Assembly (NCBI GenBank): GCA_036785375.1
Contig: JAWMAR010000074.1
Coordinates: forward strand, 7,068,001-7,132,000
Direction: 5' to 3'
Length of the DNA: 64,000 nt
Source: Leucoraja ocellata
Taxonomy: Eukaryota
Notes under the pieces: model-generated
Told to the model about the DNA's origin: nothing
Seen by the model: the letters and a program-made list of their open reading frames with translations, nothing else
The model's database searches: none
Made by a program: the position numbers and the translations under genes
Shown: piece by piece, positions 1-64,000 of the stretch
How the letters are laid out: every line of letters begins with the position of its first letter
How positions within the stretch are numbered: position 1 is the first letter of the stretch

Positions 1-17
1 CGCCGCCTACCGTCAGT

Positions 18-165
18 CATATGTCAGTCCCGCCATCCCAGGAATTAACCTGGCTCCGTCAATAGCAAGAATGTCCTTCCTCAAACTAGGAGACCAAAAC
101 TGCACACCATACTCCAGGTGCAGTCTCACCAGAGCCCTGTTCAACTGCAGTAGGACCTCCTTGAT
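18..165 (-). mobile_element. CR1-clade LINE fragment (RT C-terminal region)
   Basis: Matches the internal part of the CR1 copy at 13520-14340 (ggagaccaaaactgcac..atactccaggtg..gtctcacc). Confidence 0.8.
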
Positions 166-992
166 CATATATTCAAAAATGTAATTATCATTTACCCCTA
201 TTTACTAAAATTCCATGTTAAAGACCTTATACCTAATTTTATAGGACTCTCAATATCTACCGATATGCTCCTCAGGTCACCTCTCCCCTGCCCAGCCCTC
301 CTAACTGCTCTTTGGAATGCAATGCCTTGAGTGTTTAGTTATGTTATAATTACTATATAAATGTTGTTGCTTCAAAATAATTTTTCAAACGTAACTTCTG
401 ATACAGAATTTAATCATTCCCAGATTCAGTGTGAATATTGCTTATTTTTAGATAAGTATGTTTGTCGAGCAAATTTAATTTTGCTGTACCGACAGAAAAG
501 GAAGTACAGTAATTGTACTCTTGGCATGCCGGCCACGGCATTCAATGCCCAGTATTTTTGAAATTATGACTGTACAAATCTTTAGTCAGGATCTTGTATA
601 ACGTCTTCTCAATCTTGTTGCAATGCTGCAACTCACTCCAACAGTCCAGCTGGAATGGAACTGAACCAGAGCACAAACGGAAAACTGTTCAACCAACGTC
701 ACTCCATATGGATGATGCTTGTGTATGTGTATATTTGGATGACATGCTAAAAGTCATCTTTGACTCATTCACTGAAATGTAAGTGAAAACAGACCTCACA
801 CATAACTTTTGTGGAACAAATGCTCTCTCTTAACATCCTAATGCTGCACAACACTGCCCCTGACAATAAAGGTCCAATGTTAGGAGGTGGAAAGCATGGA
901 CCACTTCCTGTATCTCAGGAGTCACCACTAAGTGAAGGAAGACATCCATGATACTATCATCTTCAGCACTAAATATGACTGTCTTAGGAAAA

Positions 993-1450
993 GTCTTATG
1001 AAGAAAGACTGGATAGACTTGGTTTATACTCTCTAGAATTTAGGAGATTGAGAGGGGATCTTATAGAAACTTACAAAATTCTTAAGGGGTTGGACAGGCT
1101 AGATGCAGGAAGATTGTTCCCGATGTTAGGAAAGTCCAGGACAAGGGGTCACAGCTTAAGGATAAGGGGGAAATCCTTTAAAACCGAGATGAGAAGAACT
1201 TTTTTCACACAGAGAGTGGTGCATCTCTGGAACTCTCTGCCACAGAGGGTAGTTGAGGCCAGTTCATTGGCTATATTTAAGAGGGAGTTAGATGTGGCCC
1301 TTGTGGCTAAGGGGATCAGGGGGTATGGAGAGAAGGCAGGTACGGGATACTGAGTTGGATGATCAGCCATGATCATATTGAATGGCGGTGCAGGCTCGAA
1401 GGGCCGAATGGCCTACTCCTGCACCTAATTTCTATGTTTCTATGTTTCTA
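993..1450 (+). mobile_element. CR1-clade LINE 3' end (5'-truncated, young subfamily)
   Basis: ORF 1048-1353 (RGDLIETYKILKG..RTRGHSLRI..FFTQRVVHLWNSLP) is the CR1 ORF2 C-terminus, followed by a 3'UTR hairpin and (TTTCTATG)n tail. Near-identical to copies at 13520, 31551, 42845 and 50209. Confidence 0.92.
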
Positions 1451-1605
1451 AGTGCTTTTGAAGTTTAAGACCACAAATCTGGTACAAAATCTGTAAAATC
1501 ATAAAATAAATGCCCGCGTAGACCATCTAGTCATTTGATTCTCCTCCACCATTCATCAAGATAATGGCACAGCTTATACCGCAGTGGCATTTTCTTGGAT
1601 TATTT

Positions 1606-1920
1606 CGCACAGTGGCGCAGTGGTAGAGTTGCTGCCTTATAGCGCCTGCAGCACCGAAGACCTGGGTTCGATCCCGACTACGGGTGCTGCCTGTACTGAG
1701 TTTGTACGTTCTCCCCGTGACCTGTGTGCGTTTTCTCAGAGATGTTCGGTTTCCTCCCACGCACCAAAGACGTACAGGTTTGTAGGTTCATTGGCTTGGT
1801 GTGTGTGTAAATTGTCCCTAGTGTGTGTAGGATAGGTTAATGTGCGGGGATTACTGATCGGTGCAGAGTCGGTGGGCCGAAGGGCCTGTTTCCATTCTGT
1901 ATCTCTAAACTAAACTGAAA
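1606..1920 (+). mobile_element. tRNA-derived V-SINE (HE1-like)
   Basis: A-box TGGCGCAGTGG, B-box GGTTCGATCCC, central domain (ttctccccgtgacc..ggtttcctcccac..ccaaaga) and CR1-like tail gggccgaagggcctgtttcc..(CTAAA)n. Confidence 0.88.
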
Positions 1921-2388
1921 AAAATCAACATGCCAATTCTATTAATGCCCAGAAACCTGTTAGTCGCTGTTTTCAATGCACACAATAAATCAGCCTTCAC
2001 AGACTTTCAAATTGTAGACTTTCAAATTGTAGACTTTCAAAAGTTCACCATCCAGTTACTGAAAATATTTCTTATTCTGAAACTATGTCTCTCAGTCCTA
2101 GACTCCTCAACCAGAGGATACAATCTTCTCACATCATTTTGATCAATGAGAACTGCTCTAATTTTTCCTCTAATATCTATAGTCATGGTCGATTTCAACC
2201 TTCAAGTGGACAGAGATTGTTTCATCCCATCGAGGTTCAGTCATTTGTTAGCAGTATGAGGACAGGTATTATAATCATTGACATTTACTGTATCCAAACT
2301 CTTAAAGGGATGATTGAAAGAGCTCTTAAAGTGATCAGGCCACCATCAGGAACCAGAAGGAATCTTGAGAAGGATGGTTTGAGGCTAC

Positions 2389-2617
2389 ATGTTTAAGAAG
2401 GAACTGCAGTTGCTGGAAAATCGAAGGTAGAAAAAAATGCTGGAGAAAATTTGCGGGTGAGGCAGCATCTATGGAACGAAGGAAATAGGCAATGTTTTGG
2501 GTCAAAACCCTTCTTCAGACTGAAGAAGAGTTTCGACCCGAAACATTGCCTATTTCCTTCGCTCAATAGATGCTGCCTCACCCGCTGAGTTTCTCCAGCA
2601 TTTTTGTCTACCTTTGA
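2389..2617. mobile_element. Penelope-derived palindromic retroposon with hammerhead-like core
   Basis: ~95-bp inverted arms centred on ttcag-a-ctgaa (~2519). CTGAAGA..GAAAC core on the + arm; the - arm reads AAAAC. Flanked by 11-bp direct repeat tttgaggctac (2378-2388, 2618-2628). Confidence 0.8.
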
Positions 2618-2725
2618 TTTGAGGCTACTGTCCCTTAGAAGCTCTGGTTGCATCAGTGCTAAAGATAGCAACCACTGATTGCTGAATCTATAGCCCACTG
2701 ATTTCCTGAACTTCAGGAGTATTTT

Positions 2726-3698
2726 AGTTCAAGTTCAAGTTCAAGTGAGTTTATTGTCATGTGTCCCTGATAGGAGAATGAAATTCTTGCTTTGCTTCAG
2801 CACAACAGAACTTAGCAGGCATTGACCATAAAACAGATCAGTGTGTCCATATACGATTATATAAATATGTATATATTTACATATATACATGAATAAATAA
2901 ACTGATGAAGTGCAAATAACAGATAATGGGTTATTAATGTTCAAAGTTTTGTCCGAGCCAGGTTTAATAGCCCGATGGCTGTGGGGAAATTGCTTTTCCT
3001 GAACCTGGTCATTGCAGCCTTTAGGCTCCTGTACGTTTTATCTGAAGGTAGCAGGGAGACGAGTGTGTGGCCAGGATGGTGTGGGTCTTTGATGAAACTG
3101 CCAGCCTTTTTGAGGTAGCGACTGCGATAAATCCCCTCGCTGGAAGGAAGGTCAGAGCCGATGATGGACTGGGCAGTGTTTACTACTTTTTGTAGTCTTT
3201 TCCTCTTCAGGGCGCTCAAGTTGCCGAACCAAGCCACTGTGCAACGGGTCAGCATGCTCTCTACTGTGCACCTGTAGAAGTTAGAGAGAGTCCTCCTTGA
3301 CAAACTGAGTCTCCGTAATCTTCTCAGGAAGTAGAGGTGCTGATGTGCTTTCTTGATAATTGTATCAGTGTTCTTGGACCAGGAAAGATCTTCAGAGATG
3401 TGCTCACCCAGGAATTTGAAGCTCTTGACCCTATCAACCATCGACCCATTGATATAAACAGGTCCCCATCCTACTCCTTCCAAAGTCCACAATCAGTTCC
3501 TTGGTTTTGCTGGTGTTGAGGGCCAGGCTGGCACCATATGGACAATTGCTCGATCTCTCTTCTATACTCTGACTCATCCCCATCAGTGATACGTCCCACA
3601 ATAGTGTTGTCGTCAGCGAACTTGATGATGGAATTCGCACTATGACTGGCTACGCAGTCATGAGTATAGAGTGAGCACAGCAGGGGGCTGAGCATGCT
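2726..3698 (-). mobile_element. Rex1/Babar-clade LINE, 5'-truncated and frameshifted
   Basis: RT motifs LSPLLCSLYTHDC..IIKFADD, KTKELIVDF, FKFLG.HISEDLSW..LYFLRRLRR..NFYRCTVES; (TTGAAC)n 3' tail at 2726-2745. Confidence 0.85.
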
Positions 3699-4574
3699 GC
3701 AGTGTGCAGTTATTTCATTGCAGTGACATTTCATGCTCCATGTTCAGTAGCCCTTGTTATCCTTGGATGCACTTACGGTATTTCATAACACATTAATTAT
3801 TTCTGCATTGTATTGATCTTGAAAATAACTACTTACAAATTTTCAATTTGATATTTTCTGAAGGCAACCTTTACTCTCTTTTTTTTAAAGCAATACTATC
3901 TACTCTGTTGCTGCTTAAACTGATTAATGTCAGGCCTTCTGACCTTACAGTAGTGAAATGTTGTACCAATAAAGTTCAATAAATTAGTTGCAATTATGCT
4001 GTCAAGTTGAAAGTGTACTCAATTTATAAAGTATTCAATTTTACTGCCAATCCTAATTGAAGCCAGAAAAACATTTACAATAATTTCATGAGGGATTGAC
4101 CCCCACCGTAGACATGATGGAAATTAGGTTTGACCTTTAACGAAAAGAGCTCATATTATTTTACAAAACAGGCTGACATTTTAATGCTATGACCTGCATG
4201 TATTGCCAGACTGTCCATTGATGACTCATTAACTGGATTTTCTGTTAAAAGTTCAGAATAACAACTATTACAAAATATTGGAGAAAACACAGCACAGGAG
4301 ACTGCAGAGGCTGGAATATTGAGCAAAATAAATGCATAAATGTTCTTTTAATTTTAAAAGTTAAAAATAAATCTTACTTTTATATTTAATATAAAGTGTT
4401 ATTTTAAGAAAAATAGTATCTGTGATGACTTTGGTAGCTGGTGAGCTTTGGGGAAGTGCATCACCAGCCATCAAGGCCTTTGTGGAAAAGAAGTCTGATG
4501 CTTAAGTACGCCGTAAAAACATTCTGCACCCCAAGGAGCTGAGAACTGAGCTGCCAACCAAGGACTGTGTTGGG

Positions 4575-4793
4575 ACTGAAAACAGACACAAAATGATGGA
4601 GTAACTCAGCAGGACAGGCAGCCAGTCTGGAGAGAAGGAATAGCTGAAGTTTCAGGTTGAGACCCTTCTTCAGACTCAAAACGTCATCCATTCCTTCTCT
4701 CCAAAGATGCTGCCTGTCCCGCTGGTGTTGAGTTACTCCAGCATTTTATGTCTATCTTTGGTTTAAACCAGCATCTGCAATTCATTCCTACAC
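4575..4793. mobile_element. Penelope-derived palindromic retroposon (older subfamily)
   Basis: Degenerate inverted arms around cccttcttcagac (~4663-4676), 3' tail aaaccagcatctgca, and 11-bp TSD actgtgttggg (4564-4574, 4794-4804). Confidence 0.75.
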
Positions 4794-5167
4794 ACTGTGT
4801 TGGGCCCACACTGGAATAAACAGTATGGTCCAGTTGCAGAGTGTCTGGCGATACCAAGGGCAGTGAAAGATCAGTACCTTGCCAATTAAAGAGAGCATAG
4901 CTCACTTTCAATATAGAACAAATATCTACCAGGAAATAATTTGATAGGGAAAGTTTTATATGGTGATATTACAGTAACTGATAAAGATTTATCATTACTA
5001 TATATTGCAGGTGTTGCTAAAGCAAATATTGATAAATATTAACATAGCAATTAGTTTCTGTAAATAGATAATTTGTGATGTAACAGACAATTTGTGCTGA
5101 TATCTACATCCGATTTTGTTTCTGCTCTTTCGAGTTACAAATTCTCAGTCAATTATATTTTTAGAAA

Positions 5168-5266
5168 GAAGATAGACACAAATAGCTGGAATAACTCAGC
5201 GGGCCAGGCAGCACCTCAGGAGAGAAGGAATGGGTGATGTTTTGGGTCGAGACCCTTCTTCAGACA
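5168..5266 (-). mobile_element. Penelope-derived fragment with degenerate hammerhead-like core
   Basis: Reverse complement reads tctgaagaagggtctcgacccaaaacatcaccc followed by the family body. Confidence 0.7.
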
Positions 5267-5595
5267 TTTTTCCAAAGGTCTTGGATCATACACTGTTATG
5301 GATTCTTATATCCTGCCTATAAGTAAGAACTAAAATCCAATCTGAGGAAAATGTTTGATTTTAGATTACTAACCAAAAAAAGAGGAAGAAATTTATGTGA
5401 CCTTCCAATTCGGCAATACATTACTAGCCCACTCCGGCATGCCTTTTAGTGTTGGCACAAGGTTTATCATTTCATCATTTATGCATGCAAAGGTATGCAA
5501 TTTGAATGTACTGTACTCTGCTGTCTCAATTACTACTCAATTACTTATTTCATAATGATATAATATAATATAATATAAATTATAATATGATATAA

Positions 5596-6941
5596 TCTAT
5601 ATTACTAAAACTCTGTTCTTGACCGCTTTCGGCTTTCTGTGCTGTGGTTTCCGAGAGTACGCCGCCACCTAGGGCCGTCATTTTTGGCCACCTCGCTCAG
5701 AGCCCCCCTCCGCCGCGTGTGTGCCGAGGATTTTTCCCGTCGTTGAAAATTGACAGAGATATTAATGTTTTTACAACATTTCCCATTTTCTCTGCTGCCC
5801 CTGCTGGAGGGAGGGGGAGCGACTATAAAACCAGGAAGTGGTGTGCCTCAATCAGTCTCTGCAAGTGGTGTGCCTCAATCAGTCTCTGCAAGTGGTGTGC
5901 CTCAATCAGAGCTTTGAATGACACTGACAAATGTCTACAGCACTGTGAGTACCCTCAATTTGGTTTGAAAATGAAAATATGGTTAGAGGTAAAAAAGCAC
6001 TGCCTGCAAATAGTTGTTTGGATTTGGGTTGAAGTAAAAAGGCACTCTCTCTTCCCCCCTCCCTCTCCACTCCCCCCTCCCTCTCCTCCCCCCCCCCCCT
6101 CCCTCTCCTCCCCCCCTCTCCTCTTCCCCCCCCTCTCTCCTCCCCCCCCCTCTCCTCCCCCCCTCTCTCCTCCCCCCCTCTCTCCTCCCCCCCTCTCTCC
6201 CCCCCCTCTCTCCTCCCCCCCTCTCCTCTCCCCCCTCCCCCCTCTCCTCTCTTCCCCCCTCTCCTCTCTTCCCCCTCTCCTCTCCTCCCCCCCCTGTTTC
6301 CCCCTCCCTCTCCCCCTCTCTCCCCCCTCTCTCCCCCCCTCTACTCTTCCACCCCCCTCTACTCTCCTCTCCCCCCTCTCTCTCTCCCCTCTTCCCCTCC
6401 ATCCCCTCCCCCACCATCCCTCCCCTAAACCCCCCTCCCCTCCACCTTCCCTCCCCCTCCTTGCTCCCCACACCTCACCCCCCTCTCAGCACACCCTCTC
6501 TCTCCCCTCTCCCTGTCTCCTCCCCTCTCCCCTCCTTCTCTCTCTCTCCCCCTCACCCACCCTCCCTCCCTCCCCTAAACCCCCTCCACACTCCACACCC
6601 CCTTCCCTCTTCCCGCCTCTCCCTCTCACCCCCTCAGCACGTCCTCTCTCTCCCCTTCACTCTCACCCTCTCTCTCTCCTCCCCTTTCAAGATTCAAGAT
6701 AGATTTAATTGTCACATGTGCCTAATGGCACAGTAAAATGAATTTCACTGTGCCATCAGTAGATAGGGTGGTTATGGGCTAAAAGGAGCAAATTAATAAT
6801 ATTAATATAATATCAAGGGGGGTAATTAGCGTGAGTGCGGGGGGGGGGGGGGATAGTTAGTGTGTGTGTGACGCTGCATGCCGCCTCCCCCCACAACCGC
6901 ACGTTGGGGGAACAGACCCAACGGGTCTGCACTTGGTCTAG
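5596..6941 (+). mobile_element. Non-autonomous Helitron
   Basis: 5' A|TCtatattactaaaa and 3' CTAG|T, GC hairpin cagaccc-aac-gggtctg (6913-6929) just before the end, no TSD, inserted in an AT-rich microsatellite. Contains a 27-bp tandem repeat (5836-5909) and a long C/T tract. Confidence 0.82.
6044..6688. repeat. Polypyrimidine/polypurine low-complexity tract within the Helitron
   Basis: (CCCCCTCTCT)-like degenerate repeats, which explain the Pro-rich and Gly/Glu/Arg-rich ORFs. Confidence 0.95.
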
Positions 6942-7739
6942 TATAATATAATATCAACTTCTCCAAATGGTCCAGAACTAATTGGTATCAAAGGACACTC
7001 AATGTACTTAAGCATGAAAACACAACATACAAGCACACACACATGTTTTTACATCACTTGATCATTTTCTAATGTCCATGAGATGGCCAGGGTTCAGCAA
7101 ACATCCATTATTAATGAAGCAACCCCAATATATATCTAGGGTTGGGCACTGCTTTTCAATGAAGAGATCTGGAATTTGACCACTTTATTTTACTATAAAG
7201 ATATATTGCAACATCAGAATGTCTAAGTAAACATTGCACTGTGATCTTTCACTACCTTCAAATTTATATTCAATCATGTCAGCAAAACGATATTTCATGA
7301 CTTCCAGCAGTATGAATTGTTCCTCAACTAATGTTCAATTTCACATAATGTTATGCCAGGAAAATAGACTTCACCATAATGCCAAAGAGATAGGTGCTGT
7401 TGAGAGTGTGGATTAATGGAGAGATTGCCAGCCAGTATAATAGGCCAAGCTTTTTCTTTCCAATTGTCAAAGGGCTTTTCCCCAGCCCGAATAATGACAG
7501 GCAAGCTGATAGATCTGTAAATCTAAAAGTTCAACAACCTATAAAGGTGAGCATGATTTTTAGGAGGCTGCGGGTTTAGCAGGTTTGAAGTGTTCATGTA
7601 ATGTCAGGAGAGCTGTCCCTGAAGGCTGTCTAAATTACATGGAAGGCACAAAAGTGTCATTATTAAATTCCTTCTGTGGGTGGAGAAAAACAGGAAAATT
7701 TCAAAGTATGGAAATGGGTTTAACCAGTTTTATTAATCT

Positions 7740-7741
7740 GA

Positions 7742-7776
<35 letters not shown>
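7740..7776. repeat. (GAAA)n microsatellite
   Basis: Read directly. Confidence 0.95.
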
Positions 7777-7777
<1 letters not shown>

Positions 7778-8127
7778 AGGCTCAGTTCAAGCAATCATTT
7801 ATCTGAAGAACCATCCTAATCTAAAGCATTGCCCGTCCATTCCCTCCACAATTGCTGCCCGACCCCGGAAATCATCCAGCATTATGTGCTTTGCAGAGGT
7901 AGGAAGAATATTGTTTATAATGAGAATCCAAACCTGAGGGGGTTTGTGTGTCCAGCAAATGAATTACAGTTGGCTCAACAAAATGGGACATGATTTTGAT
8001 GCATATTAAATTCAGATAATACTTATTCTAGGATATAAAGCATGGTACATAGTGATGGATGATGGTTTAGTGAGGGCTGTATTCCATTTACATTTTGACA
8101 TATCATTCTGTAGATTTCCCTTCAGGT

Positions 8128-8490
8128 GAGTTGAGTTGAGTTTAATTTATTGTCACGTGTACCGAGGTGCAGTGAAAAGCTTTTGTTGCATGCTAATTAG
8201 TCAGCGGAAAGACAATACATGATTACAATCAAATCATCCACAGTGTACAGATACGTGATAAAGGAAATAACATGCATAATGTTTAGTGTGAGATAAAGAC
8301 CACTCACATTTAATCAAAGATAGTCCAAGGAACTCCAATGGATGGTAGCTCAGGACTGCTTTCTAATTGTTGGTAGGATGGTTCAGCTGCCTGATAACAG
8401 CTGGGAATAAACTGTCCCTGAATCTGGAACATGCGTGTTTTCACATTTCTATACCTTTTGTCTGATGGAAGAGGGGAGAAGAGAGCATGC
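8128..8490 (-). mobile_element. Rex1/Babar LINE 3' end (degenerate)
   Basis: (GAGTT)n tail, tttattgtca 3'UTR motif, and aactgtccctgaatctgg..ttctataccttttg similar to other Rex1 copies. Confidence 0.65.
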
Positions 8491-8633
8491 TACTGAACGG
8501 GGAGGAGGAGGTCATTCCCCAATATACAGAAAGGTTCAAATCACAGTGGATAAAGCACACTTCAACTACAACAGCGTGGCACCCCAACACTGGAATGTCA
8601 GATGTTTTAAATTCTTCTATTTGGACTGTGGAC

Positions 8634-9263
8634 TTTAGAAATACAGCAGGGAAACAGGTCATTTGGCCCAACGAGTCAGTACCGACCAGCCATCACTCCA
8701 TACACTAACATTATCCTACACTCTAGGGACAATTTTACAACTTACCAAAGCCAATTAACCTACAAACCTGGAGTGTGGGATGAAACAATAGCACCCGGAA
8801 AAAACCCACGTGATCACAGGGAGAAGGTACAAACTCTATACAGACAGCACCTATGGTCAGGATTGAACCCGGGCCTCTGGTGCTGTAAGGGTTGAAGTAA
8901 AAAGGCACTCTCTCCCCCCCCCCCCCCTCCCTCTCCTCTCCCCCCTCTCTATCCTCTCCCCCCTCCCTCTCCTCCCCCCCCCTCCCTCTCCTCTCCCCCC
9001 CCTCTCCTCTCCCCCCTCCCTCTCCTCTCCCCCCCTCCCTCTCCTCTCCCCCCTCCCTCTCCTCTCCCCCCTCCCTCTCCTCTCCCCCCCTCCCTCTCCT
9101 CTCCCGCCCTCCCTCTCCTCTCCCCCCCCTCCCTCTCCTCTCCCCCCCCCCTCCCTCTCCTCCCCCCCGTCCCTCTCCTCCCCCCCCTCCCTCTCCTCTC
9201 CCCCCCTCTCCTCTCCCCTCCTCTCCTCCCCCCCTCCCCTGTAAGGCAGCAACTCTACTGCCA
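8634..9263 (-). mobile_element. V-SINE split by a ~350-bp Helitron-derived insert
   Basis: SINE tail and body at 8634-8890, head at 9239-9263. Insert 8891-9238 is flanked by ctgtaagg repeats. Confidence 0.75.
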
Positions 9264-10187
9264 TATATATTTCTCATATTAAAGACATTTGTTTCATCAA
9301 ATCTGTTCATTTTTTAATCAGAAATAAAAGTGCAAGGAAAAATCTAAGCCATCCTTTAAATTCATGAAACAACTTTTTCTAAATCACCATCCTCTGTGTC
9401 ACACAACCATAGGGATAAAAACAAATGAAACAAGAAGCTTGACTCATTTTACCCATGATTACTAAACACAGCTTCCATACGGGATTCCAGTAGTTTGGTC
9501 ACATGATCAGGCTTCCCATTTTTCCTATTAAGTTTATTTTGGGAAACTCAGTGCTCTTATTTTATAGCCTCAATTACACTGCAAAAGGTTGTGCAATGGT
9601 ATATTGAGTAGATTATTTGTACCTGCTTATTCAAATAATAACATATATTACTACAAATGAGATCAGGATAGTAAATGGCAGCTATTTAAGATAACACATC
9701 TGCTACATAGACCTTCAGATTAAAAAATGAACTTGAGTGAACTGTTGTTTCCCTGATTAATATGGAGCTAATGTGTTTTATTCCATTGGTGATTCATATC
9801 TTGTTCCTCTTTCTTGTGAGTCAGATTCCATTTCAGTCTGCATTGCTTTGAAACTGTATCTGCATCTCATCATTTACAACTGTCATCAGATGGGCAATAC
9901 TGCCATCTATGTGTACTGTCAGCCATCATGTACTAATCCAAACTAATTTGCCAATTTTACAAATTCATGTGACCTTTCTGGGAAATGTAATGTAAAATAA
10001 ATGACACACAGGTGATGATCCGTGCAATATGAATTTAAAATCAACAGACTATGTGAATGACTGATAGTCCACTGTTACAGAATTCAGCTGAGGCACTCCA
10101 TCAGGAAGGATGTGAAAATGTATCTGCATCAGGGGCTCTATTGACATCTGTGAGTCGGGGTTGAGTTTGCCAAACCAGGCCTCTTAA

Positions 10188-10497
10188 TGCACGGTGGCAT
10201 AGCGGTAGAGCTACTGCCTTACAGCGCCAGAGACCCGGGTTTGATCCTGACTATGGGTGCTTGTCTGTACAGAGTTTGTACGTTCTCCCCATGACCTGCT
10301 TGGGTTTTCTTCAAGATCTTCGGTTCCCTCCCACACTCCAAAGAAGTACAGGTTTATATGTTAAATGGCTTGGTATAAATGGATAAATGTAAAATTGTCC
10401 CTAGTGTGTGTAGGGTAGTGTTAATGTGCACGGATCGCTTGTCGGTGCAGACTCGGTGAGCCGAAAGGCCTGTTTCCGCACTGTATCTCTAAACTAA
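10188..10497 (+). mobile_element. V-SINE (HE1-like)
   Basis: A/B boxes, V domain and (CTAAA)n tail as at 1606. Confidence 0.88.
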
Positions 10498-10671
10498 ATG
10501 AAAATAAAATGTAGAATCCAAAGGGTTACATCCAATGCTGCCATTGTCCAAACAGTTGACATTGAACACCTTCTCTGTCAGAACATCAACAAATGCTACA
10601 TCAGCCCTTTCATATTTAAAGCCATGTTCCAATGGATAGTGCTGTTTGCCTTGTTTGCTAACTCAAAGCAC

Positions 10672-11335
10672 CATGGCAGGGGGAACAGATAGTCCACATG
10701 CCAATTCCCCAGAAGGCGGGTTGGTATTTGAGTTCTATTTGTAGAGAGGTCAGATGCAACTTTGATGGGAAGGTTACATGATACCAGATCTGGTATTACT
10801 CCATTAGTACTAACAAACCTAGTTGGTCCATCAACTTATTGGCACAAATAATTGCTGAAGCAGTTGAGCAACATCTTGAGAACTTAAGCTCAGTTCCATT
10901 AAAATAATCAATGGTCGAAAAGTGAAATTTGCCCATTTCACAACAAAGGTGTGCATGAACGCACCAGTCACCATGCTGAGAAGGACATTAGCCCCTGCAA
11001 TGCTAACACCAGGTGACAGCATGAAGAACAGGCAGATTGTCATGAATAACTTGTTAATGCAATGTCAAGTTGGACTTCAATATCTAAGATAATGCCATGC
11101 TAAGTTGAACACACATTCAGCAGTCCCTCATTTTGCTCCCTCCACCACCTATATTATTTAAAGGAATTATCAAGTCCATGCAGGGTCGCAGCAGATTAAG
11201 GTAATTGTTTTTATTCCTTAGCTTCTTACCCGAGGCTTTCCCATCGCAGTTTCATCTGAGCCCTCTGCAAATAGAACAAATACCATTCTGTCTTCTGGGG
11301 GCTTGGCATGTGGACTATCTCTCTTCCCTGCCATG
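10672..11335. repeat. Imperfect ~100-bp inverted repeat (arms 10672-10773 and 11236-11335)
   Basis: Manual alignment gives 17 substitutions and one 2-nt indel over ~102 nt. No similarity to the other repeats in the window. Confidence 0.9.
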
Positions 11336-11361
11336 ACTGCAGGATTCTCCTGCTCTGTGAT

Positions 11362-12787
11362 TAGAACATATAACATAGAATAATGCAGTGCAAAAATAGG
11401 CCCTTCACCTCACAATGTCTGTATGAATACGAAACCAACGCTTATCTGCCTGCATGTACATAAACATATACATCCATTCCATGCATTTACATATACCTAT
11501 CCAAAACTCTCTTAAGTGCCCTTACCATATCTGCCTGGCAGCACGTTCCAACAACTCACCATCCTCTGTGTACATAACATATCATGCACATCTCCTTTAA
11601 ACTTTGCTCCTCTCACCTTAAGGCCAGGCCGTCTTAACAGCATTATAGGCCCCCGGGCAAAGCAGTGCACTGGAGCACCTACACTTCCAGTTTCTTTATG
11701 CCAAATCAAATATGCCGTCCTGCACTTGCGATGTTCTTCTCCATTTTCATGTTCTACAATAACATTCTACAATACATAGATTAGCATGAGGCCCCTATAC
11801 TCGTGGGGCCCCGGGCAACTGCCCAGCGTTAAGATGGCCCTGCTTAAGGCTAAGCCTCTGGTATTTAATTTTTCCATCTGACCATCTCCCCTATCTATGC
11901 CTCATAACCTTATAGACTTCTATCGGGTTTCTCTGCAACTTTTGTCATTCAAGAGAAAACTATCCAAGTCTGTCCAACCTTTCCCTATAGCCAATACCCC
12001 TTAATCCAGGTATTATTCTGATGAATCTCCGTTGTACCCCTTTCAAAGCCTTCACATCCTTCCTGTAATGGGCCCACCAGAACTGTACGCAAGACTTCAA
12101 ATGCGGTCTAACTAGTCCTATATAACTACATCATGACTTCCAGACTCTGGTACTCAATGCCCCAACCGATGAAAGCAAACATACCATATGCCTTCTTTAC
12201 AACTCTATCTATTTGTGTTGACATTTGTAGGGAATTATGGACTTAGACACCAAGATCCCTCAATACATCAATGCTGTTAAGCGTCATGTCATTAAATGTA
12301 TGTTTTCCACTTACATCCATTTGATCCTAAAGTGCAGTACCTCACACTTGCTTGAATCAAACACCATTTCTCCACCCATTTCTGCACTGATCCTTTACCA
12401 ACTGGATACAATCCTATTTGGATTGTATACTTTGACAGCCTTCCTCACAGTCCGTGACCCCAGCAATCTTGGTATCAACTGCACATTTAATAACCAACCT
12501 GTCTTGGTTTATGTCCAAGTCTTTTACATATATCACAAAGAGCAGATGTCCCAGCACAGATCCCTGCAGAACTCCACTGATCACAGACCTCCAGCCTGAA
12601 TATTGTCCTTCCACCACAACCCTCTGTGTTCTATCGGTGAGCCAATTCTGAATCCAAACGACCAAGTTACTTTCCCTCCCATACATATTAACCTTCTGGA
12701 ATATTTGGTAAAATCCACGTGGGCAACATCCCCCACCCTACCCTCATCGATCGCCTTTGTCTCTTCGTCAAAAAACTCAATCAAATT
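11362..12787 (-). mobile_element. Older CR1-clade LINE (RT to 3' tail)
   Basis: WIQNWLTDRTQRVVVEG..SGVLQGSVLG..KCAVDTK (ORF 12414-12686) and a degenerate tail at 11362. Confidence 0.85.
11625..11842. mobile_element. hAT-superfamily MITE nested in CR1
   Basis: TIRs caggccgtcttaac / gttaagatggccctg and a perfect 8-bp TSD cttaaggc (11617-11624, 11843-11850). Confidence 0.88.
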
Positions 12788-13291
12788 ACATCTCAACCAA
12801 ATAGTGCCTGCACCATATGGAGATCCCATTTCAGATAACTGTCACAATATCCAATAACCACGATCCTATTTGGATTGTATGAAATGAGAAAGGCATAAGA
12901 AATGGGCAAAGGGAATGGAAGGTGTGAAATATTTTTATGCCAGCTGCTGTTCATAAATATTCCAAGATTGGAGCTGCAGGAGGGGGTGGAGTGTGGAACA
13001 GTGTTAGAGGCAATATGGTACAGCTATTATCAATGATTTAATGTGTACCAAAGCTGATGCTGCTTGGAACATTGTCTCATCCTTTGGGGTGAGGTGAACC
13101 AGGCTTACCTGATCATCCCAGGCCCCAGCTCCTCCTCTGTGCCAGATCCCCATGGCCCTAACATCTTTCAAACATTTACGACCTCTAATGATATGATCTC
13201 CAACATTTTCTGGTGTAGAGAATTCCAGAGATTCACTCATCTCTGCAAGTTGATTTTTTTTACATACCTGTGGACAACACCTCTAATCCTC

Positions 13292-13460
13292 CAGCGTGGT
13301 GATTCTCAACCTTTTTAAATGAAACCATCACTGGTTCACACTTGGTAAAGTAAGCACTCTTCACCAAAAATGCCCAATGATATCATATGGCACTCATTTT
13401 AAGCAGTTGGACCATCCCAAGATATCACCGGGCATTTTTTGGAAACGGGTGAAGAATCTA
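13292..13460. mobile_element. Possible degenerate hAT-Charlie-type MITE
   Basis: Ends resemble cagtggttctcaacct / ggttgagaa TIRs. No clear TSD. Confidence 0.35.
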
Positions 13461-13519
13461 GCTTCATGCATCCTTTCCGCCCACTCCCTCTCTAATCATT
13501 GGCATCCTCCAGAGCTGTT

Positions 13520-14340
13520 TATAGAAACATAGAAATTAGGTGCAGGAGTAGGCCATTCGGCCCTTCGAGCCTGCACCGCCATTCAATATGATCATGGCTG
13601 ATCATCCAACTCAGTATCCCGTACCTGCCTTCTCTCCATACCCTCTGATCCCCTTAGCCACAAGGGCCACATCTAACTCCCTCTTAAATATAGCCAATGA
13701 ACTGGCCTCGACTACCCTCTATGGCAGAGAGTTCCAGAGATTCACCACTCTCTGTGCGAAAAAAGTTCTTCTCATCTCGGTTTTAAAGGATTTCCCCCTT
13801 ATCCTTAAGCTGTGACCCCTTGTCCTGGACTTTCCCAACATCGGGAGCAATCTTCCTGCATCTAGCTTGTCCAACCCCTTAAGAATTTTGTAAGTTTCTA
13901 TAAGATCCCCTCTCAATCTCCTAAATTCTAGAGAGTATAAACCAAGTCTATCCAGTCTTTCTTCATAAGACAGTCCTGACATCCCAGGAATCAGTCTGGT
14001 GAACCTTCTCTGCACTCCCTCTATGGCAATAATGTCCTTCCTCAGATTTGGAGACCAAAACTGTACGCAATACTCCAGGTGTGGTCTCACCAAGACCCTG
14101 TACAACTGCAGTAGAATCTCCCTGCTCCTATACTCAAATCCTTTTGCTATGAAAGCTAACATACCATTCGCTTTCTTCACTGCCTGCTGCATCTGCATGC
14201 CTACTTTCAATGACTGGTGTACCATGACACCCAGGTCTCACTGCATCTCCCCTTTTCCTAGTCGGCCACCATTTAGATAATAGTCTGCTTTCCTGTTTTT
14301 GCCACCAAAATGGATAACCTCACATTTATCCACATTATGC
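13520..14340 (-). mobile_element. CR1-clade LINE 3' portion (young)
   Basis: ORF 13719-14225 ([27 protein letters not shown]..) plus tail. Confidence 0.93.
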
Positions 14341-15104
14341 ATCCCAGGTTGGTAACCATTGAACAGTTGGCAGATCTATTTCCCTCCTGGGATAAACAAA
14401 GTTCTATCGTATCGTATTGTATTGTATGTGGCCCATGGGATTAACCAAAAGATTACAATCATTGGCGTGCTTTTTCCAGTACACTGCAGAAAGAACGTTG
14501 CCTTCTCTTTCACACTGTGACAATGGACTACAAGTACCATTATGACCAGTTATTTCATATTACTTTTATACTCATAATAAAACAACATACACCATTTGAT
14601 TTCCTAATTCTTTCCCTTGCACTTAAATAACATATGCTTCCCATCAAAATTGTGAACAACTCTTACCGTGTATTAGAACTAACAACAGATGTTTGTCCTG
14701 GAAAATCTTCAATGATAAAATAAATTATTTATCAAGATTGTAATACGCTGCGAACGAGATAAATCACTAAATAAAGTCCTCAGCTCCTGCATATCTTGAA
14801 TTTAATATGAAACCTGTGTAGAATTCATTGCCATAGATGTTGAATTAATGCCTTCAATAATTTTTGAACTGACATGTTGCAGAAAGAAGAGGCAGGCAGC
14901 CAAACACTAAAATAAACTTTGGCAAACAATCAAATACCACTATTTATCTTTTCGACTCGCAGCCTTGTAAGCTATGGGGATTTTGTTGCAAGAATACTGA
15001 CTGTTCTACACTGAATTTAGAAGCAAGTTGATCATGCTATGATCAACTAATAGAGTATATTACTTTCTCTACTACCTGTGTGCACGTATGTTTCATAATC
15101 ACTT

Positions 15105-15410
15105 GAAATATACAGCCTGGAAACTGTCTCTTCAGCTCTCTGAGTCCATGCTGTCTATCGATCACCCATTAACACCAGTCCCATTTTTGCACCCACTCCC
15201 TACATACTAGAGGTATTTTACACAGGCCATTTACCTATAAACCCGCACGTCTTTGGGAAATGGGCGGAAACCAGAGCATCTGCAGGAAATTCACATGTTC
15301 ACAAGCCGAACGTGCAAATGACAGACAATTAACACCCGAGGGTGTGTTTGAATCCAGATCTCTGGCACTGTGAGGCAGCAGCTCTACCAGCTGCACCACT
15401 GTGCTGCCCA
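15105..15410 (-). mobile_element. Degenerate V-SINE
   Basis: Reverse complement has the tRNA head gggcagcacagtggtgcagctggtagagctgctgcc and the V domain. Confidence 0.75.
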
Positions 15411-15851
15411 ACATGTGCACATAGTACCTATTAAAAGAGCTGACTAGGGATTTAGCAGGACAAATAAAATGTATGTATGTTTTCATCAACAGTCTTTCGT
15501 CAAAATTATTTATGGAATTTAGTGCCTGGTAAATGTTGTGACCTAACGAACCCACAATGTTCCTTGAAAAAAACACCAAAAATAATCATTGTTATTGCAG
15601 TTAAATCTGAATTATATTGAATTATAATGGGAGTTTTTTCTCTTAAACAGAACATTTTTAATAAAACTCAATTATTAGCCAGATTTCTAATGAAAATAAA
15701 ATGGCTGCATAATGTGCAGGCAATTACAAAAGAGCAGAAGAAATAGGGCATGGATAGGCCATGTGGCCCTTTGTGCCTGCTCTTCTGTTCATGTTCTTGA
15801 GGTCCTCTGAGGGAGCGCTGTATGTATGCATTTATGTATGTATGTATGTAT

Positions 15852-17403
15852 TGTAACCTGAATAATATGAGCCTGGTTCTTCTACGTCTTTATCTTTTTT
15901 TAAGTATTAATGTAATCGTTGATTCTGCTAATGTTTCAGGTAGGATTTGTTCTTTAAAAGCGTATGTATATATTTTCTGTAAACGTGGTGTAACTTTGTC
16001 ATAAAAACATTTATAAAATTTGTTACTGAATCCGTCTGGTCCTGGTGTTTTTCCATTCTTTAGTGTGTTTATTGTGTCTTCTATCTCCTTAGATGTAATC
16101 TGTGCTCCCAGTTCCTCTCGTTCCTTCAATTCTAGTTTTGGAAGGTTACAATTGTCCAAGAACTTTGAAACTTTATTATTATCTGTTAGCGTTTTGGATG
16201 TGTATAAATTCTGGTAAAATTGAGCGAATCTTTTATTGATATAATTAGGTAGTGTTAATAATTCCCCTCTATCTGATTTAATCTTTAAAATTGCGTGGTC
16301 TTTTTCCCGTTTTTTTCAGTTGGCGTGCCAGATGTTTGTGGGGTTTATCTCTTTTGCACGATCTCATAGGGATAATCCCGGAGGAGTTTGATAGAGTCGT
16401 TTCCAAACGTCATCTTCACTCCGTGTTTGATTTTTTTCATCAGCTCTTCCAGTGCTGAAATGTCCCGCAGTTTGATTATGATCTGTCGTGGGTGGGCTAG
16501 TTCTACTTGTGATTTCAGCTTAAATCTGGGTACTCGATGTGCCATTTCAATTTTCGGTTCCACGGGTAAATTGAGTACATGTTTGAGTAAGTTGGCAGTG
16601 AACTCATGGGGGTTGTTTCCCTCTGCTCCCTCTGTTACTCCCAGTATTCTTAAATTTTGGCGTCTTGAGCGAGCTTCGAGATCGAGGCATTTATCCGAGA
16701 CTTTCGCCAGATGACTCTTGAGGCTGTCTAGTTCTAGCTTCATTCCCTGCATATCTTCAGACATTTGTGTAACAACTGTTTCCATGTCTTTCATTGCAGT
16801 TACATTTGAAGAAACAGTTTCATGCCCAGCCTCAAACTTCTTCGTGGAATCTTCTTCCACTTTATCAATTTTCCCCGTTAGCTTTTCTTGCACATCATCA
16901 ATTCTTTTTTTTGTATAATGCCAATGCAATCAATAACTTTTTGATTGCAGCATTGATGTTTGACATATTTTCCATCATTTTTGCATTCATATTTTCCATC
17001 ATTTTTTAATTTCCAGCCTCAATATCATTTCTCAGTTCTCTTACCGAATTCTTTATCTCCTCAAGTTCATTTTTCTCCTTAGTAGCCATCTCAGTCTTGT
17101 ATCTTGTAGCTATTGTAACCACTTCAGAGGTCAGTTCTTCAGGTTTCTGGCTTTTCAGCAGGTGTTTTGAAGCTGTTCTCTGAGGGATCTGAGCTGGAGA
17201 CGTTTTTTTCATTTAAAAGCCTTTATCCTCCGTTTAATTCACAGCGCTTACTGATGACGTCATCAGCGCGACGTCCAGGGGCTCCGGTAAGTTTTTGAAT
17301 AGGTCCCGACCTCCAGACACGATTTTAACGCAAAGAATCGCGTATTTTCAGCAGCGGAGCTAAATGGTGCGACTGCTAGTCCAGCATGGCGCCGCCGGAA
17401 GTC
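15852..17403 (-). mobile_element. L1-clade LINE: intact 5' end, frameshifted ORF1, internal deletion, ORF2 fragment
   Basis: 5' terminus GACTTCCGG.. at 17403 and CpG-rich 5'UTR. ORF1 shows coiled coil plus LEARSRRQNLRILGV; junction at ~16350 joins to ORF2 DKPHKHLARQL..KTPGPDGF..STITLILKK. Confidence 0.88.
17251..17266. promoter_or_regulatory. Palindromic CRE/ATF site in the L1 5'UTR
   Basis: Perfect 16-bp palindrome CTGATGACGTCATCAG containing TGACGTCA. Confidence 0.5.
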
Positions 17404-18159
17404 ATAACGAGAGATGTTTTTAAATGTGCTATTGAAATAAAATTGACTTGACTTGAAGATCGTGGAATGAGCTGCAAGCTGTAATTTTCATGCACTATCT
17501 CCATATCCCTTGATTTCTTCAATGCCCAGATATCCATTGCTCTCTGCTTTGAATGGACATAACAAACATACTTCCACCGCTGGCCTGGATAGAACCTGAA
17601 TGCACTACTCCAGGTGTATTCTTGCCAAATACCTGTAAAATTGCAATAAGTCTATGTTAATAAGACATAGGAGCAGAATTAGGCCATTGTGCCTATTGAA
17701 TCTGCTCTGCTATTTACTCAAGGCTAATCTATTTTCCATCTCAACCCCATTCACTTTCCTTCACCCAATAACCTTTGACCCTTACTAATCATGGACCTAT
17801 CAATCTTCACATTAGAAAAATCCAATAACTTGGCCTCCAATGCTGGTGGAGCAGAGACTTACATTACGGTAAGACTTCATTACTCCTGTAATTAAACTTT
17901 CACATACTCTAGGCTAATATAACTATTGCTCTCCTAATTGCTTGCACGTTGTCATTCAGTGAATATTCAGTGACTATTCAGTGACTATTGTACAAGTGCA
18001 TCTTAGTTATTTTAAACTGTAACACCATCAAATCTCTCAGCAATTAATAGATACGCTGTTTTCCTAGCATGATCAGCAAAATGGATAACCTCATATTTTT
18101 CCACATTACAGTCCAAAGATCATGTTTCTTTTTCCCCAATCAGTCAGCTTGTACATAAT

Positions 18160-18917
18160 TAAAGTCAACTTTAAGGCAAGGCACAGTCCCAAGGCAACTT
18201 TAGCATTCTCAAACCAACTTTTCAATTAGGCAAGACATTCGCTAACCAACTTTTCAATTAGGCAAGGCAACTTTAGCATTCTCAAACCAACCTTTCAATT
18301 AGGCAAGGCAACTTTAGCATTCTCAAATCAACTTTTCAATTAGGCAAGACAATTTCCAAACCAAAGGCAACACAGCTTTAGTATTTCCAAACCAACGGCA
18401 ACACAGCTTTAGCATTTCCAAACCAAAGGCAACACAGCTTTAGCATTTCAAAACCAAAGGCAACACAGCTTTAGCATTTCCAAACCAAAGGCAACACAGC
18501 TTTAGCATTTCCAAACCAAAGGCAACACAGCTTTAGCATTTCGCAACACAGCTTTAGCATTTCCAAACCAAAGGCAACACAGCTTTAGCAATTCAAAACC
18601 AAAGGCAACACAGCTTTAGCATTTCCAAACTATATTTTCAAGCCACATTAAGGGCACTGACTGAGGCACTCAACACATCCGGGTTTTATAGTCCCTCCGG
18701 AAGGGGCATAGCCTTCAGGAGAGAGTATCTCAACATTTTTTAAACACTATTAACTCTTTTATTTTTCATCGATGGGAACAATCCTCTTGTCCTGCGCAGT
18801 GGAGGGAGACTCCGAGTCAGATGGCCAAAAATCATAGCCATAAGAGGCAAAACTTTTTCTAAAATCATTATACAGAACACCAGGAAGTGGTCAAGATCAG
18901 ACTTTTAGTAATATTGA
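18160..18917 (-). mobile_element. Helitron 5' portion with internal minisatellite
   Basis: Reverse complement begins A|TCaatattactaaaagtctgatcttgacc, matching the 5596 Helitron start. Also shares the gactataaaacc..gtgcctca motif. Confidence 0.75.
18170..18630. repeat. Composite minisatellite: ~45-bp units then 31-bp units (aaaccaaaggcaacacagctttagcatttcc)
   Basis: 31-nt period visible from 18358 (about 9 copies). The earlier units share the aaggcaac and tttagcatt motifs. Confidence 0.92.
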
Positions 18918-19447
18918 TTATTGGGAGAAATATTTTGGATTTCTTGAATTTTGTTCTGTACTTTGATTCATTATATTTGTTACAGAGGGAGAGAAAAACA
19001 GAAAATACAAATAATAAGAACATAACAATGGGTATGGGCCACCCGGCCCTTCAAGTTTGCTCCAGCGTTAATTGAGATCATGGTTAATGAATTGCTTCAA
19101 TTACATTTCCCCATCTGCAGTTCTCATATCTCCTTATTCCTTCTTTATTCAGAAATAAATCCATGACAGAGTTCCCACAACACTTGTTGAGAGAGAATTT
19201 CAAAGATTCATCACCTTCTATGTGAAAACCTTTCTCTTATCACAGTCCCAAATGGCCTCCCTCTCTTTCTGGGGTTGTGACTCCCTGGTTCCAGACTCCT
19301 CAGCTAGAAGAAGATCCTTCCTGCATCCAGCCTGTCAAGGTTTTCGTCCTGGATGTGTGGGGCACCAGCTACTCTCAAGATGCTTGACACCATACAGAGC
19401 AAAGCACATTCATTACTTGGCATCTCATCAACCATACTAAACTATAC

Positions 19448-19712
19448 CCCAGCGGTATGAACACTGACTTCTCTAACTTCAAATAGCTCTTGCTTTCCCA
19501 CTCTCCCCCTTCCATTCTCCCACCGGTCTTACTGCCTCCGACTACATTCTATCTCTGTCCCACCCACTACCTTGACATCGGTCTGAAGAAGGGTCTCGAC
19601 CCAAAACGTCACCAATTCTTTCTCTCCAGAGATGCTGCTTGTCCCGCTGAGTTACCCCAGCATTTTGTGCCTACCTTTGATTTAAACCAGCATCTGCAGT
19701 TCTTTCCTACAC
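19448..19712 (+). mobile_element. Penelope-like element 3' end: ORF terminus, 3'UTR and hammerhead-like motif
   Basis: 19448-19486 encodes PSGMNTDFSNFK*, resembling the GIY-YIG C-terminal P-x-G-x-N motif. It is followed by ggtCTGAAGAagggtctcgacccAAAACGTCacc (~19581-19613) and the tail shared with the palindromic elements. Confidence 0.75.
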
Positions 19713-19909
19713 ATATTAAACATTCATTCTCCCCACCACTAGCTCACAGTGACTGCAATGAATACTATCTATTAAATATAAAGTAGCAATAGCATTTAAA
19801 AAAACTCAAACTCTACCATCAAGAAGGACAAGGACAGATAGCATTTGGGGAACGCCACTGCAAGTTCCTCTCCATGTCATCTTGGAGAGTTATTGCCAGT
19901 ACCTACCCA

Positions 19910-20205
19910 ACACAGTAGCGGTAGAGTTGCTACCCATACAGTGCCAGAGACCTGAGTTTGATTCTGACTATGAAGGGCAATCTCTACGGAGATTGTATGC
20001 AATCATTGTGACCGCAAGGGTTTTCTCCGGGTGCTCCAGTTTCCTCCCAAGTTCCAAAGAAGTAAAGAAGTAAATGTTTATAGGTTAATTGTTTTCTTTT
20101 AACTGCAAATTGTCCCTAGTGTATAGGATAGTGCTTGTGTATGGGGTTATCGCTGGTCGGCGAGGACAGTGGGCCAATCGCCTATTTCTACGCGGTATCT
20201 CTAAA
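19910..20205 (+). mobile_element. Degenerate V-SINE
   Basis: tRNA-like head, V domain and tail. Confidence 0.78.
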
Positions 20206-20396
20206 AAAAAGAGTTTCAACACCATTTTCTCAAGGTTTGCTAATCATGGACAATTATTTCTAGCCAGACCATTGGACAGTTCTCTTCGGTCACCTCACAG
20301 CCTGTTTGAAGAATTCATTTAAACCCCCCTTGGTTCCTTGTGGTTTGTTGGAACATGAAGCTCAATCATGTTTTAGTAAATTTTGAATTATAATCT

Positions 20397-20656
20397 TGAA
20401 ATGAAATGATTCAATTTATTGTCATTGTCAGTGTACAGTACAGAGACAACAAAATGCATTTTTAGCATCTCCCTTGAAAGGGAGACACAGGGCGTCGCGG
20501 TGTGCCCGCGCCTGCCGCCGTACATTCCATTACAGGCAAAGGTGGGTGAAGTGTCTTGCCCAAGGACACAACGACAGTATGCACTCCAAGCGGGATTTGA
20601 ACCGGCTACCTTCCGGTCGCCAGCCGAACTCTTAGCCCATTGTGCTATCTGTCGCC
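20397..20656 (-). mobile_element. tRNA-derived CORE-type SINE with Rex1-like 3' tail
   Basis: Reverse complement shows B-box ggttcaaatccc, CORE-like gtgtccttgggcaagacacttcaccc, then gacaataaa and a (TTTCA)n tail like the Rex1 3' ends here. Confidence 0.68.
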
Positions 20657-22232
20657 TTGTTGAATGAACCCTACGCTTTTGTTTTTAGGACCCCAGAGAA
20701 CTGATGTCCTCGACTTAGTCCTTTACAGCAAAACCTTGATCCTCCATTGTCATTCCTGTGCCCCAAACTGGTTAAAATGCACAGTCCCTGTGCCAGACCA
20801 ACTAATGATCTCTTGGCTATCCTCTAAGGTTTAAACAGTATTGAGGAGCATGGTTAATTTTTACCAACACGGCCTCTCTTGCTCTGACTCCACTAAATGA
20901 CCAGGACTGAAAACCAATATGGTGATGTGTGTTTATACAGATGGACACAATTGAAGTTATGAAGGGCAATGACTATCTGTGACTGCCTGGAATTTAAACG
21001 TATTAAAACATTTAAAATAAACACCAACGATTTAATAAAAAACATTTCAAGCAGTCAAGCAAATAAACATAAAAGGCTAAATGTACTCTCAAACCATTAA
21101 AAACAATTGCATACATTTACATCAAACCAATTAGATGAAAAGTAGAGGGAACTAAAATGATTTTATATTTGTCATTATTACAGCAGTAGTTTCTTTGCAG
21201 TAAAATGAATGGAGTTGCTGGACTTACGCCAGGTTATAGTGCAGGAGAATCTGCAGAAGGTCTGCTCCTCTGCTGGGCTCCATTAGAAACACATTTCCAG
21301 GGATTCCAAATTACTAGGAAAAGCACTGGATTGAGTATGAAGTAATGAAATCTGCTTTATGTTCTTGCAGATAGTATTTTTACCATGGTTTGTCCAAATT
21401 ACCATTAGGGCTTTGGCAGCAACTGTAGGGAAATTCACAACCCACAGCTTCCTCCATTTCACAGGGGTTTTTCCAGCACATTGCCAAAACTACAGTGGGA
21501 GATATTGAAATCCTAGTTGGAAATTCTAACCTCCTGTGAACCTTTGCACAAAAGAAAAGAAACAATACAGTACTTTCCATTATTCTTAACTTGCATTTTT
21601 ATTGCTGTCAAATATCTGTTACCATTCAGGACAAAGAATTAGATTTTTATGTGTTGGAATTTTTATTTGCAAATCTTCTTACTCAGAACAGTACATTGGA
21701 GATTAAAAAACTGGTCATACTAGTTGATATGATGATCAATCATGACATTTATTTTTGAACAAAAAGCCAGTTCAATCTGAGAATCCTTAGAAACATATTG
21801 GGGCATTTTATTTTTTTTTAAATGTTTTTCAGGTTCACTTTTCAGTGAAAGTTAAGTCCTGGAATATCTCCAAAAAGTAGAAATTACATTTTGTGGAACA
21901 AATATTTCAAACTGTAGATCATAATGGATTTGCCTCTGATCCACAAAACTGGTCATCGTGAGCAATCCAATGATCGATCTCATTCTAATTAATTGAAATG
22001 TAATTGTAGCAGAGAATTATTTTTGTTCATTAAAAACTAGTTTGCTCGAAGAAAAGCCTATATTTTCTCATCACGTTAGAATGGTAGAAATTGAAAACAT
22101 GCACATTAGCAAAGAATTAGAGGAAACATTTTATTCATATCTATGTTGACTAATATTTATTTTCACCGCTGTTTGTACACAGTGACAATCAATTTAAAGC
22201 CAAGATATTTAAGTAATTATCTCTTAATAAAT

Positions 22233-23518
22233 CAAGAGAGTCAAGAGATTTTTATTGTCATATGTCCCAGGTAGAACAATTACATTCTTACTTACTGTAC
22301 CTCAACAGAATATGTAAACATAATGCACTGTAAACAATATAATAAACAAGAGAGAAAAAAGTTCAGTGTGCATATATACACACACTCACAATATATACAG
22401 TATATACACACACATACACGCACACACATATATACGGACACACAACAAACAAACAATAGTAGTACAACAATAATAATAATAATAATAGTCTATTGTAGTT
22501 CAGAGCTTATTTGTGGTTGTAGTGTTTAATAGCCTGTTGGCTGCAGGGAAGAAGCTGTTCCTGAACTTGGACACCACAGTTTTCAGGATCCTGTACCTTT
22601 TTCCCAATGGCAAGAATGAAATTAGTGTGTGGCCAGGATGGTGTGGGTCTCTGATTATGCTGGCTGCCTTTTTGAGGCAGCGACTCAAGAGTCTAGAGTC
22701 AAGAGAGTTTCATTGTCAGATAGGACAATTACATTTTTACTTGCTGCAGCACAACAGAATATGTAAACATAAAACAAAAAAATAATACTCTGGTAAATCC
22801 CTTCGATGGTGGGGAGGTCAGAGCCGGTGATGGACTGGGCAGTGTTCACAACTTTTTGCAGTCTTTTTCGCTCCTGGGCGTTCAAGTTGCCGAACCAGGC
22901 CACGATGCATCCAGTAAATATGCTCTCTACTGTACACCTGTAGAAGTTCAAGAGAATCCTCTCTGACTTACCGAATCTCCGTAATCTTCCCAGGAAGTAG
23001 AGGTGTCGATGTGCTTTATTTATAATTGTATGAGTATGCTGGGTCCAGGAAAGATCTTTGGAAATATGCACGCCCAGGAATTTGAAGTTTTTAACTCTCT
23101 CCAAGTATTTGACTAACCTGTTGATTGTGGGTCCTCATCCTTCCTCTTCCAAAGTCCACAATCAGTTCATTGGTTTTACTGATATTGAGAGCTAGGTTGT
23201 TGAACTGGCACCATTTGGTCAATTGGTCATCTCACTTCTATACTCTGACTCGTCACCATCTGTCATCCGTCTAACAATGGTGGTGTCATCGGCGAACTCG
23301 AAGATGGAGTTCGCACTGTGTCCAGCTACACAGTACACAGTACAGAGTGAGTAGAGCAGGGAGCTCAGCACGCAGCATTGAGGTGCTCCTGTACTGATTG
23401 TTATTGAGGAAGAAGTATTTCTGCCAATTCGAACAGACTGTGATCTGTGGATGAGGAAGTCGAGGATCCAATTGCAGAGGGATGCTCAGAGACCCAGTTC
23501 CCTGAGGTTGGTATCCAG
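22233..23518 (-). mobile_element. Rex1/Babar LINE with a nested second Rex1-type 3' tail (~22685-22785)
   Basis: ORFs 22500-22688 and 22685-23104 (FKFLGVHISKDLSW..NFYRCTVES); RT region extends to 23518. Confidence 0.85.
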
Positions 23519-23539
23519 CTTTTAATTTAAATATTAAAA

Positions 23540-23835
23540 TAATATATACAGTACAGTAAAAACCAGACCCCACCACCATGGTACACAACAAACTATAAAC
23601 TATTATTCAACTATCTTACACTCCTTGTCAAGGATGTTTTCAACTCCCCGCAGTGCCCAGCGGTCCCAGAAACCCCTTAGGGCACCCGTGGGCAGCGCAT
23701 AGTCCCTCTCTAACACCACCCGGGCACAGACGTAACCCCAGGAAAGGGTCTGCCAGCCGGTGTAAGGCAAAGCCCCCTTCTGCCTGGTGCCATGACTCGT
23801 GGATGGCCAACTCGTCCAGGCCTGGTAACCAGGTT
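23540..23835 (-). mobile_element. Tx1/L1-type LINE 3' end
   Basis: C-terminus GYVCARVVLERDYALPTGALRGFWDRWA..ILDKECKIVE*, homologous to 55266-55470. Confidence 0.6.
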
Positions 23836-23859
23836 TTTGTAAAATCAAAAAATATATAT

Positions 23860-24398
23860 TGTAGCGGCGCCTACTGGCGCACGCAGGTATCGAACCCAGT
23901 GTTTCGAAGCCGCGGTCACGTAACTCAGGTTGGGCTGCTTGGTTTCGCGCGGTTTTGCTTTCGCGTGGCAGCTCAGCACTGACCACCGATGTGGCCAGAC
24001 GTGTCTAGAGAACCTGTGTACTGAAAAGTGAATTTTCGATTAAAGATTTGTTTAAAAGTTCAGTGTCGTTCTTGCGACCGCCAAATTGGTGACCCCGACC
24101 TGTCCAGCCATCGTTAGACAAGAGAAATATGCAGGAAGAAAGTGTTCCTGTAGATTCGACCGGCACGAGGCAGGGCTCACCGGCTTTCAAATTGCCATCG
24201 TTTTGGCCTGACCAACCTCAGGTGTGGTTCGCCCACGTTGAGGCACAGTTTCACCTCCATCACATCGTAGCGGGCGACACAATGTATTTCCATGTGGTGG
24301 GGGCATTGCCGCAGGACTGTGCCTTGAGGCTGTTGCCCTACATCAGGGAACCGCCGACCATCACCAGATACGAAGGGCTGAAGGCCCTGCTGCTCCAC
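23860..24398 (+). mobile_element. Gypsy (CsRn1-like) 5' LTR, tRNA-Trp PBS and gag start, truncated
   Basis: LTR TG..CA at 23860-24083 with ATTAAA. PBS TGGTGACCCCGAC (24087-24099) is complementary to the tRNA-Trp 3' end. Gag start FKLPSFWPDQPQVWFAHVEAQF. Confidence 0.85.
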
Positions 24399-25554
24399 TA
24401 AATACTAAATAAACTACTAATCAACTATGTGCCCAGCGGTCCCGGAAATTCCTCAGAGTGCCGTGGTCCCGAACCCTGCTTTATAACTAAATATTGATAG
24501 AAGTTACACCCTGAACTGCCTCTAACTCATTGGTCCATGTTGTCAATAACAAGGCTCTATTTTAAGCATCAAAGTAAATTGAGTGACCCACTGGTGACAT
24601 ATGCAAATCATTTATCGGTTTTAAAGCAAGCCAAGCTGATAGACTGCGTTTCATTTTGATGCTGTATAAATAAGTGCTGGCATTTCTTCTGCTCTACAGG
24701 AAAAGTGTTTTGGAGCATCAATCTGGGTCTGTTGGATTTACAAATATAGTTTCTAGCCAATCATTGAATCTGGTTGGATCTACTAGCTTGGGCCTGTTAG
24801 ATATTTCTTAATTTGCTTCATTCTGGGCTTGTTGAATTTGTTAATGTATCTCAGATGGAATCTGTGGGAGTGCAAATTCCAAATTTGTGGATTCCAAATT
24901 TTGGCAAGCACCTGTTAAGGCTTTGGATTGCTGGAATTGTGTGAATGATTATATTTCATTGTTGGGTAACATTTAAGAGCAAAGAACACATGGCAAGTGC
25001 AGTTCAATACTCTTTAATTGAGTTATTTAATATTCCAACAATAAACAATTCTTTTAGGATAACATAATATTTAACTTCAAAGAATTTTGTACTGATGCAG
25101 AGATATTTATAGCTGACAAAGCAATTGCAATTTAACCTTGTGCAAATAATTTTTTGTAGTATTATATGTTCACAAACTAATTTGCAGATTATGAGAAGCA
25201 AATGAATTTAGCATTCATTGATGGGAACGTACTAAAACCTTTGAACAGTTTAAATCACGAGAAGAAATGTCTATTTTTCAATGTAATTATAGGCTTAATC
25301 GGAGTAATCTTTTGATAATCAGTGAAATTTGTATGTAATTTGCCTATGGTATGCAAATATTTTTTAAATGTGGTCAAATTTATCGAGGAGGAATTAAATA
25401 TTGTCAGATTTAAGACATAAAATAGTATTGGACAAGAAAAGACCATTTGTTTCATGATGTCTATCATATCCTTTAATTATGTAGGGCATATTTTGATATG
25501 AGTTCTGAACAACCAGTTCCTTTGTGAAATGTAGAAACAGTCAAAATGTAGAGA

Positions 25555-26135
25555 ATCAGTCTGAAGAAGGGACCTAACCTCAAATATCACCTATCCATGT
25601 ACTCCAGGGCTAGAAATATAGAAAATAGTTGCAGGAGTAGGCCATTCGGCCTTTTTGAGCCAGTACCACCATTCAATATGATCATGGCTGATCATCCAAA
25701 ATCAGTATCCCGTTCCTGCTTTCTCCCCATATCCCTTGATTCAGTTAGCCCTCAGAGCTATATCTAACTCTCTCTTGAAAACATCCAGTGAACTGGCCTC
25801 CACTGCCTTCTGTGGTAGAGAATTCCACAGATTCACAACTCTCTGAGTGAAAAGGTTTTCCTCCTAAATGGCATACCCCTTATTTTTAAACTGTGACCCC
25901 TAGTTCTGGACTCCCCTAACATTGGGAACATTTGTGGGTGGGACTAAGGGGAAAAAAATTTCTTCGGCATGGACTTGTAGGGCCGAGATGGCCTGTTTCC
26001 GTGCTGTAATTGTTATATGGTTATATGGTTATATCTTTCTAAATTCCAGTGAATATACTGCAAGCCCAGTCAATCCATTCTTCAGGATGCTGCTTGACCT
26101 GCAGAGTTACTCCAGCACATTGTGTCTTCCTTCAT
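25555..26135. mobile_element. Degenerate Penelope-derived element interrupted by a CR1 3' end (-), itself holding a short + strand LINE tail
   Basis: cagtctgaagaaggg at ~25557, CR1 at 25611-26078, (GGTTATAT)n tail at ~26010-26033, PLE body resumes at ~26085. Confidence 0.65.
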
Positions 26136-26545
26136 AAAATGTGTTTGTTTTAAATAAACATCTCATTCTTTTGTTTAGAAATCATAGATGTACTTTGCTT
26201 CAAGAACAAATTAAGACAAAAAGCCCATTTTATAACCAGCTTCTGGTTCATGAAATAAAGAATTAATTATCATAGTTCTTGAAGATATCCCAAAGAATAA
26301 CCCAATAAGTTTTCGGCATAATGAAAAGACCTTAACAAAGCAAACAATAGTCATGGTAATAACACAAACATTTCTTTTCTTTTACGTTTTTCTTTTTATG
26401 GGGTCTGGAAAATGGCACTGATGAACCACAACTAAAGTTTAATGTAAATTTATAATAATCTCAAATGAAACAGGAAGGCTGGAAATTGTTAGCAAGTTGT
26501 GGAACATCTGTGATGAAAGAAATAGTTAATGTGTCCAGTTAATGT

Positions 26546-26853
26546 GGGTGACATGGTGCAGTAGCGATAGTGCCACTGCCTTACAGCGTCAGAGACCCGT
26601 GTTTGAACCTGACTACGGGTGTTGTCTGTACGGAGTTTGTACCTTCTCCCCATGACCTGCATGGGTTTTTTTCCGAGATCTTCGGTTTCCTCCCACACTC
26701 CAAAGACATACAGGTTTGTAGGTTATTTGGCTTGGTGTAAAAAAATGTTAAATTGTCCCTGGTGTGTGTCGGATAGTGTTAATCGTGGGGATCGCTGGTT
26801 AGTGCGGACTCTGTGGGCCGAAGAGTCTGTTTTTGCGTTGTATCTCTAAACTA
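26546..26853 (+). mobile_element. V-SINE (HE1-like)
   Basis: Same organisation as 1606. Confidence 0.85.
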
Positions 26854-28571
26854 ATTACCCCTCAGTGGCTCTGATTTCCAGTTTCTGCAGTATTTTGCTA
26901 TGTAATTTCCATCTTGCCAGATATTTATATTTTTCTCCAATCACAGTCTTCATCAAAATGTATATGCCAACTACTTGGTAACTTAATAAAATCCCAATTT
27001 TTTGTCCTTAGCTATAGTCCATATAATTTATGTGGTTCAACACCCACTCCTCATCACATATTTCCAGTACGGAAAGTTTTGCCTTTTACCATCAATATGC
27101 AAATACCCTCCTTCACAATATGCCAGTAAAACCAGCAATTTTCCATTATATAGCATTTATCAGCAAACCATAATTCATCTCACTTTGACAGGATGATATC
27201 ATTGAACTTTTTAAGTACCACTATTTTATCTCCTTTTATCCTACTTACTTTCTCTACCGCTGTAACAAATTGGAAAAGGCAAAATGCCAGTGCAGAGGCA
27301 TTGAAGGAACTGTATGTTCTTTTGCAGGTTGGCTCACAAAGACTTTCTTCAAAATAAAAAGCAAAGAACAGATACACATCGTTAAACTAGATTGCGAATT
27401 TACAAAACTGTTTTATTGCACAATTTTAGATTTACAACAGTTTTTGTTTTGCCAGTATTTCTCCATATGGTAACTTGGTGTGTTGTTCAAAGCCAGGTCC
27501 TTCTGCTGTGTTGAAGTGGGGTGAAGCCAGTAGATCTGGGTTTGGTATCATTGCTAATGCTGAAATGACCCTCTTTTCAGGTAGGTTAGACCCTGGGAGG
27601 AATCTTTCTCTCTTGCCTTCCCAGATGTTGGTATGTGTAGAGCCAGGTATCTTAGTGTTATTATTAGGGGAGAAAACAACATTGTGATGCAGGAGTGAGC
27701 CACATCATTCTTATTGCTCAGAAGCCAGGAGTTAGTGAGAATCAGTCAACATTGATAAATAAAAATTACTAGGTCATTATCAGACTGGCTGAGGTAATAT
27801 TTTCTTCATTTCAAAGATACTTAATCAACTGAAAAGTACATTGGAATATCCTAAGAATGACGCAAAAGGCACTAGGTTAGTTTTCTTAATGTACATTGAC
27901 AATATATCAAAGCCTTTTGAGATAGTCCTATAAACAGCATGCAACGTTGCAGAGTAGATCACCTACAACATGAGTTTACAGGTATACAAGCAGGAGGTGC
28001 TTTTAGAAAAACCTTCTGCCATTTACACCTTTGATCTTGTGCTTGACCCTATAAGAAATCCGTATTGGATAATCAATATTTAACTTATTTTTTCTAGTGG
28101 TGTGAGAAAAAAGTGTGATTGATTTTCAAGACCAAAAATTCTATCATACCATTTTACATTTAGATTTTAACGAGCCTCTTCATATTTTTTGCTAAGGTCT
28201 TTGTGCATCTTAAATATTATCAAGGCAGATTACAGAAATACTTATGGTAAACTCTACTGTTTCAACGATTACAAGTTATAGGAGTGGAATTAGGCCATTT
28301 GGCCCATTGAGTCTACTCCACCATTCAATTATGGGTGATCTCTGCCTCCTAATTCAATTTTCCTGCCTTCTCCCCATAACCCTTGACATCTGTTCTAATC
28401 AAGAAATTATGTGGACTGGGAGTACCTGTGGCTGGGATTTATTTTCTCTTTAAGTGAAGAAAATACCTACAGTCATTGCAAGATTGAGCATTTTATGCCA
28501 ACAGTCCGTCACATAAATAGTCCAATAGTCAAATTATTGGTAATTGCCAAACTAACAATGCACTGTTTAAG

Positions 28572-28705
28572 GTAGACAAAAATGCTGAAACTCAGCGGGT
28601 GAGGCAGCATCTATGGAGCGAAGGATAGGTGACGTTTCGAGTCGAGACCCTTCTTCAGACTGAAGGGCCTCGACCCGAAACATTACCTATTCCTCCGCTC
28701 CATAG

Positions 28706-28737
<32 letters not shown>

Positions 28738-29761
28738 TTTATTTATAGAGCACTTTAAAAACAAACATAGCTGCAACAAAGTGCTGTACATCACTAATCA
28801 TTGACAAAAAAGTTAATACGCACCAAAAATAACAATCAAAAGAAATAGTAGGAAAAGACATGTAAAATAAAGAAACATCAAAAACACCACAAACAGAAGC
28901 AAAGCCTCAGGCACGGTCAAAAGCCAGGGAGTACAAATGCGTTTTAACACTGGATTTGAAGATGGACAGTGAGGGGGCCTGTCTGATGTGCAACGGCAGG
29001 GTGTTCCAGATTGCCGGAGCAGCAACAGAGAAGGCTCTATCCCCTCTGAGCCTCCGACTAGACCTCGGTACCTCCAGGAGCAGCTGACCAGCTGACCTGA
29101 GGGACCGGGCAGGAGCGTATGGGTGGAGCAGCTCAGAGAGGTAAGGCGGGGCGAGCCCATTCAGAGATTTAAAAACAAATAACAGTATCTTAAAATGAAC
29201 CCGAAAGTGCACCGGGAGCCAGTGTAGGGAGGCCAGAATTGGCGATATGTGCTCCCTCTTTCGAGTCCCTGTTAAAAGGCGAGCAGCAGCATTCTGAACC
29301 AACTGGAGACGAGCCAGTGAAGAACGAGCAACACCAAAATAGAGCGCGTTACAGTAATCCAGCCTAGATGTAATAAAGGCATGGATTACTGTCTCAAAAT
29401 GCTGCCGCTCGAGAATGGGCTTCACCTTCGCCAGCTTCCTTAGGTGAAAGAAGCTGGACTTAACCACCGCGCATATTTGGCGATCTAATTTAAAGTCACT
29501 GTCCATCCTAAAACCCAGGTTCACAACTGTTGGCTTCACGTACCTTGACAATGGACCTAAATCAACAAATGGAGGTTCACGGCAGCCATTGGGATCAAAT
29601 AAAATCACCTCTGTCTTCTTTTCATTAAATCCAAGAAAGTTTAGGGCCAACCAGGACTTAATGTCATCAAGACAAGACACAAGCCTCACCCGCTGAGTTT
29701 CTCCAGCATTTTTGTCTACCTTTGATTTTTCCAGCATTTGCAGTTCTTTCTTAAACTTATC
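28572..29761. mobile_element. Penelope-derived palindromic retroposon split by an L2 insertion
   Basis: Left part 28572-28707, right part 29683-29761, 11-bp TSD cactgtttaag (28561-28571, 29762-29772). Minus strand 28628-28661 reads agtCTGAAGAagggtctcgactcGAAACGTCacc. Confidence 0.8.
28708..29682 (-). mobile_element. L2-clade LINE 3' portion (young)
   Basis: [46 protein letters not shown] and (ATT)n tail. Near-identical to 38422-39110. Confidence 0.92.
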
Positions 29762-29908
29762 CACTGTTTAAGATGCTTTTAAGTTTCTGCTCCATTAAAT
29801 CGAAGTATTTCCCAACAATGTCCTGAAAGTGGCCTCTGATCAACCCTTCATGGAACACTGAACAAGATTTAGCTATTTTGAGATCAAATTTATATGGATC
29901 TTATCCTA

Positions 29909-30203
29909 GGTGGCATGGTGGCGCAGTGGTGAAGTTGCTGCCTTACAGCCCCAGGGTTCGGTCCTGACAACGGGTGCTGTCTGTATGGAGTTTATACGTT
30001 GTCCTCTGATCTGCATGGGTGTTTTTCTGAGACCTTCGGTTTCCTCCCACATTCCAAAGAGGTATAGGTTTGTAGGCTAATTGGCATGATATATTTGTAA
30101 ATTATCCCTAGTGTGTATAGAATAATGTTAGTGTGTATGGATCACTGTTGGGTGCAGACTCGGTTGGCTGTAGGGCCTGTTTCCGTGCTATATTTCTAAG
30201 CTA
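29909..30203 (+). mobile_element. V-SINE (HE1-like)
   Basis: A-box tggcgcagtgg, V domain and tail. Confidence 0.83.
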
Positions 30204-31085
30204 GTAACTATTTCTTTATTGTATTTAGCATCATGGCTTTTAAGATAACATTGAAGATAGGCAATGATTCATGGTAGTATTATCTGCAATTTGAAACAAT
30301 CATTGGTGGATGTTAATTGCACAAAGATTCTTCACATTTTATACCTGTGAAACTAAACAAATACAGTCAAGATCCATGTTTCTAACTATAAGATCACATG
30401 ACAAACTAGTTGAGTCTTGCTCATTCCTAAAATGAATTAATTTTGTTTCCTGAATTTTCTCCCGACTGAAGAATTATTATCACAGGCCAATTGGAGAATG
30501 GTGGAACATATCTCAGAATCGGTGTCTATTCATAGCTAAATTGGAACAAAAAGCTGAACAACCTTTTGCCTGATAATTTTCTACTAACTTGAATGATTTT
30601 ATTAATTGGTCTTTGAAGTAAATATTTGTTTACTAATGCATGTCAACTTCCACTTAGAACATAATTATTTCCAGTTTATGATTATGAACAAATGATTGAT
30701 TTCTGCACAAAGCTATTTGAGCACAATAATCAATTAAATGAGTAATTGCACAAATTGGAAATAATCAGCTCTTCCATCAGTGCAACTATAATTAGGAATG
30801 AGAGGAATACTAAAGCCAAGAATCTATCTGAAATTAGTTTGTGTACTCGAAATACATTGCAGTTAAAATGTAATCAACTCTATTTTATCATATAATTATT
30901 CATGGTTTGGAAATAAACTGGGTCAATATTGAGAGAAGACTCGTGACCAACCAATCGCACTCTCCATTTGACCATGTTCTCACCCAGACCAGCTGCTACA
31001 GCCACAAGTGTTTCTACTCGTTTGACAGCAGTAACAATTTGCAGTGGCCAATTAACTGCCTGCCACCACCCCCCAAACATTAAAC

Positions 31086-32245
31086 AGAGAAACATAGAAA
31101 GATAGAAAGTAGGTGCAGCAGTGGGCCATTCGGCCCTTTGAGCCAGCACCGCCATTCAATATGACCATGGCTGATCATCTAAAATCAGTTCCTGCTTTTT
31201 CCCCATATCCTTTGATTCCTTTAGACCTAATAGCTAAATCTAACTCTCTCTTGAAAACATCCAGTTAATTGGCCTCCACTGCCTTCTGTGGCAGAGAATT
31301 CCACAGATTCACAACTCTCAAGGTGAAGAAGTTTGTCCTCATCTCAGTCCTAAATGGCCTACCTCTTATTCTTAAACTGTGACCCCTGGTTCTGGACTCC
31401 CCCAACATTTGGAACATTTTTCCTACATGTAGGCTGTCCAATCCTTTAAGAATTTATACGAATCCCTCTCATCCTTCTAAATTCCAATGAATACAAGCCC
31501 AGTCAACCCATTCTATCATCATATGTCAGTCCTCCCATCCCGGGAATTACCATAGAAACATAGAAAATAGGTGCAGGAGTAGGCCATTCGGCCCTTCGAG
31601 CCTGCACTGCCATTCAATATGATCATGGCTGATCATCCAACTCAGTATCCTGTACCTGCCTTCTCTCCATACCCCATGATCCCCTTAGCCACAAGGGCCA
31701 CATCTAACTCCCTCTTAAATATAGCCAATGAACTTGCCTCAACTACCTTCTGTGGCAGAAAATTCCAGAGATTCACCACTCCCTGTGTGAATCTATTCTA
31801 TTGCTCAACAAATGTTTTTCTCATCTCGGTCCTAAAAGACTTCCCCCTTATCCTTAAACTGGACCCCTTGTTCTGGATTTCCCCAACATCGGGAACAATC
31901 TTCCTGCATCTAGCCTGTCCAACCCCTTAAGAATTTTGTAAGTTTCTATAAGATCTCCCCTCAATCTTCTAAATTCTAGCGAGTACAAGCCAAGTCTATC
32001 GAGTCTTTCTTCATATGAAAGTCCTGACATCCCAGGAATCAGTCTGGTGAACCTTCTCTGTACTCCCTCTATGGCAAGAATGTATTTCCTCAGATTAGGA
32101 GACCAAAACTGTACTCAATACTCCTGGTGTGGTCTCACCAAGACCCTGTGCAACTGCAGTAGAACCTCCCTGTTCCTATACTCAAATCCTGGTGAACCTA
32201 CACTGCACTCCCTCAATAGCAATAATGTCCTTCCTCAAATTAGAA
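31086..32245 (-). mobile_element. Two nested CR1 3' ends (older 31086-31550 resuming ~32189; younger 31551-32188)
   Basis: Two (CATAGAAA)n tails and duplicated ORF2 C-terminal sequence. Confidence 0.88.
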
Positions 32246-32767
32246 TATTGCACACTATTCTCACACTCACAGAATCATTCCTCACACCCAAAAGCACAAA
32301 CTCTTACATTCAGATCACTGTCCATGCTGGAGGCTCACAGTATTGAAGAGGCCATCGTGTTTATGGTATGGTTTCATTGCTGTCCTGATGTTACTCCACA
32401 AATTGAATATACTGCTCAATGCAATTAGGTAGTGATTAAATAAATAATGCAACCATCTCAAAGATATTAAACTAAAAATCAGAACAAATAAATCAAACAT
32501 TATGCGGAGGCTAAAACTTATTTATTCCAAGTTGTTAACTCTAGAAATGAGCAAGTCAACACAAATGATAGCTGTTCTTGCTGCACTTAGTTTGCTATCT
32601 ATTGCTCAACAATTGTTTCTGTTAGTAATCCTGATGTAGAATGTCTGACAATGTTGTAAGAATTGTTGCTTACTGTGGCTCGCATCAGTGGATGGCGAGA
32701 TATGCTGATAAGATTGCTGAAAACACATATTGCAAGCAACAGCATTGGGTGTAAAAATATCAACCGT

Positions 32768-33425
32768 GTGGGGCAACTGGAACAGCTGCTGCCTCACAGC
32801 ACTAGTGGCCTGGATTCATTCCTGGCCATGGGCACTGTCATAGAGTCATATAGTGTAGAAACAGGCCTCTTTGGCCCAACTTGCCCACACCGACCAACAT
32901 GTCCCATCTACACTAGTCCCACCTGCCTGCATTTGGCCCATATCCCTCTAAACCTGTCCTATCCATGTACCTTAAATGTTGTGACACAACCTGGCTCAAC
33001 TTCTTCCTCTGGCAGATCATTCACCACCCTTTGCGTGAAAAGGTTACTCCTCAGGTTTCTATTAAATCTTTTCCCCCTCACCTTAAACCCATGTCCTCTG
33101 GATCTCGATTCCACTACTCTGTGCATCCACCCGATATATTCCTCTCATGTGAATCTGCTCAGAATTTGCATGTTCTCCATGTTACTGTGTGGGCTTGTTC
33201 TGGGTGTTCTAGTTTTTCTTTCACATCACAATGACGTGCATGATGGAAGGTTAATATAGGACTGCAAATTGTTACTACTGTGAAGGCATGTGGTATAATC
33301 AGGGGGAGTTCATGTAAATGTGGGGAGAATATTAACATGGGGAAATAGCACTAATGAGCTTGATGGCCATCACAGATTTAGTGGGCTGAAGGGGCTGTTG
33401 CCATGTTGTGCCTCTCTATGACCTT
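32768..33425. mobile_element. Old V-SINE (+) interrupted by a CR1-type 3' tail (-, ~32837-33150)
   Basis: Head gggcaactggaacagctgctgcctcacagc, then gtcatagagtcata tail, then the V domain resumes. Confidence 0.6.
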
Positions 33426-33430
33426 ACATA

Positions 33431-33748
33431 GGGCGGCCACAGTAGTGCAGCGATAGAGTTGCTGCCTTACAGCACTTGCAGCGCCAGAGGGGGTTCGAGC
33501 CCAACTATGAGTGTTGTCTGTTCGGAGTTTGTATGTCCTCCCCGTGACCGCATGGGTTTTTCTCCGAGGACTTCGGTTTCCGCCCACACCCCAAAGATGT
33601 ACAAGTATGTTGGTTAATTGTATAGTGTATGTGTAAAATGGTCCCGAGTGTGCGTGTGTAGGATAGTGTTAATGTGCGGGGATCGCTGGTCGGTGCAGAC
33701 TCGGTGGGCTGAGGGGCCTGTTTCCGTGCTGCATCTCTAAACTAAACT
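33431..33748 (+). mobile_element. V-SINE (HE1-like)
   Basis: gggcggccacagtagtgcagcg head, B-box and (CTAAA)n tail. Confidence 0.87.
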
Positions 33749-33857
33749 ATGTGGCAGGCTGTAATAAATCACCAATAATATATCAGCAGGAATATTGTAC
33801 CAAATTCTCAGCACTGCTCTTTCTAAAATCACATAGAGAATGCACAGGCATTTTATT

Positions 33858-33950
33858 AAGTAGACAAAAATTGCTGGAGAAACTCAGCGGGTGAGGCAGC
33901 ATCTATGGAGAAAAGGAGTAGGCGAAGTTTTGGGTCAAGACCCTTCTTCA
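33858..33950 (-). mobile_element. Penelope-derived single-arm fragment
   Basis: gtagacaaaaattgctggagaaactcagcggg..gacccttcttca. Confidence 0.72.
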
Positions 33951-34983
33951 AGAACATTTATTTTATTAAAGTGGTTTTATTAAAATGGTTTTACTCAAAA
34001 CTTTCTTGAAGAAATGTAACATCACGATGACTCCTGTGAAAGTATGGTCCAGGAGTGTTAAAAGTGGAAAGGGAGTTTTCAGGATGCTATTATGAATCTC
34101 AAGTCTTTGGACTGAGAAGACACAGAAGCATGTATAAGTAGCAGAGCAGATGGACCACCTCAAAAACTACCCACTAGCCACCCACAAGCTGCCCCCTGAG
34201 GACAAGTCTACAGATCTCACGCTGGCCTCATTAGCCTCCTCGGAACACACAATTCCAGAGTGGGCGCAAGTCATCCCCATCTGTCTATGAAAAGAGGAAA
34301 GACTCAAGCTTCACTCTGATCTCAGTAAAATTAGCCAGCCATTTACACAGCTGCAGAAAGGCACACAAGCATTATAATTGATGGGTTAACTTAAATGTAT
34401 TATTGTCAGTCATTTTGATTACAAGTTTAAAATTTTCAGTTGTGCAGCAGATGTGAGCAGAACTGAAGTCCTAAAACAAACCAATCTGGTTCATTGAGTA
34501 AAATGATTTCCTTCAGATGGAGGAGTCATGTCACTGAGAAGAGTAACTTGTATAGGATATGACAAACTGCTCTCCTACTTGAGCCAACAATTGTCCTGTT
34601 CTACAATGTTTCGTCCCCAACAATCAACGCTGTTACTACCATCCATTGCTCATATTGTTGTCATTAATACATTTAGGGGCAGATGGGGCAGGGGTTACCT
34701 CTTAGTTTTCCATTTTTGTTTCTCTCATATATTGCTAGATAGTCATAAAATATTTTTTGACCAAGGTAAAAGACAAGAATTAAAAAAAATATATATGACA
34801 TCCTCAACTCCACAATAAATATTACGTACCAAGAATAGAAAAACATATTTTGTCAGACTTGTAACTCAGCAAGCGCATGTTGGAAGATTGCAGCCTGTGA
34901 TGTGGTCTAGTGACTTCAATTAGATGAATGTACTGCTGGAGTAATTTTTGAAAATATTTATTATACCTCTTGTACCCTGGTAT

Positions 34984-35112
34984 CTGAAGAAGGAGGGTCC
35001 TGACCCGAAACGTCACCCATCCATATCTTCTAGAGATACTGCCTCATACTGAGTAACTCCAGCACTTTGTGTCTTTTTTGTAAACTTCCATCCGTAGTTC
35101 GATGTGTCTACA
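34984..35112 (+). mobile_element. Penelope-derived fragment with hammerhead-like core
   Basis: ctgaagaaggagggtcctgacccGAAACGTCaccc followed by a degenerate family body. Confidence 0.65.
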
Positions 35113-35387
35113 TTTTATTGCAACTAGGGATGGTGGTGAGCCTCACAGTAAATACATTACTGATAAATGTTTTCTAATCCAAACAAAAGCTTCTTGGCTT
35201 GTGTCATAGAATTGTGTTGCTTGATGAGGTGCGAATTATAAAATATTAAAAAAAAATATTGAGGTAGTCGTGTTCCTGAGACCAAATCAAGAATTGAAAC
35301 ACCCAGTGGAAATGAAGAGACTTGAGGGCACAAAGGGTTGCTTATGAGTAGAGAAAGATATTAGAAATTACTCTCACTGAATGATTT

Positions 35388-35988
35388 AGAGCATAGTACA
35401 GTAGAGCACCGGAACAGGCCCTTTGGTCCACAATGTCTGTGCCAAACATGATGCCAAGTTATAGTAATCTCCTCTTCCTGCACTTGATCCATATCCCTCC
35501 ATTCTTTGTCTATCCATGTGCCTATCCTAGAGCCTCCCAAACACCACTATCATATCTTCCTTCACTTCCACTCCAGGTAGCATAATCCAGGCACCCATCA
35601 CTCAGTTTGTAAAAAAACTTGCCCTGCCATTCTCTTTGAACTTTGCCCCTCACATTAAAGCTATACACACTAGTCATTGATATTTCCACCCAGAGACGAA
35701 TATTTTAACTGTTTATGCCTAATATAATATTGTATACTTCAATCAGGTCCCCCTCAACCTACGATATTCCAGAGAATACAATTGAAGCTTATCCAACCAT
35801 CACCTTTTAGCTAATGGCCTCCAATTTAGGCAGCATTCTAGTAACCCTCTTCTGCACCCTATGCCGTTCCCCACGTCCTTCCACATCCTTCTTGCAATGT
35901 GGCAACCAGAACTGCACACAATTCTCCTGCTGCGGTCTAACCAAAGTCATGTAAAGATGCAACATGTCTTCCTGACTCTTATACTCAT
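35388..35988 (-). mobile_element. Old CR1 3' end (resumes 37665-37710 after the L2 insertion)
   Basis: Homologous to 11362-12200. Confidence 0.75.
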
Positions 35989-37664
35989 TATACTCATTAA
36001 TAGCAGTCTGTCCTCGGGTGTTGTCCCTGAAAATTTAAAACATGCTGTAGTACAACCCCTGATTAAAAAAACCTGCTCTTGACCCTGCAGTTCTTGGTAA
36101 TTTCAGGCCTATCTCCAAACTGCCCTTTCTATCAAAAATCCTGGAGAAGATCGTGCACAGTCAATTAATGGCCTTTCTGGAAGAACATAATATTTTAGAA
36201 GTTTTCCAATCCGGTTTTAAATCCCTGCACAGCACCGAATCAGCCCCTTTAAGAGTGTTTAATGATATTTTTTTAGCTACTGACCATGGTGACTGTGTTA
36301 CCCTTGTGCTTTTAGATTTGACTGCTGCTTTTGACACAGTGGATCATGAAATATTGATCTCACATTTGAAGCAGTGGGTGGGTATCAGGGGCATAGCACT
36401 GGAGTGGTTCAGGTCGTACCTGGCTGATCGAACTTTCTGTGTCAGCCTTGGGGACTCTGTATCCTCCTCTGCTCCTCACTCGTGTGGGGTCCCACAGGGC
36501 TCAGTTCTTGGCCCTCTCCTCTTTTCTCTCTATTTGCTCCCACTTGGTTCCATACTTAGGAAACATGGAATTTCATTCCACTTTTATGCAGACGACAGTC
36601 AGATTTATGTGCCTCTTAAAAAGAAGGATGAACACTCTGTCGGACTGTTACTTGAGTGTCTCAACGACATAAAGGCCTGGATGGCTCTGAACTATTTAAA
36701 ATTTAATGATAAATTGACGGAAGTAATGGTTTTTGGTGGCACCACTGGGGCCCCCCCTGTAGATCTGGGCTTCCTGGCCCAGTATATTAAACCAAGCATC
36801 ACAAACCTAGGGGTTAAAGTGAACCCTGAGCTAATATTTGACAGTCAGATCAAGGCTGTTGTTAAATCAAGTTTTTTCCATTTGAGGCAGCTGGCCAAAA
36901 TAAAGCCAATTCTGTCAAGGCAGCACTTTGAGACGGTAATCCACGCCTTTGTTACCACTCGGCTGGATTACTGCAATGCACTGTATGTGGGGGTTAGTGG
37001 GTCCTCCATCGCCCGTCTCCAGATGGTACAGAATGCAGCTGTACGTCTTTTAACTGGCACACGTAAACATGAGCAATTTTCGCACATTTTAGCCTCACTT
37101 CACTGGTTGCCTATTCAGTTTAGGATCCATTTTAAAATTATTTTATTTGCTTTTAAATCCCTAAATGGCCTTGCCCCACCCTACCTATCTGAGCTTCTAC
37201 ACCCTTATACACCCGCCCGCTCTCTCAGGTCAGATAATCAGTTGCTCCTGAGTGGGCCTAAAACTAAGCGGAAGCTCAGAGGGGACCGTGCCTTTGCTGT
37301 GTCGGCACCCAAATTATGGAATGATCTGCCTCTCCACATTAAACAGGCCTCTCTCTGTCTGTTTTTAAATCACTTCTTAAAACCCATCTCTTCTCCGTGG
37401 CCTTTGATACCCAGTAAGATGTCAACTTTATTTACTTTCTTTAATTTCTTTTTTGATTGCTTTATTGCGTGGTTATTATTTTTACTCATGTTTTATGTTT
37501 TTTAATTTACTGTTGTATTTCATATGTAATTTTTGCGCTTTATGTGAGCTGTTATGTTCTGTTATGTTGTCTGTTTATGATGTCTTGTTTATTCTTCTGT
37601 ACAGCACTTTGGTCAACATTGGTTGTCTTAAAGTGCTTAACAAATAAAGTTGGATTGGATTGGA
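35989..37664 (+). mobile_element. L2-clade LINE, 5'-truncated, with a largely open RT domain
   Basis: ORF 36153-37505: [49 protein letters not shown] and (TTGGA)n tail. Confidence 0.93.
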
Positions 37665-38421
37665 TAGTCAATGCCCCAGCAGATGAAGGCAAGCACACCA
37701 TATGCCTTCTGTAGCAAATTTCTATAAGCATTTACATACTTGCTTAAAAAGATTTTATTTAGAAGTAAGCATAAAAATAATTTAACTATGATCACTTAAA
37801 ATGATCACAACTAATCATTCAATTTCAATTATGTTCACTTAGCTGAGGCTTTCCAATTTTTCTTTCTAGTATAATATGAATAGTTAATTTAGCTTTTAGA
37901 TGTTGTTGATTCTATTTATATTATCAGCTTTAATTGCACTTATGTTTAGATTGAAAGCTGTCATATGTTTTTGGTGCAAACTTCGATTTTATTCACAATA
38001 TACAGAATCACAGAGTAAATATACATGCAAACATGTAAAGCAGCACCTCGTATAACAATCTGAGCTTACAAAGGATCTCAAATTATGCATTCATAATTGG
38101 TAATATAATCAATATCCAGTTTGGGTTTCACATGAACCACTCTAATCCAGATCTCAAAGTCTTGGCCCAAGCACAATCCAAAGAATTGAATACCAGAGGT
38201 GAAGTAAGGGCGACATCTGACTGTGGAATCAAGCAACCTTGTTAAAATTGAAGTCAATGGGAATTAAGGGAAAATAACTTGATGCAAACACAAGAGAATG
38301 TGCTTCACTACCCACCCAACATGTCCCACTTGTAAAGATTTATAGACAAGCACACCAAGGTCCCTGTGGTCCCTTTGGTCCTATATACCTTTTAGAACAA
38401 TGGTGTTTAATCAAAGTCTTT

Positions 38422-39110
38422 CATTTTGAGACAGTAATCCATGCCTTTATTACATCTAGGCTGGATTACTGTAACGCGCTCTATTTTGGTGTTGCTCGTT
38501 CTTCACTGGCTCGTCTCCAGTTGGTTCAGAATGCTGCTGCTCGCCTTTTAACAGGGACTCGAAAGAGGGAGCACATATCGCCAATTTCTGGCCTCCCTAC
38601 ACTGGCTCCCGGTGCACTTTCGGGTTCATTTTAAGATACTGTTATTTGTTTTTAAATCTCTGAATGGGCTCGCCCCGCCTTACCTCTCTGAGCTGCTCCA
38701 CCCATACGCTCCTGCCCGGTCTCTCAGGTCAGCTGGTCAGCTGCTCCTGGAGGTACCGAGGTCTAGTCGGAGGCTCAGAGGGGATAGAGCCTTCTCTGTT
38801 GCTGCTCCGGCACTCTGGAACACCCTGCCGTTGCACATCAGACAGGCCCCCTCACTGTCCATCTTCAAATCCAGTGTTAAAACGCATTTGTACTCCCTGG
38901 CTTTTGACCATGCCTGAGGCTTTGCTTCTGTTTGTGGTGTTTTTGATGTTTCTTTATTTTACTTGTCTTTTCCTACTATTTCTTTTGATTGTTATTTTTG
39001 GTGTGTATTAACTTTTTTTGTCAATGATTAGTGATGTACAGCACTTTGTTGCAGCTATGTTTGTTTTTAAAGTGCTCTATAAATAAAATTATTATTATTA
39101 TTATTATTAT
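38422..39110 (+). mobile_element. L2-clade LINE 3' end (same subfamily as 28708-29682)
   Basis: Near-identical reverse complement of 28708-29400, with (ATT)n tail. Confidence 0.92.
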
Positions 39111-39149
39111 CTTAAAACATCATTGTCAAGTCAAACTGTAATGAAAGGT

Positions 39150-39945
39150 ATTACCTGCCTCCAAGTTAAGGGGGAGGAGTATTATGTATGTAATATAATT
39201 AGTGTTACCGGCCTCCAAGTTAAAGGGGGAGGAGTGTTAGGTATGGGATAATTAGGATAAGTAATTGGTGTCTTGTGATGTCGGGGGCAAGTACGCAGGA
39301 GCAAAAAAGACAAGGTGGGCGTCCTGCAGTAAAGAAGCTTGTATGATTCCTCCCGTGTCCGAGCCTTTATTCAAGACTGTTCAAAGCATCCGAATACACA
39401 ACAATTGGCGACGAGGATAAAAGAACGAAGATAAGAACAAGGCCAACAAGAAGAATCGAAAACAAAAGTTACAAATAGAAGTAGTATTTGGAAACAAGTG
39501 GAACAGCACCAAGCCAAATGGTTTTGAATTGGCGCCAAAAAGAACAAAGGTAGGAACGGGAAGCAATAGCTCAGGGAAGAGCTAGGAAAACAAGCAGGAG
39601 CAGTAAGGGTCACCAAGCACGGTGTCAGCTTACCTGGAATGTATCCAGGGCTGTGCAGCCCACAGCCAAGCCCAAGCCGCAGCCACAGACACCGGGTGGG
39701 GGCCTAGTACCGTAAAGGCCACGGACAGGTCCAGAAAAGCCACCGACAAGAGGCTGAGTCTTCAGCCCAACTGGGAACAGTCAACCCGGTGGGGGGGGAA
39801 AGCAGAGAAAGCCCGGTCGGGAGCAGAGTCAGCCCGACCGTGAACAGAGAAGTGGAGATAAGCCGAGTTCCGTACGGGGCTTTAAAAGGGCACACAGCAC
39901 CAGAAGCGAGGAACAAGATGGAAGTTGACGCGGCTAAAAACGTCA
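39150..39945 (+). mobile_element. LTR-retrotransposon relic: PPT, 169-bp LTR, tRNA-Ser PBS and leader
   Basis: PPT aaagggggaggag directly before TGTT (39235); LTR ends AACA (39403); PBS TGGCGACGAGGAT at 39406-39418. Confidence 0.75.
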
Positions 39946-40394
39946 ACAGTATAATCTAAGAGACTGTCCTAAAAACTGCCGCGATCGCCAGTGAAGGCAT
40001 GCAGGACTGATTATCTACAGCACCCGATTGGCAGCCAGTTTTTCACCTGCTAAAAGACTAAACTGTTAAATACCTTAAGACCTACAACATCCAAATGCCT
40101 TCAAAGTAATGGCTGAAGCAATAAATCAAGTGAAACTGTCAATTAATTGCTGAATCTGCCAAAATAAAAGGAGAAAAAAAATGGAAAAGAAGTGGTTTGG
40201 TCATTGAGTGAAATCCAGTTCATCATTTCGGGGTGGATGAATCGGATCCCTTTCAAGCGGGGAATCTGCACAAAAACATTAGAAGACTTGACAATCATTT
40301 CACATATTTGCATTTAACTTCATTTCTCATTGGCCTGCCAACCTAGCTATAACCTGTTGAAGTCCCTTATTATCCTCCTCGATGTTTCTCAGTC

Positions 40395-41172
40395 TAAGCT
40401 GGAAAGGGCATAGAGAAGATGTACAAAGATGTTGCCAACACGCAAATGCCCAAGCAATAGGGAAAGATTGTGCATGCTTGTTTTTTTGAGCCCAGGATGC
40501 TGAGGGGTGAGAAAATCATGAGTGGAATAGATTGGGTGAATAGATCAGCCTTCAGAACAAGAGGATTTGAGTGTCAGAGTAAAGAGGTCCTTCTGCAGTT
40601 GTGTAGTCCTGGTGAGACTTCATCTGGAGTATTGTGTGCAGTTTTGGTCTCCTAATTTGAGGAAGGACATCCTTGCTATTGAGGCAGTGCAACGTAGGTT
40701 CACGAGGCTAATCCCTGGGGACTGTCATATGAGGAAAGATTGGAAAGACTGGGCTTGTATTCACTGGAATTTAGAAGGATGAGGGGATCTCGTATAGAAA
40801 CGTATACAATTATAAAAGGACTGGACAAGTTAGATGCAGGAAAAAATGTTCCCAATGTTGGGGGAGTCCAGAGCCAGGGGCCACAGTCTATTAAAGGGTA
40901 GGCCACTTAAAACTGAGATGAGAAAAAACGTTTTCACCCAGAGAGTTGTGAATTTGTGGAATTCTCTGCCACAGAGGGCAGTGGAGGCCAATTCACTGAA
41001 TTAATTAAAATGAGTTAGATAGAGCTCTAGGGGCTAGCGGAATCAAGGGATATGGGGAGAAGGCAGGCAAGGGTTATTGATAGGGAACGATCAGCCATGA
41101 TCACAATGAATGGCGGTGCAGGCTGGAAGGGCCAAATGCCATCCTCCTGCACTTATTTTCAATGTTTCTATG
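40395..41172 (+). mobile_element. CR1 LINE 3' portion (composite, degraded)
   Basis: [25 protein letters not shown] and a CR1 3'UTR ending ..tgtttctatg. Confidence 0.88.
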
Positions 41173-42067
41173 AATGCACAGTCTGTTTTCCAGGGTGGGG
41201 GAATTTTTTGATGTCGAAGAAAGCATTATTTTTTTAATGGAGTCTACTTTTGAAAGGTATGGACAGTAGAATGAGGTGGTGAATATAGTCTTTAAGAGCA
41301 AGAAGATTGGAGAAACATGGGCTTTTTAACAAAAGAAAATATTTGCGAAGTGTTTCTGTGGAGTTGCATCAGGGGATAGGTGAATAAGGTCAGAAGGTAA
41401 ATGTGAAGAATCCTTTGTGACAAAATGATTGAAATTAGGAAGATTATATCCACAACTTCTATTTTCCACAAAGATAATTTAAGGTTTGGAATAGATTTCT
41501 ACTGGAGGGGTAATGCAAAATTTGTGACTCTTGATGTTACAAAAGGAAAACATAGGGCTGTTCTTGCTAAAGGACATGGATCAATGAGATTTGAGGTGAG
41601 CGGGACAGATCACTATTAATAAGGTGTACAGTGAGGAAAATGGTTGGAAAGCAATTCGGGGAAGAAGTTGGATTCAGACCCATGTTAGCAGCTTTTTTTG
41701 CAGATGTGTAAAAGTAACAATGTTAGGGTCAATTTTGGAAAGTGAAGAATGCGATTACTTGTGGTTTTGGCTGCAACAATTGAAAACTGTGTTCTTTATC
41801 ATAATAGGACTCAAGATCATCAAAATCAGGTACTGAACAGGACAGGACAGAATCATTGTCCAAGGAATCTGATTCAACTCAAAGAAAACAACAGGCCTAG
41901 GAATCTAAAGTGCAGCTCCCTTGAACTTGGAGGAGATTGATGGCAAGCAAAAAGTAAACCATTGACCTCTGGAGTTAATAATATACCGTGGGGAAAATTC
42001 ATCATTTGTGACAAGTTAGACGTGATGGAATGGTTAGGGGCAGTTGAGCAAGTTAGGATAACAGGTG

Positions 42068-42280
42068 TTTAAGAGGGAACTGCAGATGCTGGAGAATCGA
42101 AGGTTACACAGAAAAGCTGGAGAAACTCAGCGGGTGCAGCAGCATCTATGGAGCGAAGGAAATAGGCAACGTTTCGGGCCGAAACCCTGAAGAAGGGTTT
42201 CGGCCCGAAACGTTGCCTATTTCCTTCGCTCCATAGATGCTGCTGCACCCGCTGAGTTTCTCCAGCTTTTCTGTGTAACC
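42068..42280. mobile_element. Young Penelope-derived palindromic retroposon (perfect 89-bp hairpin, hammerhead-like core)
   Basis: Arms 42100-42188 and 42194-42282 are exact reverse complements. CTGAAGA-A-gggtttcggccc-GAAACGTT at 42187-42214. 15-bp TSD ttaggataacaggtg (42053-42067, 42281-42295). Confidence 0.85.
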
Positions 42281-42418
42281 TTAGGATAACAGGTGGTGCC
42301 TAACTTACAATTTCTGTTTATAATTTTAGATTTCAAGCAGCTGCAGTATTTTCCCTTCAGATAAACAAGAAAATGTGAGAAAGAAGGGTTCTGTGCAGTA
42401 GAATCAGGAGATGGTACA

Positions 42419-42605
42419 AAATCAGCAAGAATATTCATAATCAATATTACCATACTATGCCAGTTAGAATGTGAGAAGCAAGTATAAGTTTCTAAAAAAA
42501 AGTCATCACACATTTCCCCTGGAGTTATCTTACATTGAGAGTCATTTGCAATGTGTGTGCTCAAGTCCTGTATAAACACTCGGCAGGAGTTGTTCTATAT
42601 AGCAT
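42419..42605. repeat. Unclassified ~185-bp repeat, second copy at 47163-47622
   Basis: Shared tatgccagttagaatgtgag..tcttacattgagagtcatttgcaatgtgtgt..gttctatatagcat, roughly 80% identical by eye. Confidence 0.85.
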
Positions 42606-42844
42606 CTCAGCTCTGAACAACAAGAAAGGCAAGGGCATCAACAAGCAGAGCAGGGTGTACTGTATCTGAGAACATTTCATCAATGTTCTCCAATGACAAA
42701 TATCAAGAAAAGGATATTTCTCCAATGTCAGGAAAAGGATAGAAGTTTTAATTTGATAGTTAAATCAATGGAGGAAGGTCACTGGTCCAAATACAAATCA
42801 GTAGCTGTTTTGACTCATTAATACATTAATATTAAGAATGCCTC

Positions 42845-43308
42845 ATAGAAACATAGACAATAGGTGCAGTAGTAGGCCATTCGGCCCTTCGAGCCTGCAC
42901 CACCATTCAATATGATCATGGCTGATCATCCAACTCAGTATCCTGTACCTGCCTTCTCTCCATACCCCCTTATCCCTTTTGCCACAAGGGCCACATCTAA
43001 CTCCCTCTTAAATATAGCCAATGAACTGGCCTCAACTACCTTCTGTGGCAGAGAATTCCAGAGATTCACCACTCTCTGTGTGAAAAATGTTTTTCTCATC
43101 TCGGTCCTAAAGGATTTCCCCTTTATCCTTAAACTGTGACCCCTTGTCCTGGACTTCCCCAACATCGGGAACAATCTTCCTGCATCTAGCCTGTCCAACC
43201 CCCTAAGAATTGTGTACGTTTCTATAAGATCCCCCCTCAATCTTCTAAATTCTAGCGAGTACAAGCCGAGTCTATCCAATCTTTCTTCATATGAAAGTCC
43301 TGACATCC
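42845..43308 (-). mobile_element. CR1 LINE 3' end (young)
   Basis: ORF 42935-43306 is nearly identical to 1048-1353. Confidence 0.93.
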
Positions 43309-45204
43309 CTCATGAAATGTACATCCTTAAAATATCTATTTTGCAGCCCTAAATTAGTTAACCTACAAACGAATGTGACAGAATCCAGTGTTTACTGCTG
43401 TTTATTGTCAGTTGATAACCAGTTTTTCATCTGCAGGTAATTTAAGGATTAGCTGAGAAAAGAACAGCGCACCTTGGGATAAAAGGCAAAAGAAACACCC
43501 TTTGTTCTAAATGGTAGGTACCTGTACAACATAAATGGATAGCTTTTAAAGCAGTGAATACTGCTCCCACATTTGGAGGCAATCATCTTTGTCTCAGATC
43601 ACTTCAATGCCTGAGGCATTGGCATCCTGCCAGGACAGCAAAACTGGCCCATAACGTTACAAAGCTATAAAACTAACTCTGGAGCAGAGAGTACTTCTGG
43701 GAGACTGAACATATTGAGTTGCATGAATAAACAAACTTGTTTGATTATATTAGAGATTTATTATTCCATTTAAATGTATTAATTTATTTTCATAATCTCA
43801 AATCCTTGTCACAAGATGGCAACAGGACACTGTTGTATTGTTTTAATGAGAACACACATATATAAAACCCTTCGTATTTTTACTTACTGTTTATATAAGA
43901 CGATGTTCCTTTCTGCCTCCGGCATCATGTTTTTTTTAATGCCATGCCAAAAAAGCTTTTGGAGCAGCCACAAAGGGAGAATGAACAACAAGCAACAACG
44001 CAGATCTACTTGAAACGTTTTACTCATCCGAGGTAGGTGCCACTTTAGGAAACAAGGTTAATTAAGTGATTAAGGACAAGGAAGGCCAATCGGCCATTCC
44101 TCAGAAAGGTTGTAGTTTCTCCCACTCACCATCTGTAGAATTAAATTGGTTTTGACACTGTTCCAGGGTTTTTGTCTCGTGTTCTGTTTGTTGACCTTTG
44201 TTAATATCTTTAGTTTGATCCTGTATCCTCATCACACCCACGTTTTAATTTCCAGCAGTATTTAAAATTTAAATTTAAACTATTCTACAGCTGAATCGTT
44301 CTATTTTACAATATTCTACCAATGAACCAACCCGAAGAAGGCTCCTGGTTCATCACCTGTCCATACCCTCTCCAGATATTACACTTTGTGTTTTGCTATT
44401 CTGCATCTTAAACTATTTGTGTCTGTCCAGATGATCACCTCTGCTTTCCAAACTAACACAATAGAGATATTCTCATTTGTTTTCACAATTCTTTGACTAA
44501 GGATAATTTTCTTTGCTCTTCCCAGCATTTTCTCCATCACTTTAATGTTTTTCTGGTATCTCACCTAATCTGACTAATCTAACTAATCTGACCATTGATA
44601 ACTGTTACCTCTTCTTATTGCCCATTGCTCTGGTTTATGCTTGGGTTGGGCATGCTGTTTGGATTTTATTGGCCTTGCTTTGAATTCATTAAATGTTTTC
44701 AGTGAAGATGCATACACTTCCTCAACCTCTTCAATCCCCAAACACCCTTTAGAATGCGAGAGCACACAGCAGGATTTTTCCCTTGTCATCTACAGACATG
44801 ATTTCTACTTCTATTTATTTGCTGAACTCTGTTTTTCACTGATCTTTTCACTGGCTCTGCATCAACAGTCTGCCTGACCAACAACCATTTCGTGATAAGT
44901 TCCTTCAGTTAACTACAATGAAAGCTTTTTGTCCACAAACTTTGCATGTCAGCTCTCACCCAATTCTTTTCTTGCCACACTCCATTAACAATTATTTATA
45001 CATTTTCAACCCACTTGCCACTAAACTAAGCTTGCTATCGTGTCTCCTTTGTTTAAACCATTTGCTTCTTCATTGTTTCATCAATCATCTCTTGCTCATC
45101 TCAGTCTATATGTCTGCGTGTAGCTATTGGGGTTAGTAATATGACATCACAATGGGATCTCATTTACATAAACTGCCCATCAAAAGTGATCCACCCAGTG
45201 CAAT

Positions 45205-46718
45205 GAGTTTCTTAGAACCTTCTGGGATGTCCTGGGGGGTGACTATATGAAGGTCCTGGATGAGAGCCTGGTGACCGGGGAGATGCCCTTCGCATGGAGC
45301 AGGGCAGTCGTTGTCCTGCTGTCGAAGAAGGACGATCTCTGCCTTTTGAACAACTGGCGCTCGGTCTCTCTCCTCAGTACAGAATACAAAGTCTTTGCAC
45401 GGGCAATGGCAAACTGCCTGGGTCCCGTGCTGGCCCAAGTGATCCACCTGGACCAGTCCTACACAGTCCCGGGCCGGTCCATCCAGGACAATATCCATCT
45501 GATTCGGGACCTGGTCCATCTGTCCCAGGGGGCTGGACAGTCAGTTGCCTTTCTCTCCCTTGGCCAGGAGAAGGCGTTCGACAGGGTGGATCACGACTAC
45601 CTTCTTGGGACTCTGCAGGCGTTCAAATTTGGACTGCATTTCGTGGCCCGAGTCCGGCTTTTGTGCGCTGCTGCAGAATGCCTTGTTAATGTCAACGGCT
45701 CTTTGTTGGCCCCCTCACTTCAGGAGGGAGGTACATCAGGGATGTTCCATGTCCGGCCAGCTGTATTCCGTCTGTGTAGAGCCATTCCTGTGCCTTCTCC
45801 GGAGGCGGTTGACAGGCCTGGCTTTACTGGGGCCGGGGGTAGAGGTGGTTCTTTCAGCCTACGCCGATGATGTCATTTTGATGTTCACCGACCCTTTTGA
45901 CCTGCGGAGGATGCGTGAGTGCCAGCAGGTTTTCTCGGCTGCATCCTACACCAGGATCAACTGGGAGAAATGTTCTGGTCTCTTGGTGGGACAGTGGGAG
46001 GTAGACTTCCTGATGGAGGAGATGACATCTTATGCGTGGAGCACCACGCACCTCCTCCAACTTGGGGGTCTACTTGAGTCTCACTGAGAGGGATTGGCCG
46101 GCAAACTGGCAGGAGCTGGAGGCGAAAGTCACTGCTCGGCTAGGGTGTTGGTCAGGCCTCCTTGGCGTGCTTTCTTACCGGGGGAGAGCATTGGTCAAAA
46201 AACCAGCTGGTGGCCTTTATGATGAGGTACCGGCTTGCCACTCTGGTCCCACCCTCTTTATTTATCGCCATGATCAGAGGAGGTTGGTGAACGTCTTCTG
46301 GGGAGAGAAGAATGATTGGGTCTCTGCAGGGGTTTGGAGTCTCCCATTGGAGGAGGGCGGTCAGGCACTTGTTTGCGTCCGTACCTGGTGGCAGCTCTCC
46401 GTCTCAGGACCCTGCGGAGGTATCCGAGTGTCCTACTAGATGGCACGCTCTGGCGACGTACTTTTTCTGCCAGGGTCGCTGATTCCAGGAGGGCACACAG
46501 TTCCCGGTAGCGGGCATTAGTCAACACGCTAGATGGGAGTTGCCTGGCTTTTATCGAGATATACTTAAAGACAGGAATCTGATCACCTTCAGCCAGGGCG
46601 CTGCTCCTCGGGGTGAAGGAGGTGTTGTGGCTGCGAGGGTGGATGGTCCTCACACTGTCACGGTGGGTATCGAGGAGAGGCGTGAGCGTGGAGCGATTCC
46701 GTCCAAGCTTACCCCCGG
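45205..46718 (+). mobile_element. Tx1-clade LINE ORF2 (RT) pseudogenic fragment
   Basis: NWRSVSLLSTEYKVFARA..DQSYTVPGRSIQDN..QEKAFDRVDHDYL, VHQGCSMSG and AYADD across frameshifts. Confidence 0.88.
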
Positions 46719-47152
46719 TATGTATAATAAAAAAAAGTGCAATGAGAGAATTGTTACATTGTTGTAAGGAGAGGGAGGGAGTGGGGGAGGGGAAGAGGAG
46801 AAATGTTATTTAAACATTGTGTTTAGTGGCGGAGTAGGATAGGGGGAGCAGGGAGATAGAGGGAGAGGAGGGAGATAGGGAGGGGAGAGGGATTATGGAG
46901 GGAGGGAGTGACTGAGGGTAGGGGTAGGAGAGGGAGGGAGATGTGAGGGACGGAGTGGAGGAGGAGAAGGAAGAGAAGAGGGAGGGTGAAGAGGAGGGGG
47001 AGGGAGTGTTGGGGGATGAAGGGAAATGAGTCGTGCCTGTGCAGTTGGGGGCAATGGATGAGTGGTGGAATATTGCATTGGGGGAACGGGTTGTGTTGTG
47101 GGAACCGGTGAGTGGTGGAATATTGTGTTGGAACGGGTCCCACTTGGTCTAG
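46719..47152 (+). mobile_element. Helitron 3' portion with purine-rich tract
   Basis: Ends aacgggtcccacttggtCTAG|T like the 6941 terminus. The left arm of the hairpin is lost. Confidence 0.68.
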
Positions 47153-47304
47153 TATATACTTAAAATCAGCAAGAAATTTAAGAATCACCATTACCATAGT
47201 ATGCCAGTTAGAATGTGAGATGCAAGTATGAGTTTCTAACAAAAAGTCATCACGTATTTCAGCTGGATTTATCTTACATTGAGAGTCATTTGCAATGTGT
47301 GTAC

Positions 47305-47574
47305 TCATCATCATCATCATCATTGTTGAAAACATCAACGGGCACGGTGCCTTACAATGCTATGTACGACAGTGATCATACTGAAGTGTGGATGGCCGTT
47401 GGCTCGCTAGGAGCTCATCCGCCCTTTGACAGGTCTTGTTTTTGGTCCTGCTGGGGGTCCTCACCTAGCAAAGCAGGTGGGGGAGACGGTTTAGTCACCG
47501 ATTATCCGACCATGGAGCAGGTAGCACGGGATTACATGGTAGCTGTGGCAGGGGAAACTCCCACCGGCCTGATT
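47305..47574 (-). mobile_element. Unclassified short retroposon with (TGA)n tail
   Basis: Interrupts the second copy of the 185-bp repeat, has (TCA)n at its left end, and is flanked by tactca repeats. Confidence 0.6.
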
Positions 47575-48269
47575 TACTCAGGTCCTGTGCATGGACTCGG
47601 CATGAATCGTTCTATATAGCATTGTATGAGCATGCCTTGCCTTCCTGCCTCGATGTGCCCCAAATTTAAAATGTTCCAGTTGGCATCTGCCCAATTTCAT
47701 CTAATATTTCAAAGGAGTTATGTGTTCAGCACTAATTGGAATTTAAAGGCAAGATTTATAAAGTGACAGAATAATCCAGTGGTGTAATTCTCACCTTTTG
47801 TTCAGCAGATTGGGAGTTTAAAACTGCATGCCAGGACACCCGAGGACAGGCCTGGACTGTCACGATGGTCTTTTGACAGGATGCAGCTGTCAAAGGCATT
47901 CATATTGGTTTTAAATATTTCTAACTATTAGAATCATACACTTCAAATGGGGTTAAATAACAATTTTGTTCAAAAGCATCTTTCAGTGCTAAAAACTAAA
48001 TCAAGATTTGAATGGTCAATAAAAAAGGAAATAAACACTTTACAACATTAACCCTTTCAAGCGATGTTCACTTCAAGTGCATTCAGCTTCTCAGCTCCCT
48101 CCTCTGATGTTTCAGTCCCACATCGGGAGACATAAGGCTGAGTCCAGCAGAAAAGAGGAACCTTCAGCACATTCTGGACCTTCAGCCTGACTTCACAGGT
48201 AAGATGTTTTTTAAGCAGAAACTGCTGACACCCAGTATCAATCGGCAAAATTCCAAACATTAAACATTA

Positions 48270-48564
48270 AACATAGAAACATAGAAAGTAGGTGCAGGAG
48301 TAGGCCATTCAGCCCTTCATGCCAGCACCGCCATTCAATATGATCATGGCTGATCATCTAGAATCAGTATCCTGCTTTCCCCCCATATCCCTTGATTCCA
48401 TTAGCCCTAAGAGCTCTATCTAACACTCTCTTGAATACATCCAGTGAATTGGCCTCCACTGCCTTCTGTGGCAGAGAATTCCACAGATTCACAACTCTCT
48501 GGGTGAAAATGTTATTCCTCATCTACCCCTTACTCTGAAACTGTGACCCCTTGTTCTGGACTCT
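48270..48564 (-). mobile_element. CR1 3' end
   Basis: (CATAGAAA)n tail and 3'UTR. Confidence 0.88.
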
Positions 48565-48790
48565 GGAGGCAAGAAAGGTCTAAAACAAATCAGGGCCGGC
48601 AACAGGTGGCCTCGGGAAAGGGGGAGACGATAATGGATGTGCTAACGAAAGGGATAGCAATGCAAACAGTGGAACTAGGAGAGCCACTAGCGTGGGGGGG
48701 GGGGGGGGGGGTGGGGGGGGGGGGAGGGAATGCAGGAGTTACTTGAAGTTACAGAAATCAATGTTCACACCGCTGGGTTGTAAACTACCC
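48565..48790 (-). mobile_element. Penelope-like element ORF terminus and 3'UTR fragment
   Basis: Minus strand 48789-48739 encodes GSLQPSGVNIDFCNFK*, homologous to 19448-19486. Confidence 0.7.
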
Positions 48791-49026
48791 TTTTGTAAAT
48801 AGAGTTAGAGCAGGGTTTGGCTGCATGGTCATGAGTGTACAGGGAGTATAAGGAACTGAGAATGCATCCTTGTGGGGCACTGGTGTTGATAATTATCATG
48901 GAGGATGTTTTATCATATATCCTTACTGATTATGGTCTATTGGTCAAGAAGAGAGGATACAGTTGCAGAAGGGTGCTGAATCCTAAGTTCATAAGTTCAT
49001 AGTTCAAGGAGCAGAAATAGGCCATT

Positions 49027-49613
49027 TCAATTCAATTCAATTCAACTTTATTGTCATTGCACAAATACGAGTACAGGTAGAGTGAAATGCAGTTTAGCGT
49101 CTGGTCATAGAGCAAGATAATAGAAATAAAAATAAAAATACAAACTAAAAATACAAATAAAAATACTGGTTAACAATGTGTGGACTGTGGATGAATTAAA
49201 CTGGTACATAGGCAAATAAATGTATACAAATGGGAGAGTCTAAAGACGGGACTGTGAGTTCAGCAGTGTAATGGTGTTATTGAAAAAGCTGTTCCTCAGC
49301 CTGCTTGTGCGAGACCTGAGGCTCCTGTACCGCCTCCCTGATGGGAGGAGGGCAAACAGTCCATGGTTAGGGTGAGAGGGGTCCTTGATGATTTTCCCGG
49401 CCCGTCTCAGACACCGTTTGCGGTGGAGGGCATCCATGGCAGGGAGCGGGGCACCGATGATGTGCTGAGCGTTTTCCACCACCCGTTGCAGTGCCTTCCT
49501 GTCAGCTGCAGTGCAGCTGCTGTACCATACCGTGAAGCAGGTGGTCAGGATGCTTTCGATGCTACAGCGGTAGTAGTTGGACAGGATCTGGGGGGACAGG
49601 TGAGCTTTCTTAA
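49027..49613 (-). mobile_element. Rex1/Babar LINE 3' end nested in a CR1-type tail (48990-49900)
   Basis: LKKAHLSPQILSNYYRCSIESILT..LPSGRRYRS and (TTGAA)n tail. Confidence 0.85.
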
Positions 49614-50089
49614 GCCTCATTTGGCCCATCAAGTCTACTCCGTCATTCAATCATGTCTGATCTATCGTTCCCTCTCAACCCCATTCACCTGCCTTCTCCC
49701 CACAACTCCTGATACCTGTACTAATCAATCTCCGTCTTAAAAATATCCATTGACACCCTTCACAGCCTTCTGTGGCAAGAAGTTCCACGGATTCACCACC
49801 GACTAATGAAATTCTTCCTCATCTCCTTTATAAAGGTATGTCCTTTTATTCTGGCCTCTGGTCCTAGACTCTCCAACTAGTGGAAACATCGTCTCCACAG
49901 GTTCAGGAGTTTGCAGTATGGAGATGAGCATGAACCACAAACGCTGGCTTCTCTACCTCCCCCCTCACGATGTGCCGTCGTTGCTCAGTGACATCCTTGA
50001 CCCTGGCAACAGAGAGGCAGCAAGCTATGCTGTCACTCCAACTAATCTACATGGTTGGAGGTGAGCTGCATCTGGGCACACTTCCTGCA

Positions 50090-50840
50090 AACATGGTGTA
50101 TGGTACACCAGCTGCACAGCGGCTCAGAGGAAAGCGCTCCAGAGGGCCATTGACAACGCCCAGAGGATTGTCGGCTGCCCTCTCCTTACCTTGGAGGACT
50201 TACACAGTTCATAGAAACATAGAAATTAGGTGCAGGAGTAGGCCATTCGGCCCTTTGAGCCTGCACCGCCATTCAATATGATCATGGCTGATCATCCAAC
50301 TCAGTATCCCGTACCTGCCTTCTCTCCATACCCCCTGATCCCCTTAGCCACAAGGGCCACATCTAACTCCCTCTTAAATATAGCCAATGAACTGGCCTCA
50401 ACTACCCTCTGTGGCAGAGAGTTCCCGCTGCATCAAAAAATCCCAGAGTATTATAAAGGACATTTCCCACCCCGGACACTCCCTGTTTGAACTGTTGCCG
50501 TCAGGCAAACGGTACAGATCTACAAGGACAAGGACGAACAGACTAAAAAACTGTTTTTACCCCACTGCTATAAAAGCACTAAATGTAGCCGCCAAGGAAC
50601 GCAGGGGCGATACATACTAAGGGACTGTGGTACACTGTGAAACCAACAGAAGGATGGAGGGTTGGGTGTTTATGCGTGCTATTTTCGTGATATTTATTTT
50701 AGTTGTTTATCTTTTAATATTTTATCTTGTATGTATCGTTAGCTTTTAGAAATGTTTGAATGGTGCACTGACTGGCTGACATTTTTAAATTTCATTGTAC
50801 ATGCTTCATGTTACAATGACAATAAAGAAACTATTCTAAA
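50090..50840 (+). mobile_element. Rex1/Babar 3' end interrupted by a young CR1 tail (50209-50424, -)
   Basis: IIKDISHPGHSLFELLPSGKRYRS..; the insert matches the young CR1 3'UTR. Confidence 0.83.
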
Positions 50841-51774
50841 CTATTCATAGCTGTCAGAGAGACTGAAGTATTCTCTGATTTCCCACATCTGATGGAAGGA
50901 GTATGACTGGCACAACTGTCATGCTAACACACCTAAAAATAAATGGACTTCAGGAAAAGTAAACCTTGCATCATGCCTTGACATTCCCTTGTTTTTGCTC
51001 ACCCTCTTCACTGAAGCCTGGCATTCACCAAAGCCTGCACCTTGACCTGCCAGCAGCACTTTCACCCTCAGACAGGCATTCTCAAAATGGCTGCTCACAA
51101 CTGGCCACTCTGGTAGTTCCTGACTCCCTTTCACTTGCTGTTAACGCTGTCAGTACTGAAATTACAAGTTCTTACCTGCACATAAACTTGTAAACTGCTT
51201 TGGCTGCTCTTCGCTGCTACCAAGGCCATCAGAATTGAAAATAACCAATGCACATCATATTATAAAATCGCCACAGTCATGTTCACTGCATTATTTCTTT
51301 ATTTTGTTCATTTATTCATGGGATTAAAGAAGAGGCTATTCGCTGGCAAGACCAGTATTTACTACTTGTTGTTACTGCAACATAAGTCTTTGGCACTGTA
51401 TTCAGGATGTTCTGGAGGCCAATTAAGGTTTCCAATATCAAATACATTCAGGCATGTTTTAATAATAAAAGGAGTGAACGGAATTGACTGAAGACCAATA
51501 TTTTCAGAAAGGGGTCCAGCTGAATCTTTCTCTTCAGCCTTTGACTCGTCCTGTCAGTTGTGACCTCTGACATCATTGAGGTTGGCCTTGTTCATGTCAG
51601 GTCTTGCGCCCCTCAATTTTAGTTGTCCACCACTATTCATGGTTTACGGAGCTTTGATCTGATGTCACATGGGACTCATTTGTTCTGACCCTGATGTGGT
51701 GTGTAGCATTCACAAAGACCCATGTTGTGGTTTTGATGGATTGCCACCTCATCATGGGGGGGTACCGACAGGGT

Positions 51775-52066
51775 GAATGCATGGAGTATTTTACCAGAGT
51801 AGGGGAATCATGAACACAAGGACATAAGGGGAGAGGAGATAGATATAATAGGAATCTGAGAGTGTTGTGGATGTATGGAACAAGAGGAGATAGTTGAGAC
51901 AGGTACTATAACAACATTTAAAAGACATTTGGACAGGTACATGGATAGGAAAGGTTTAGAGGGATATGAGCCAAATGCTAGCATGTGGGACTAGTGTAGA
52001 ATGGACATCATGGTCGGTGTGGGCAAGTTGGGCCGAAGGGCCTGTTTCTATGCTGTATGACTCTAT
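51775..52066 (+). mobile_element. Old CR1-type 3' end
   Basis: catttaaaagacatttggacagg..gggccgaagggcctgtttc..(TGACTCTA)n. Confidence 0.75.
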
Positions 52067-52967
52067 AACTCATACTTGTGTACATTGATGCTTCTCCGGC
52101 AACTTCTTAAAGCCCTCATCAATGAATCAGTCCCCTGGATTGATGCTACTGGGCGTGAGAGGAATGTATTGACATAGTCAATAGGCGATAGACAATAGTG
52201 GTCTCATCCAATGCACATTGGTTAGATTTTGTTTCTGCAATCAATGCTCCCATGTTTGATTTAAGGGAAAGTATTATTTTACCCACTGAGCGGAAAGATA
52301 AGCAAAACTTTGGAAGCATGACGAAATCCTAAAGGTTCTAATTGTAAGAGATATACTGCATCAAAATACTGAATCATCATGATCCTCAGGTAGTAACATC
52401 TCATTTGATCCATGCACTTAACAAAATCTAGGAACTTCACTGTTGGCAAAATGTTACATAGAATCTAGCTTAGAAAAATGGCCTTAATCTTAATAATATT
52501 ACAAGATACAAGATACATTTATTTGTCACGTACCAATTGGTACAGTGAAATGTGTGGTCGCCATACATCCATACAAATAAATAATAAAGAGCTGATCTCC
52601 AATGAATAAAGTTCTAGCTTGCTCAACCTCTCCCTATAGCACAGGGCCTCAAGACCTGGCAACATCCTCTTCTCTGCACGCTTTCTAGCTTGACAAAATC
52701 TTTCCTGTAATATGGTGACCAAAACTGAACATAATACTCTAAATGTGGACTCACCAACGTCATATAACTGCAATATGAGCTCCCAATTTCTATACTCAAT
52801 ACTGACTGTTCAAGGCCAATTCCATATTCTATAACAAGATTCTATTATGACCAGAGATATGGATTTATATTAGAAAATGTTAGCAGTAAAGGTGTGGCAA
52901 CCTCTGTTGAGGTTTTTATTTTTAAATGCTGTCATCTGAGTGCTTTCAAACAATTCCTCATACCTAG

Positions 52968-53575
52968 GCCAACTTGAAGACTGTACTGCCGAAATTCTAT
53001 CAACATGTCAAGTGTTCTACTAGAGGGGTGAACACGCTGGATCATGTCTACACCAATATCAAGCACGCGTATAGAGCCATCCCCCTCCCCCAACTCGGCC
53101 AGTCAGATCATCTCTCCCTCCTGCTCTCTCCAGCCTGCAGAAGATCATTGGTTGCCCTCTCCCCTCCCTGATGGACATCTACACCTCCTGCTGCCTTAGC
53201 AGGGCAAAGAAGATCATCAAAGACAGCTCCCATCCTGCGTTTGGACTGTTCGACCTGCTGCCCTCTGGAAGGCGCTATAGGTGCATCAAATCTAGGACAA
53301 ATAGACTCAGAAATAGTTGCTTTCCGAGAATTATAACTACTCTTAATTCAAATTCACACATGCACTGACTTCACTGCCCAACACCCGGACTTCCATCTGT
53401 ATATATGTATATATGTATGTAGCGCCGCAGAATTGTGCACCTACCCCCCCCCCATCCCCCACCCCCCCCCCTTCTCCCTTCTGTTTTTGTGCTAAATTGT
53501 ATGTATGCACTGAGTACGAGCAGCTTTCAGTTTCACTATACATGTGTAGTGACAATAAATGGCATATCTATATCT
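52968..53575 (+). mobile_element. Internally deleted Rex1/Babar LINE
   Basis: Endonuclease end (TRGVNTLDHVYTN..GQSDH) is joined at ~53135 to the ORF C-terminus (IIKDSSHP..LPSGRRYR) and 3'UTR. Confidence 0.8.
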
Positions 53576-54419
53576 AGCCCATCAATGTAGGTCATAAAAC
53601 CATGAACAAAAACGTTGATAATGAATAATAGAATCAGTTATATTACTATGAACTGGAATATAGTTTGGGATTTTCTGCAACCTTCAAAACAGTCATATAG
53701 TGTTTGGAAATTATTACCACTTACATGCACAGAGGGCACTTCTGATCAATTATATGGTTTTAACTTGACACAATGCATCTGTCAAGGCTATATTATATGC
53801 AACAATAGAGCTTCCAAACCAAAGCTTTATGTCTTACTTACTTTTGCCAACTATATTTACTCATGCAAAAGATCAATGGTTCAATGGTTCTCTATTATCA
53901 TATGTACCAATGTACAGTGACATTCTTTTTTTTGCATACTGATCAGTAAGATATTGCCAAAGCAAGCCATTCATCCCAAAACGTACTTGCTTGCTTCAAA
54001 GAGTAGTTCATCACCCCTCTTCCTATTTCCTTTTAGTCCTGCAACTTACATTTCTCCCATACACATTGATGCTCTTGACACTTATATGCACAAGGGTTAA
54101 TTTGTCTTCTTCCTGAGCAATTCCTTGGATGGAGAACGACTTGCTTTCATGCCGGATTTGTGCTGTTCAAGGTGAGTGTTGAGATCAAGGTGGGTACCAC
54201 AAACTCTTCCATAGCTTGGACAGGAGGAGGGTGAGAGGACGGGTGGGTGTGTGGTACGCTCAGTATGCGAGAATACTCCTTCTCCAGTCTCGGCAATCAT
54301 GTACCAGGGCTTCCCAGATGCCAAGGGGGATGCTGCACTTCTACATGGAGGCAATGATCACATTCTTGAAACCTTTTCTCTGTCTACCTCATATTCTCTC
54401 ATTGGAACAGCATATCTTT

Positions 54420-54592
54420 CAAGAGTTAGATTTAGCTCTTAGGGCAAAAGGAATTCAAGGAATATGGGAAAAAAGCAGGAATGGGGTACTGATTTTGGAT
54501 GAACAGCCATGATCATATTGAATGACGGTGCTGGCATGAAGGGCCGAATAGCCTTCTCCTGCACCTATTTTCTATGTTTCTATGTTTCTATG
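54420..54592 (+). mobile_element. CR1 3'UTR and tail
   Basis: (TTTCTATG)n tail. Confidence 0.85.
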
Positions 54593-54805
54593 CCTGTGCT
54601 GAGTGCCTGATGTCAGGCATGCAAATAGCATGGTGCTTGCAATGTACCTGACTGAGGGTAACCAGGTTCTCACTGCCAGGGACTTTTGGCCTGGGAGAGG
54701 ATACTGATTTTGAATCACTTAACCCTTCAGTTAATTTTGCAGTGATAGCATTAAAAAAAAACTAAAAATAGATTTATTTAATTATTACAGTACTATTTAC
54801 AATAG

Positions 54806-55177
54806 TCAAGAGTCAAGAGTGTTTTATTGTCATATGTTCCGGACGGGACAATGAAATTCTTACTTGCTGCAGCACAACATAATATGTGAATATGTAAACA
54901 TTGTATATAACGGGAAAAAAAAGTTCAATAATTAACAAATATAGTGCAAATAACAAATAATAATATAGCCTTTTGCAGTTCAGAGCTCATAGCTTATCCG
55001 TTGTGTTTAATAGCCTGATAGCTGTGGGGAAGTGGCTGATCCTGAACCTGGACGTTACAGTCTTCAGGCTCCTGTACCTTCTTCCTGATGGGAGTGGCGA
55101 ATTAAGTGTGTGGCCAGGATGGTGTGGGTTCTTGATGATTTTGGCTGCCTTTTTGAGGCAGCGACTATGATAGATCC
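54806..55177 (-). mobile_element. Rex1/Babar 3' end
   Basis: Homologous to 22233-22684. Confidence 0.8.
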
Positions 55178-55475
55178 CAATACTATATAATACAAAGAAA
55201 CAATAATCCCAATACTAAACAATACAAAGAAACCCACCACCATAATACAAGTAAAACAAATATTCTTAATTAACTATTTCACAATCCTTATTAAGGATGT
55301 ATTCGACCCTCTGCGGTGCCCAGCGGTCCCGGAAATTCTCCAGGGTGCCCGTGGACAGCACATAGTCCCTCACTAAAACCACCCAGGTGCGAACGTAATC
55401 CCGGAAAAGAAGCAAGCAGGCGGCTCGTACAGAGCCCTTGTCCGCCTGGCACCGTGACTCCCGGCAATGAGAGAA
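55178..55475 (-). mobile_element. Tx1/L1-type LINE 3' end
   Basis: DYVRTWVVLVRDYVLSTGTLENFRDRWAPQRVEYILNKDCEIVN*, homologous to 23603-23835. Confidence 0.6.
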
Positions 55476-55551
55476 TTGGTAAGTGCTTTGATTGCAGACT
55501 ATAGGTAATCCAGATCCCAGAGGCATACAAGAAGGCAGGGCTCATAGTTGT

Positions 55552-55736
55552 TTAAGAAGGAACTGCAGATGCTGGAAAATCGAAGGTACACAAAAATGCT
55601 GGAGAAACTCAGCGGGTGCAGCAGCATCTATGGAGCGAAGGAAATAGGCAACGTTTCGGGCCAAAACGTTGTCCATTTCCTTCGCTCCATAGATGCTGCT
55701 GCACCCGCTGAGTTTCTCCAGCATTTTTGTGTACCG
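55552..55736. mobile_element. Penelope-derived palindromic retroposon (hammerhead core deleted at the apex)
   Basis: ~72-bp arms within 55585-55735. TSD ggg[c/a]tcatagttgt (55538-55551, 55737-55750). Confidence 0.82.
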
Positions 55737-56639
55737 GGGATCATAGTTGTCTGGTTGACCATTGGTTTTGTGCCAAAACTTAGGTCTTGATCTTCAAATA
55801 TCTTTTACCTCAATCAACCAAAGTTTGTGTTGGTGCAGTAAAGGTGGTGATGAATTTTATCACTGATTAATGAACCTGCAAATCATTCTTGGATTATGGG
55901 AGGCGGCTAAAGCACTCAGGTGGAACGGGTATGGTGTAAAGTCCACACAGATAGCACTTGATTGAACCTGGATTATTAGAGCTGTGAGATAGCAACACTA
56001 ACTACGGCACCAATATATCACCCAAATTCCCTTTGGTAAATCCTGGGCTTCGAGTGGACATGAATGAGGGTTTTAACATGCTAGGGGCAATGACAGGAAC
56101 CCAATCATTTGAAATAAAGGGCTTGTAGGACTGGAGGCTTGTAAATACCAGATGGTGTAACTTGTATTGGAATCATTATCCTCTCGAACATATGTTAAAA
56201 ATGTGTGTTGAGTGTTGATCACTTCCTGAGTGAACACTGCTGGCTAAAATAAATTAGTGGTTACATTAGGTTGTGGTGTGTCTCTGCTCGAGCTTCAGAG
56301 AGGGGGAACGGAAATAGTTTCTTGTTCGAAGAGACAGCTTTAGGGAGGCGGAACACAGGAGGTGAGGTTACAAGATCTACAGGATGGGGTGGCCTTGACA
56401 TGGCAGTCTCTTTATTTTTCCAATTCCAATGCATTTGGAACACACAACATGGACCAGTACAGTAGATGACCAGGGCCTCATAGAACAGTACACAGGAACA
56501 GACACTGGCACCAGGAAGGTCACAAGGCCCTCCAGCTCTTCCTTGACCAAGAACCCAATCTGTTTTCCTCTACCAACACTGTTCTCTGCATGGTGGAACT
56601 TGTCCTGACCCTCAACAATTTTTGTCCTTTGACTCATCT

Positions 56640-56960
56640 CACTTGGGGGGGGGGGGGGGGGGGGGGGTGAGTGGGGGAGGGGAGTCAGTCTACCTCATGA
56701 CAGAAGGGGAAGGAGTTGTACAGTTTGATAGCCACAGGGAAGAAGGATCACCTGTGGCGATCTGTACTGCATCTTGGTGGAACCAGTCTGTTACTGAAGG
56801 TACTCCTCAGGTTCACCAGTGTGTCATGGAGGGGGTGAGCTATGTTGTCCAAGATGCTCCACACAGTTTGAGGAGCACCCACCCCTCCAAGACCACCTCC
56901 TATGAATCCAACTCCGCCCCAGGATGGAGCCAGCCTTCCTGATGAGTTTGTTAATGATGA
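56640..56960 (-). mobile_element. Rex1/Babar-type 3' fragment
   Basis: SILDNIAHPLHDTLVNLRSTFSNRLVPPRCSTDRHR. Confidence 0.65.
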
Positions 56961-57404
56961 AGAGCACATCATCAGGGCAACCTAAGTCTGGTCAAAAAGT
57001 GCTCAGCGTGTACATTTGATGTCTACATACAACAGGATTGCCCTGACTGGATTGAAGGACAATAAGAGGAACATACTAGCATGCAATGTGACCACAGGTA
57101 CTTAGAAATAGCCAGCACATATTGGGTTGCGCAACACGGAGGTTGAATTACGCATAGAATGGAAAGGAAATCATACAATCACTTTACAGCAGGGGTGTCA
57201 AACTGCAGCCCGATGCCAGAGCGGGCTGCAGCTGTCCACGATCCGGCACGCGTGAAGTCGCCAAAGGGCCAGTTTCTGCACTGTATCTCTAAATTAAACT
57301 AAATTTAAAAATGGTGAAAAGAGAATAACTTCAATTTGTTATTGTGGCACACAAGCTACATGCGTACTCTCTCAATAACCAAACACAAAGTCTGACAGAA
57401 CGTA

Positions 57405-58408
57405 CAGTGCATTCAGAAAGTATTCAGACCTCTTCACATTTTTCCACATTTTGTTACGTTAGAGCCTTATTCTAAAATGGATTAAATTCTTTTTTTTTTT
57501 ATCAGCAATCTACACACAATAGCCCATAATAAAAAAGTGAAAACAGGTGTTTAGAAATTTTTGCAAAATAATTAAAAATAAATAACTGAAGTATAACATT
57601 TACATAAGTATTCAGACCCTTTACTCAGTACTTTATTGAGGCACCTTTGGCAGTGATTACAACTTCAAGTCTTCTTGGGTATCACGCTACAAGCTTGGCA
57701 CACCTGTATTTGGGTAATTTATCTCATTCTCCTCTGCAGATCCTCTCAAGCTCTGTCAGGTTGGATGGGGAGTGTCGATGCACAGCTATTTTCAGGTCCC
57801 TCCAGAGATGTTCGATCGGGTTCAAGTCCGGGCTCTGGCCGGGCCACTTACGGACATTCACAGACTTGTCACAAAGCCACTCTTGCATTGTCTTGGACAT
57901 GAGCTTTAGGTCGTTGTCCTGTTGGAAGGTGAACGTCTGCCCCAGTCCGAGGTCCAGAATGCTCTGGAGCAGGTTTTCATCAAGGATCTCTCTATACTTT
58001 GCTCCGTTCATCTTTACCTCGATCCTGACTGGTCTCCCAGTTCCTACCGCTGAAAAACATCCCTACAGCAAGATGCTGCCACCACCATGCTTCACCGTAA
58101 TATGGTATTGGCCAGGTGATGAGCGGTGCCTGGTTTCCTCCAGGCGTGACACTTGGCATTCAGGCCAAAGAGTTCAATCTTGGTTTCATCAGGCCAGGGA
58201 ATCTTGTTTAGGTGCCTTTTGGCAAACTCCAAGCGGGCTGTCATATGCCTTTAACTGAGGAGTGGCTTCTGTCTGGCCACTCTACAATAAAGGCCTGATT
58301 GGTGGAGTGCTGCAGATATAGTTGTCCTTCTGGAAGTTTCTCCCATCTCCACAGAGGAACTCTGGAGCTCTGTCAGAGTGACCATCGGGTTCTTGGTCAC
58401 CTCCCTGA
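57405..58408 (-). mobile_element. Tc1 (DD34E) DNA transposon: right TIR and degraded transposase C-terminal half
   Basis: TA|CAGTGcattcagaaagtattcagacc terminus, with aagtattcagacc repeated at ~57418 and ~57607 (IR/DR type). FQQDND..WPGQSPDLNPIEHLW motif. Confidence 0.92.
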
Positions 58409-59529
58409 ATATGTTAGTAAGTCTCTATCCTAAGGCCCTTTGAGCTGCTGAGCCGGTGGGAAGTGCTCTTTAAAGTCAGAAGTAACAAAACTTTGGCCTC
58501 TGGCTGGCTCAGCAGCTGGAGTTATTGGCCTTTCCTTTAGTGCAAGTTGCATGTCCCTTTCGACCTTTTCAAAACCCCTAGCACTGAGAGCCCACTGATT
58601 CAGGGTAGGGCCACTGGATGAAGCAAACACAATTACAGAAGGAACTGAGTTTGCTTATGGACAGTTTTATTTGGAACATATCGACAAATCCTATGAAGCA
58701 GATCCTAAATTAAATTCTATTCTCTGAAATGAAAATGAATGAATCTTGTCTCTGTTGAAACTGCCAAACTACTTTAAATGGGAACAAAATAAATCTAACA
58801 AATTTATGCTTTGACCTTTGCTAAACTTGGTATTTGACAATGGAAAGAGATGAGGCAGGAACGAATCTATCCACTGGCATTGGTTTTTGAAGGAGCTGGA
58901 GGAGAGCAGGTATTGGCTGTCAAATGAAAAAGCAAATTAAAAGGTATAGTGTTGGCACTGAGGAAAAAATGGAACACAGTGCAAGGAGAATTTCAGTTGC
59001 ATTGTTCTCTCTTTTGTGGTCTCACTACTGGCATTAATTTGAGCTTGAGTTCCCACGCATTAGATACACATGTCCCTGCAGCTTTGATCCTCACAATTGT
59101 GGTCTGGTATAGTCTGATAATCACTTCCATTTCCTCTTGTTCATCAATGTGCCCATGACAGAGTAAAACAGAACTCCACATAAAAGCATTGCGAATCTTA
59201 CATCCAGAATCTGCAACATTTGTGTTTTTTACTTCATGTAACATTACTGGGCACAAGTTCTGGCACCATTCGAGTTGTAAAGCCTGAAGATTACCGCAGT
59301 TCCACAATTTCCTTCAGAGTTTGTGAAGGCTGTCAGGTAAACTGGGGGCATAAGTGGAGTCCTCTGACTTTCATGGAGTGTTTCCTGTTGGCCTGCATTT
59401 GACAAGGACCCAGGGAGTGGCAAGGTCAGAGGTCAGGAGAAACCACTGACATTGGAGTCAAGCATTTCTTCCACACAGCTACAGCAATGTCACTAGAGGC
59501 CTGCATCTAACACTGCCATTTTCTATTGT

Positions 59530-59943
59530 TAAGGTCTCACATAGCAGATTAGTGGTCACATTTGATAAGGTCCCACATAGGAGATTGCATTTGATAAGAC
59601 CCCACATAGGAGATTAGTGAGCAAAATTAGGGCACATGGTATTGGGAGTGGAGCGCTGACATGGATAGAAAATTGGTTGACCGACAGGAAACAAAGAGCA
59701 GTGATTAACGAGTCCCTTTCAGAATGGCAGGCAGTGATTAGTGGGGTACCGCAAGGCTCGGTGCTGGGACCACAGCTATTTACAATATATATTAATGATC
59801 AGATTACAAGTAACATTAGCAAATTTGCAGATGACACAAAGCTGGGTGGTAGTGTGAACCTTGAGGAGGATGCTATGAGAATGCAGGGTGACTTGGACAG
59901 GTTGGGAGAGTGGGCAGATGCATGGCAGATGCAGTTTAATGTG
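59530..59943 (+). mobile_element. CR1 LINE internal RT fragment
   Basis: [34 protein letters not shown]. Confidence 0.9.
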
Positions 59944-62038
59944 CAGCTTTGCAAAGTCAAAATTTCCTCACAGCTTGCCTCGATTTCTACCGGACAATGC
60001 AACAGGAAGGGCAATAATCGATCACCAAATTTCTTGCTGAACTTTGCACCCAGGCAAAGGCATGTGATTTTAAAGCTCAATGCACAATGCATTGTGGGAT
60101 AGACTGGTCATGGGCTGCAGGCACGCATTCATTCATCAGGCGATTCTCAAGGAATCAGATGCTTCATTGAAAAATGTGCTGCAGTGCGCTAAGATGGACG
60201 AGCTGCTAAGTAAAGAACTGCACAAAATGGCCGGCGAAACAGTGTCGAAGCTCCCTCAGGAGGTCCATACAGTTCGTCAGACTCGTCCTCAACGCCAGAA
60301 ACCAGTTGATCGACTCAGAGCAAATCCGGAGAAGGTGGGACAGTTTCAGAAGAGCCGTCCCTCTGTGGGGGGTGGATCGAAACCCTGTTACCGGTGCAGC
60401 TCGACTGCTCATCATCACCGTGAGTGCCCGTATATCGAGTCCGTTTGTTATACCTGTTATCTCCAGGGTGTCAATCCGTAGGAAAGCTGAGAAAAGGCAA
60501 GAATGCGCAAAAGACAGTCGACCAAATCGCTGAGACCATTTCTATTGAAGTGCTCGGTGTGTCTACAATCACCGACGAGCCAAGGATTTCGCTGCTGGTC
60601 TCGAACGTCCATCTACAGTTCCAGGTGGACACTGGTGCGGCTGTGTCGCTAGTGGGTCAGGACATCTGGGAGAGGATCAGATCGCTGAAACTGAAACGGG
60701 CCAACATCCGCCTTTTCGGATACGGACGACAGCTCATTCCCATGAAAGGCAAATGCACTGTTGCTGTTTCCTGTAATGGTATGACACAGATGTTTGTCGT
60801 TGGCAAAGAACGTAAATCGCTGGATGGTGCCATCGACTGGATCCATGCTTTCAAGCTTTACATGAATGCCTTGATCTACGATGGATCAACTATGGCATTG
60901 TCATCTACCATGGATTGCAACATGGTCAGCAAGTGCGAAAACAAGCTGCAGAAGGTTCTTGACCAGTTTCCGGTCGTTTTTGCACCTGGACTCGGGCATT
61001 GCACAAAGATGTAGGCTCGGCTCATACTCAAATATGATGCCATCTTTAAGTTCTTCAAACCAAGACCAGTTCCGCTCGGTCGGATGGACGCCGTCGACAA
61101 GGAACTCTGCTGTCTTGAAGAAATGGGAATTATCACCCATGTGGAACATTCAGACTGGGCCACACCCATAGTTGTCGTTCAGAAGCCTTGCAGCAAGGTG
61201 CGCATCTGTGGCGACTACAAAGTGACTGTAAACCCTCAATTACACATTGATCAACAACCCCATACCAAGAGTGGATGAGCTGTTCATCAAGCTGCAAGGA
61301 GGACAGTACTTCTCGAAATTGGACACGTCCGAAGCGTACCTCCAAGTGGAACTGGACGACGAGACAAAAAAACGTCTCGTCGTCCAGACAATACAACTGA
61401 TTGTCATTTGGACCAGCACCGAGAAACCGGTCGACAATCTGGTTGCCGGGATTCTGTGAGTAGCCACCTACCTGGATAATTGTCACCGGCCTGACAGAGG
61501 AAGAACACCTGCAGAACCTGAAACATGTCCTCACGGCACTGAACAACTATGGCATGAAGTTGTGCATGGACAAGTACGCATTCTTCCGACAACAGGTCAC
61601 ATATCTCGGACATGCGATCTCGGCAAGTGGTCTGAAGTCATCAGAAGAAAGAGTGGACGCCATTGTGAAATTGCCGATGCCCGAAAATGTGAAGCAGCTT
61701 GAAAGCTTCATTGGAAAGGAGAACTACTATGGCAAATTCACACCGGCACTTTCGACTTTGTGCGCACCATTGAACAACCTGTGAAAACAGGACATCGAAT
61801 GGCACTTGTCCAAAGAGTGTGACCATGCATTCACCAGGTTGAAGGAGATGCTCGTCCAGAAGACGCATTTGGTCCACTATGACCCATCGAAGCAGATCTC
61901 GCTGGCCGCCGATGCATCGCCGTATGGTCTCGGAGCTGTAATCTCACAAACGGCGCCGAACAGCAAGGAAGAACCAATCGCATTTGCATCCAACATGCTG
62001 ACGACCACCAAGAAAAACTACAGTCAAGTGGAGAAAGA
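59944..62038 (+). mobile_element. Ty3/Gypsy (Mag/K02A2.6-like) gag-pol remnant
   Basis: CCHC knuckle CYRCSSTAHHHREC, protease VDTGAAVS, RT WATPIVVV..RICGDYK..YFSKLD, RNase H ADASPYGLGAVI. Multiple stops and frameshifts; no LTR or integrase seen. Confidence 0.9.
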
Positions 62039-62361
62039 ACATACAGATAAAGCAAATACTGATATCTCTTCAAAAGAGAACACGAGGAAAACTCTGTTGA
62101 TTCTGAGCCTTTAGCAATAGTTGTGAACCGGGTCAGGCAGCATCTCTGGAGAATATGAATTGACAATGTTTCAGGCAGAAGGGTCCCAACCTGAATCTTT
62201 GCCACTCCATGTTCTCCAAAGATGCTGACGGACTCAATGAAAGACTTTGTACCTATTCGGTTTACTCAGCCTTGCTTAACTCCAGTTCATACCGCTGCCT
62301 TGATGAATCTTGCCGCTGGTGTCTGGAAGTACAATCATTAGATGTCTCTGCACCAGACTTA

Positions 62362-62686
62362 AGGGCCTGTCCCACTTTCACGATTTAATTCAAAACCTCT
62401 GCCGTGTTTAAAGGACTTTAAAAAAATAAGATTGTGGTAATCTACGAACTCCTACGACCTTCCACGACTCTGTTCACAAACTCCTACGAACTCCTACGAG
62501 TATGTCTACGAATTCCCACAACTATTTTGATGCCCTCCTTACGAGTAAAAAGTTGCAGTTTCTTTCATCCCAACCATTTTTTTATTCGTGGACATTTTTT
62601 ATTGGGCTGGAAAAAACTTCCCGACTTACCTGATGCCACGAGTGACTACGGCTGGCATAACGAGCTGCTACGATATATCTACGAAC
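62362..62686. mobile_element. Probable non-autonomous DNA transposon end (PIF/Harbinger-like) running into the gap
   Basis: ttaa-gggcctgtcccact terminus and repeated ctacga subterminal motifs. The other end is not visible. Confidence 0.45.
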
Positions 62687-62897
62687 NNNNNNNNNNNNNN
62701 NNNNNNNNNNNNNNNNNNNNNNNNNNNNNNNNNNNNNNNNNNNNNNNNNNNNNNNNNNNNNNNNNNNNNNNNNNNNNNNNNNNNNNNNNNNNNNNNNNNN
62801 NNNNNNNNNNNNNNNNNNNNNNNNNNNNNNNNNNNNNNNNNNNNNNNNNNNNNNNNNNNNNNNNNNNNNNNNNNNNNNNNNNNNNNNNNNNNNNNNN
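62687..62897. other. Assembly gap (211 N)
   Basis: N run. Confidence 1.
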
Positions 62898-63021
62898 GAG
62901 ACTGGTGAGATGTAGTCCAGAACTTGAAGACAATTATCGCAACTTTCTGCAGAACTCTAAGTACATCAGGTGACCACAGAGATCATTTTGTGCACAATCC
63001 ACTGAACTATTTCTTATTCCA

Positions 63022-63180
63022 GTTCCATAAGTTCATAAGTGATAGGAGCAGAATTAGGCCATTTGTCCCATTAAGTCTACGCTGCCATTCAATCATGGCT
63101 GATCTATCTTCCCCTCTCAACCCCATTCACCTGCCTTCTTCCCATAATCCCGGACACGCGTACTAATCAAGAATCTATCT
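63022..63180 (-). mobile_element. CR1-type 3' tail
   Basis: cataagttcataag..gcagaattaggccatt..atcatggctgatc. Confidence 0.7.
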
Positions 63181-63383
63181 TTGCCTATTCCTCCCACTCT
63201 CCTAACCCACCCTTTCCCTTCCACCCTACATCCCTCCCTCTGACTTTACATTTTACTCCCCTTTGTTCCAAGTCCAGTTGCATCTTTCGATGCATTCCCT
63301 GCTTTTATATCCTTGTTTTTATATCCTTAAGCCTGGGCTCATCAGAGGACAGTTCACACACTTCCCAAAATTATACGTAGAAT

Positions 63384-63509
63384 GCGTGGAATCAGTCTGA
63401 GGAGGGTCTCGACCCGAAATGTCACCCATTCCTTCTCTCCAGATACGCTGCCTGTCCAGCATTTTGTCTCTGCCTTCGATTTAAACCAGCATCTGCAGTT
63501 CTTTACCAC
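63384..63509 (+). mobile_element. Penelope-derived single-arm insertion starting just upstream of the hammerhead-like core
   Basis: cagtCTGAGGAgggtctcgacccGAAATGTCaccc; TSD attata[c/t]gtagaat (63370-63383, 63510-63523). Confidence 0.75.
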
Positions 63510-64000
63510 ATTATATGTAGAATTTTACATTGTAATTTTGCAACACTGGAAATCGGTAAAGTGACTGACTGCAGATATGAATTTTGGAGAATTGATTGGC
63601 TGATTAGTGTATTTGAACATTGATGGTCCAAAAATACTTTCCTTTAGGTTCAATTCTTTTGAACATGGAGCAAATGAGGGGAATTGGAAAGTAGGAGGAT
63701 GGGGTGCAAATATTACCTTCTCAAAGGCAATTGGGGGCATGCAATAAAATGCTGGATTTACTAGTGATGTTGAAATTCTCAAAATAACTTTTAAAAAGAA
63801 TAAAACACTTAACAACATATACCTTTTCAGACAAGGTGGGTGATGCCATTTGATTGAATGGGGGCTATCGCATAGGTCCAATGTTAAAGGTTTGTTTATT
63901 GTCACATGTACCAATTAAGGTTCAGTGAAATTCAGATTACCATACAGTCATACCAATAAAAGGGAACAAGACACCCAAATACATTTTTAACATGAACATC

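Follow-up and report, generated by a model that had tools for sequence, protein, structure and literature searches.

Repeats with a hammerhead core and flanking direct repeats recur throughout the 64-kb window (the whole stretch of Leucoraja ocellata DNA analysed here), raising the question of whether they are mobile units in their own right or the ends of a larger element. We consider it likely that the copies are extremely 5´-truncated insertions of an endonuclease-bearing Penelope-like element (PLE), probably of the Neptune clade, with at least two subfamilies.

Fourteen loci of one repeat family

The family was confirmed at 14 loci, one per 4.6 kb. A profile built from 14 seed arms returned 22 segments at E<1e-3 and none from the reversed window; it matched all 11 positions listed by an earlier, sequence-only reading of this DNA, and added segments at 7803, 26076, 29683 and 62129/62175. 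A model scoring primary sequence gave 21 segments at E<=2e-8 (14 loci), with the next match at E 0.005. Indels of 1-2 nt in the arm separate at least two subfamilies, A and B; the arm therefore looks non-coding. The tree of arms, which omits 2 of 16 rows, has little resolution, with support for 2 of its 11 branches. The copies, and a related ORF-end segment, are as follows; three absent from the earlier list are marked as new.

2389..2614: subfamily B palindrome; tailed minus arm (2389-2518) and tailless plus arm (2520-2614); centre TCAG-A-CTGA; arms of 101 nt, 90% complementary; target-site duplication (TSD) 2378-2388 / 2618-2628
4575..4793: subfamily A palindrome; tailless minus arm (4575-4675) and tailed plus arm (4673-4793), which begins inside helix II; TSD 4564-4574 / 4794-4804
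5168..5266, minus: single arm, subfamily A; no tail or TSD; G12 mutated
7802..7892, plus: old, diverged single arm (new)
19445..19713, plus: longest copy; an apparent ORF C-terminus ends in a stop (19442-19486) and is followed by a C/T-rich 3´ tract (19487-19579), a hammerhead at 19580-19613 with a helix I of 3 bp and a mutated G12, then body and tail; candidate 10-bp TSD 19433-19442 / 19712-19721 (p=0.026)
25555..25607, plus: diverged 5´ half of an arm
26070..26133, plus: diverged internal arm fragment (new)
28572..29758: subfamily B palindrome; tailless minus arm (28572-28658) whose core, 28631-28658, is intact, and LINE-split plus arm (28660-28706 and 29683-29758, tailed); TSD 28561-28571 / 29762-29772
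33860..33950, minus: tailless single arm of subfamily B; AT-rich 10-bp repeats, possibly a TSD, at 33850-33859 / 33960-33969 (p=0.003)
34984..35112, plus: diverged, tailed single arm that keeps both core boxes; 3 extra nt before helix II; 1-bp helix I
42068..42280: subfamily B palindrome, the youngest of the palindromes; tailed minus arm, and plus arm whose core (42187-42214) is intact; inverted repeat perfect over 89 bp; TSD 42053-42067 / 42281-42295
48716..48790, minus: second ORF-end copy and start of the 3´ tract, without the hammerhead end
55552..55736: palindromic insertion, subfamily B; tail on minus arm; arms joined at the helix-II palindrome, so that CTGAAGA is missing; TSD 55538-55551 / 55737-55750
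62127..62245: degraded palindrome lacking both tail and TSD (new)
63384..63509, plus: tailed single arm of subfamily A, with 20 nt deleted internally; TSD 63370-63383 / 63510-63523

An Rfam search of the window gave no tRNA-, 5S- or 7SL-type match, and a tRNA scan found no tRNA-derived head in the family. Neither exact-pattern scanning of GTDB genomes nor blastn searches of plasmid and phage sequences gave a match, as expected for an animal repeat. In the literature searched, which was largely open-access, there is no account of the family in sharks or rays.

Palindromes, tails and target-site duplications

Six of the 14 loci are palindromes in which copies of a ~95-nt arm meet head to head on the 5´ side of the hammerhead, an anatomy not reported in the sequence-only reading; the other eight are single arms. 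The inverted repeats are 75-101 nt long, and the palindromes occupy ~3.5% of the window. A tail of ~36 nt is present on one arm only in all five TSD-flanked palindromes. There are eight tail ends in the whole family, and the 3´ ends fall into two clusters one tail length apart. The arm is best read as the non-coding 3´ end (pseudo-LTR, pLTR) of a PLE, with a minimal hammerhead at its 5´ edge, and the ~36-nt extension as the PLE tail.

Six direct repeats had been noted earlier, and all of them lie at element ends (p<=0.002 each versus 3000 random flank pairs), giving TSDs of 11-15 bp, variable in length, at six loci. One, cactgtttaag, holds only when 28572 is joined to 29683 across a LINE insertion of ~1 kb. 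Across the 17 spans tested for TSDs, p was <=0.002 in six, 0.003 in one and 0.026 in two, while eight were not significant. TSDs at the flanks of 75-101 nt inverted repeats would also be seen in a MITE whose long terminal inverted repeats came from a cut-and-paste DNA transposon, and the sequence-only reading had named a MITE of fixed TSD length as the result that would count against it. The 11-15 bp spread makes such an origin highly improbable, as do the asymmetric termini (tail on one side, 5/5), the differing centres, the single-arm state of 8/14 loci and the joining of one copy to an apparent ORF end.

Arms are joined at short native palindromes or at 1-4 nt overlaps, and the five TSD-flanked palindromes have four different junctions. 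Because the junctions differ between copies, we conclude that palindromes are made afresh each time and not copied as units, with twin priming and fold-back self-priming indistinguishable in this window. Relative to C3, 18 of 19 arms start between -19 and +21; these starts lie upstream of the cleavage site (+27), which argues that uncleaved RNA was the template; the sole arm starting at the cleavage site is one degraded fragment. Only one of the 14 loci extends past the hammerhead, the other 13 carrying nothing upstream.

A minimal, decaying hammerhead

The consensus of 16 arms, CTGAAGAA-GGGTC-TC-GACCC-GAAA-CGTC, conforms to the minimal PLE hammerhead pattern (CUGANGAH, a G-C-opened helix II, GAAA, a palindromic NU, and H). 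Exact matches to CTGANGA-N8-22-GAAACGTH number three in the window and none in 100 shuffles, so the core motif described earlier is real; that most copies retain it was an overstatement. Among 21 arm segments, CTGANGA is found in 11, GAAACGTH in five, and the whole core in three. The catalytic G12, which lies within a CpG, is intact in nine of 16 arms and lost in seven. Core positions outside CpG are better conserved than the body (128/140 versus 762/925, p=0.007, with non-independent rows), and helix II is paired in 88% of cells. Helix I has 3 bp in the copy at 19581, and 2 bp, a 2x2 loop and 5 bp in that at 63384; it has 0-2 bp in six arms with a relaxed full core, and most copies are without the native upstream strand.

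The copy at 63384..63509 is the only one with a predicted fold showing hammerhead-like helices I and II. The best predicted folds of 28628-28665 (minus) and 42181-42222 were not hammerheads, and self-dimer folds of six copies contained no ACGU-paired dimer, a helix so short that the fold says little. No measure of helix covariation exceeded shuffles (187-460 of 500 reached the observed values), RNAalifold found no consensus pairs, and the Rfam hammerhead check that had been suggested returned no match at E<=10 in the window or in any of three short regions. Rfam miRNA matches stayed under the gathering cutoffs and stem from the long hairpins.

The minimal metazoan PLE hammerheads tabulated by Cervera and de la Pena in 2014 (PMC4209133) are similar in having CUGANGA with an extra nucleotide, G10.1-C11.1, a GAAA-C-G-U-H palindrome, no helix III loop and mostly single motifs. 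Contiguous helix I pairs number 2-3 in the window versus 2-6 in rows of that source. The window motifs differ from it in a helix II closed by a 2-4 nt loop and in paired motifs placed back to back; the paired hammerheads that it describes in Schistosoma lie on opposite strands, 100-700 bp apart. The rows examined in its Fig S3 include no cartilaginous fish.

Hammerheads are also carried by the metazoan non-LTR retrozymes, in which tandem units self-cleave at the ribozyme, circularise and reinsert. As presented in PMC7229834 and bioRxiv 10.64898/2026.07.22.740005, these are likewise short, non-coding and pLTR-related; the latter source derives them from pLTRs and reports them from the one chondrichthyan genome sampled. 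The window copies do have a hammerhead core. Retrozymes, however, are head-to-tail tandems with typically canonical hammerheads, whereas these copies are dispersed, head-to-head or single, with decayed motifs of the minimal PLE type, intact in 3/21 segments. We found no head-to-tail tandem in the 64-kb window and no head-to-tail unit beyond any of the eight tail ends, where the sequence has no above-background match to the element or to one another. With a cleavage-site start in only one of 19 arms, the degraded fragment, a retrozyme origin is very unlikely, and is largely refuted within the window.

An apparent ORF end upstream of one copy

The copy at 19581 continues 138 nt further upstream, an extension absent from the sequence-only reading. 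Within 19445-19713, the upstream C/T-rich tract is contiguous with a stop-terminated peptide of ~16 residues. The segment at 48716..48790 matches 19448-19509 (82% over 62 nt) with the stop codon in register and the peptide at 48777. Judged by eye, this peptide resembles the C-termini of Neptune-clade EN in Fig S2 of PMC8557442, a likeness that database searches did not confirm, and its motif appears nearer to the Neptune than to the Poseidon rows; the motif occurs twice in six of 100 shuffles. Word-indexed protein searches with the ORF end gave one and two candidates, none at E<=10, and the peptide matched nothing in Pfam or the atlas. No PLE RT or GIY-YIG domain was found in the window by a motif scan, which short PLE fragments may escape. 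A full HMM search of the ORF end returned 11 proteins, set aside as noise: nine are cytochrome c, RCC1-like or otherwise unrelated (Pfam), and two have no family.

Subfamily A has an apparently ORF-linked member, and none of the five subfamily-B loci is ORF-linked. That absence in B could point to a dedicated non-coding master of ~130 nt, hammerhead to tail, self-transcribed and mobilised by PLE enzymes in trans as a SINE-like non-autonomous derivative, which is at heart what the sequence-only reading proposed, minus circles. The confinement of 18/19 arm starts to about 40 nt and the lack of upstream sequence at 13/14 loci fit such a master, and according to PMC3846280 pLTRs alone can direct integration in trans. 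Against it stand the apparently ORF-linked copy in subfamily A, the lack of a tRNA-derived head, and 5´ ends that are spread over ~25 nt and tied to palindromes; moreover, an RT that starts internally, within the 5´ pLTR of a full-length RNA, would yield the same short products, to judge from PMC11167929. We think such a master unlikely. It is doubtful, too, that in this lineage a retro-MITE/SINE class powered by Penelope enzymes has arisen, in which the PLE 3´ end is a dominant ~130-nt non-autonomous unit with the hammerhead as its 5´ boundary, amplified by PLEs to several per cent of the genome and inserted mostly by double-ended priming as MITE-like palindromes, its ribozyme serving as a structural boundary or protein-binding site and not as a nuclease.

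How truncated Penelope-like ends could arise

We favour truncated PLE insertions, which could form as follows. An RT-GIY-YIG protein would nick both target strands 10-15 nt apart, and cDNA would be primed from one or both nicks with uncleaved RNA as template. RT would begin at one of two internal sites, the tail end or the pLTR end; two such start sites (PMC11167929) would explain why the tail is one-sided in 5/5 palindromes. Synthesis would stop near the 5´ border of the hammerhead, most likely, with use of the start sites in the 5´ pLTR copy, by run-off at the 5´ terminus of the transcript, and otherwise at a strong stop. Where both nicks are extended, TCAG-T-CTGA or the helix-II palindrome could pair the two cDNA 3´ ends, and a single-tailed head-to-head palindrome would result. 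Such insertions would be dead on arrival, with a ribozyme lacking its helix I partner, buried in a long hairpin and decaying at CpG. We count core decay after insertion among the established features, alongside the anatomy, the 10-15 bp TSDs, the clustered ends and the junctions.

Several observations count against this explanation. The truncation of 5´ ends is far tighter than random 5´ truncation would give, and the TSD of the long copy is weak (p=0.026). Conservation outside CpG is higher in the core than in the body (p=0.007, with non-independent rows). The motif scan of the window found no PLE RT or GIY-YIG domain, the short ORF-end peptide matched no PLE, and no subfamily-B locus is ORF-linked.

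The truncated-end reading draws on described PLEs, whose insertions, as illustrated in PMC3846280 and the Fig 2 legend of PMC8557442, have inverted pLTRs, a one-sided tail and short TSDs. The endonuclease-bearing elements shown there (Adineta Pen2a in PMC3846280, the scheme in PMC8557442) share the head-to-head inverted repeat, a palindrome at the junction, a 30-40 nt tail at one end, variable short TSDs and 5´ truncation. The examples in these sources enclose an ORF or long insert, with TSDs of 8-10 bp; unlike them, the window copies are bare palindromes of 185-226 nt with TSDs of 11-15 bp, nearly all ending at the hammerhead. In vitro, PLE insertion extends both target strands and does not require hammerhead cleavage (PMC11167929). 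In that study, Poseidon_Ac of the green anole is similar in its apparently uncleaved RNA template, in extension of both strands and in two 3´ ends one tail apart, ~95 and 130 nt 3´ of the hammerhead. The Poseidon_Ac ORF starts in stem II, whereas the window arm looks non-coding.

Part of the sequence-only interpretation survives, namely descent from Penelope, the minimal type I hammerhead and its ACGU palindrome, and mobilisation by PLE enzymes: the consensus fits the rows of PMC4209133 Fig S3, and the tail, inverted repeat and variable TSDs fit the insertions illustrated in PMC3846280 and PMC8557442. Its description of the copies as retrozyme- or SINE-like units is opposed by the absence of tandems and of a tRNA head, the differing junctions, the near-absence of cleavage-site starts and the copy contiguous with an apparent ORF end.

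The family most likely represents ordinary Penelope-type tail ends, a pattern known from other animals, and not a new kind of element. Every ingredient is in print, and the value lies in a natural data set on the formation of inverted pLTRs and tails by PLEs, and on any hammerhead cleavage during transposition. A high-copy family that packs the junction, the TSD and its two 3´ ends into 200 bp makes twin versus self-priming, and cleaved versus uncleaved template, testable by genome-wide counts. The palindromes could also supply long hairpin RNA, and are easily mis-annotated as MITEs or miRNA precursors.

Penelope elements have already been reported from cartilaginous fishes. A neighbouring LINE has its named best matches in cartilaginous fishes, which was counted as supporting the Penelope reading.

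Anatomy of the repeat family

The short repeats of the window behave as the end of a Penelope-like element (PLE), an assignment made by structural tests rather than by an ORF. The Penelope origin proposed in the sequence-only reading is supported on structure; formal membership would need the ORF. Self-comparison bore out the family at every position where a copy had been placed. A profile from 14 seed arms (~95 nt, probably the element's non-coding 3´ pseudo-LTR, or pLTR) found 22 segments at E<1e-3, and 0 in the reversed window; a second model gave 21 segments at E<=2e-8, 16 of them already in its training alignment, with the next match only at E 0.005. These segments group into 14 loci, named by copy start (2389, 4575, 5168, 7803, 19581, 25555, 26076, 28572+29683, 33858, 34984, 42068, 55552, 62129 and 63384), and cover ~2.3 kb (3.6%) of the window, counting one separate upstream fragment. 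Weak extra matches to the arm model at 26465-26540 (minus strand) and 44330-44380 (plus strand), at E about 0.005, are possibly very old copies.

The earlier description did not include the inverted-pair anatomy: 6/14 loci are head-to-head inverted pairs of one arm.

Palindromic loci
2389: arms 101 nt, 90% complementary
42068: arms 89 nt, 100% complementary
55552: arms 75 nt, 96% complementary
4575: inverted pair
62129: degraded inverted pair
28572: right arm ends at 29758 and is interrupted by a ~975-bp LINE

The arm ends differ in all five palindromes flanked by target-site duplications (TSDs), one lying near ...CTACC and the other running through a 36-38 nt tail to near ...ACA. This tail, on the left in three and on the right in two, is also found in three single-arm copies. 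By eye, the junction is the native palindrome TCAG-T-CTGA directly before the core in 2389 and 28572, the helix-II palindrome in 55552, and a 1-4 nt overlap in 42068 and 4575. Substitutions and 1-2 nt indels set apart two subfamilies in the arm alignment, A (4575, 5168, 19581, 34984, 63384) and B (2389, 28572, 33858, 42068, 55552), and within each TSD-flanked palindrome the two arms are of one subfamily. The arm tree supports a 42068/55552 group only.

Splice-acceptor-like sequences were seen at the tail start, a pyrimidine run ending CCAG (e.g. 42093-42100, minus strand), and as CAG directly 5´ of helix I at 25555-25561 and 63391-63397. In D. virilis Penelope the intron is reported to end where helix I begins on its 5´ side (PMC4209133).

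Target-site duplications and insertion

All six direct repeats noted from the sequence lie at element ends (p<=0.002 each against 3000 random flank pairs), with lengths of 11, 11, 11, 15, 14 and 14 bp and one mismatch in each of the last two. Among the 17 spans tested, 33858 (p=0.003), the long 19445 copy (0.026) and 25555 (0.026) gave further signals, and 8 gave none against random flank pairs. [quoted passage not shown]

Cleavage would fall at +27 relative to core position C3. Arms start between -19 and +21 in 18/19 cases, negative values being blurred by local-alignment overrun, and at +30 in one degraded fragment. Since the arms start upstream of the cut, with the core still on the template, uncleaved RNA was copied. 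The Poseidon_Ac protein of green anole is described as copying uncleaved RNA in vitro, and as nicking and extending both strands, with two start sites a tail apart (PMC11167929). In the simplest model, target-primed reverse transcription would begin from one nick or both, cDNA synthesis would stop early, at the 5´ border of the hammerhead, and the two cDNA ends would anneal at short palindromes. Fold-back self-priming, proposed in PMC3846280, accounts just as well for the identical arms of 42068, but under it the stop of the short arm at the pLTR end requires an explanation of its own. Any of three events could give the 5´ border shared by 13/14 loci: run-off from the 5´ pLTR of the full-length RNA, a strong stop to synthesis, or transcription of a dedicated short RNA.

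The hammerhead motif

The 16-arm consensus matches, position by position, the published minimal PLE hammerhead (PMC4209133 Fig S3) in core, helix II and ACGU palindrome. With three exact core matches in the window and 0 in 100 shuffles, the motif is not due to chance. Individual copies are mostly dead: both core boxes are intact in 3/21 segments, and G12, a core position within a CpG, in 9/16 arms. In all six arms that have a relaxed full core, helix I is down to 0-2 bp, since the native upstream strand is lost when a palindrome forms. Folding predicts a hairpin of 89 bp for 42068 (-193 kcal/mol, z -27). Copy 63384 is the only one predicted to form helices I and II like those of a hammerhead, and it does so no better than shuffles. 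Conservation is higher at non-CpG core positions than in the body (128/140 against 762/925; p=0.007, rows non-independent), which fits selection in source elements. The arm alignment gave no helix covariation signal, and Rfam hammerhead families had no match in the window. Minimal PLE hammerheads are reported to cleave weakly, as dimers only (PMC4209133) or with the element's protein (PMC11167929).

Relation to known elements

This family shares four features known from PLEs (PMC3846280, PMC8557442, PMC8969392): an inverted pLTR, a tail on one side, a palindrome at the junction and a short TSD. Single minimal hammerheads, including close opposite-strand pairs, are described as widespread in truncated PLEs (PMC4209133). 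The proposal of retrozyme- or SINE-like units was not supported. Tandems are given as the defining feature of retrozymes (PMC7229834; bioRxiv 10.64898/2026.07.22.740005), whereas here target DNA alone lies beyond the tail in 8/8 cases, so there are no tandems; the family also fails the tests for a SINE and for a MITE.

Copy 19581 extends a further 138 nt upstream, across a C/T-rich tract and as far as a stop codon, ahead of which stands LYPSGMNTDFSNFK, an apparent ORF end. A fragment at 48777 (minus strand), 82% identical over 62 nt to this upstream part (E 1e-12), reads GSLQPSGVNIDFCNFK with its stop codon in register; three of the 6 differences in 39 shared coding bases are third-position. 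Judged by eye on a short motif, the peptide is suggestive of a Neptune-type endonuclease end: Neptune-clade rows such as GTLEPG-GLN appear in PMC8557442 Fig S2, and the Poseidon rows of that figure lack such a pattern. The bare motif occurs twice in 6/100 shuffles, database searches did not confirm the peptide as PLE, and a motif scan saw no further PLE coding remnants in the window.

Penelope elements are reported in whale shark (PMC8455134) and in all vertebrates surveyed (PMC4350176). Searches of the literature gave no earlier record of the family from cartilaginous fish; Repbase or Dfam may well list it.

Neighbouring repeats

The LINE 3´ fragment within 28572 (28707-29682) has a (TAA)n end, and about 3 bp of target were lost. 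A second copy (38422-39110) matches it at 99% identity across 689 bp, which indicates that the fragment is young and later than the palindrome. A related RT ORF (RVT_1) lies at 36063-37505. At least nine CR1-like LINE 3´ fragments were seen, some pairs 98-99.5% identical; the best named relatives of the CR1-like protein are from cartilaginous fishes (72%, 69%, 60%), which makes a shark, ray or chimaera the probable host. A second dispersed family is ~300 bp (SINE-sized), with 67-84% identity. The window also holds a 211-base N gap (62687-62897).

Other repeats in the window
993-1449, 13517-14157, 25611-25933, 31073-32190, 40547-41174, 42843-43309, 48269-48563, 50207-50425, 54422-54590: CR1-like LINE 3´ fragments
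1607-1924, 8634-8890, 10189-10507, 19913-20205, 26559-26854, 29913-30211, 33438-33750: ~300-bp family
45190-45870: remnant, RT (RVT_1)
16345-16929: remnant, coiled-coil ORF1-like frame
57724-58062: remnant, Tc1-type DDE transposase
60424-61014: remnant, weak aspartyl-protease match, LTR retroelement
2941-3492: remnant, LINE frame matching ALKBH8_N
6045-6576, 8908-9238: related pair of C/T-rich arrays
18190-18630: minisatellite of 31/41/21-bp units, the 31-bp unit in ~9 copies

Follow-up and report, generated by a model that had tools for sequence, protein, structure and literature searches.

A recent head-to-head palindromic insertion of Penelope-like type in Leucoraja ocellata and its possible assembly from two cDNAs

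A 15-bp direct repeat exactly bounds the interval 42053-42295 of the window (the whole 64-kb stretch of DNA analysed) and encloses a palindromic element of 213 bp (42068-42280). The repeat is a target-site duplication with its left copy at 42053..42067 and its right copy at 42281..42295 (plus strand); contigs with an empty site retain one copy. Two arms (42100-42188 and 42194-42282) are complementary at 89/89 positions around the loop GAAGA, as a first-pass annotation had reported (a perfect inverted repeat of 89 bp, 5-nt loop). By arm comparison, both span positions 13-100 of a repeated module. One (42100..42188, minus strand) is without the CUGAAGA core and alone carries a tail of ~34 nt (42068..42101, minus strand), an imperfect repeat of the adjoining 26 nt; the other (42194..42282, plus strand) is tail-less. 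The junction (42187..42193, plus strand) consists of a 2-nt overlap (CT) and the 5-nt loop, equals the CUGAnGA box of a hammerhead and belongs to the tail-less arm only. A minimal type I hammerhead motif, recognised by motif match and by the fold of stem II, occupies 42187..42214 (plus strand). At the outer ends, the final 3 nt of the left duplication also match the tail end of the element (microhomology), and the last 2 nt of the tail-less arm (42281-42282) are common to the duplication. The RNA fold of this palindrome (apex 42191) has z = -27, with equally stable folds in 0/200 shuffles.

The first-pass annotation had proposed that empty sites be sought, and all three public DNA runs compared have an empty site (one is from a second sample with the same species label, two come under other labels). 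In each, a single contig joins 42052 to 42281; its continuity sizes the insertion at 228 bp including one duplication. The insertion at 42068-42280 is very recent, as it is absent from the second sample of the same species label. Nine flank letters and a 14-nt gap set that sample apart from the window, so that it represents a distinct haplotype. At six positions of the flanks (41750-42410), all three DNA runs agree on a letter unlike the window, which indicates that the insertion-carrying haplotype is itself derived. An assembly artefact is an unlikely source of the palindrome given the clean duplication and the empty site, all runs compared being empty-site runs.

The module is numbered here from the T of TCAGT (position 1) and has a constant order: TCAGT, CUGAAGA, a bulged A, a 4-bp stem, GAAA, CG and UH, followed by ~65 nt and then by a tail of ~35 nt. 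The hammerhead of the 42191 copy comprises CUGAAGA, the bulged A, a 4-bp stem II, GAAA and a palindromic CG, and is predicted to be cut after 42214 (module position 33). Helix I is only 2-3 bp by eye (2 bp in the 42191 copy). The motif and stem II are present in 9/10 arms scanned, with the stem broken in one; an Rfam search of the module returned 0 matches at gathering score. The tail measures about 34-37 nt in 5/5 of the palindromes that the first-pass annotation named and weakly repeats the 26 nt in front of it (27/2000 shuffles reach the score of this repeat, taken on the 55549 copy), as might be expected of two similar reverse transcriptase (RT) start sites.

The identity of the module is given by a longer single copy found by profile search (19440..19713, plus strand), which holds an ORF end, a 3' UTR, the hammerhead and the tail. 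Upstream of the module, this copy runs via a pyrimidine-rich 3' UTR into the last ~13 codons of an ORF (19440-19486), which resemble the ends of GIY-YIG domains of Penelope-like elements (PLEs), with Neptune1_Nv closest (a weak likeness by eye). The ORF-linked copy ties the module to a PLE, and together with the match to a minimal type I hammerhead it bears out the earlier description of a Penelope-type end with a hammerhead-like core. On balance, the 42068-42280 insertion is probably a dead-on-arrival product of the RT/GIY-YIG protein of an endonuclease-bearing PLE, whose clade is possibly Neptune; the window itself holds no RT sequence. Pfam returned 0 matches for two ORF ends of 20-21 aa in the window. 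A second Penelope-like family is represented by a related 16-codon ORF end at 48742-48789 (minus strand) followed by a C-rich 3' UTR, downstream of which the profile search found no hammerhead.

Two other identities were rejected. Non-LTR retrozymes are ruled out, as the tandem head-to-tail units that define them, every one with its complete hammerhead, are missing: all window copies of the module are single or head to head. A MITE or other DNA transposon is ruled out by the unpaired tail at one end and by the existence of single-arm and ORF-linked copies; duplications that vary in length (10-15 bp) and in sequence also count against a MITE. A pattern scan with the arm gave 0 matches in metagenome and viral contigs, and a scan with the core gave 0 in prokaryote genomes and one metagenome match, at a contig end with an unrelated flank.

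A profile search of the window gave 21 matches, which make up six palindromes and seven single-arm copies, with the arms head to head in 6/6 palindromes. The five palindromes named before (apices ~2519, ~4675, ~28659, ~42191 and ~55660) all exist, and a decayed sixth (62128..62238; arms 70% identical, tails not recognisable) was absent from that list. The copy at 2389..2614 has the apex TCAG-A-CTGA at 2519, a tail on its left arm, arms 90% identical and a ~13-bp duplication. The copy at 4584..4794 (apex 4675) belongs to an older subfamily (arms 83% identical, ~11-13-bp duplication), its tail-less arm starting at position 3 and its tailed arm at ~21-25. At 28568..29757 (apex 28659; 11-14-bp duplication), the tail-less left arm reaches position 1, while the tailed right arm is 3 nt short near the apex and is interrupted by a ~980-bp LINE-type insert (28708-29686), beyond which it resumes at 29687. 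In the copy at 55549..55735 (apex 55660; arms 96% identical, 14-bp duplication), the junction lies in a 15-nt quasi-palindrome around stem II. Direct repeats of 13-17 nt, with one mismatch allowed, occur at 5/5 copies, compared to 2/994 random pairs that reach 13.

The single-arm copies include two that are tail-less, at 33860..33950 (minus strand; from position 7) and 5169..5265 (minus strand; from position ~4, no clear duplication). The former has an exact 10-bp duplication (24/994 random pairs reach 10 with one mismatch allowed). A tailed single arm at 63391..63510 (plus strand) begins with ATCAGT and has a 14-bp duplication. Between its duplication and ATCAGT lies an 8-nt filler (63384-63391), loosely like the reverse complement of the tail end, which could be a very short second cDNA. 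Older, more diverged single arms from related hammerhead families occur at 7802-7890, 25555-26132 (split by a later insert) and 34984-35112.

Other features of the window were noted. The LINE-type insert at 28708-29686 has an (AAT)n end, and its segment 28715-29401 matches the oppositely oriented 38422-39110 at 99% identity, which indicates that a young LINE is active too. Within 31073-32190, two copies of a LINE-type 3' fragment (31093-31547 and 31551-32039, 74% identical) adjoin each other in one orientation. Inverted arms of 59 nt (10672-11335; 83% complementary, 546 nt apart) are unrelated to the Penelope module and possibly derive from an old DNA transposon. Short open frames at 48060-48205 run up to a strong splice-donor-like site (~48199) and form a possible plus-strand host exon; a splice-donor-anchored exon scan returned no exon there.

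The outer ends of the module copies take two values about 35 nt apart. Tailed arms end at positions 135-137 and tail-less arms at 95-100, with one of each in 5/5 named palindromes, so the earlier statement that one arm always lacks the tail stands. Both of the tail-less single-arm copies also end at the 95-100 site. At the inner ends, all 12 arm starts of the six palindromes fall at positions 1-27, and 6/7 single-arm copies start at positions 0-7. A uniform null gives the clustering of arm starts a probability of 4e-6 (positions 1-25 of 70), a figure that is indicative only, since long arms are picked up more readily and the alignment of one decayed arm begins at 27. Since single-arm and palindromic copies alike stop at the 5' edge of the hammerhead, the clustering of apices is a property of where the cDNA ends. 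Ribozyme cutting is ruled out as its cause, as the arms retain sequence upstream of the cut site (position 33).

The six window copies have six different apices, and no single fixed master palindrome, the source that the first-pass annotation had set against its own model, accounts for them. Arm junctions show short or quasi-palindromic overlaps. In three of the five named palindromes the tail-less arm has apex bases that are absent from the tailed arm (22 nt at 4675, 10-12 at 28659 and 7 at 42191), whereas at 2519 and 55660 the tailed arm is longer and supplies the central base. At the start of single-arm copies stands ATCAGT, the natural upstream sequence, and not the palindromic TTCAGT.

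Identity between the arms of one palindrome is 100, 96, 93, 90, 83 and 70% across the six copies. The arms of one palindrome share subfamily letters, across four subfamilies, and arms from two subfamilies were found in 0/5 palindromes. Each arm of the 4675 copy is closer to some single copies (up to 84% and 88%) than to its partner arm (83%). Arm identity falls with age, and an older arm resembles its partner no more than it resembles other copies of that subfamily; the later homogenisation offered by the first-pass annotation as one explanation of matching arms has left no sign and finds no support. A FastTree phylogeny of the arms is poorly resolved and carries no weight here. The arms of the 42191 copy are identical because the copy is new. 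Perfect arms would mark any new insertion with a single source and are no guide to mechanism.

Four public runs (three of DNA, one of oligo-dT RNA, out of 24 listed) place the window copies within a large family, with about 70,000 contig pieces per DNA run (70,000-73,000). The first-pass annotation had held that the apex always falls at the ribozyme-like core. This agrees with the window and is too strong for the public runs, where 12 or 13 of the 15 joints listed (of 661) have at least one arm that starts beyond position 33; these 15 are a biased sample in which near-apex junctions are under-counted, since they align as small gaps. In all four runs the consensus of loose ends is ATCAGT, preceded by letters that agree poorly (0.37-0.41). 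Eight apex-spanning contig pieces differ in length from the 42191 copy by -8 to +5 nt. Five of the 15 listed joints connect a tail-length piece with a full opposite arm, although these may in part be alignment breaks at an indel of the 42191 copy itself (42104-42105). Among the joints listed, one recurrent joint sits on an AACGTT palindrome. Backward joints (42226/42227->42195 and 42217/42218->42187) recur with 1-4 extra letters at depths of 600-1500 in all three DNA runs, and are possibly short head-to-tail duplications or another apex type. An apex variant, 42188 T>G, occurs in 42, 62 and 55 contigs in three organisms and in 28/119 apex-covering RNA reads; its recurrence hints that some apices are inherited.

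The oligo-dT RNA run holds 13,698 family reads, with both directions about equal. Letters shared by the two arms of the 42191 copy, described earlier as found in no other copy, are private to it within the window and recur family-wide as minority letters in these reads. The majority letter is absent from 11% of reads at 42111, 21% at 42115, 15% at 42094 and 55% at 42107, values that are upper bounds, taken site by site, for the letters of the 42191 copy. The flanks of the 42191 insertion have zero depth in this RNA run, the DNA run of the same label having the empty site, and the module shows no RNA start or end peak in this one fragmented oligo-dT run. With copies pooled, A>G plus T>C changes make up 28/121 places in the RNA run and 17/92 in the same-label DNA run; no editing signal stands out from the variation among copies, and these counts argue neither for nor against the ADAR substrates suggested by the first-pass annotation.

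Taken together, the anatomy of the arms tips the balance toward an origin of the palindromes from two separately primed cDNAs. Both target-strand nicks would prime cDNA, at two RT start sites; both cDNAs would stop near the 5' end of the RNA and would be joined by microhomology. The word ATCAGT at this putative RNA 5' end resembles an initiator. Priming from both nicks would yield head-to-head arms, one of them tailed, between duplications, with no need of an antisense template. The apex would fall at the ribozyme core because this is where the cDNA ends, in a region with many self-complementary words, rather than because of ribozyme cutting. The one-sided apex bases in the tail-less arm of 3/5 palindromes favour two separate cDNAs over the fold-back of one. 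Also in favour of two cDNAs, two TCAG-A-CTGA ends pair at -6.9 kcal/mol compared to +0.6 for the DNA hairpin, and stem II has -3.5 kcal/mol as a DNA fold-back and -18.6 between molecules.

Biochemical background comes from the Poseidon element (PMC11167929). The purified protein nicks and extends both target strands in vitro, reverse transcription starts at two sites of the RNA whose spacing equals the tail, and the protein is predicted by modelling to be a dimer; these data concern a Poseidon element and show the two extensions without placing both on one target molecule, and the main text is silent on inverted copies. Uncut RNA serves as template in that system, with which a cut site that is not a copy boundary is consistent. 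The proposed RNA 5' end at ATCAGT is without direct precedent in D. virilis, since transcription there starts ~120 nt upstream of the ribozyme (a distance summed from PMC4209133 and PMC2377424). An Inr-like word is mentioned for a rotifer pLTR in PMC3846280. Against the two-cDNA account, junction sequence alone cannot tell annealing from snap-back or from a symmetric apex that was shortened later: all five named apices can be drawn as deletions from a symmetric apex, and 2519 and 55660 (2/5) fit snap-back unaltered. A palindrome with arms of two subfamilies (0/5) would have proved two templates.

The mechanism favoured by the first-pass annotation, in which cDNA snaps back on itself, draws weak support here and is rather unlikely while keeping some weight. 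One tailed cDNA would fold at TCAG/CTGA or at stem II, copy itself and undergo resolution at the edge of the tail, in which the endonuclease may act, with asymmetric apices arising from loop opening or later deletion. Arms that are always of one subfamily fit this model, as do the stability of the stem II hairpin in DNA (-3.5 kcal/mol) and the central base taken from the tailed arm at 2519 and 55660, and resolution by the endonuclease has been proposed for the tail (PMC8557442). As snap-back copies the second arm from the first strand, however, the first strand must hold the tail and every apex base, so that extra one-sided deletions are needed in 3/5 palindromes, including the copy that is missing from the second same-label sample. 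The TCAG-A-CTGA hairpin, on which folding was suggested to occur, is unstable in DNA (+0.6 kcal/mol), and the tail-less end is shared with single-arm copies, where there was no second arm in need of resolution. Self-priming at junction palindromes is not a new idea, having already been proposed in PMC3846280.

Re-amplification of ready-made hairpins is a less credible source. The palindromes would be transcribed and re-inserted as a non-autonomous hairpin family, with the apex coming from at least one master and both arms re-made from the 3' arm of the RNA in each round, so that they co-evolve. The 42188 T>G variant, explained by neither arm, recurs in contigs and RNA reads as such a family would have it, and several joints stand at 10-30 times single-copy depth; contig depth, however, is no copy number, and the G could stem from a mutated non-palindromic source. 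The one-apex-per-copy diversity of the window, the many apex lengths among contigs and the ATCAGT rather than TTCAGT start of single-arm copies speak against the model. A third possibility, that all palindromes were inserted with the symmetric apex TCAG-A-CTGA, later varied by hairpin-driven deletion while conversion kept the arms identical, accommodates every apex as the symmetric form minus a block between direct repeats of 2-15 nt (by eye) and is nevertheless very improbable, as conversion leaves no sign (identity decays with age and the 4675 arms are closer to single copies), the newest copy (42191) is already asymmetric and junctions far down the arm occur in public runs.

Beyond the two-cDNA account itself lies a bolder reading, which is unlikely on present data: the inverted pLTR and the one-sided tail would result from one event by a dimeric protein, and the palindrome would then become a self-perpetuating hairpin retroelement. 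Its transcript would carry both start sites, the two cDNAs would anneal over the whole arm, and the apex would be inherited while both arms were renewed from one RNA arm in each round. If true, this would amount to concerted evolution without gene conversion. Irrespective of this reading, the module family supplies the genome with short hairpins in large number, as well as with presence/absence markers. Its insertions are minimal, very numerous and still polymorphic; they reduce the element to its two ends and the junction and make two cDNAs versus snap-back testable on thousands of events.

The overall structure at 42191 is ordinary for the Penelope-like class, and its layout is already known. 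In twin priming of L1, a second target nick primes a second cDNA and the inversion is joined by microhomology, with the two cDNAs covering different parts of one RNA. By contrast, the cDNAs proposed here would start at two fixed sites and be for the most part copies of one ~90-nt stretch. The literature searched gives no account of Penelope inversions by two primings; such an account may already stand in subscription papers or in Repbase/Dfam notes, which lie beyond that search. How PLEs form inverted structures is named as an open problem in PMC8557442. What is added here is the proof of an empty site, together with a comparison of the arms one by one that speaks for two primings rather than snap-back.

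Inverted head-to-head pLTRs with a one-sided tail and short duplications are in print (PMC3846280 and PMC8557442). Similarly to Pen2a_Av and its kin, as described there, the window palindromes have head-to-head pLTRs, a tail at one end (30-40 bp in those elements) and a palindrome or overlap at the junction. The duplications are 11-15 bp in the window palindromes compared to 8-10 bp in Pen2a_Av and kin (PMC3846280). Unlike these elements, the 42191 insertion is the two ends alone, 213 bp without an ORF, and belongs to a family of very high copy number. Self-priming on an antisense template is proposed for them in PMC3846280, whereas the arm anatomy here points to two primings. Like PAc (Poseidon of Anolis carolinensis, PMC11167929), the module has a hammerhead and, ~100 nt downstream, two ends that bound a tail; it belongs to a different family, the ORF end being more Neptune-like (a weak likeness, 16 aa).

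The hammerhead agrees with the minimal type I hammerheads of metazoan PLEs in PMC4209133, sharing CUGAnGA, the bulged base, a G-C closing pair, GAAA and palindromic 15.2/16.2. It differs from those described there in its 4-bp stem II and 2-3-bp helix I, and in the mirror arm of the 42191 copy, which is without a complete core. In Schistosoma, PMC4209133 reports pairs of hammerheads on opposite strands 100-700 bp apart. Like the non-LTR retrozymes of 10.64898/2026.07.22.740005, the copies here are non-coding, derived from the pLTR of a PLE and equipped with a type I hammerhead; by contrast, non-LTR retrozymes are defined there by head-to-tail tandem ribozyme units, and the copies of this family are head to head or single.
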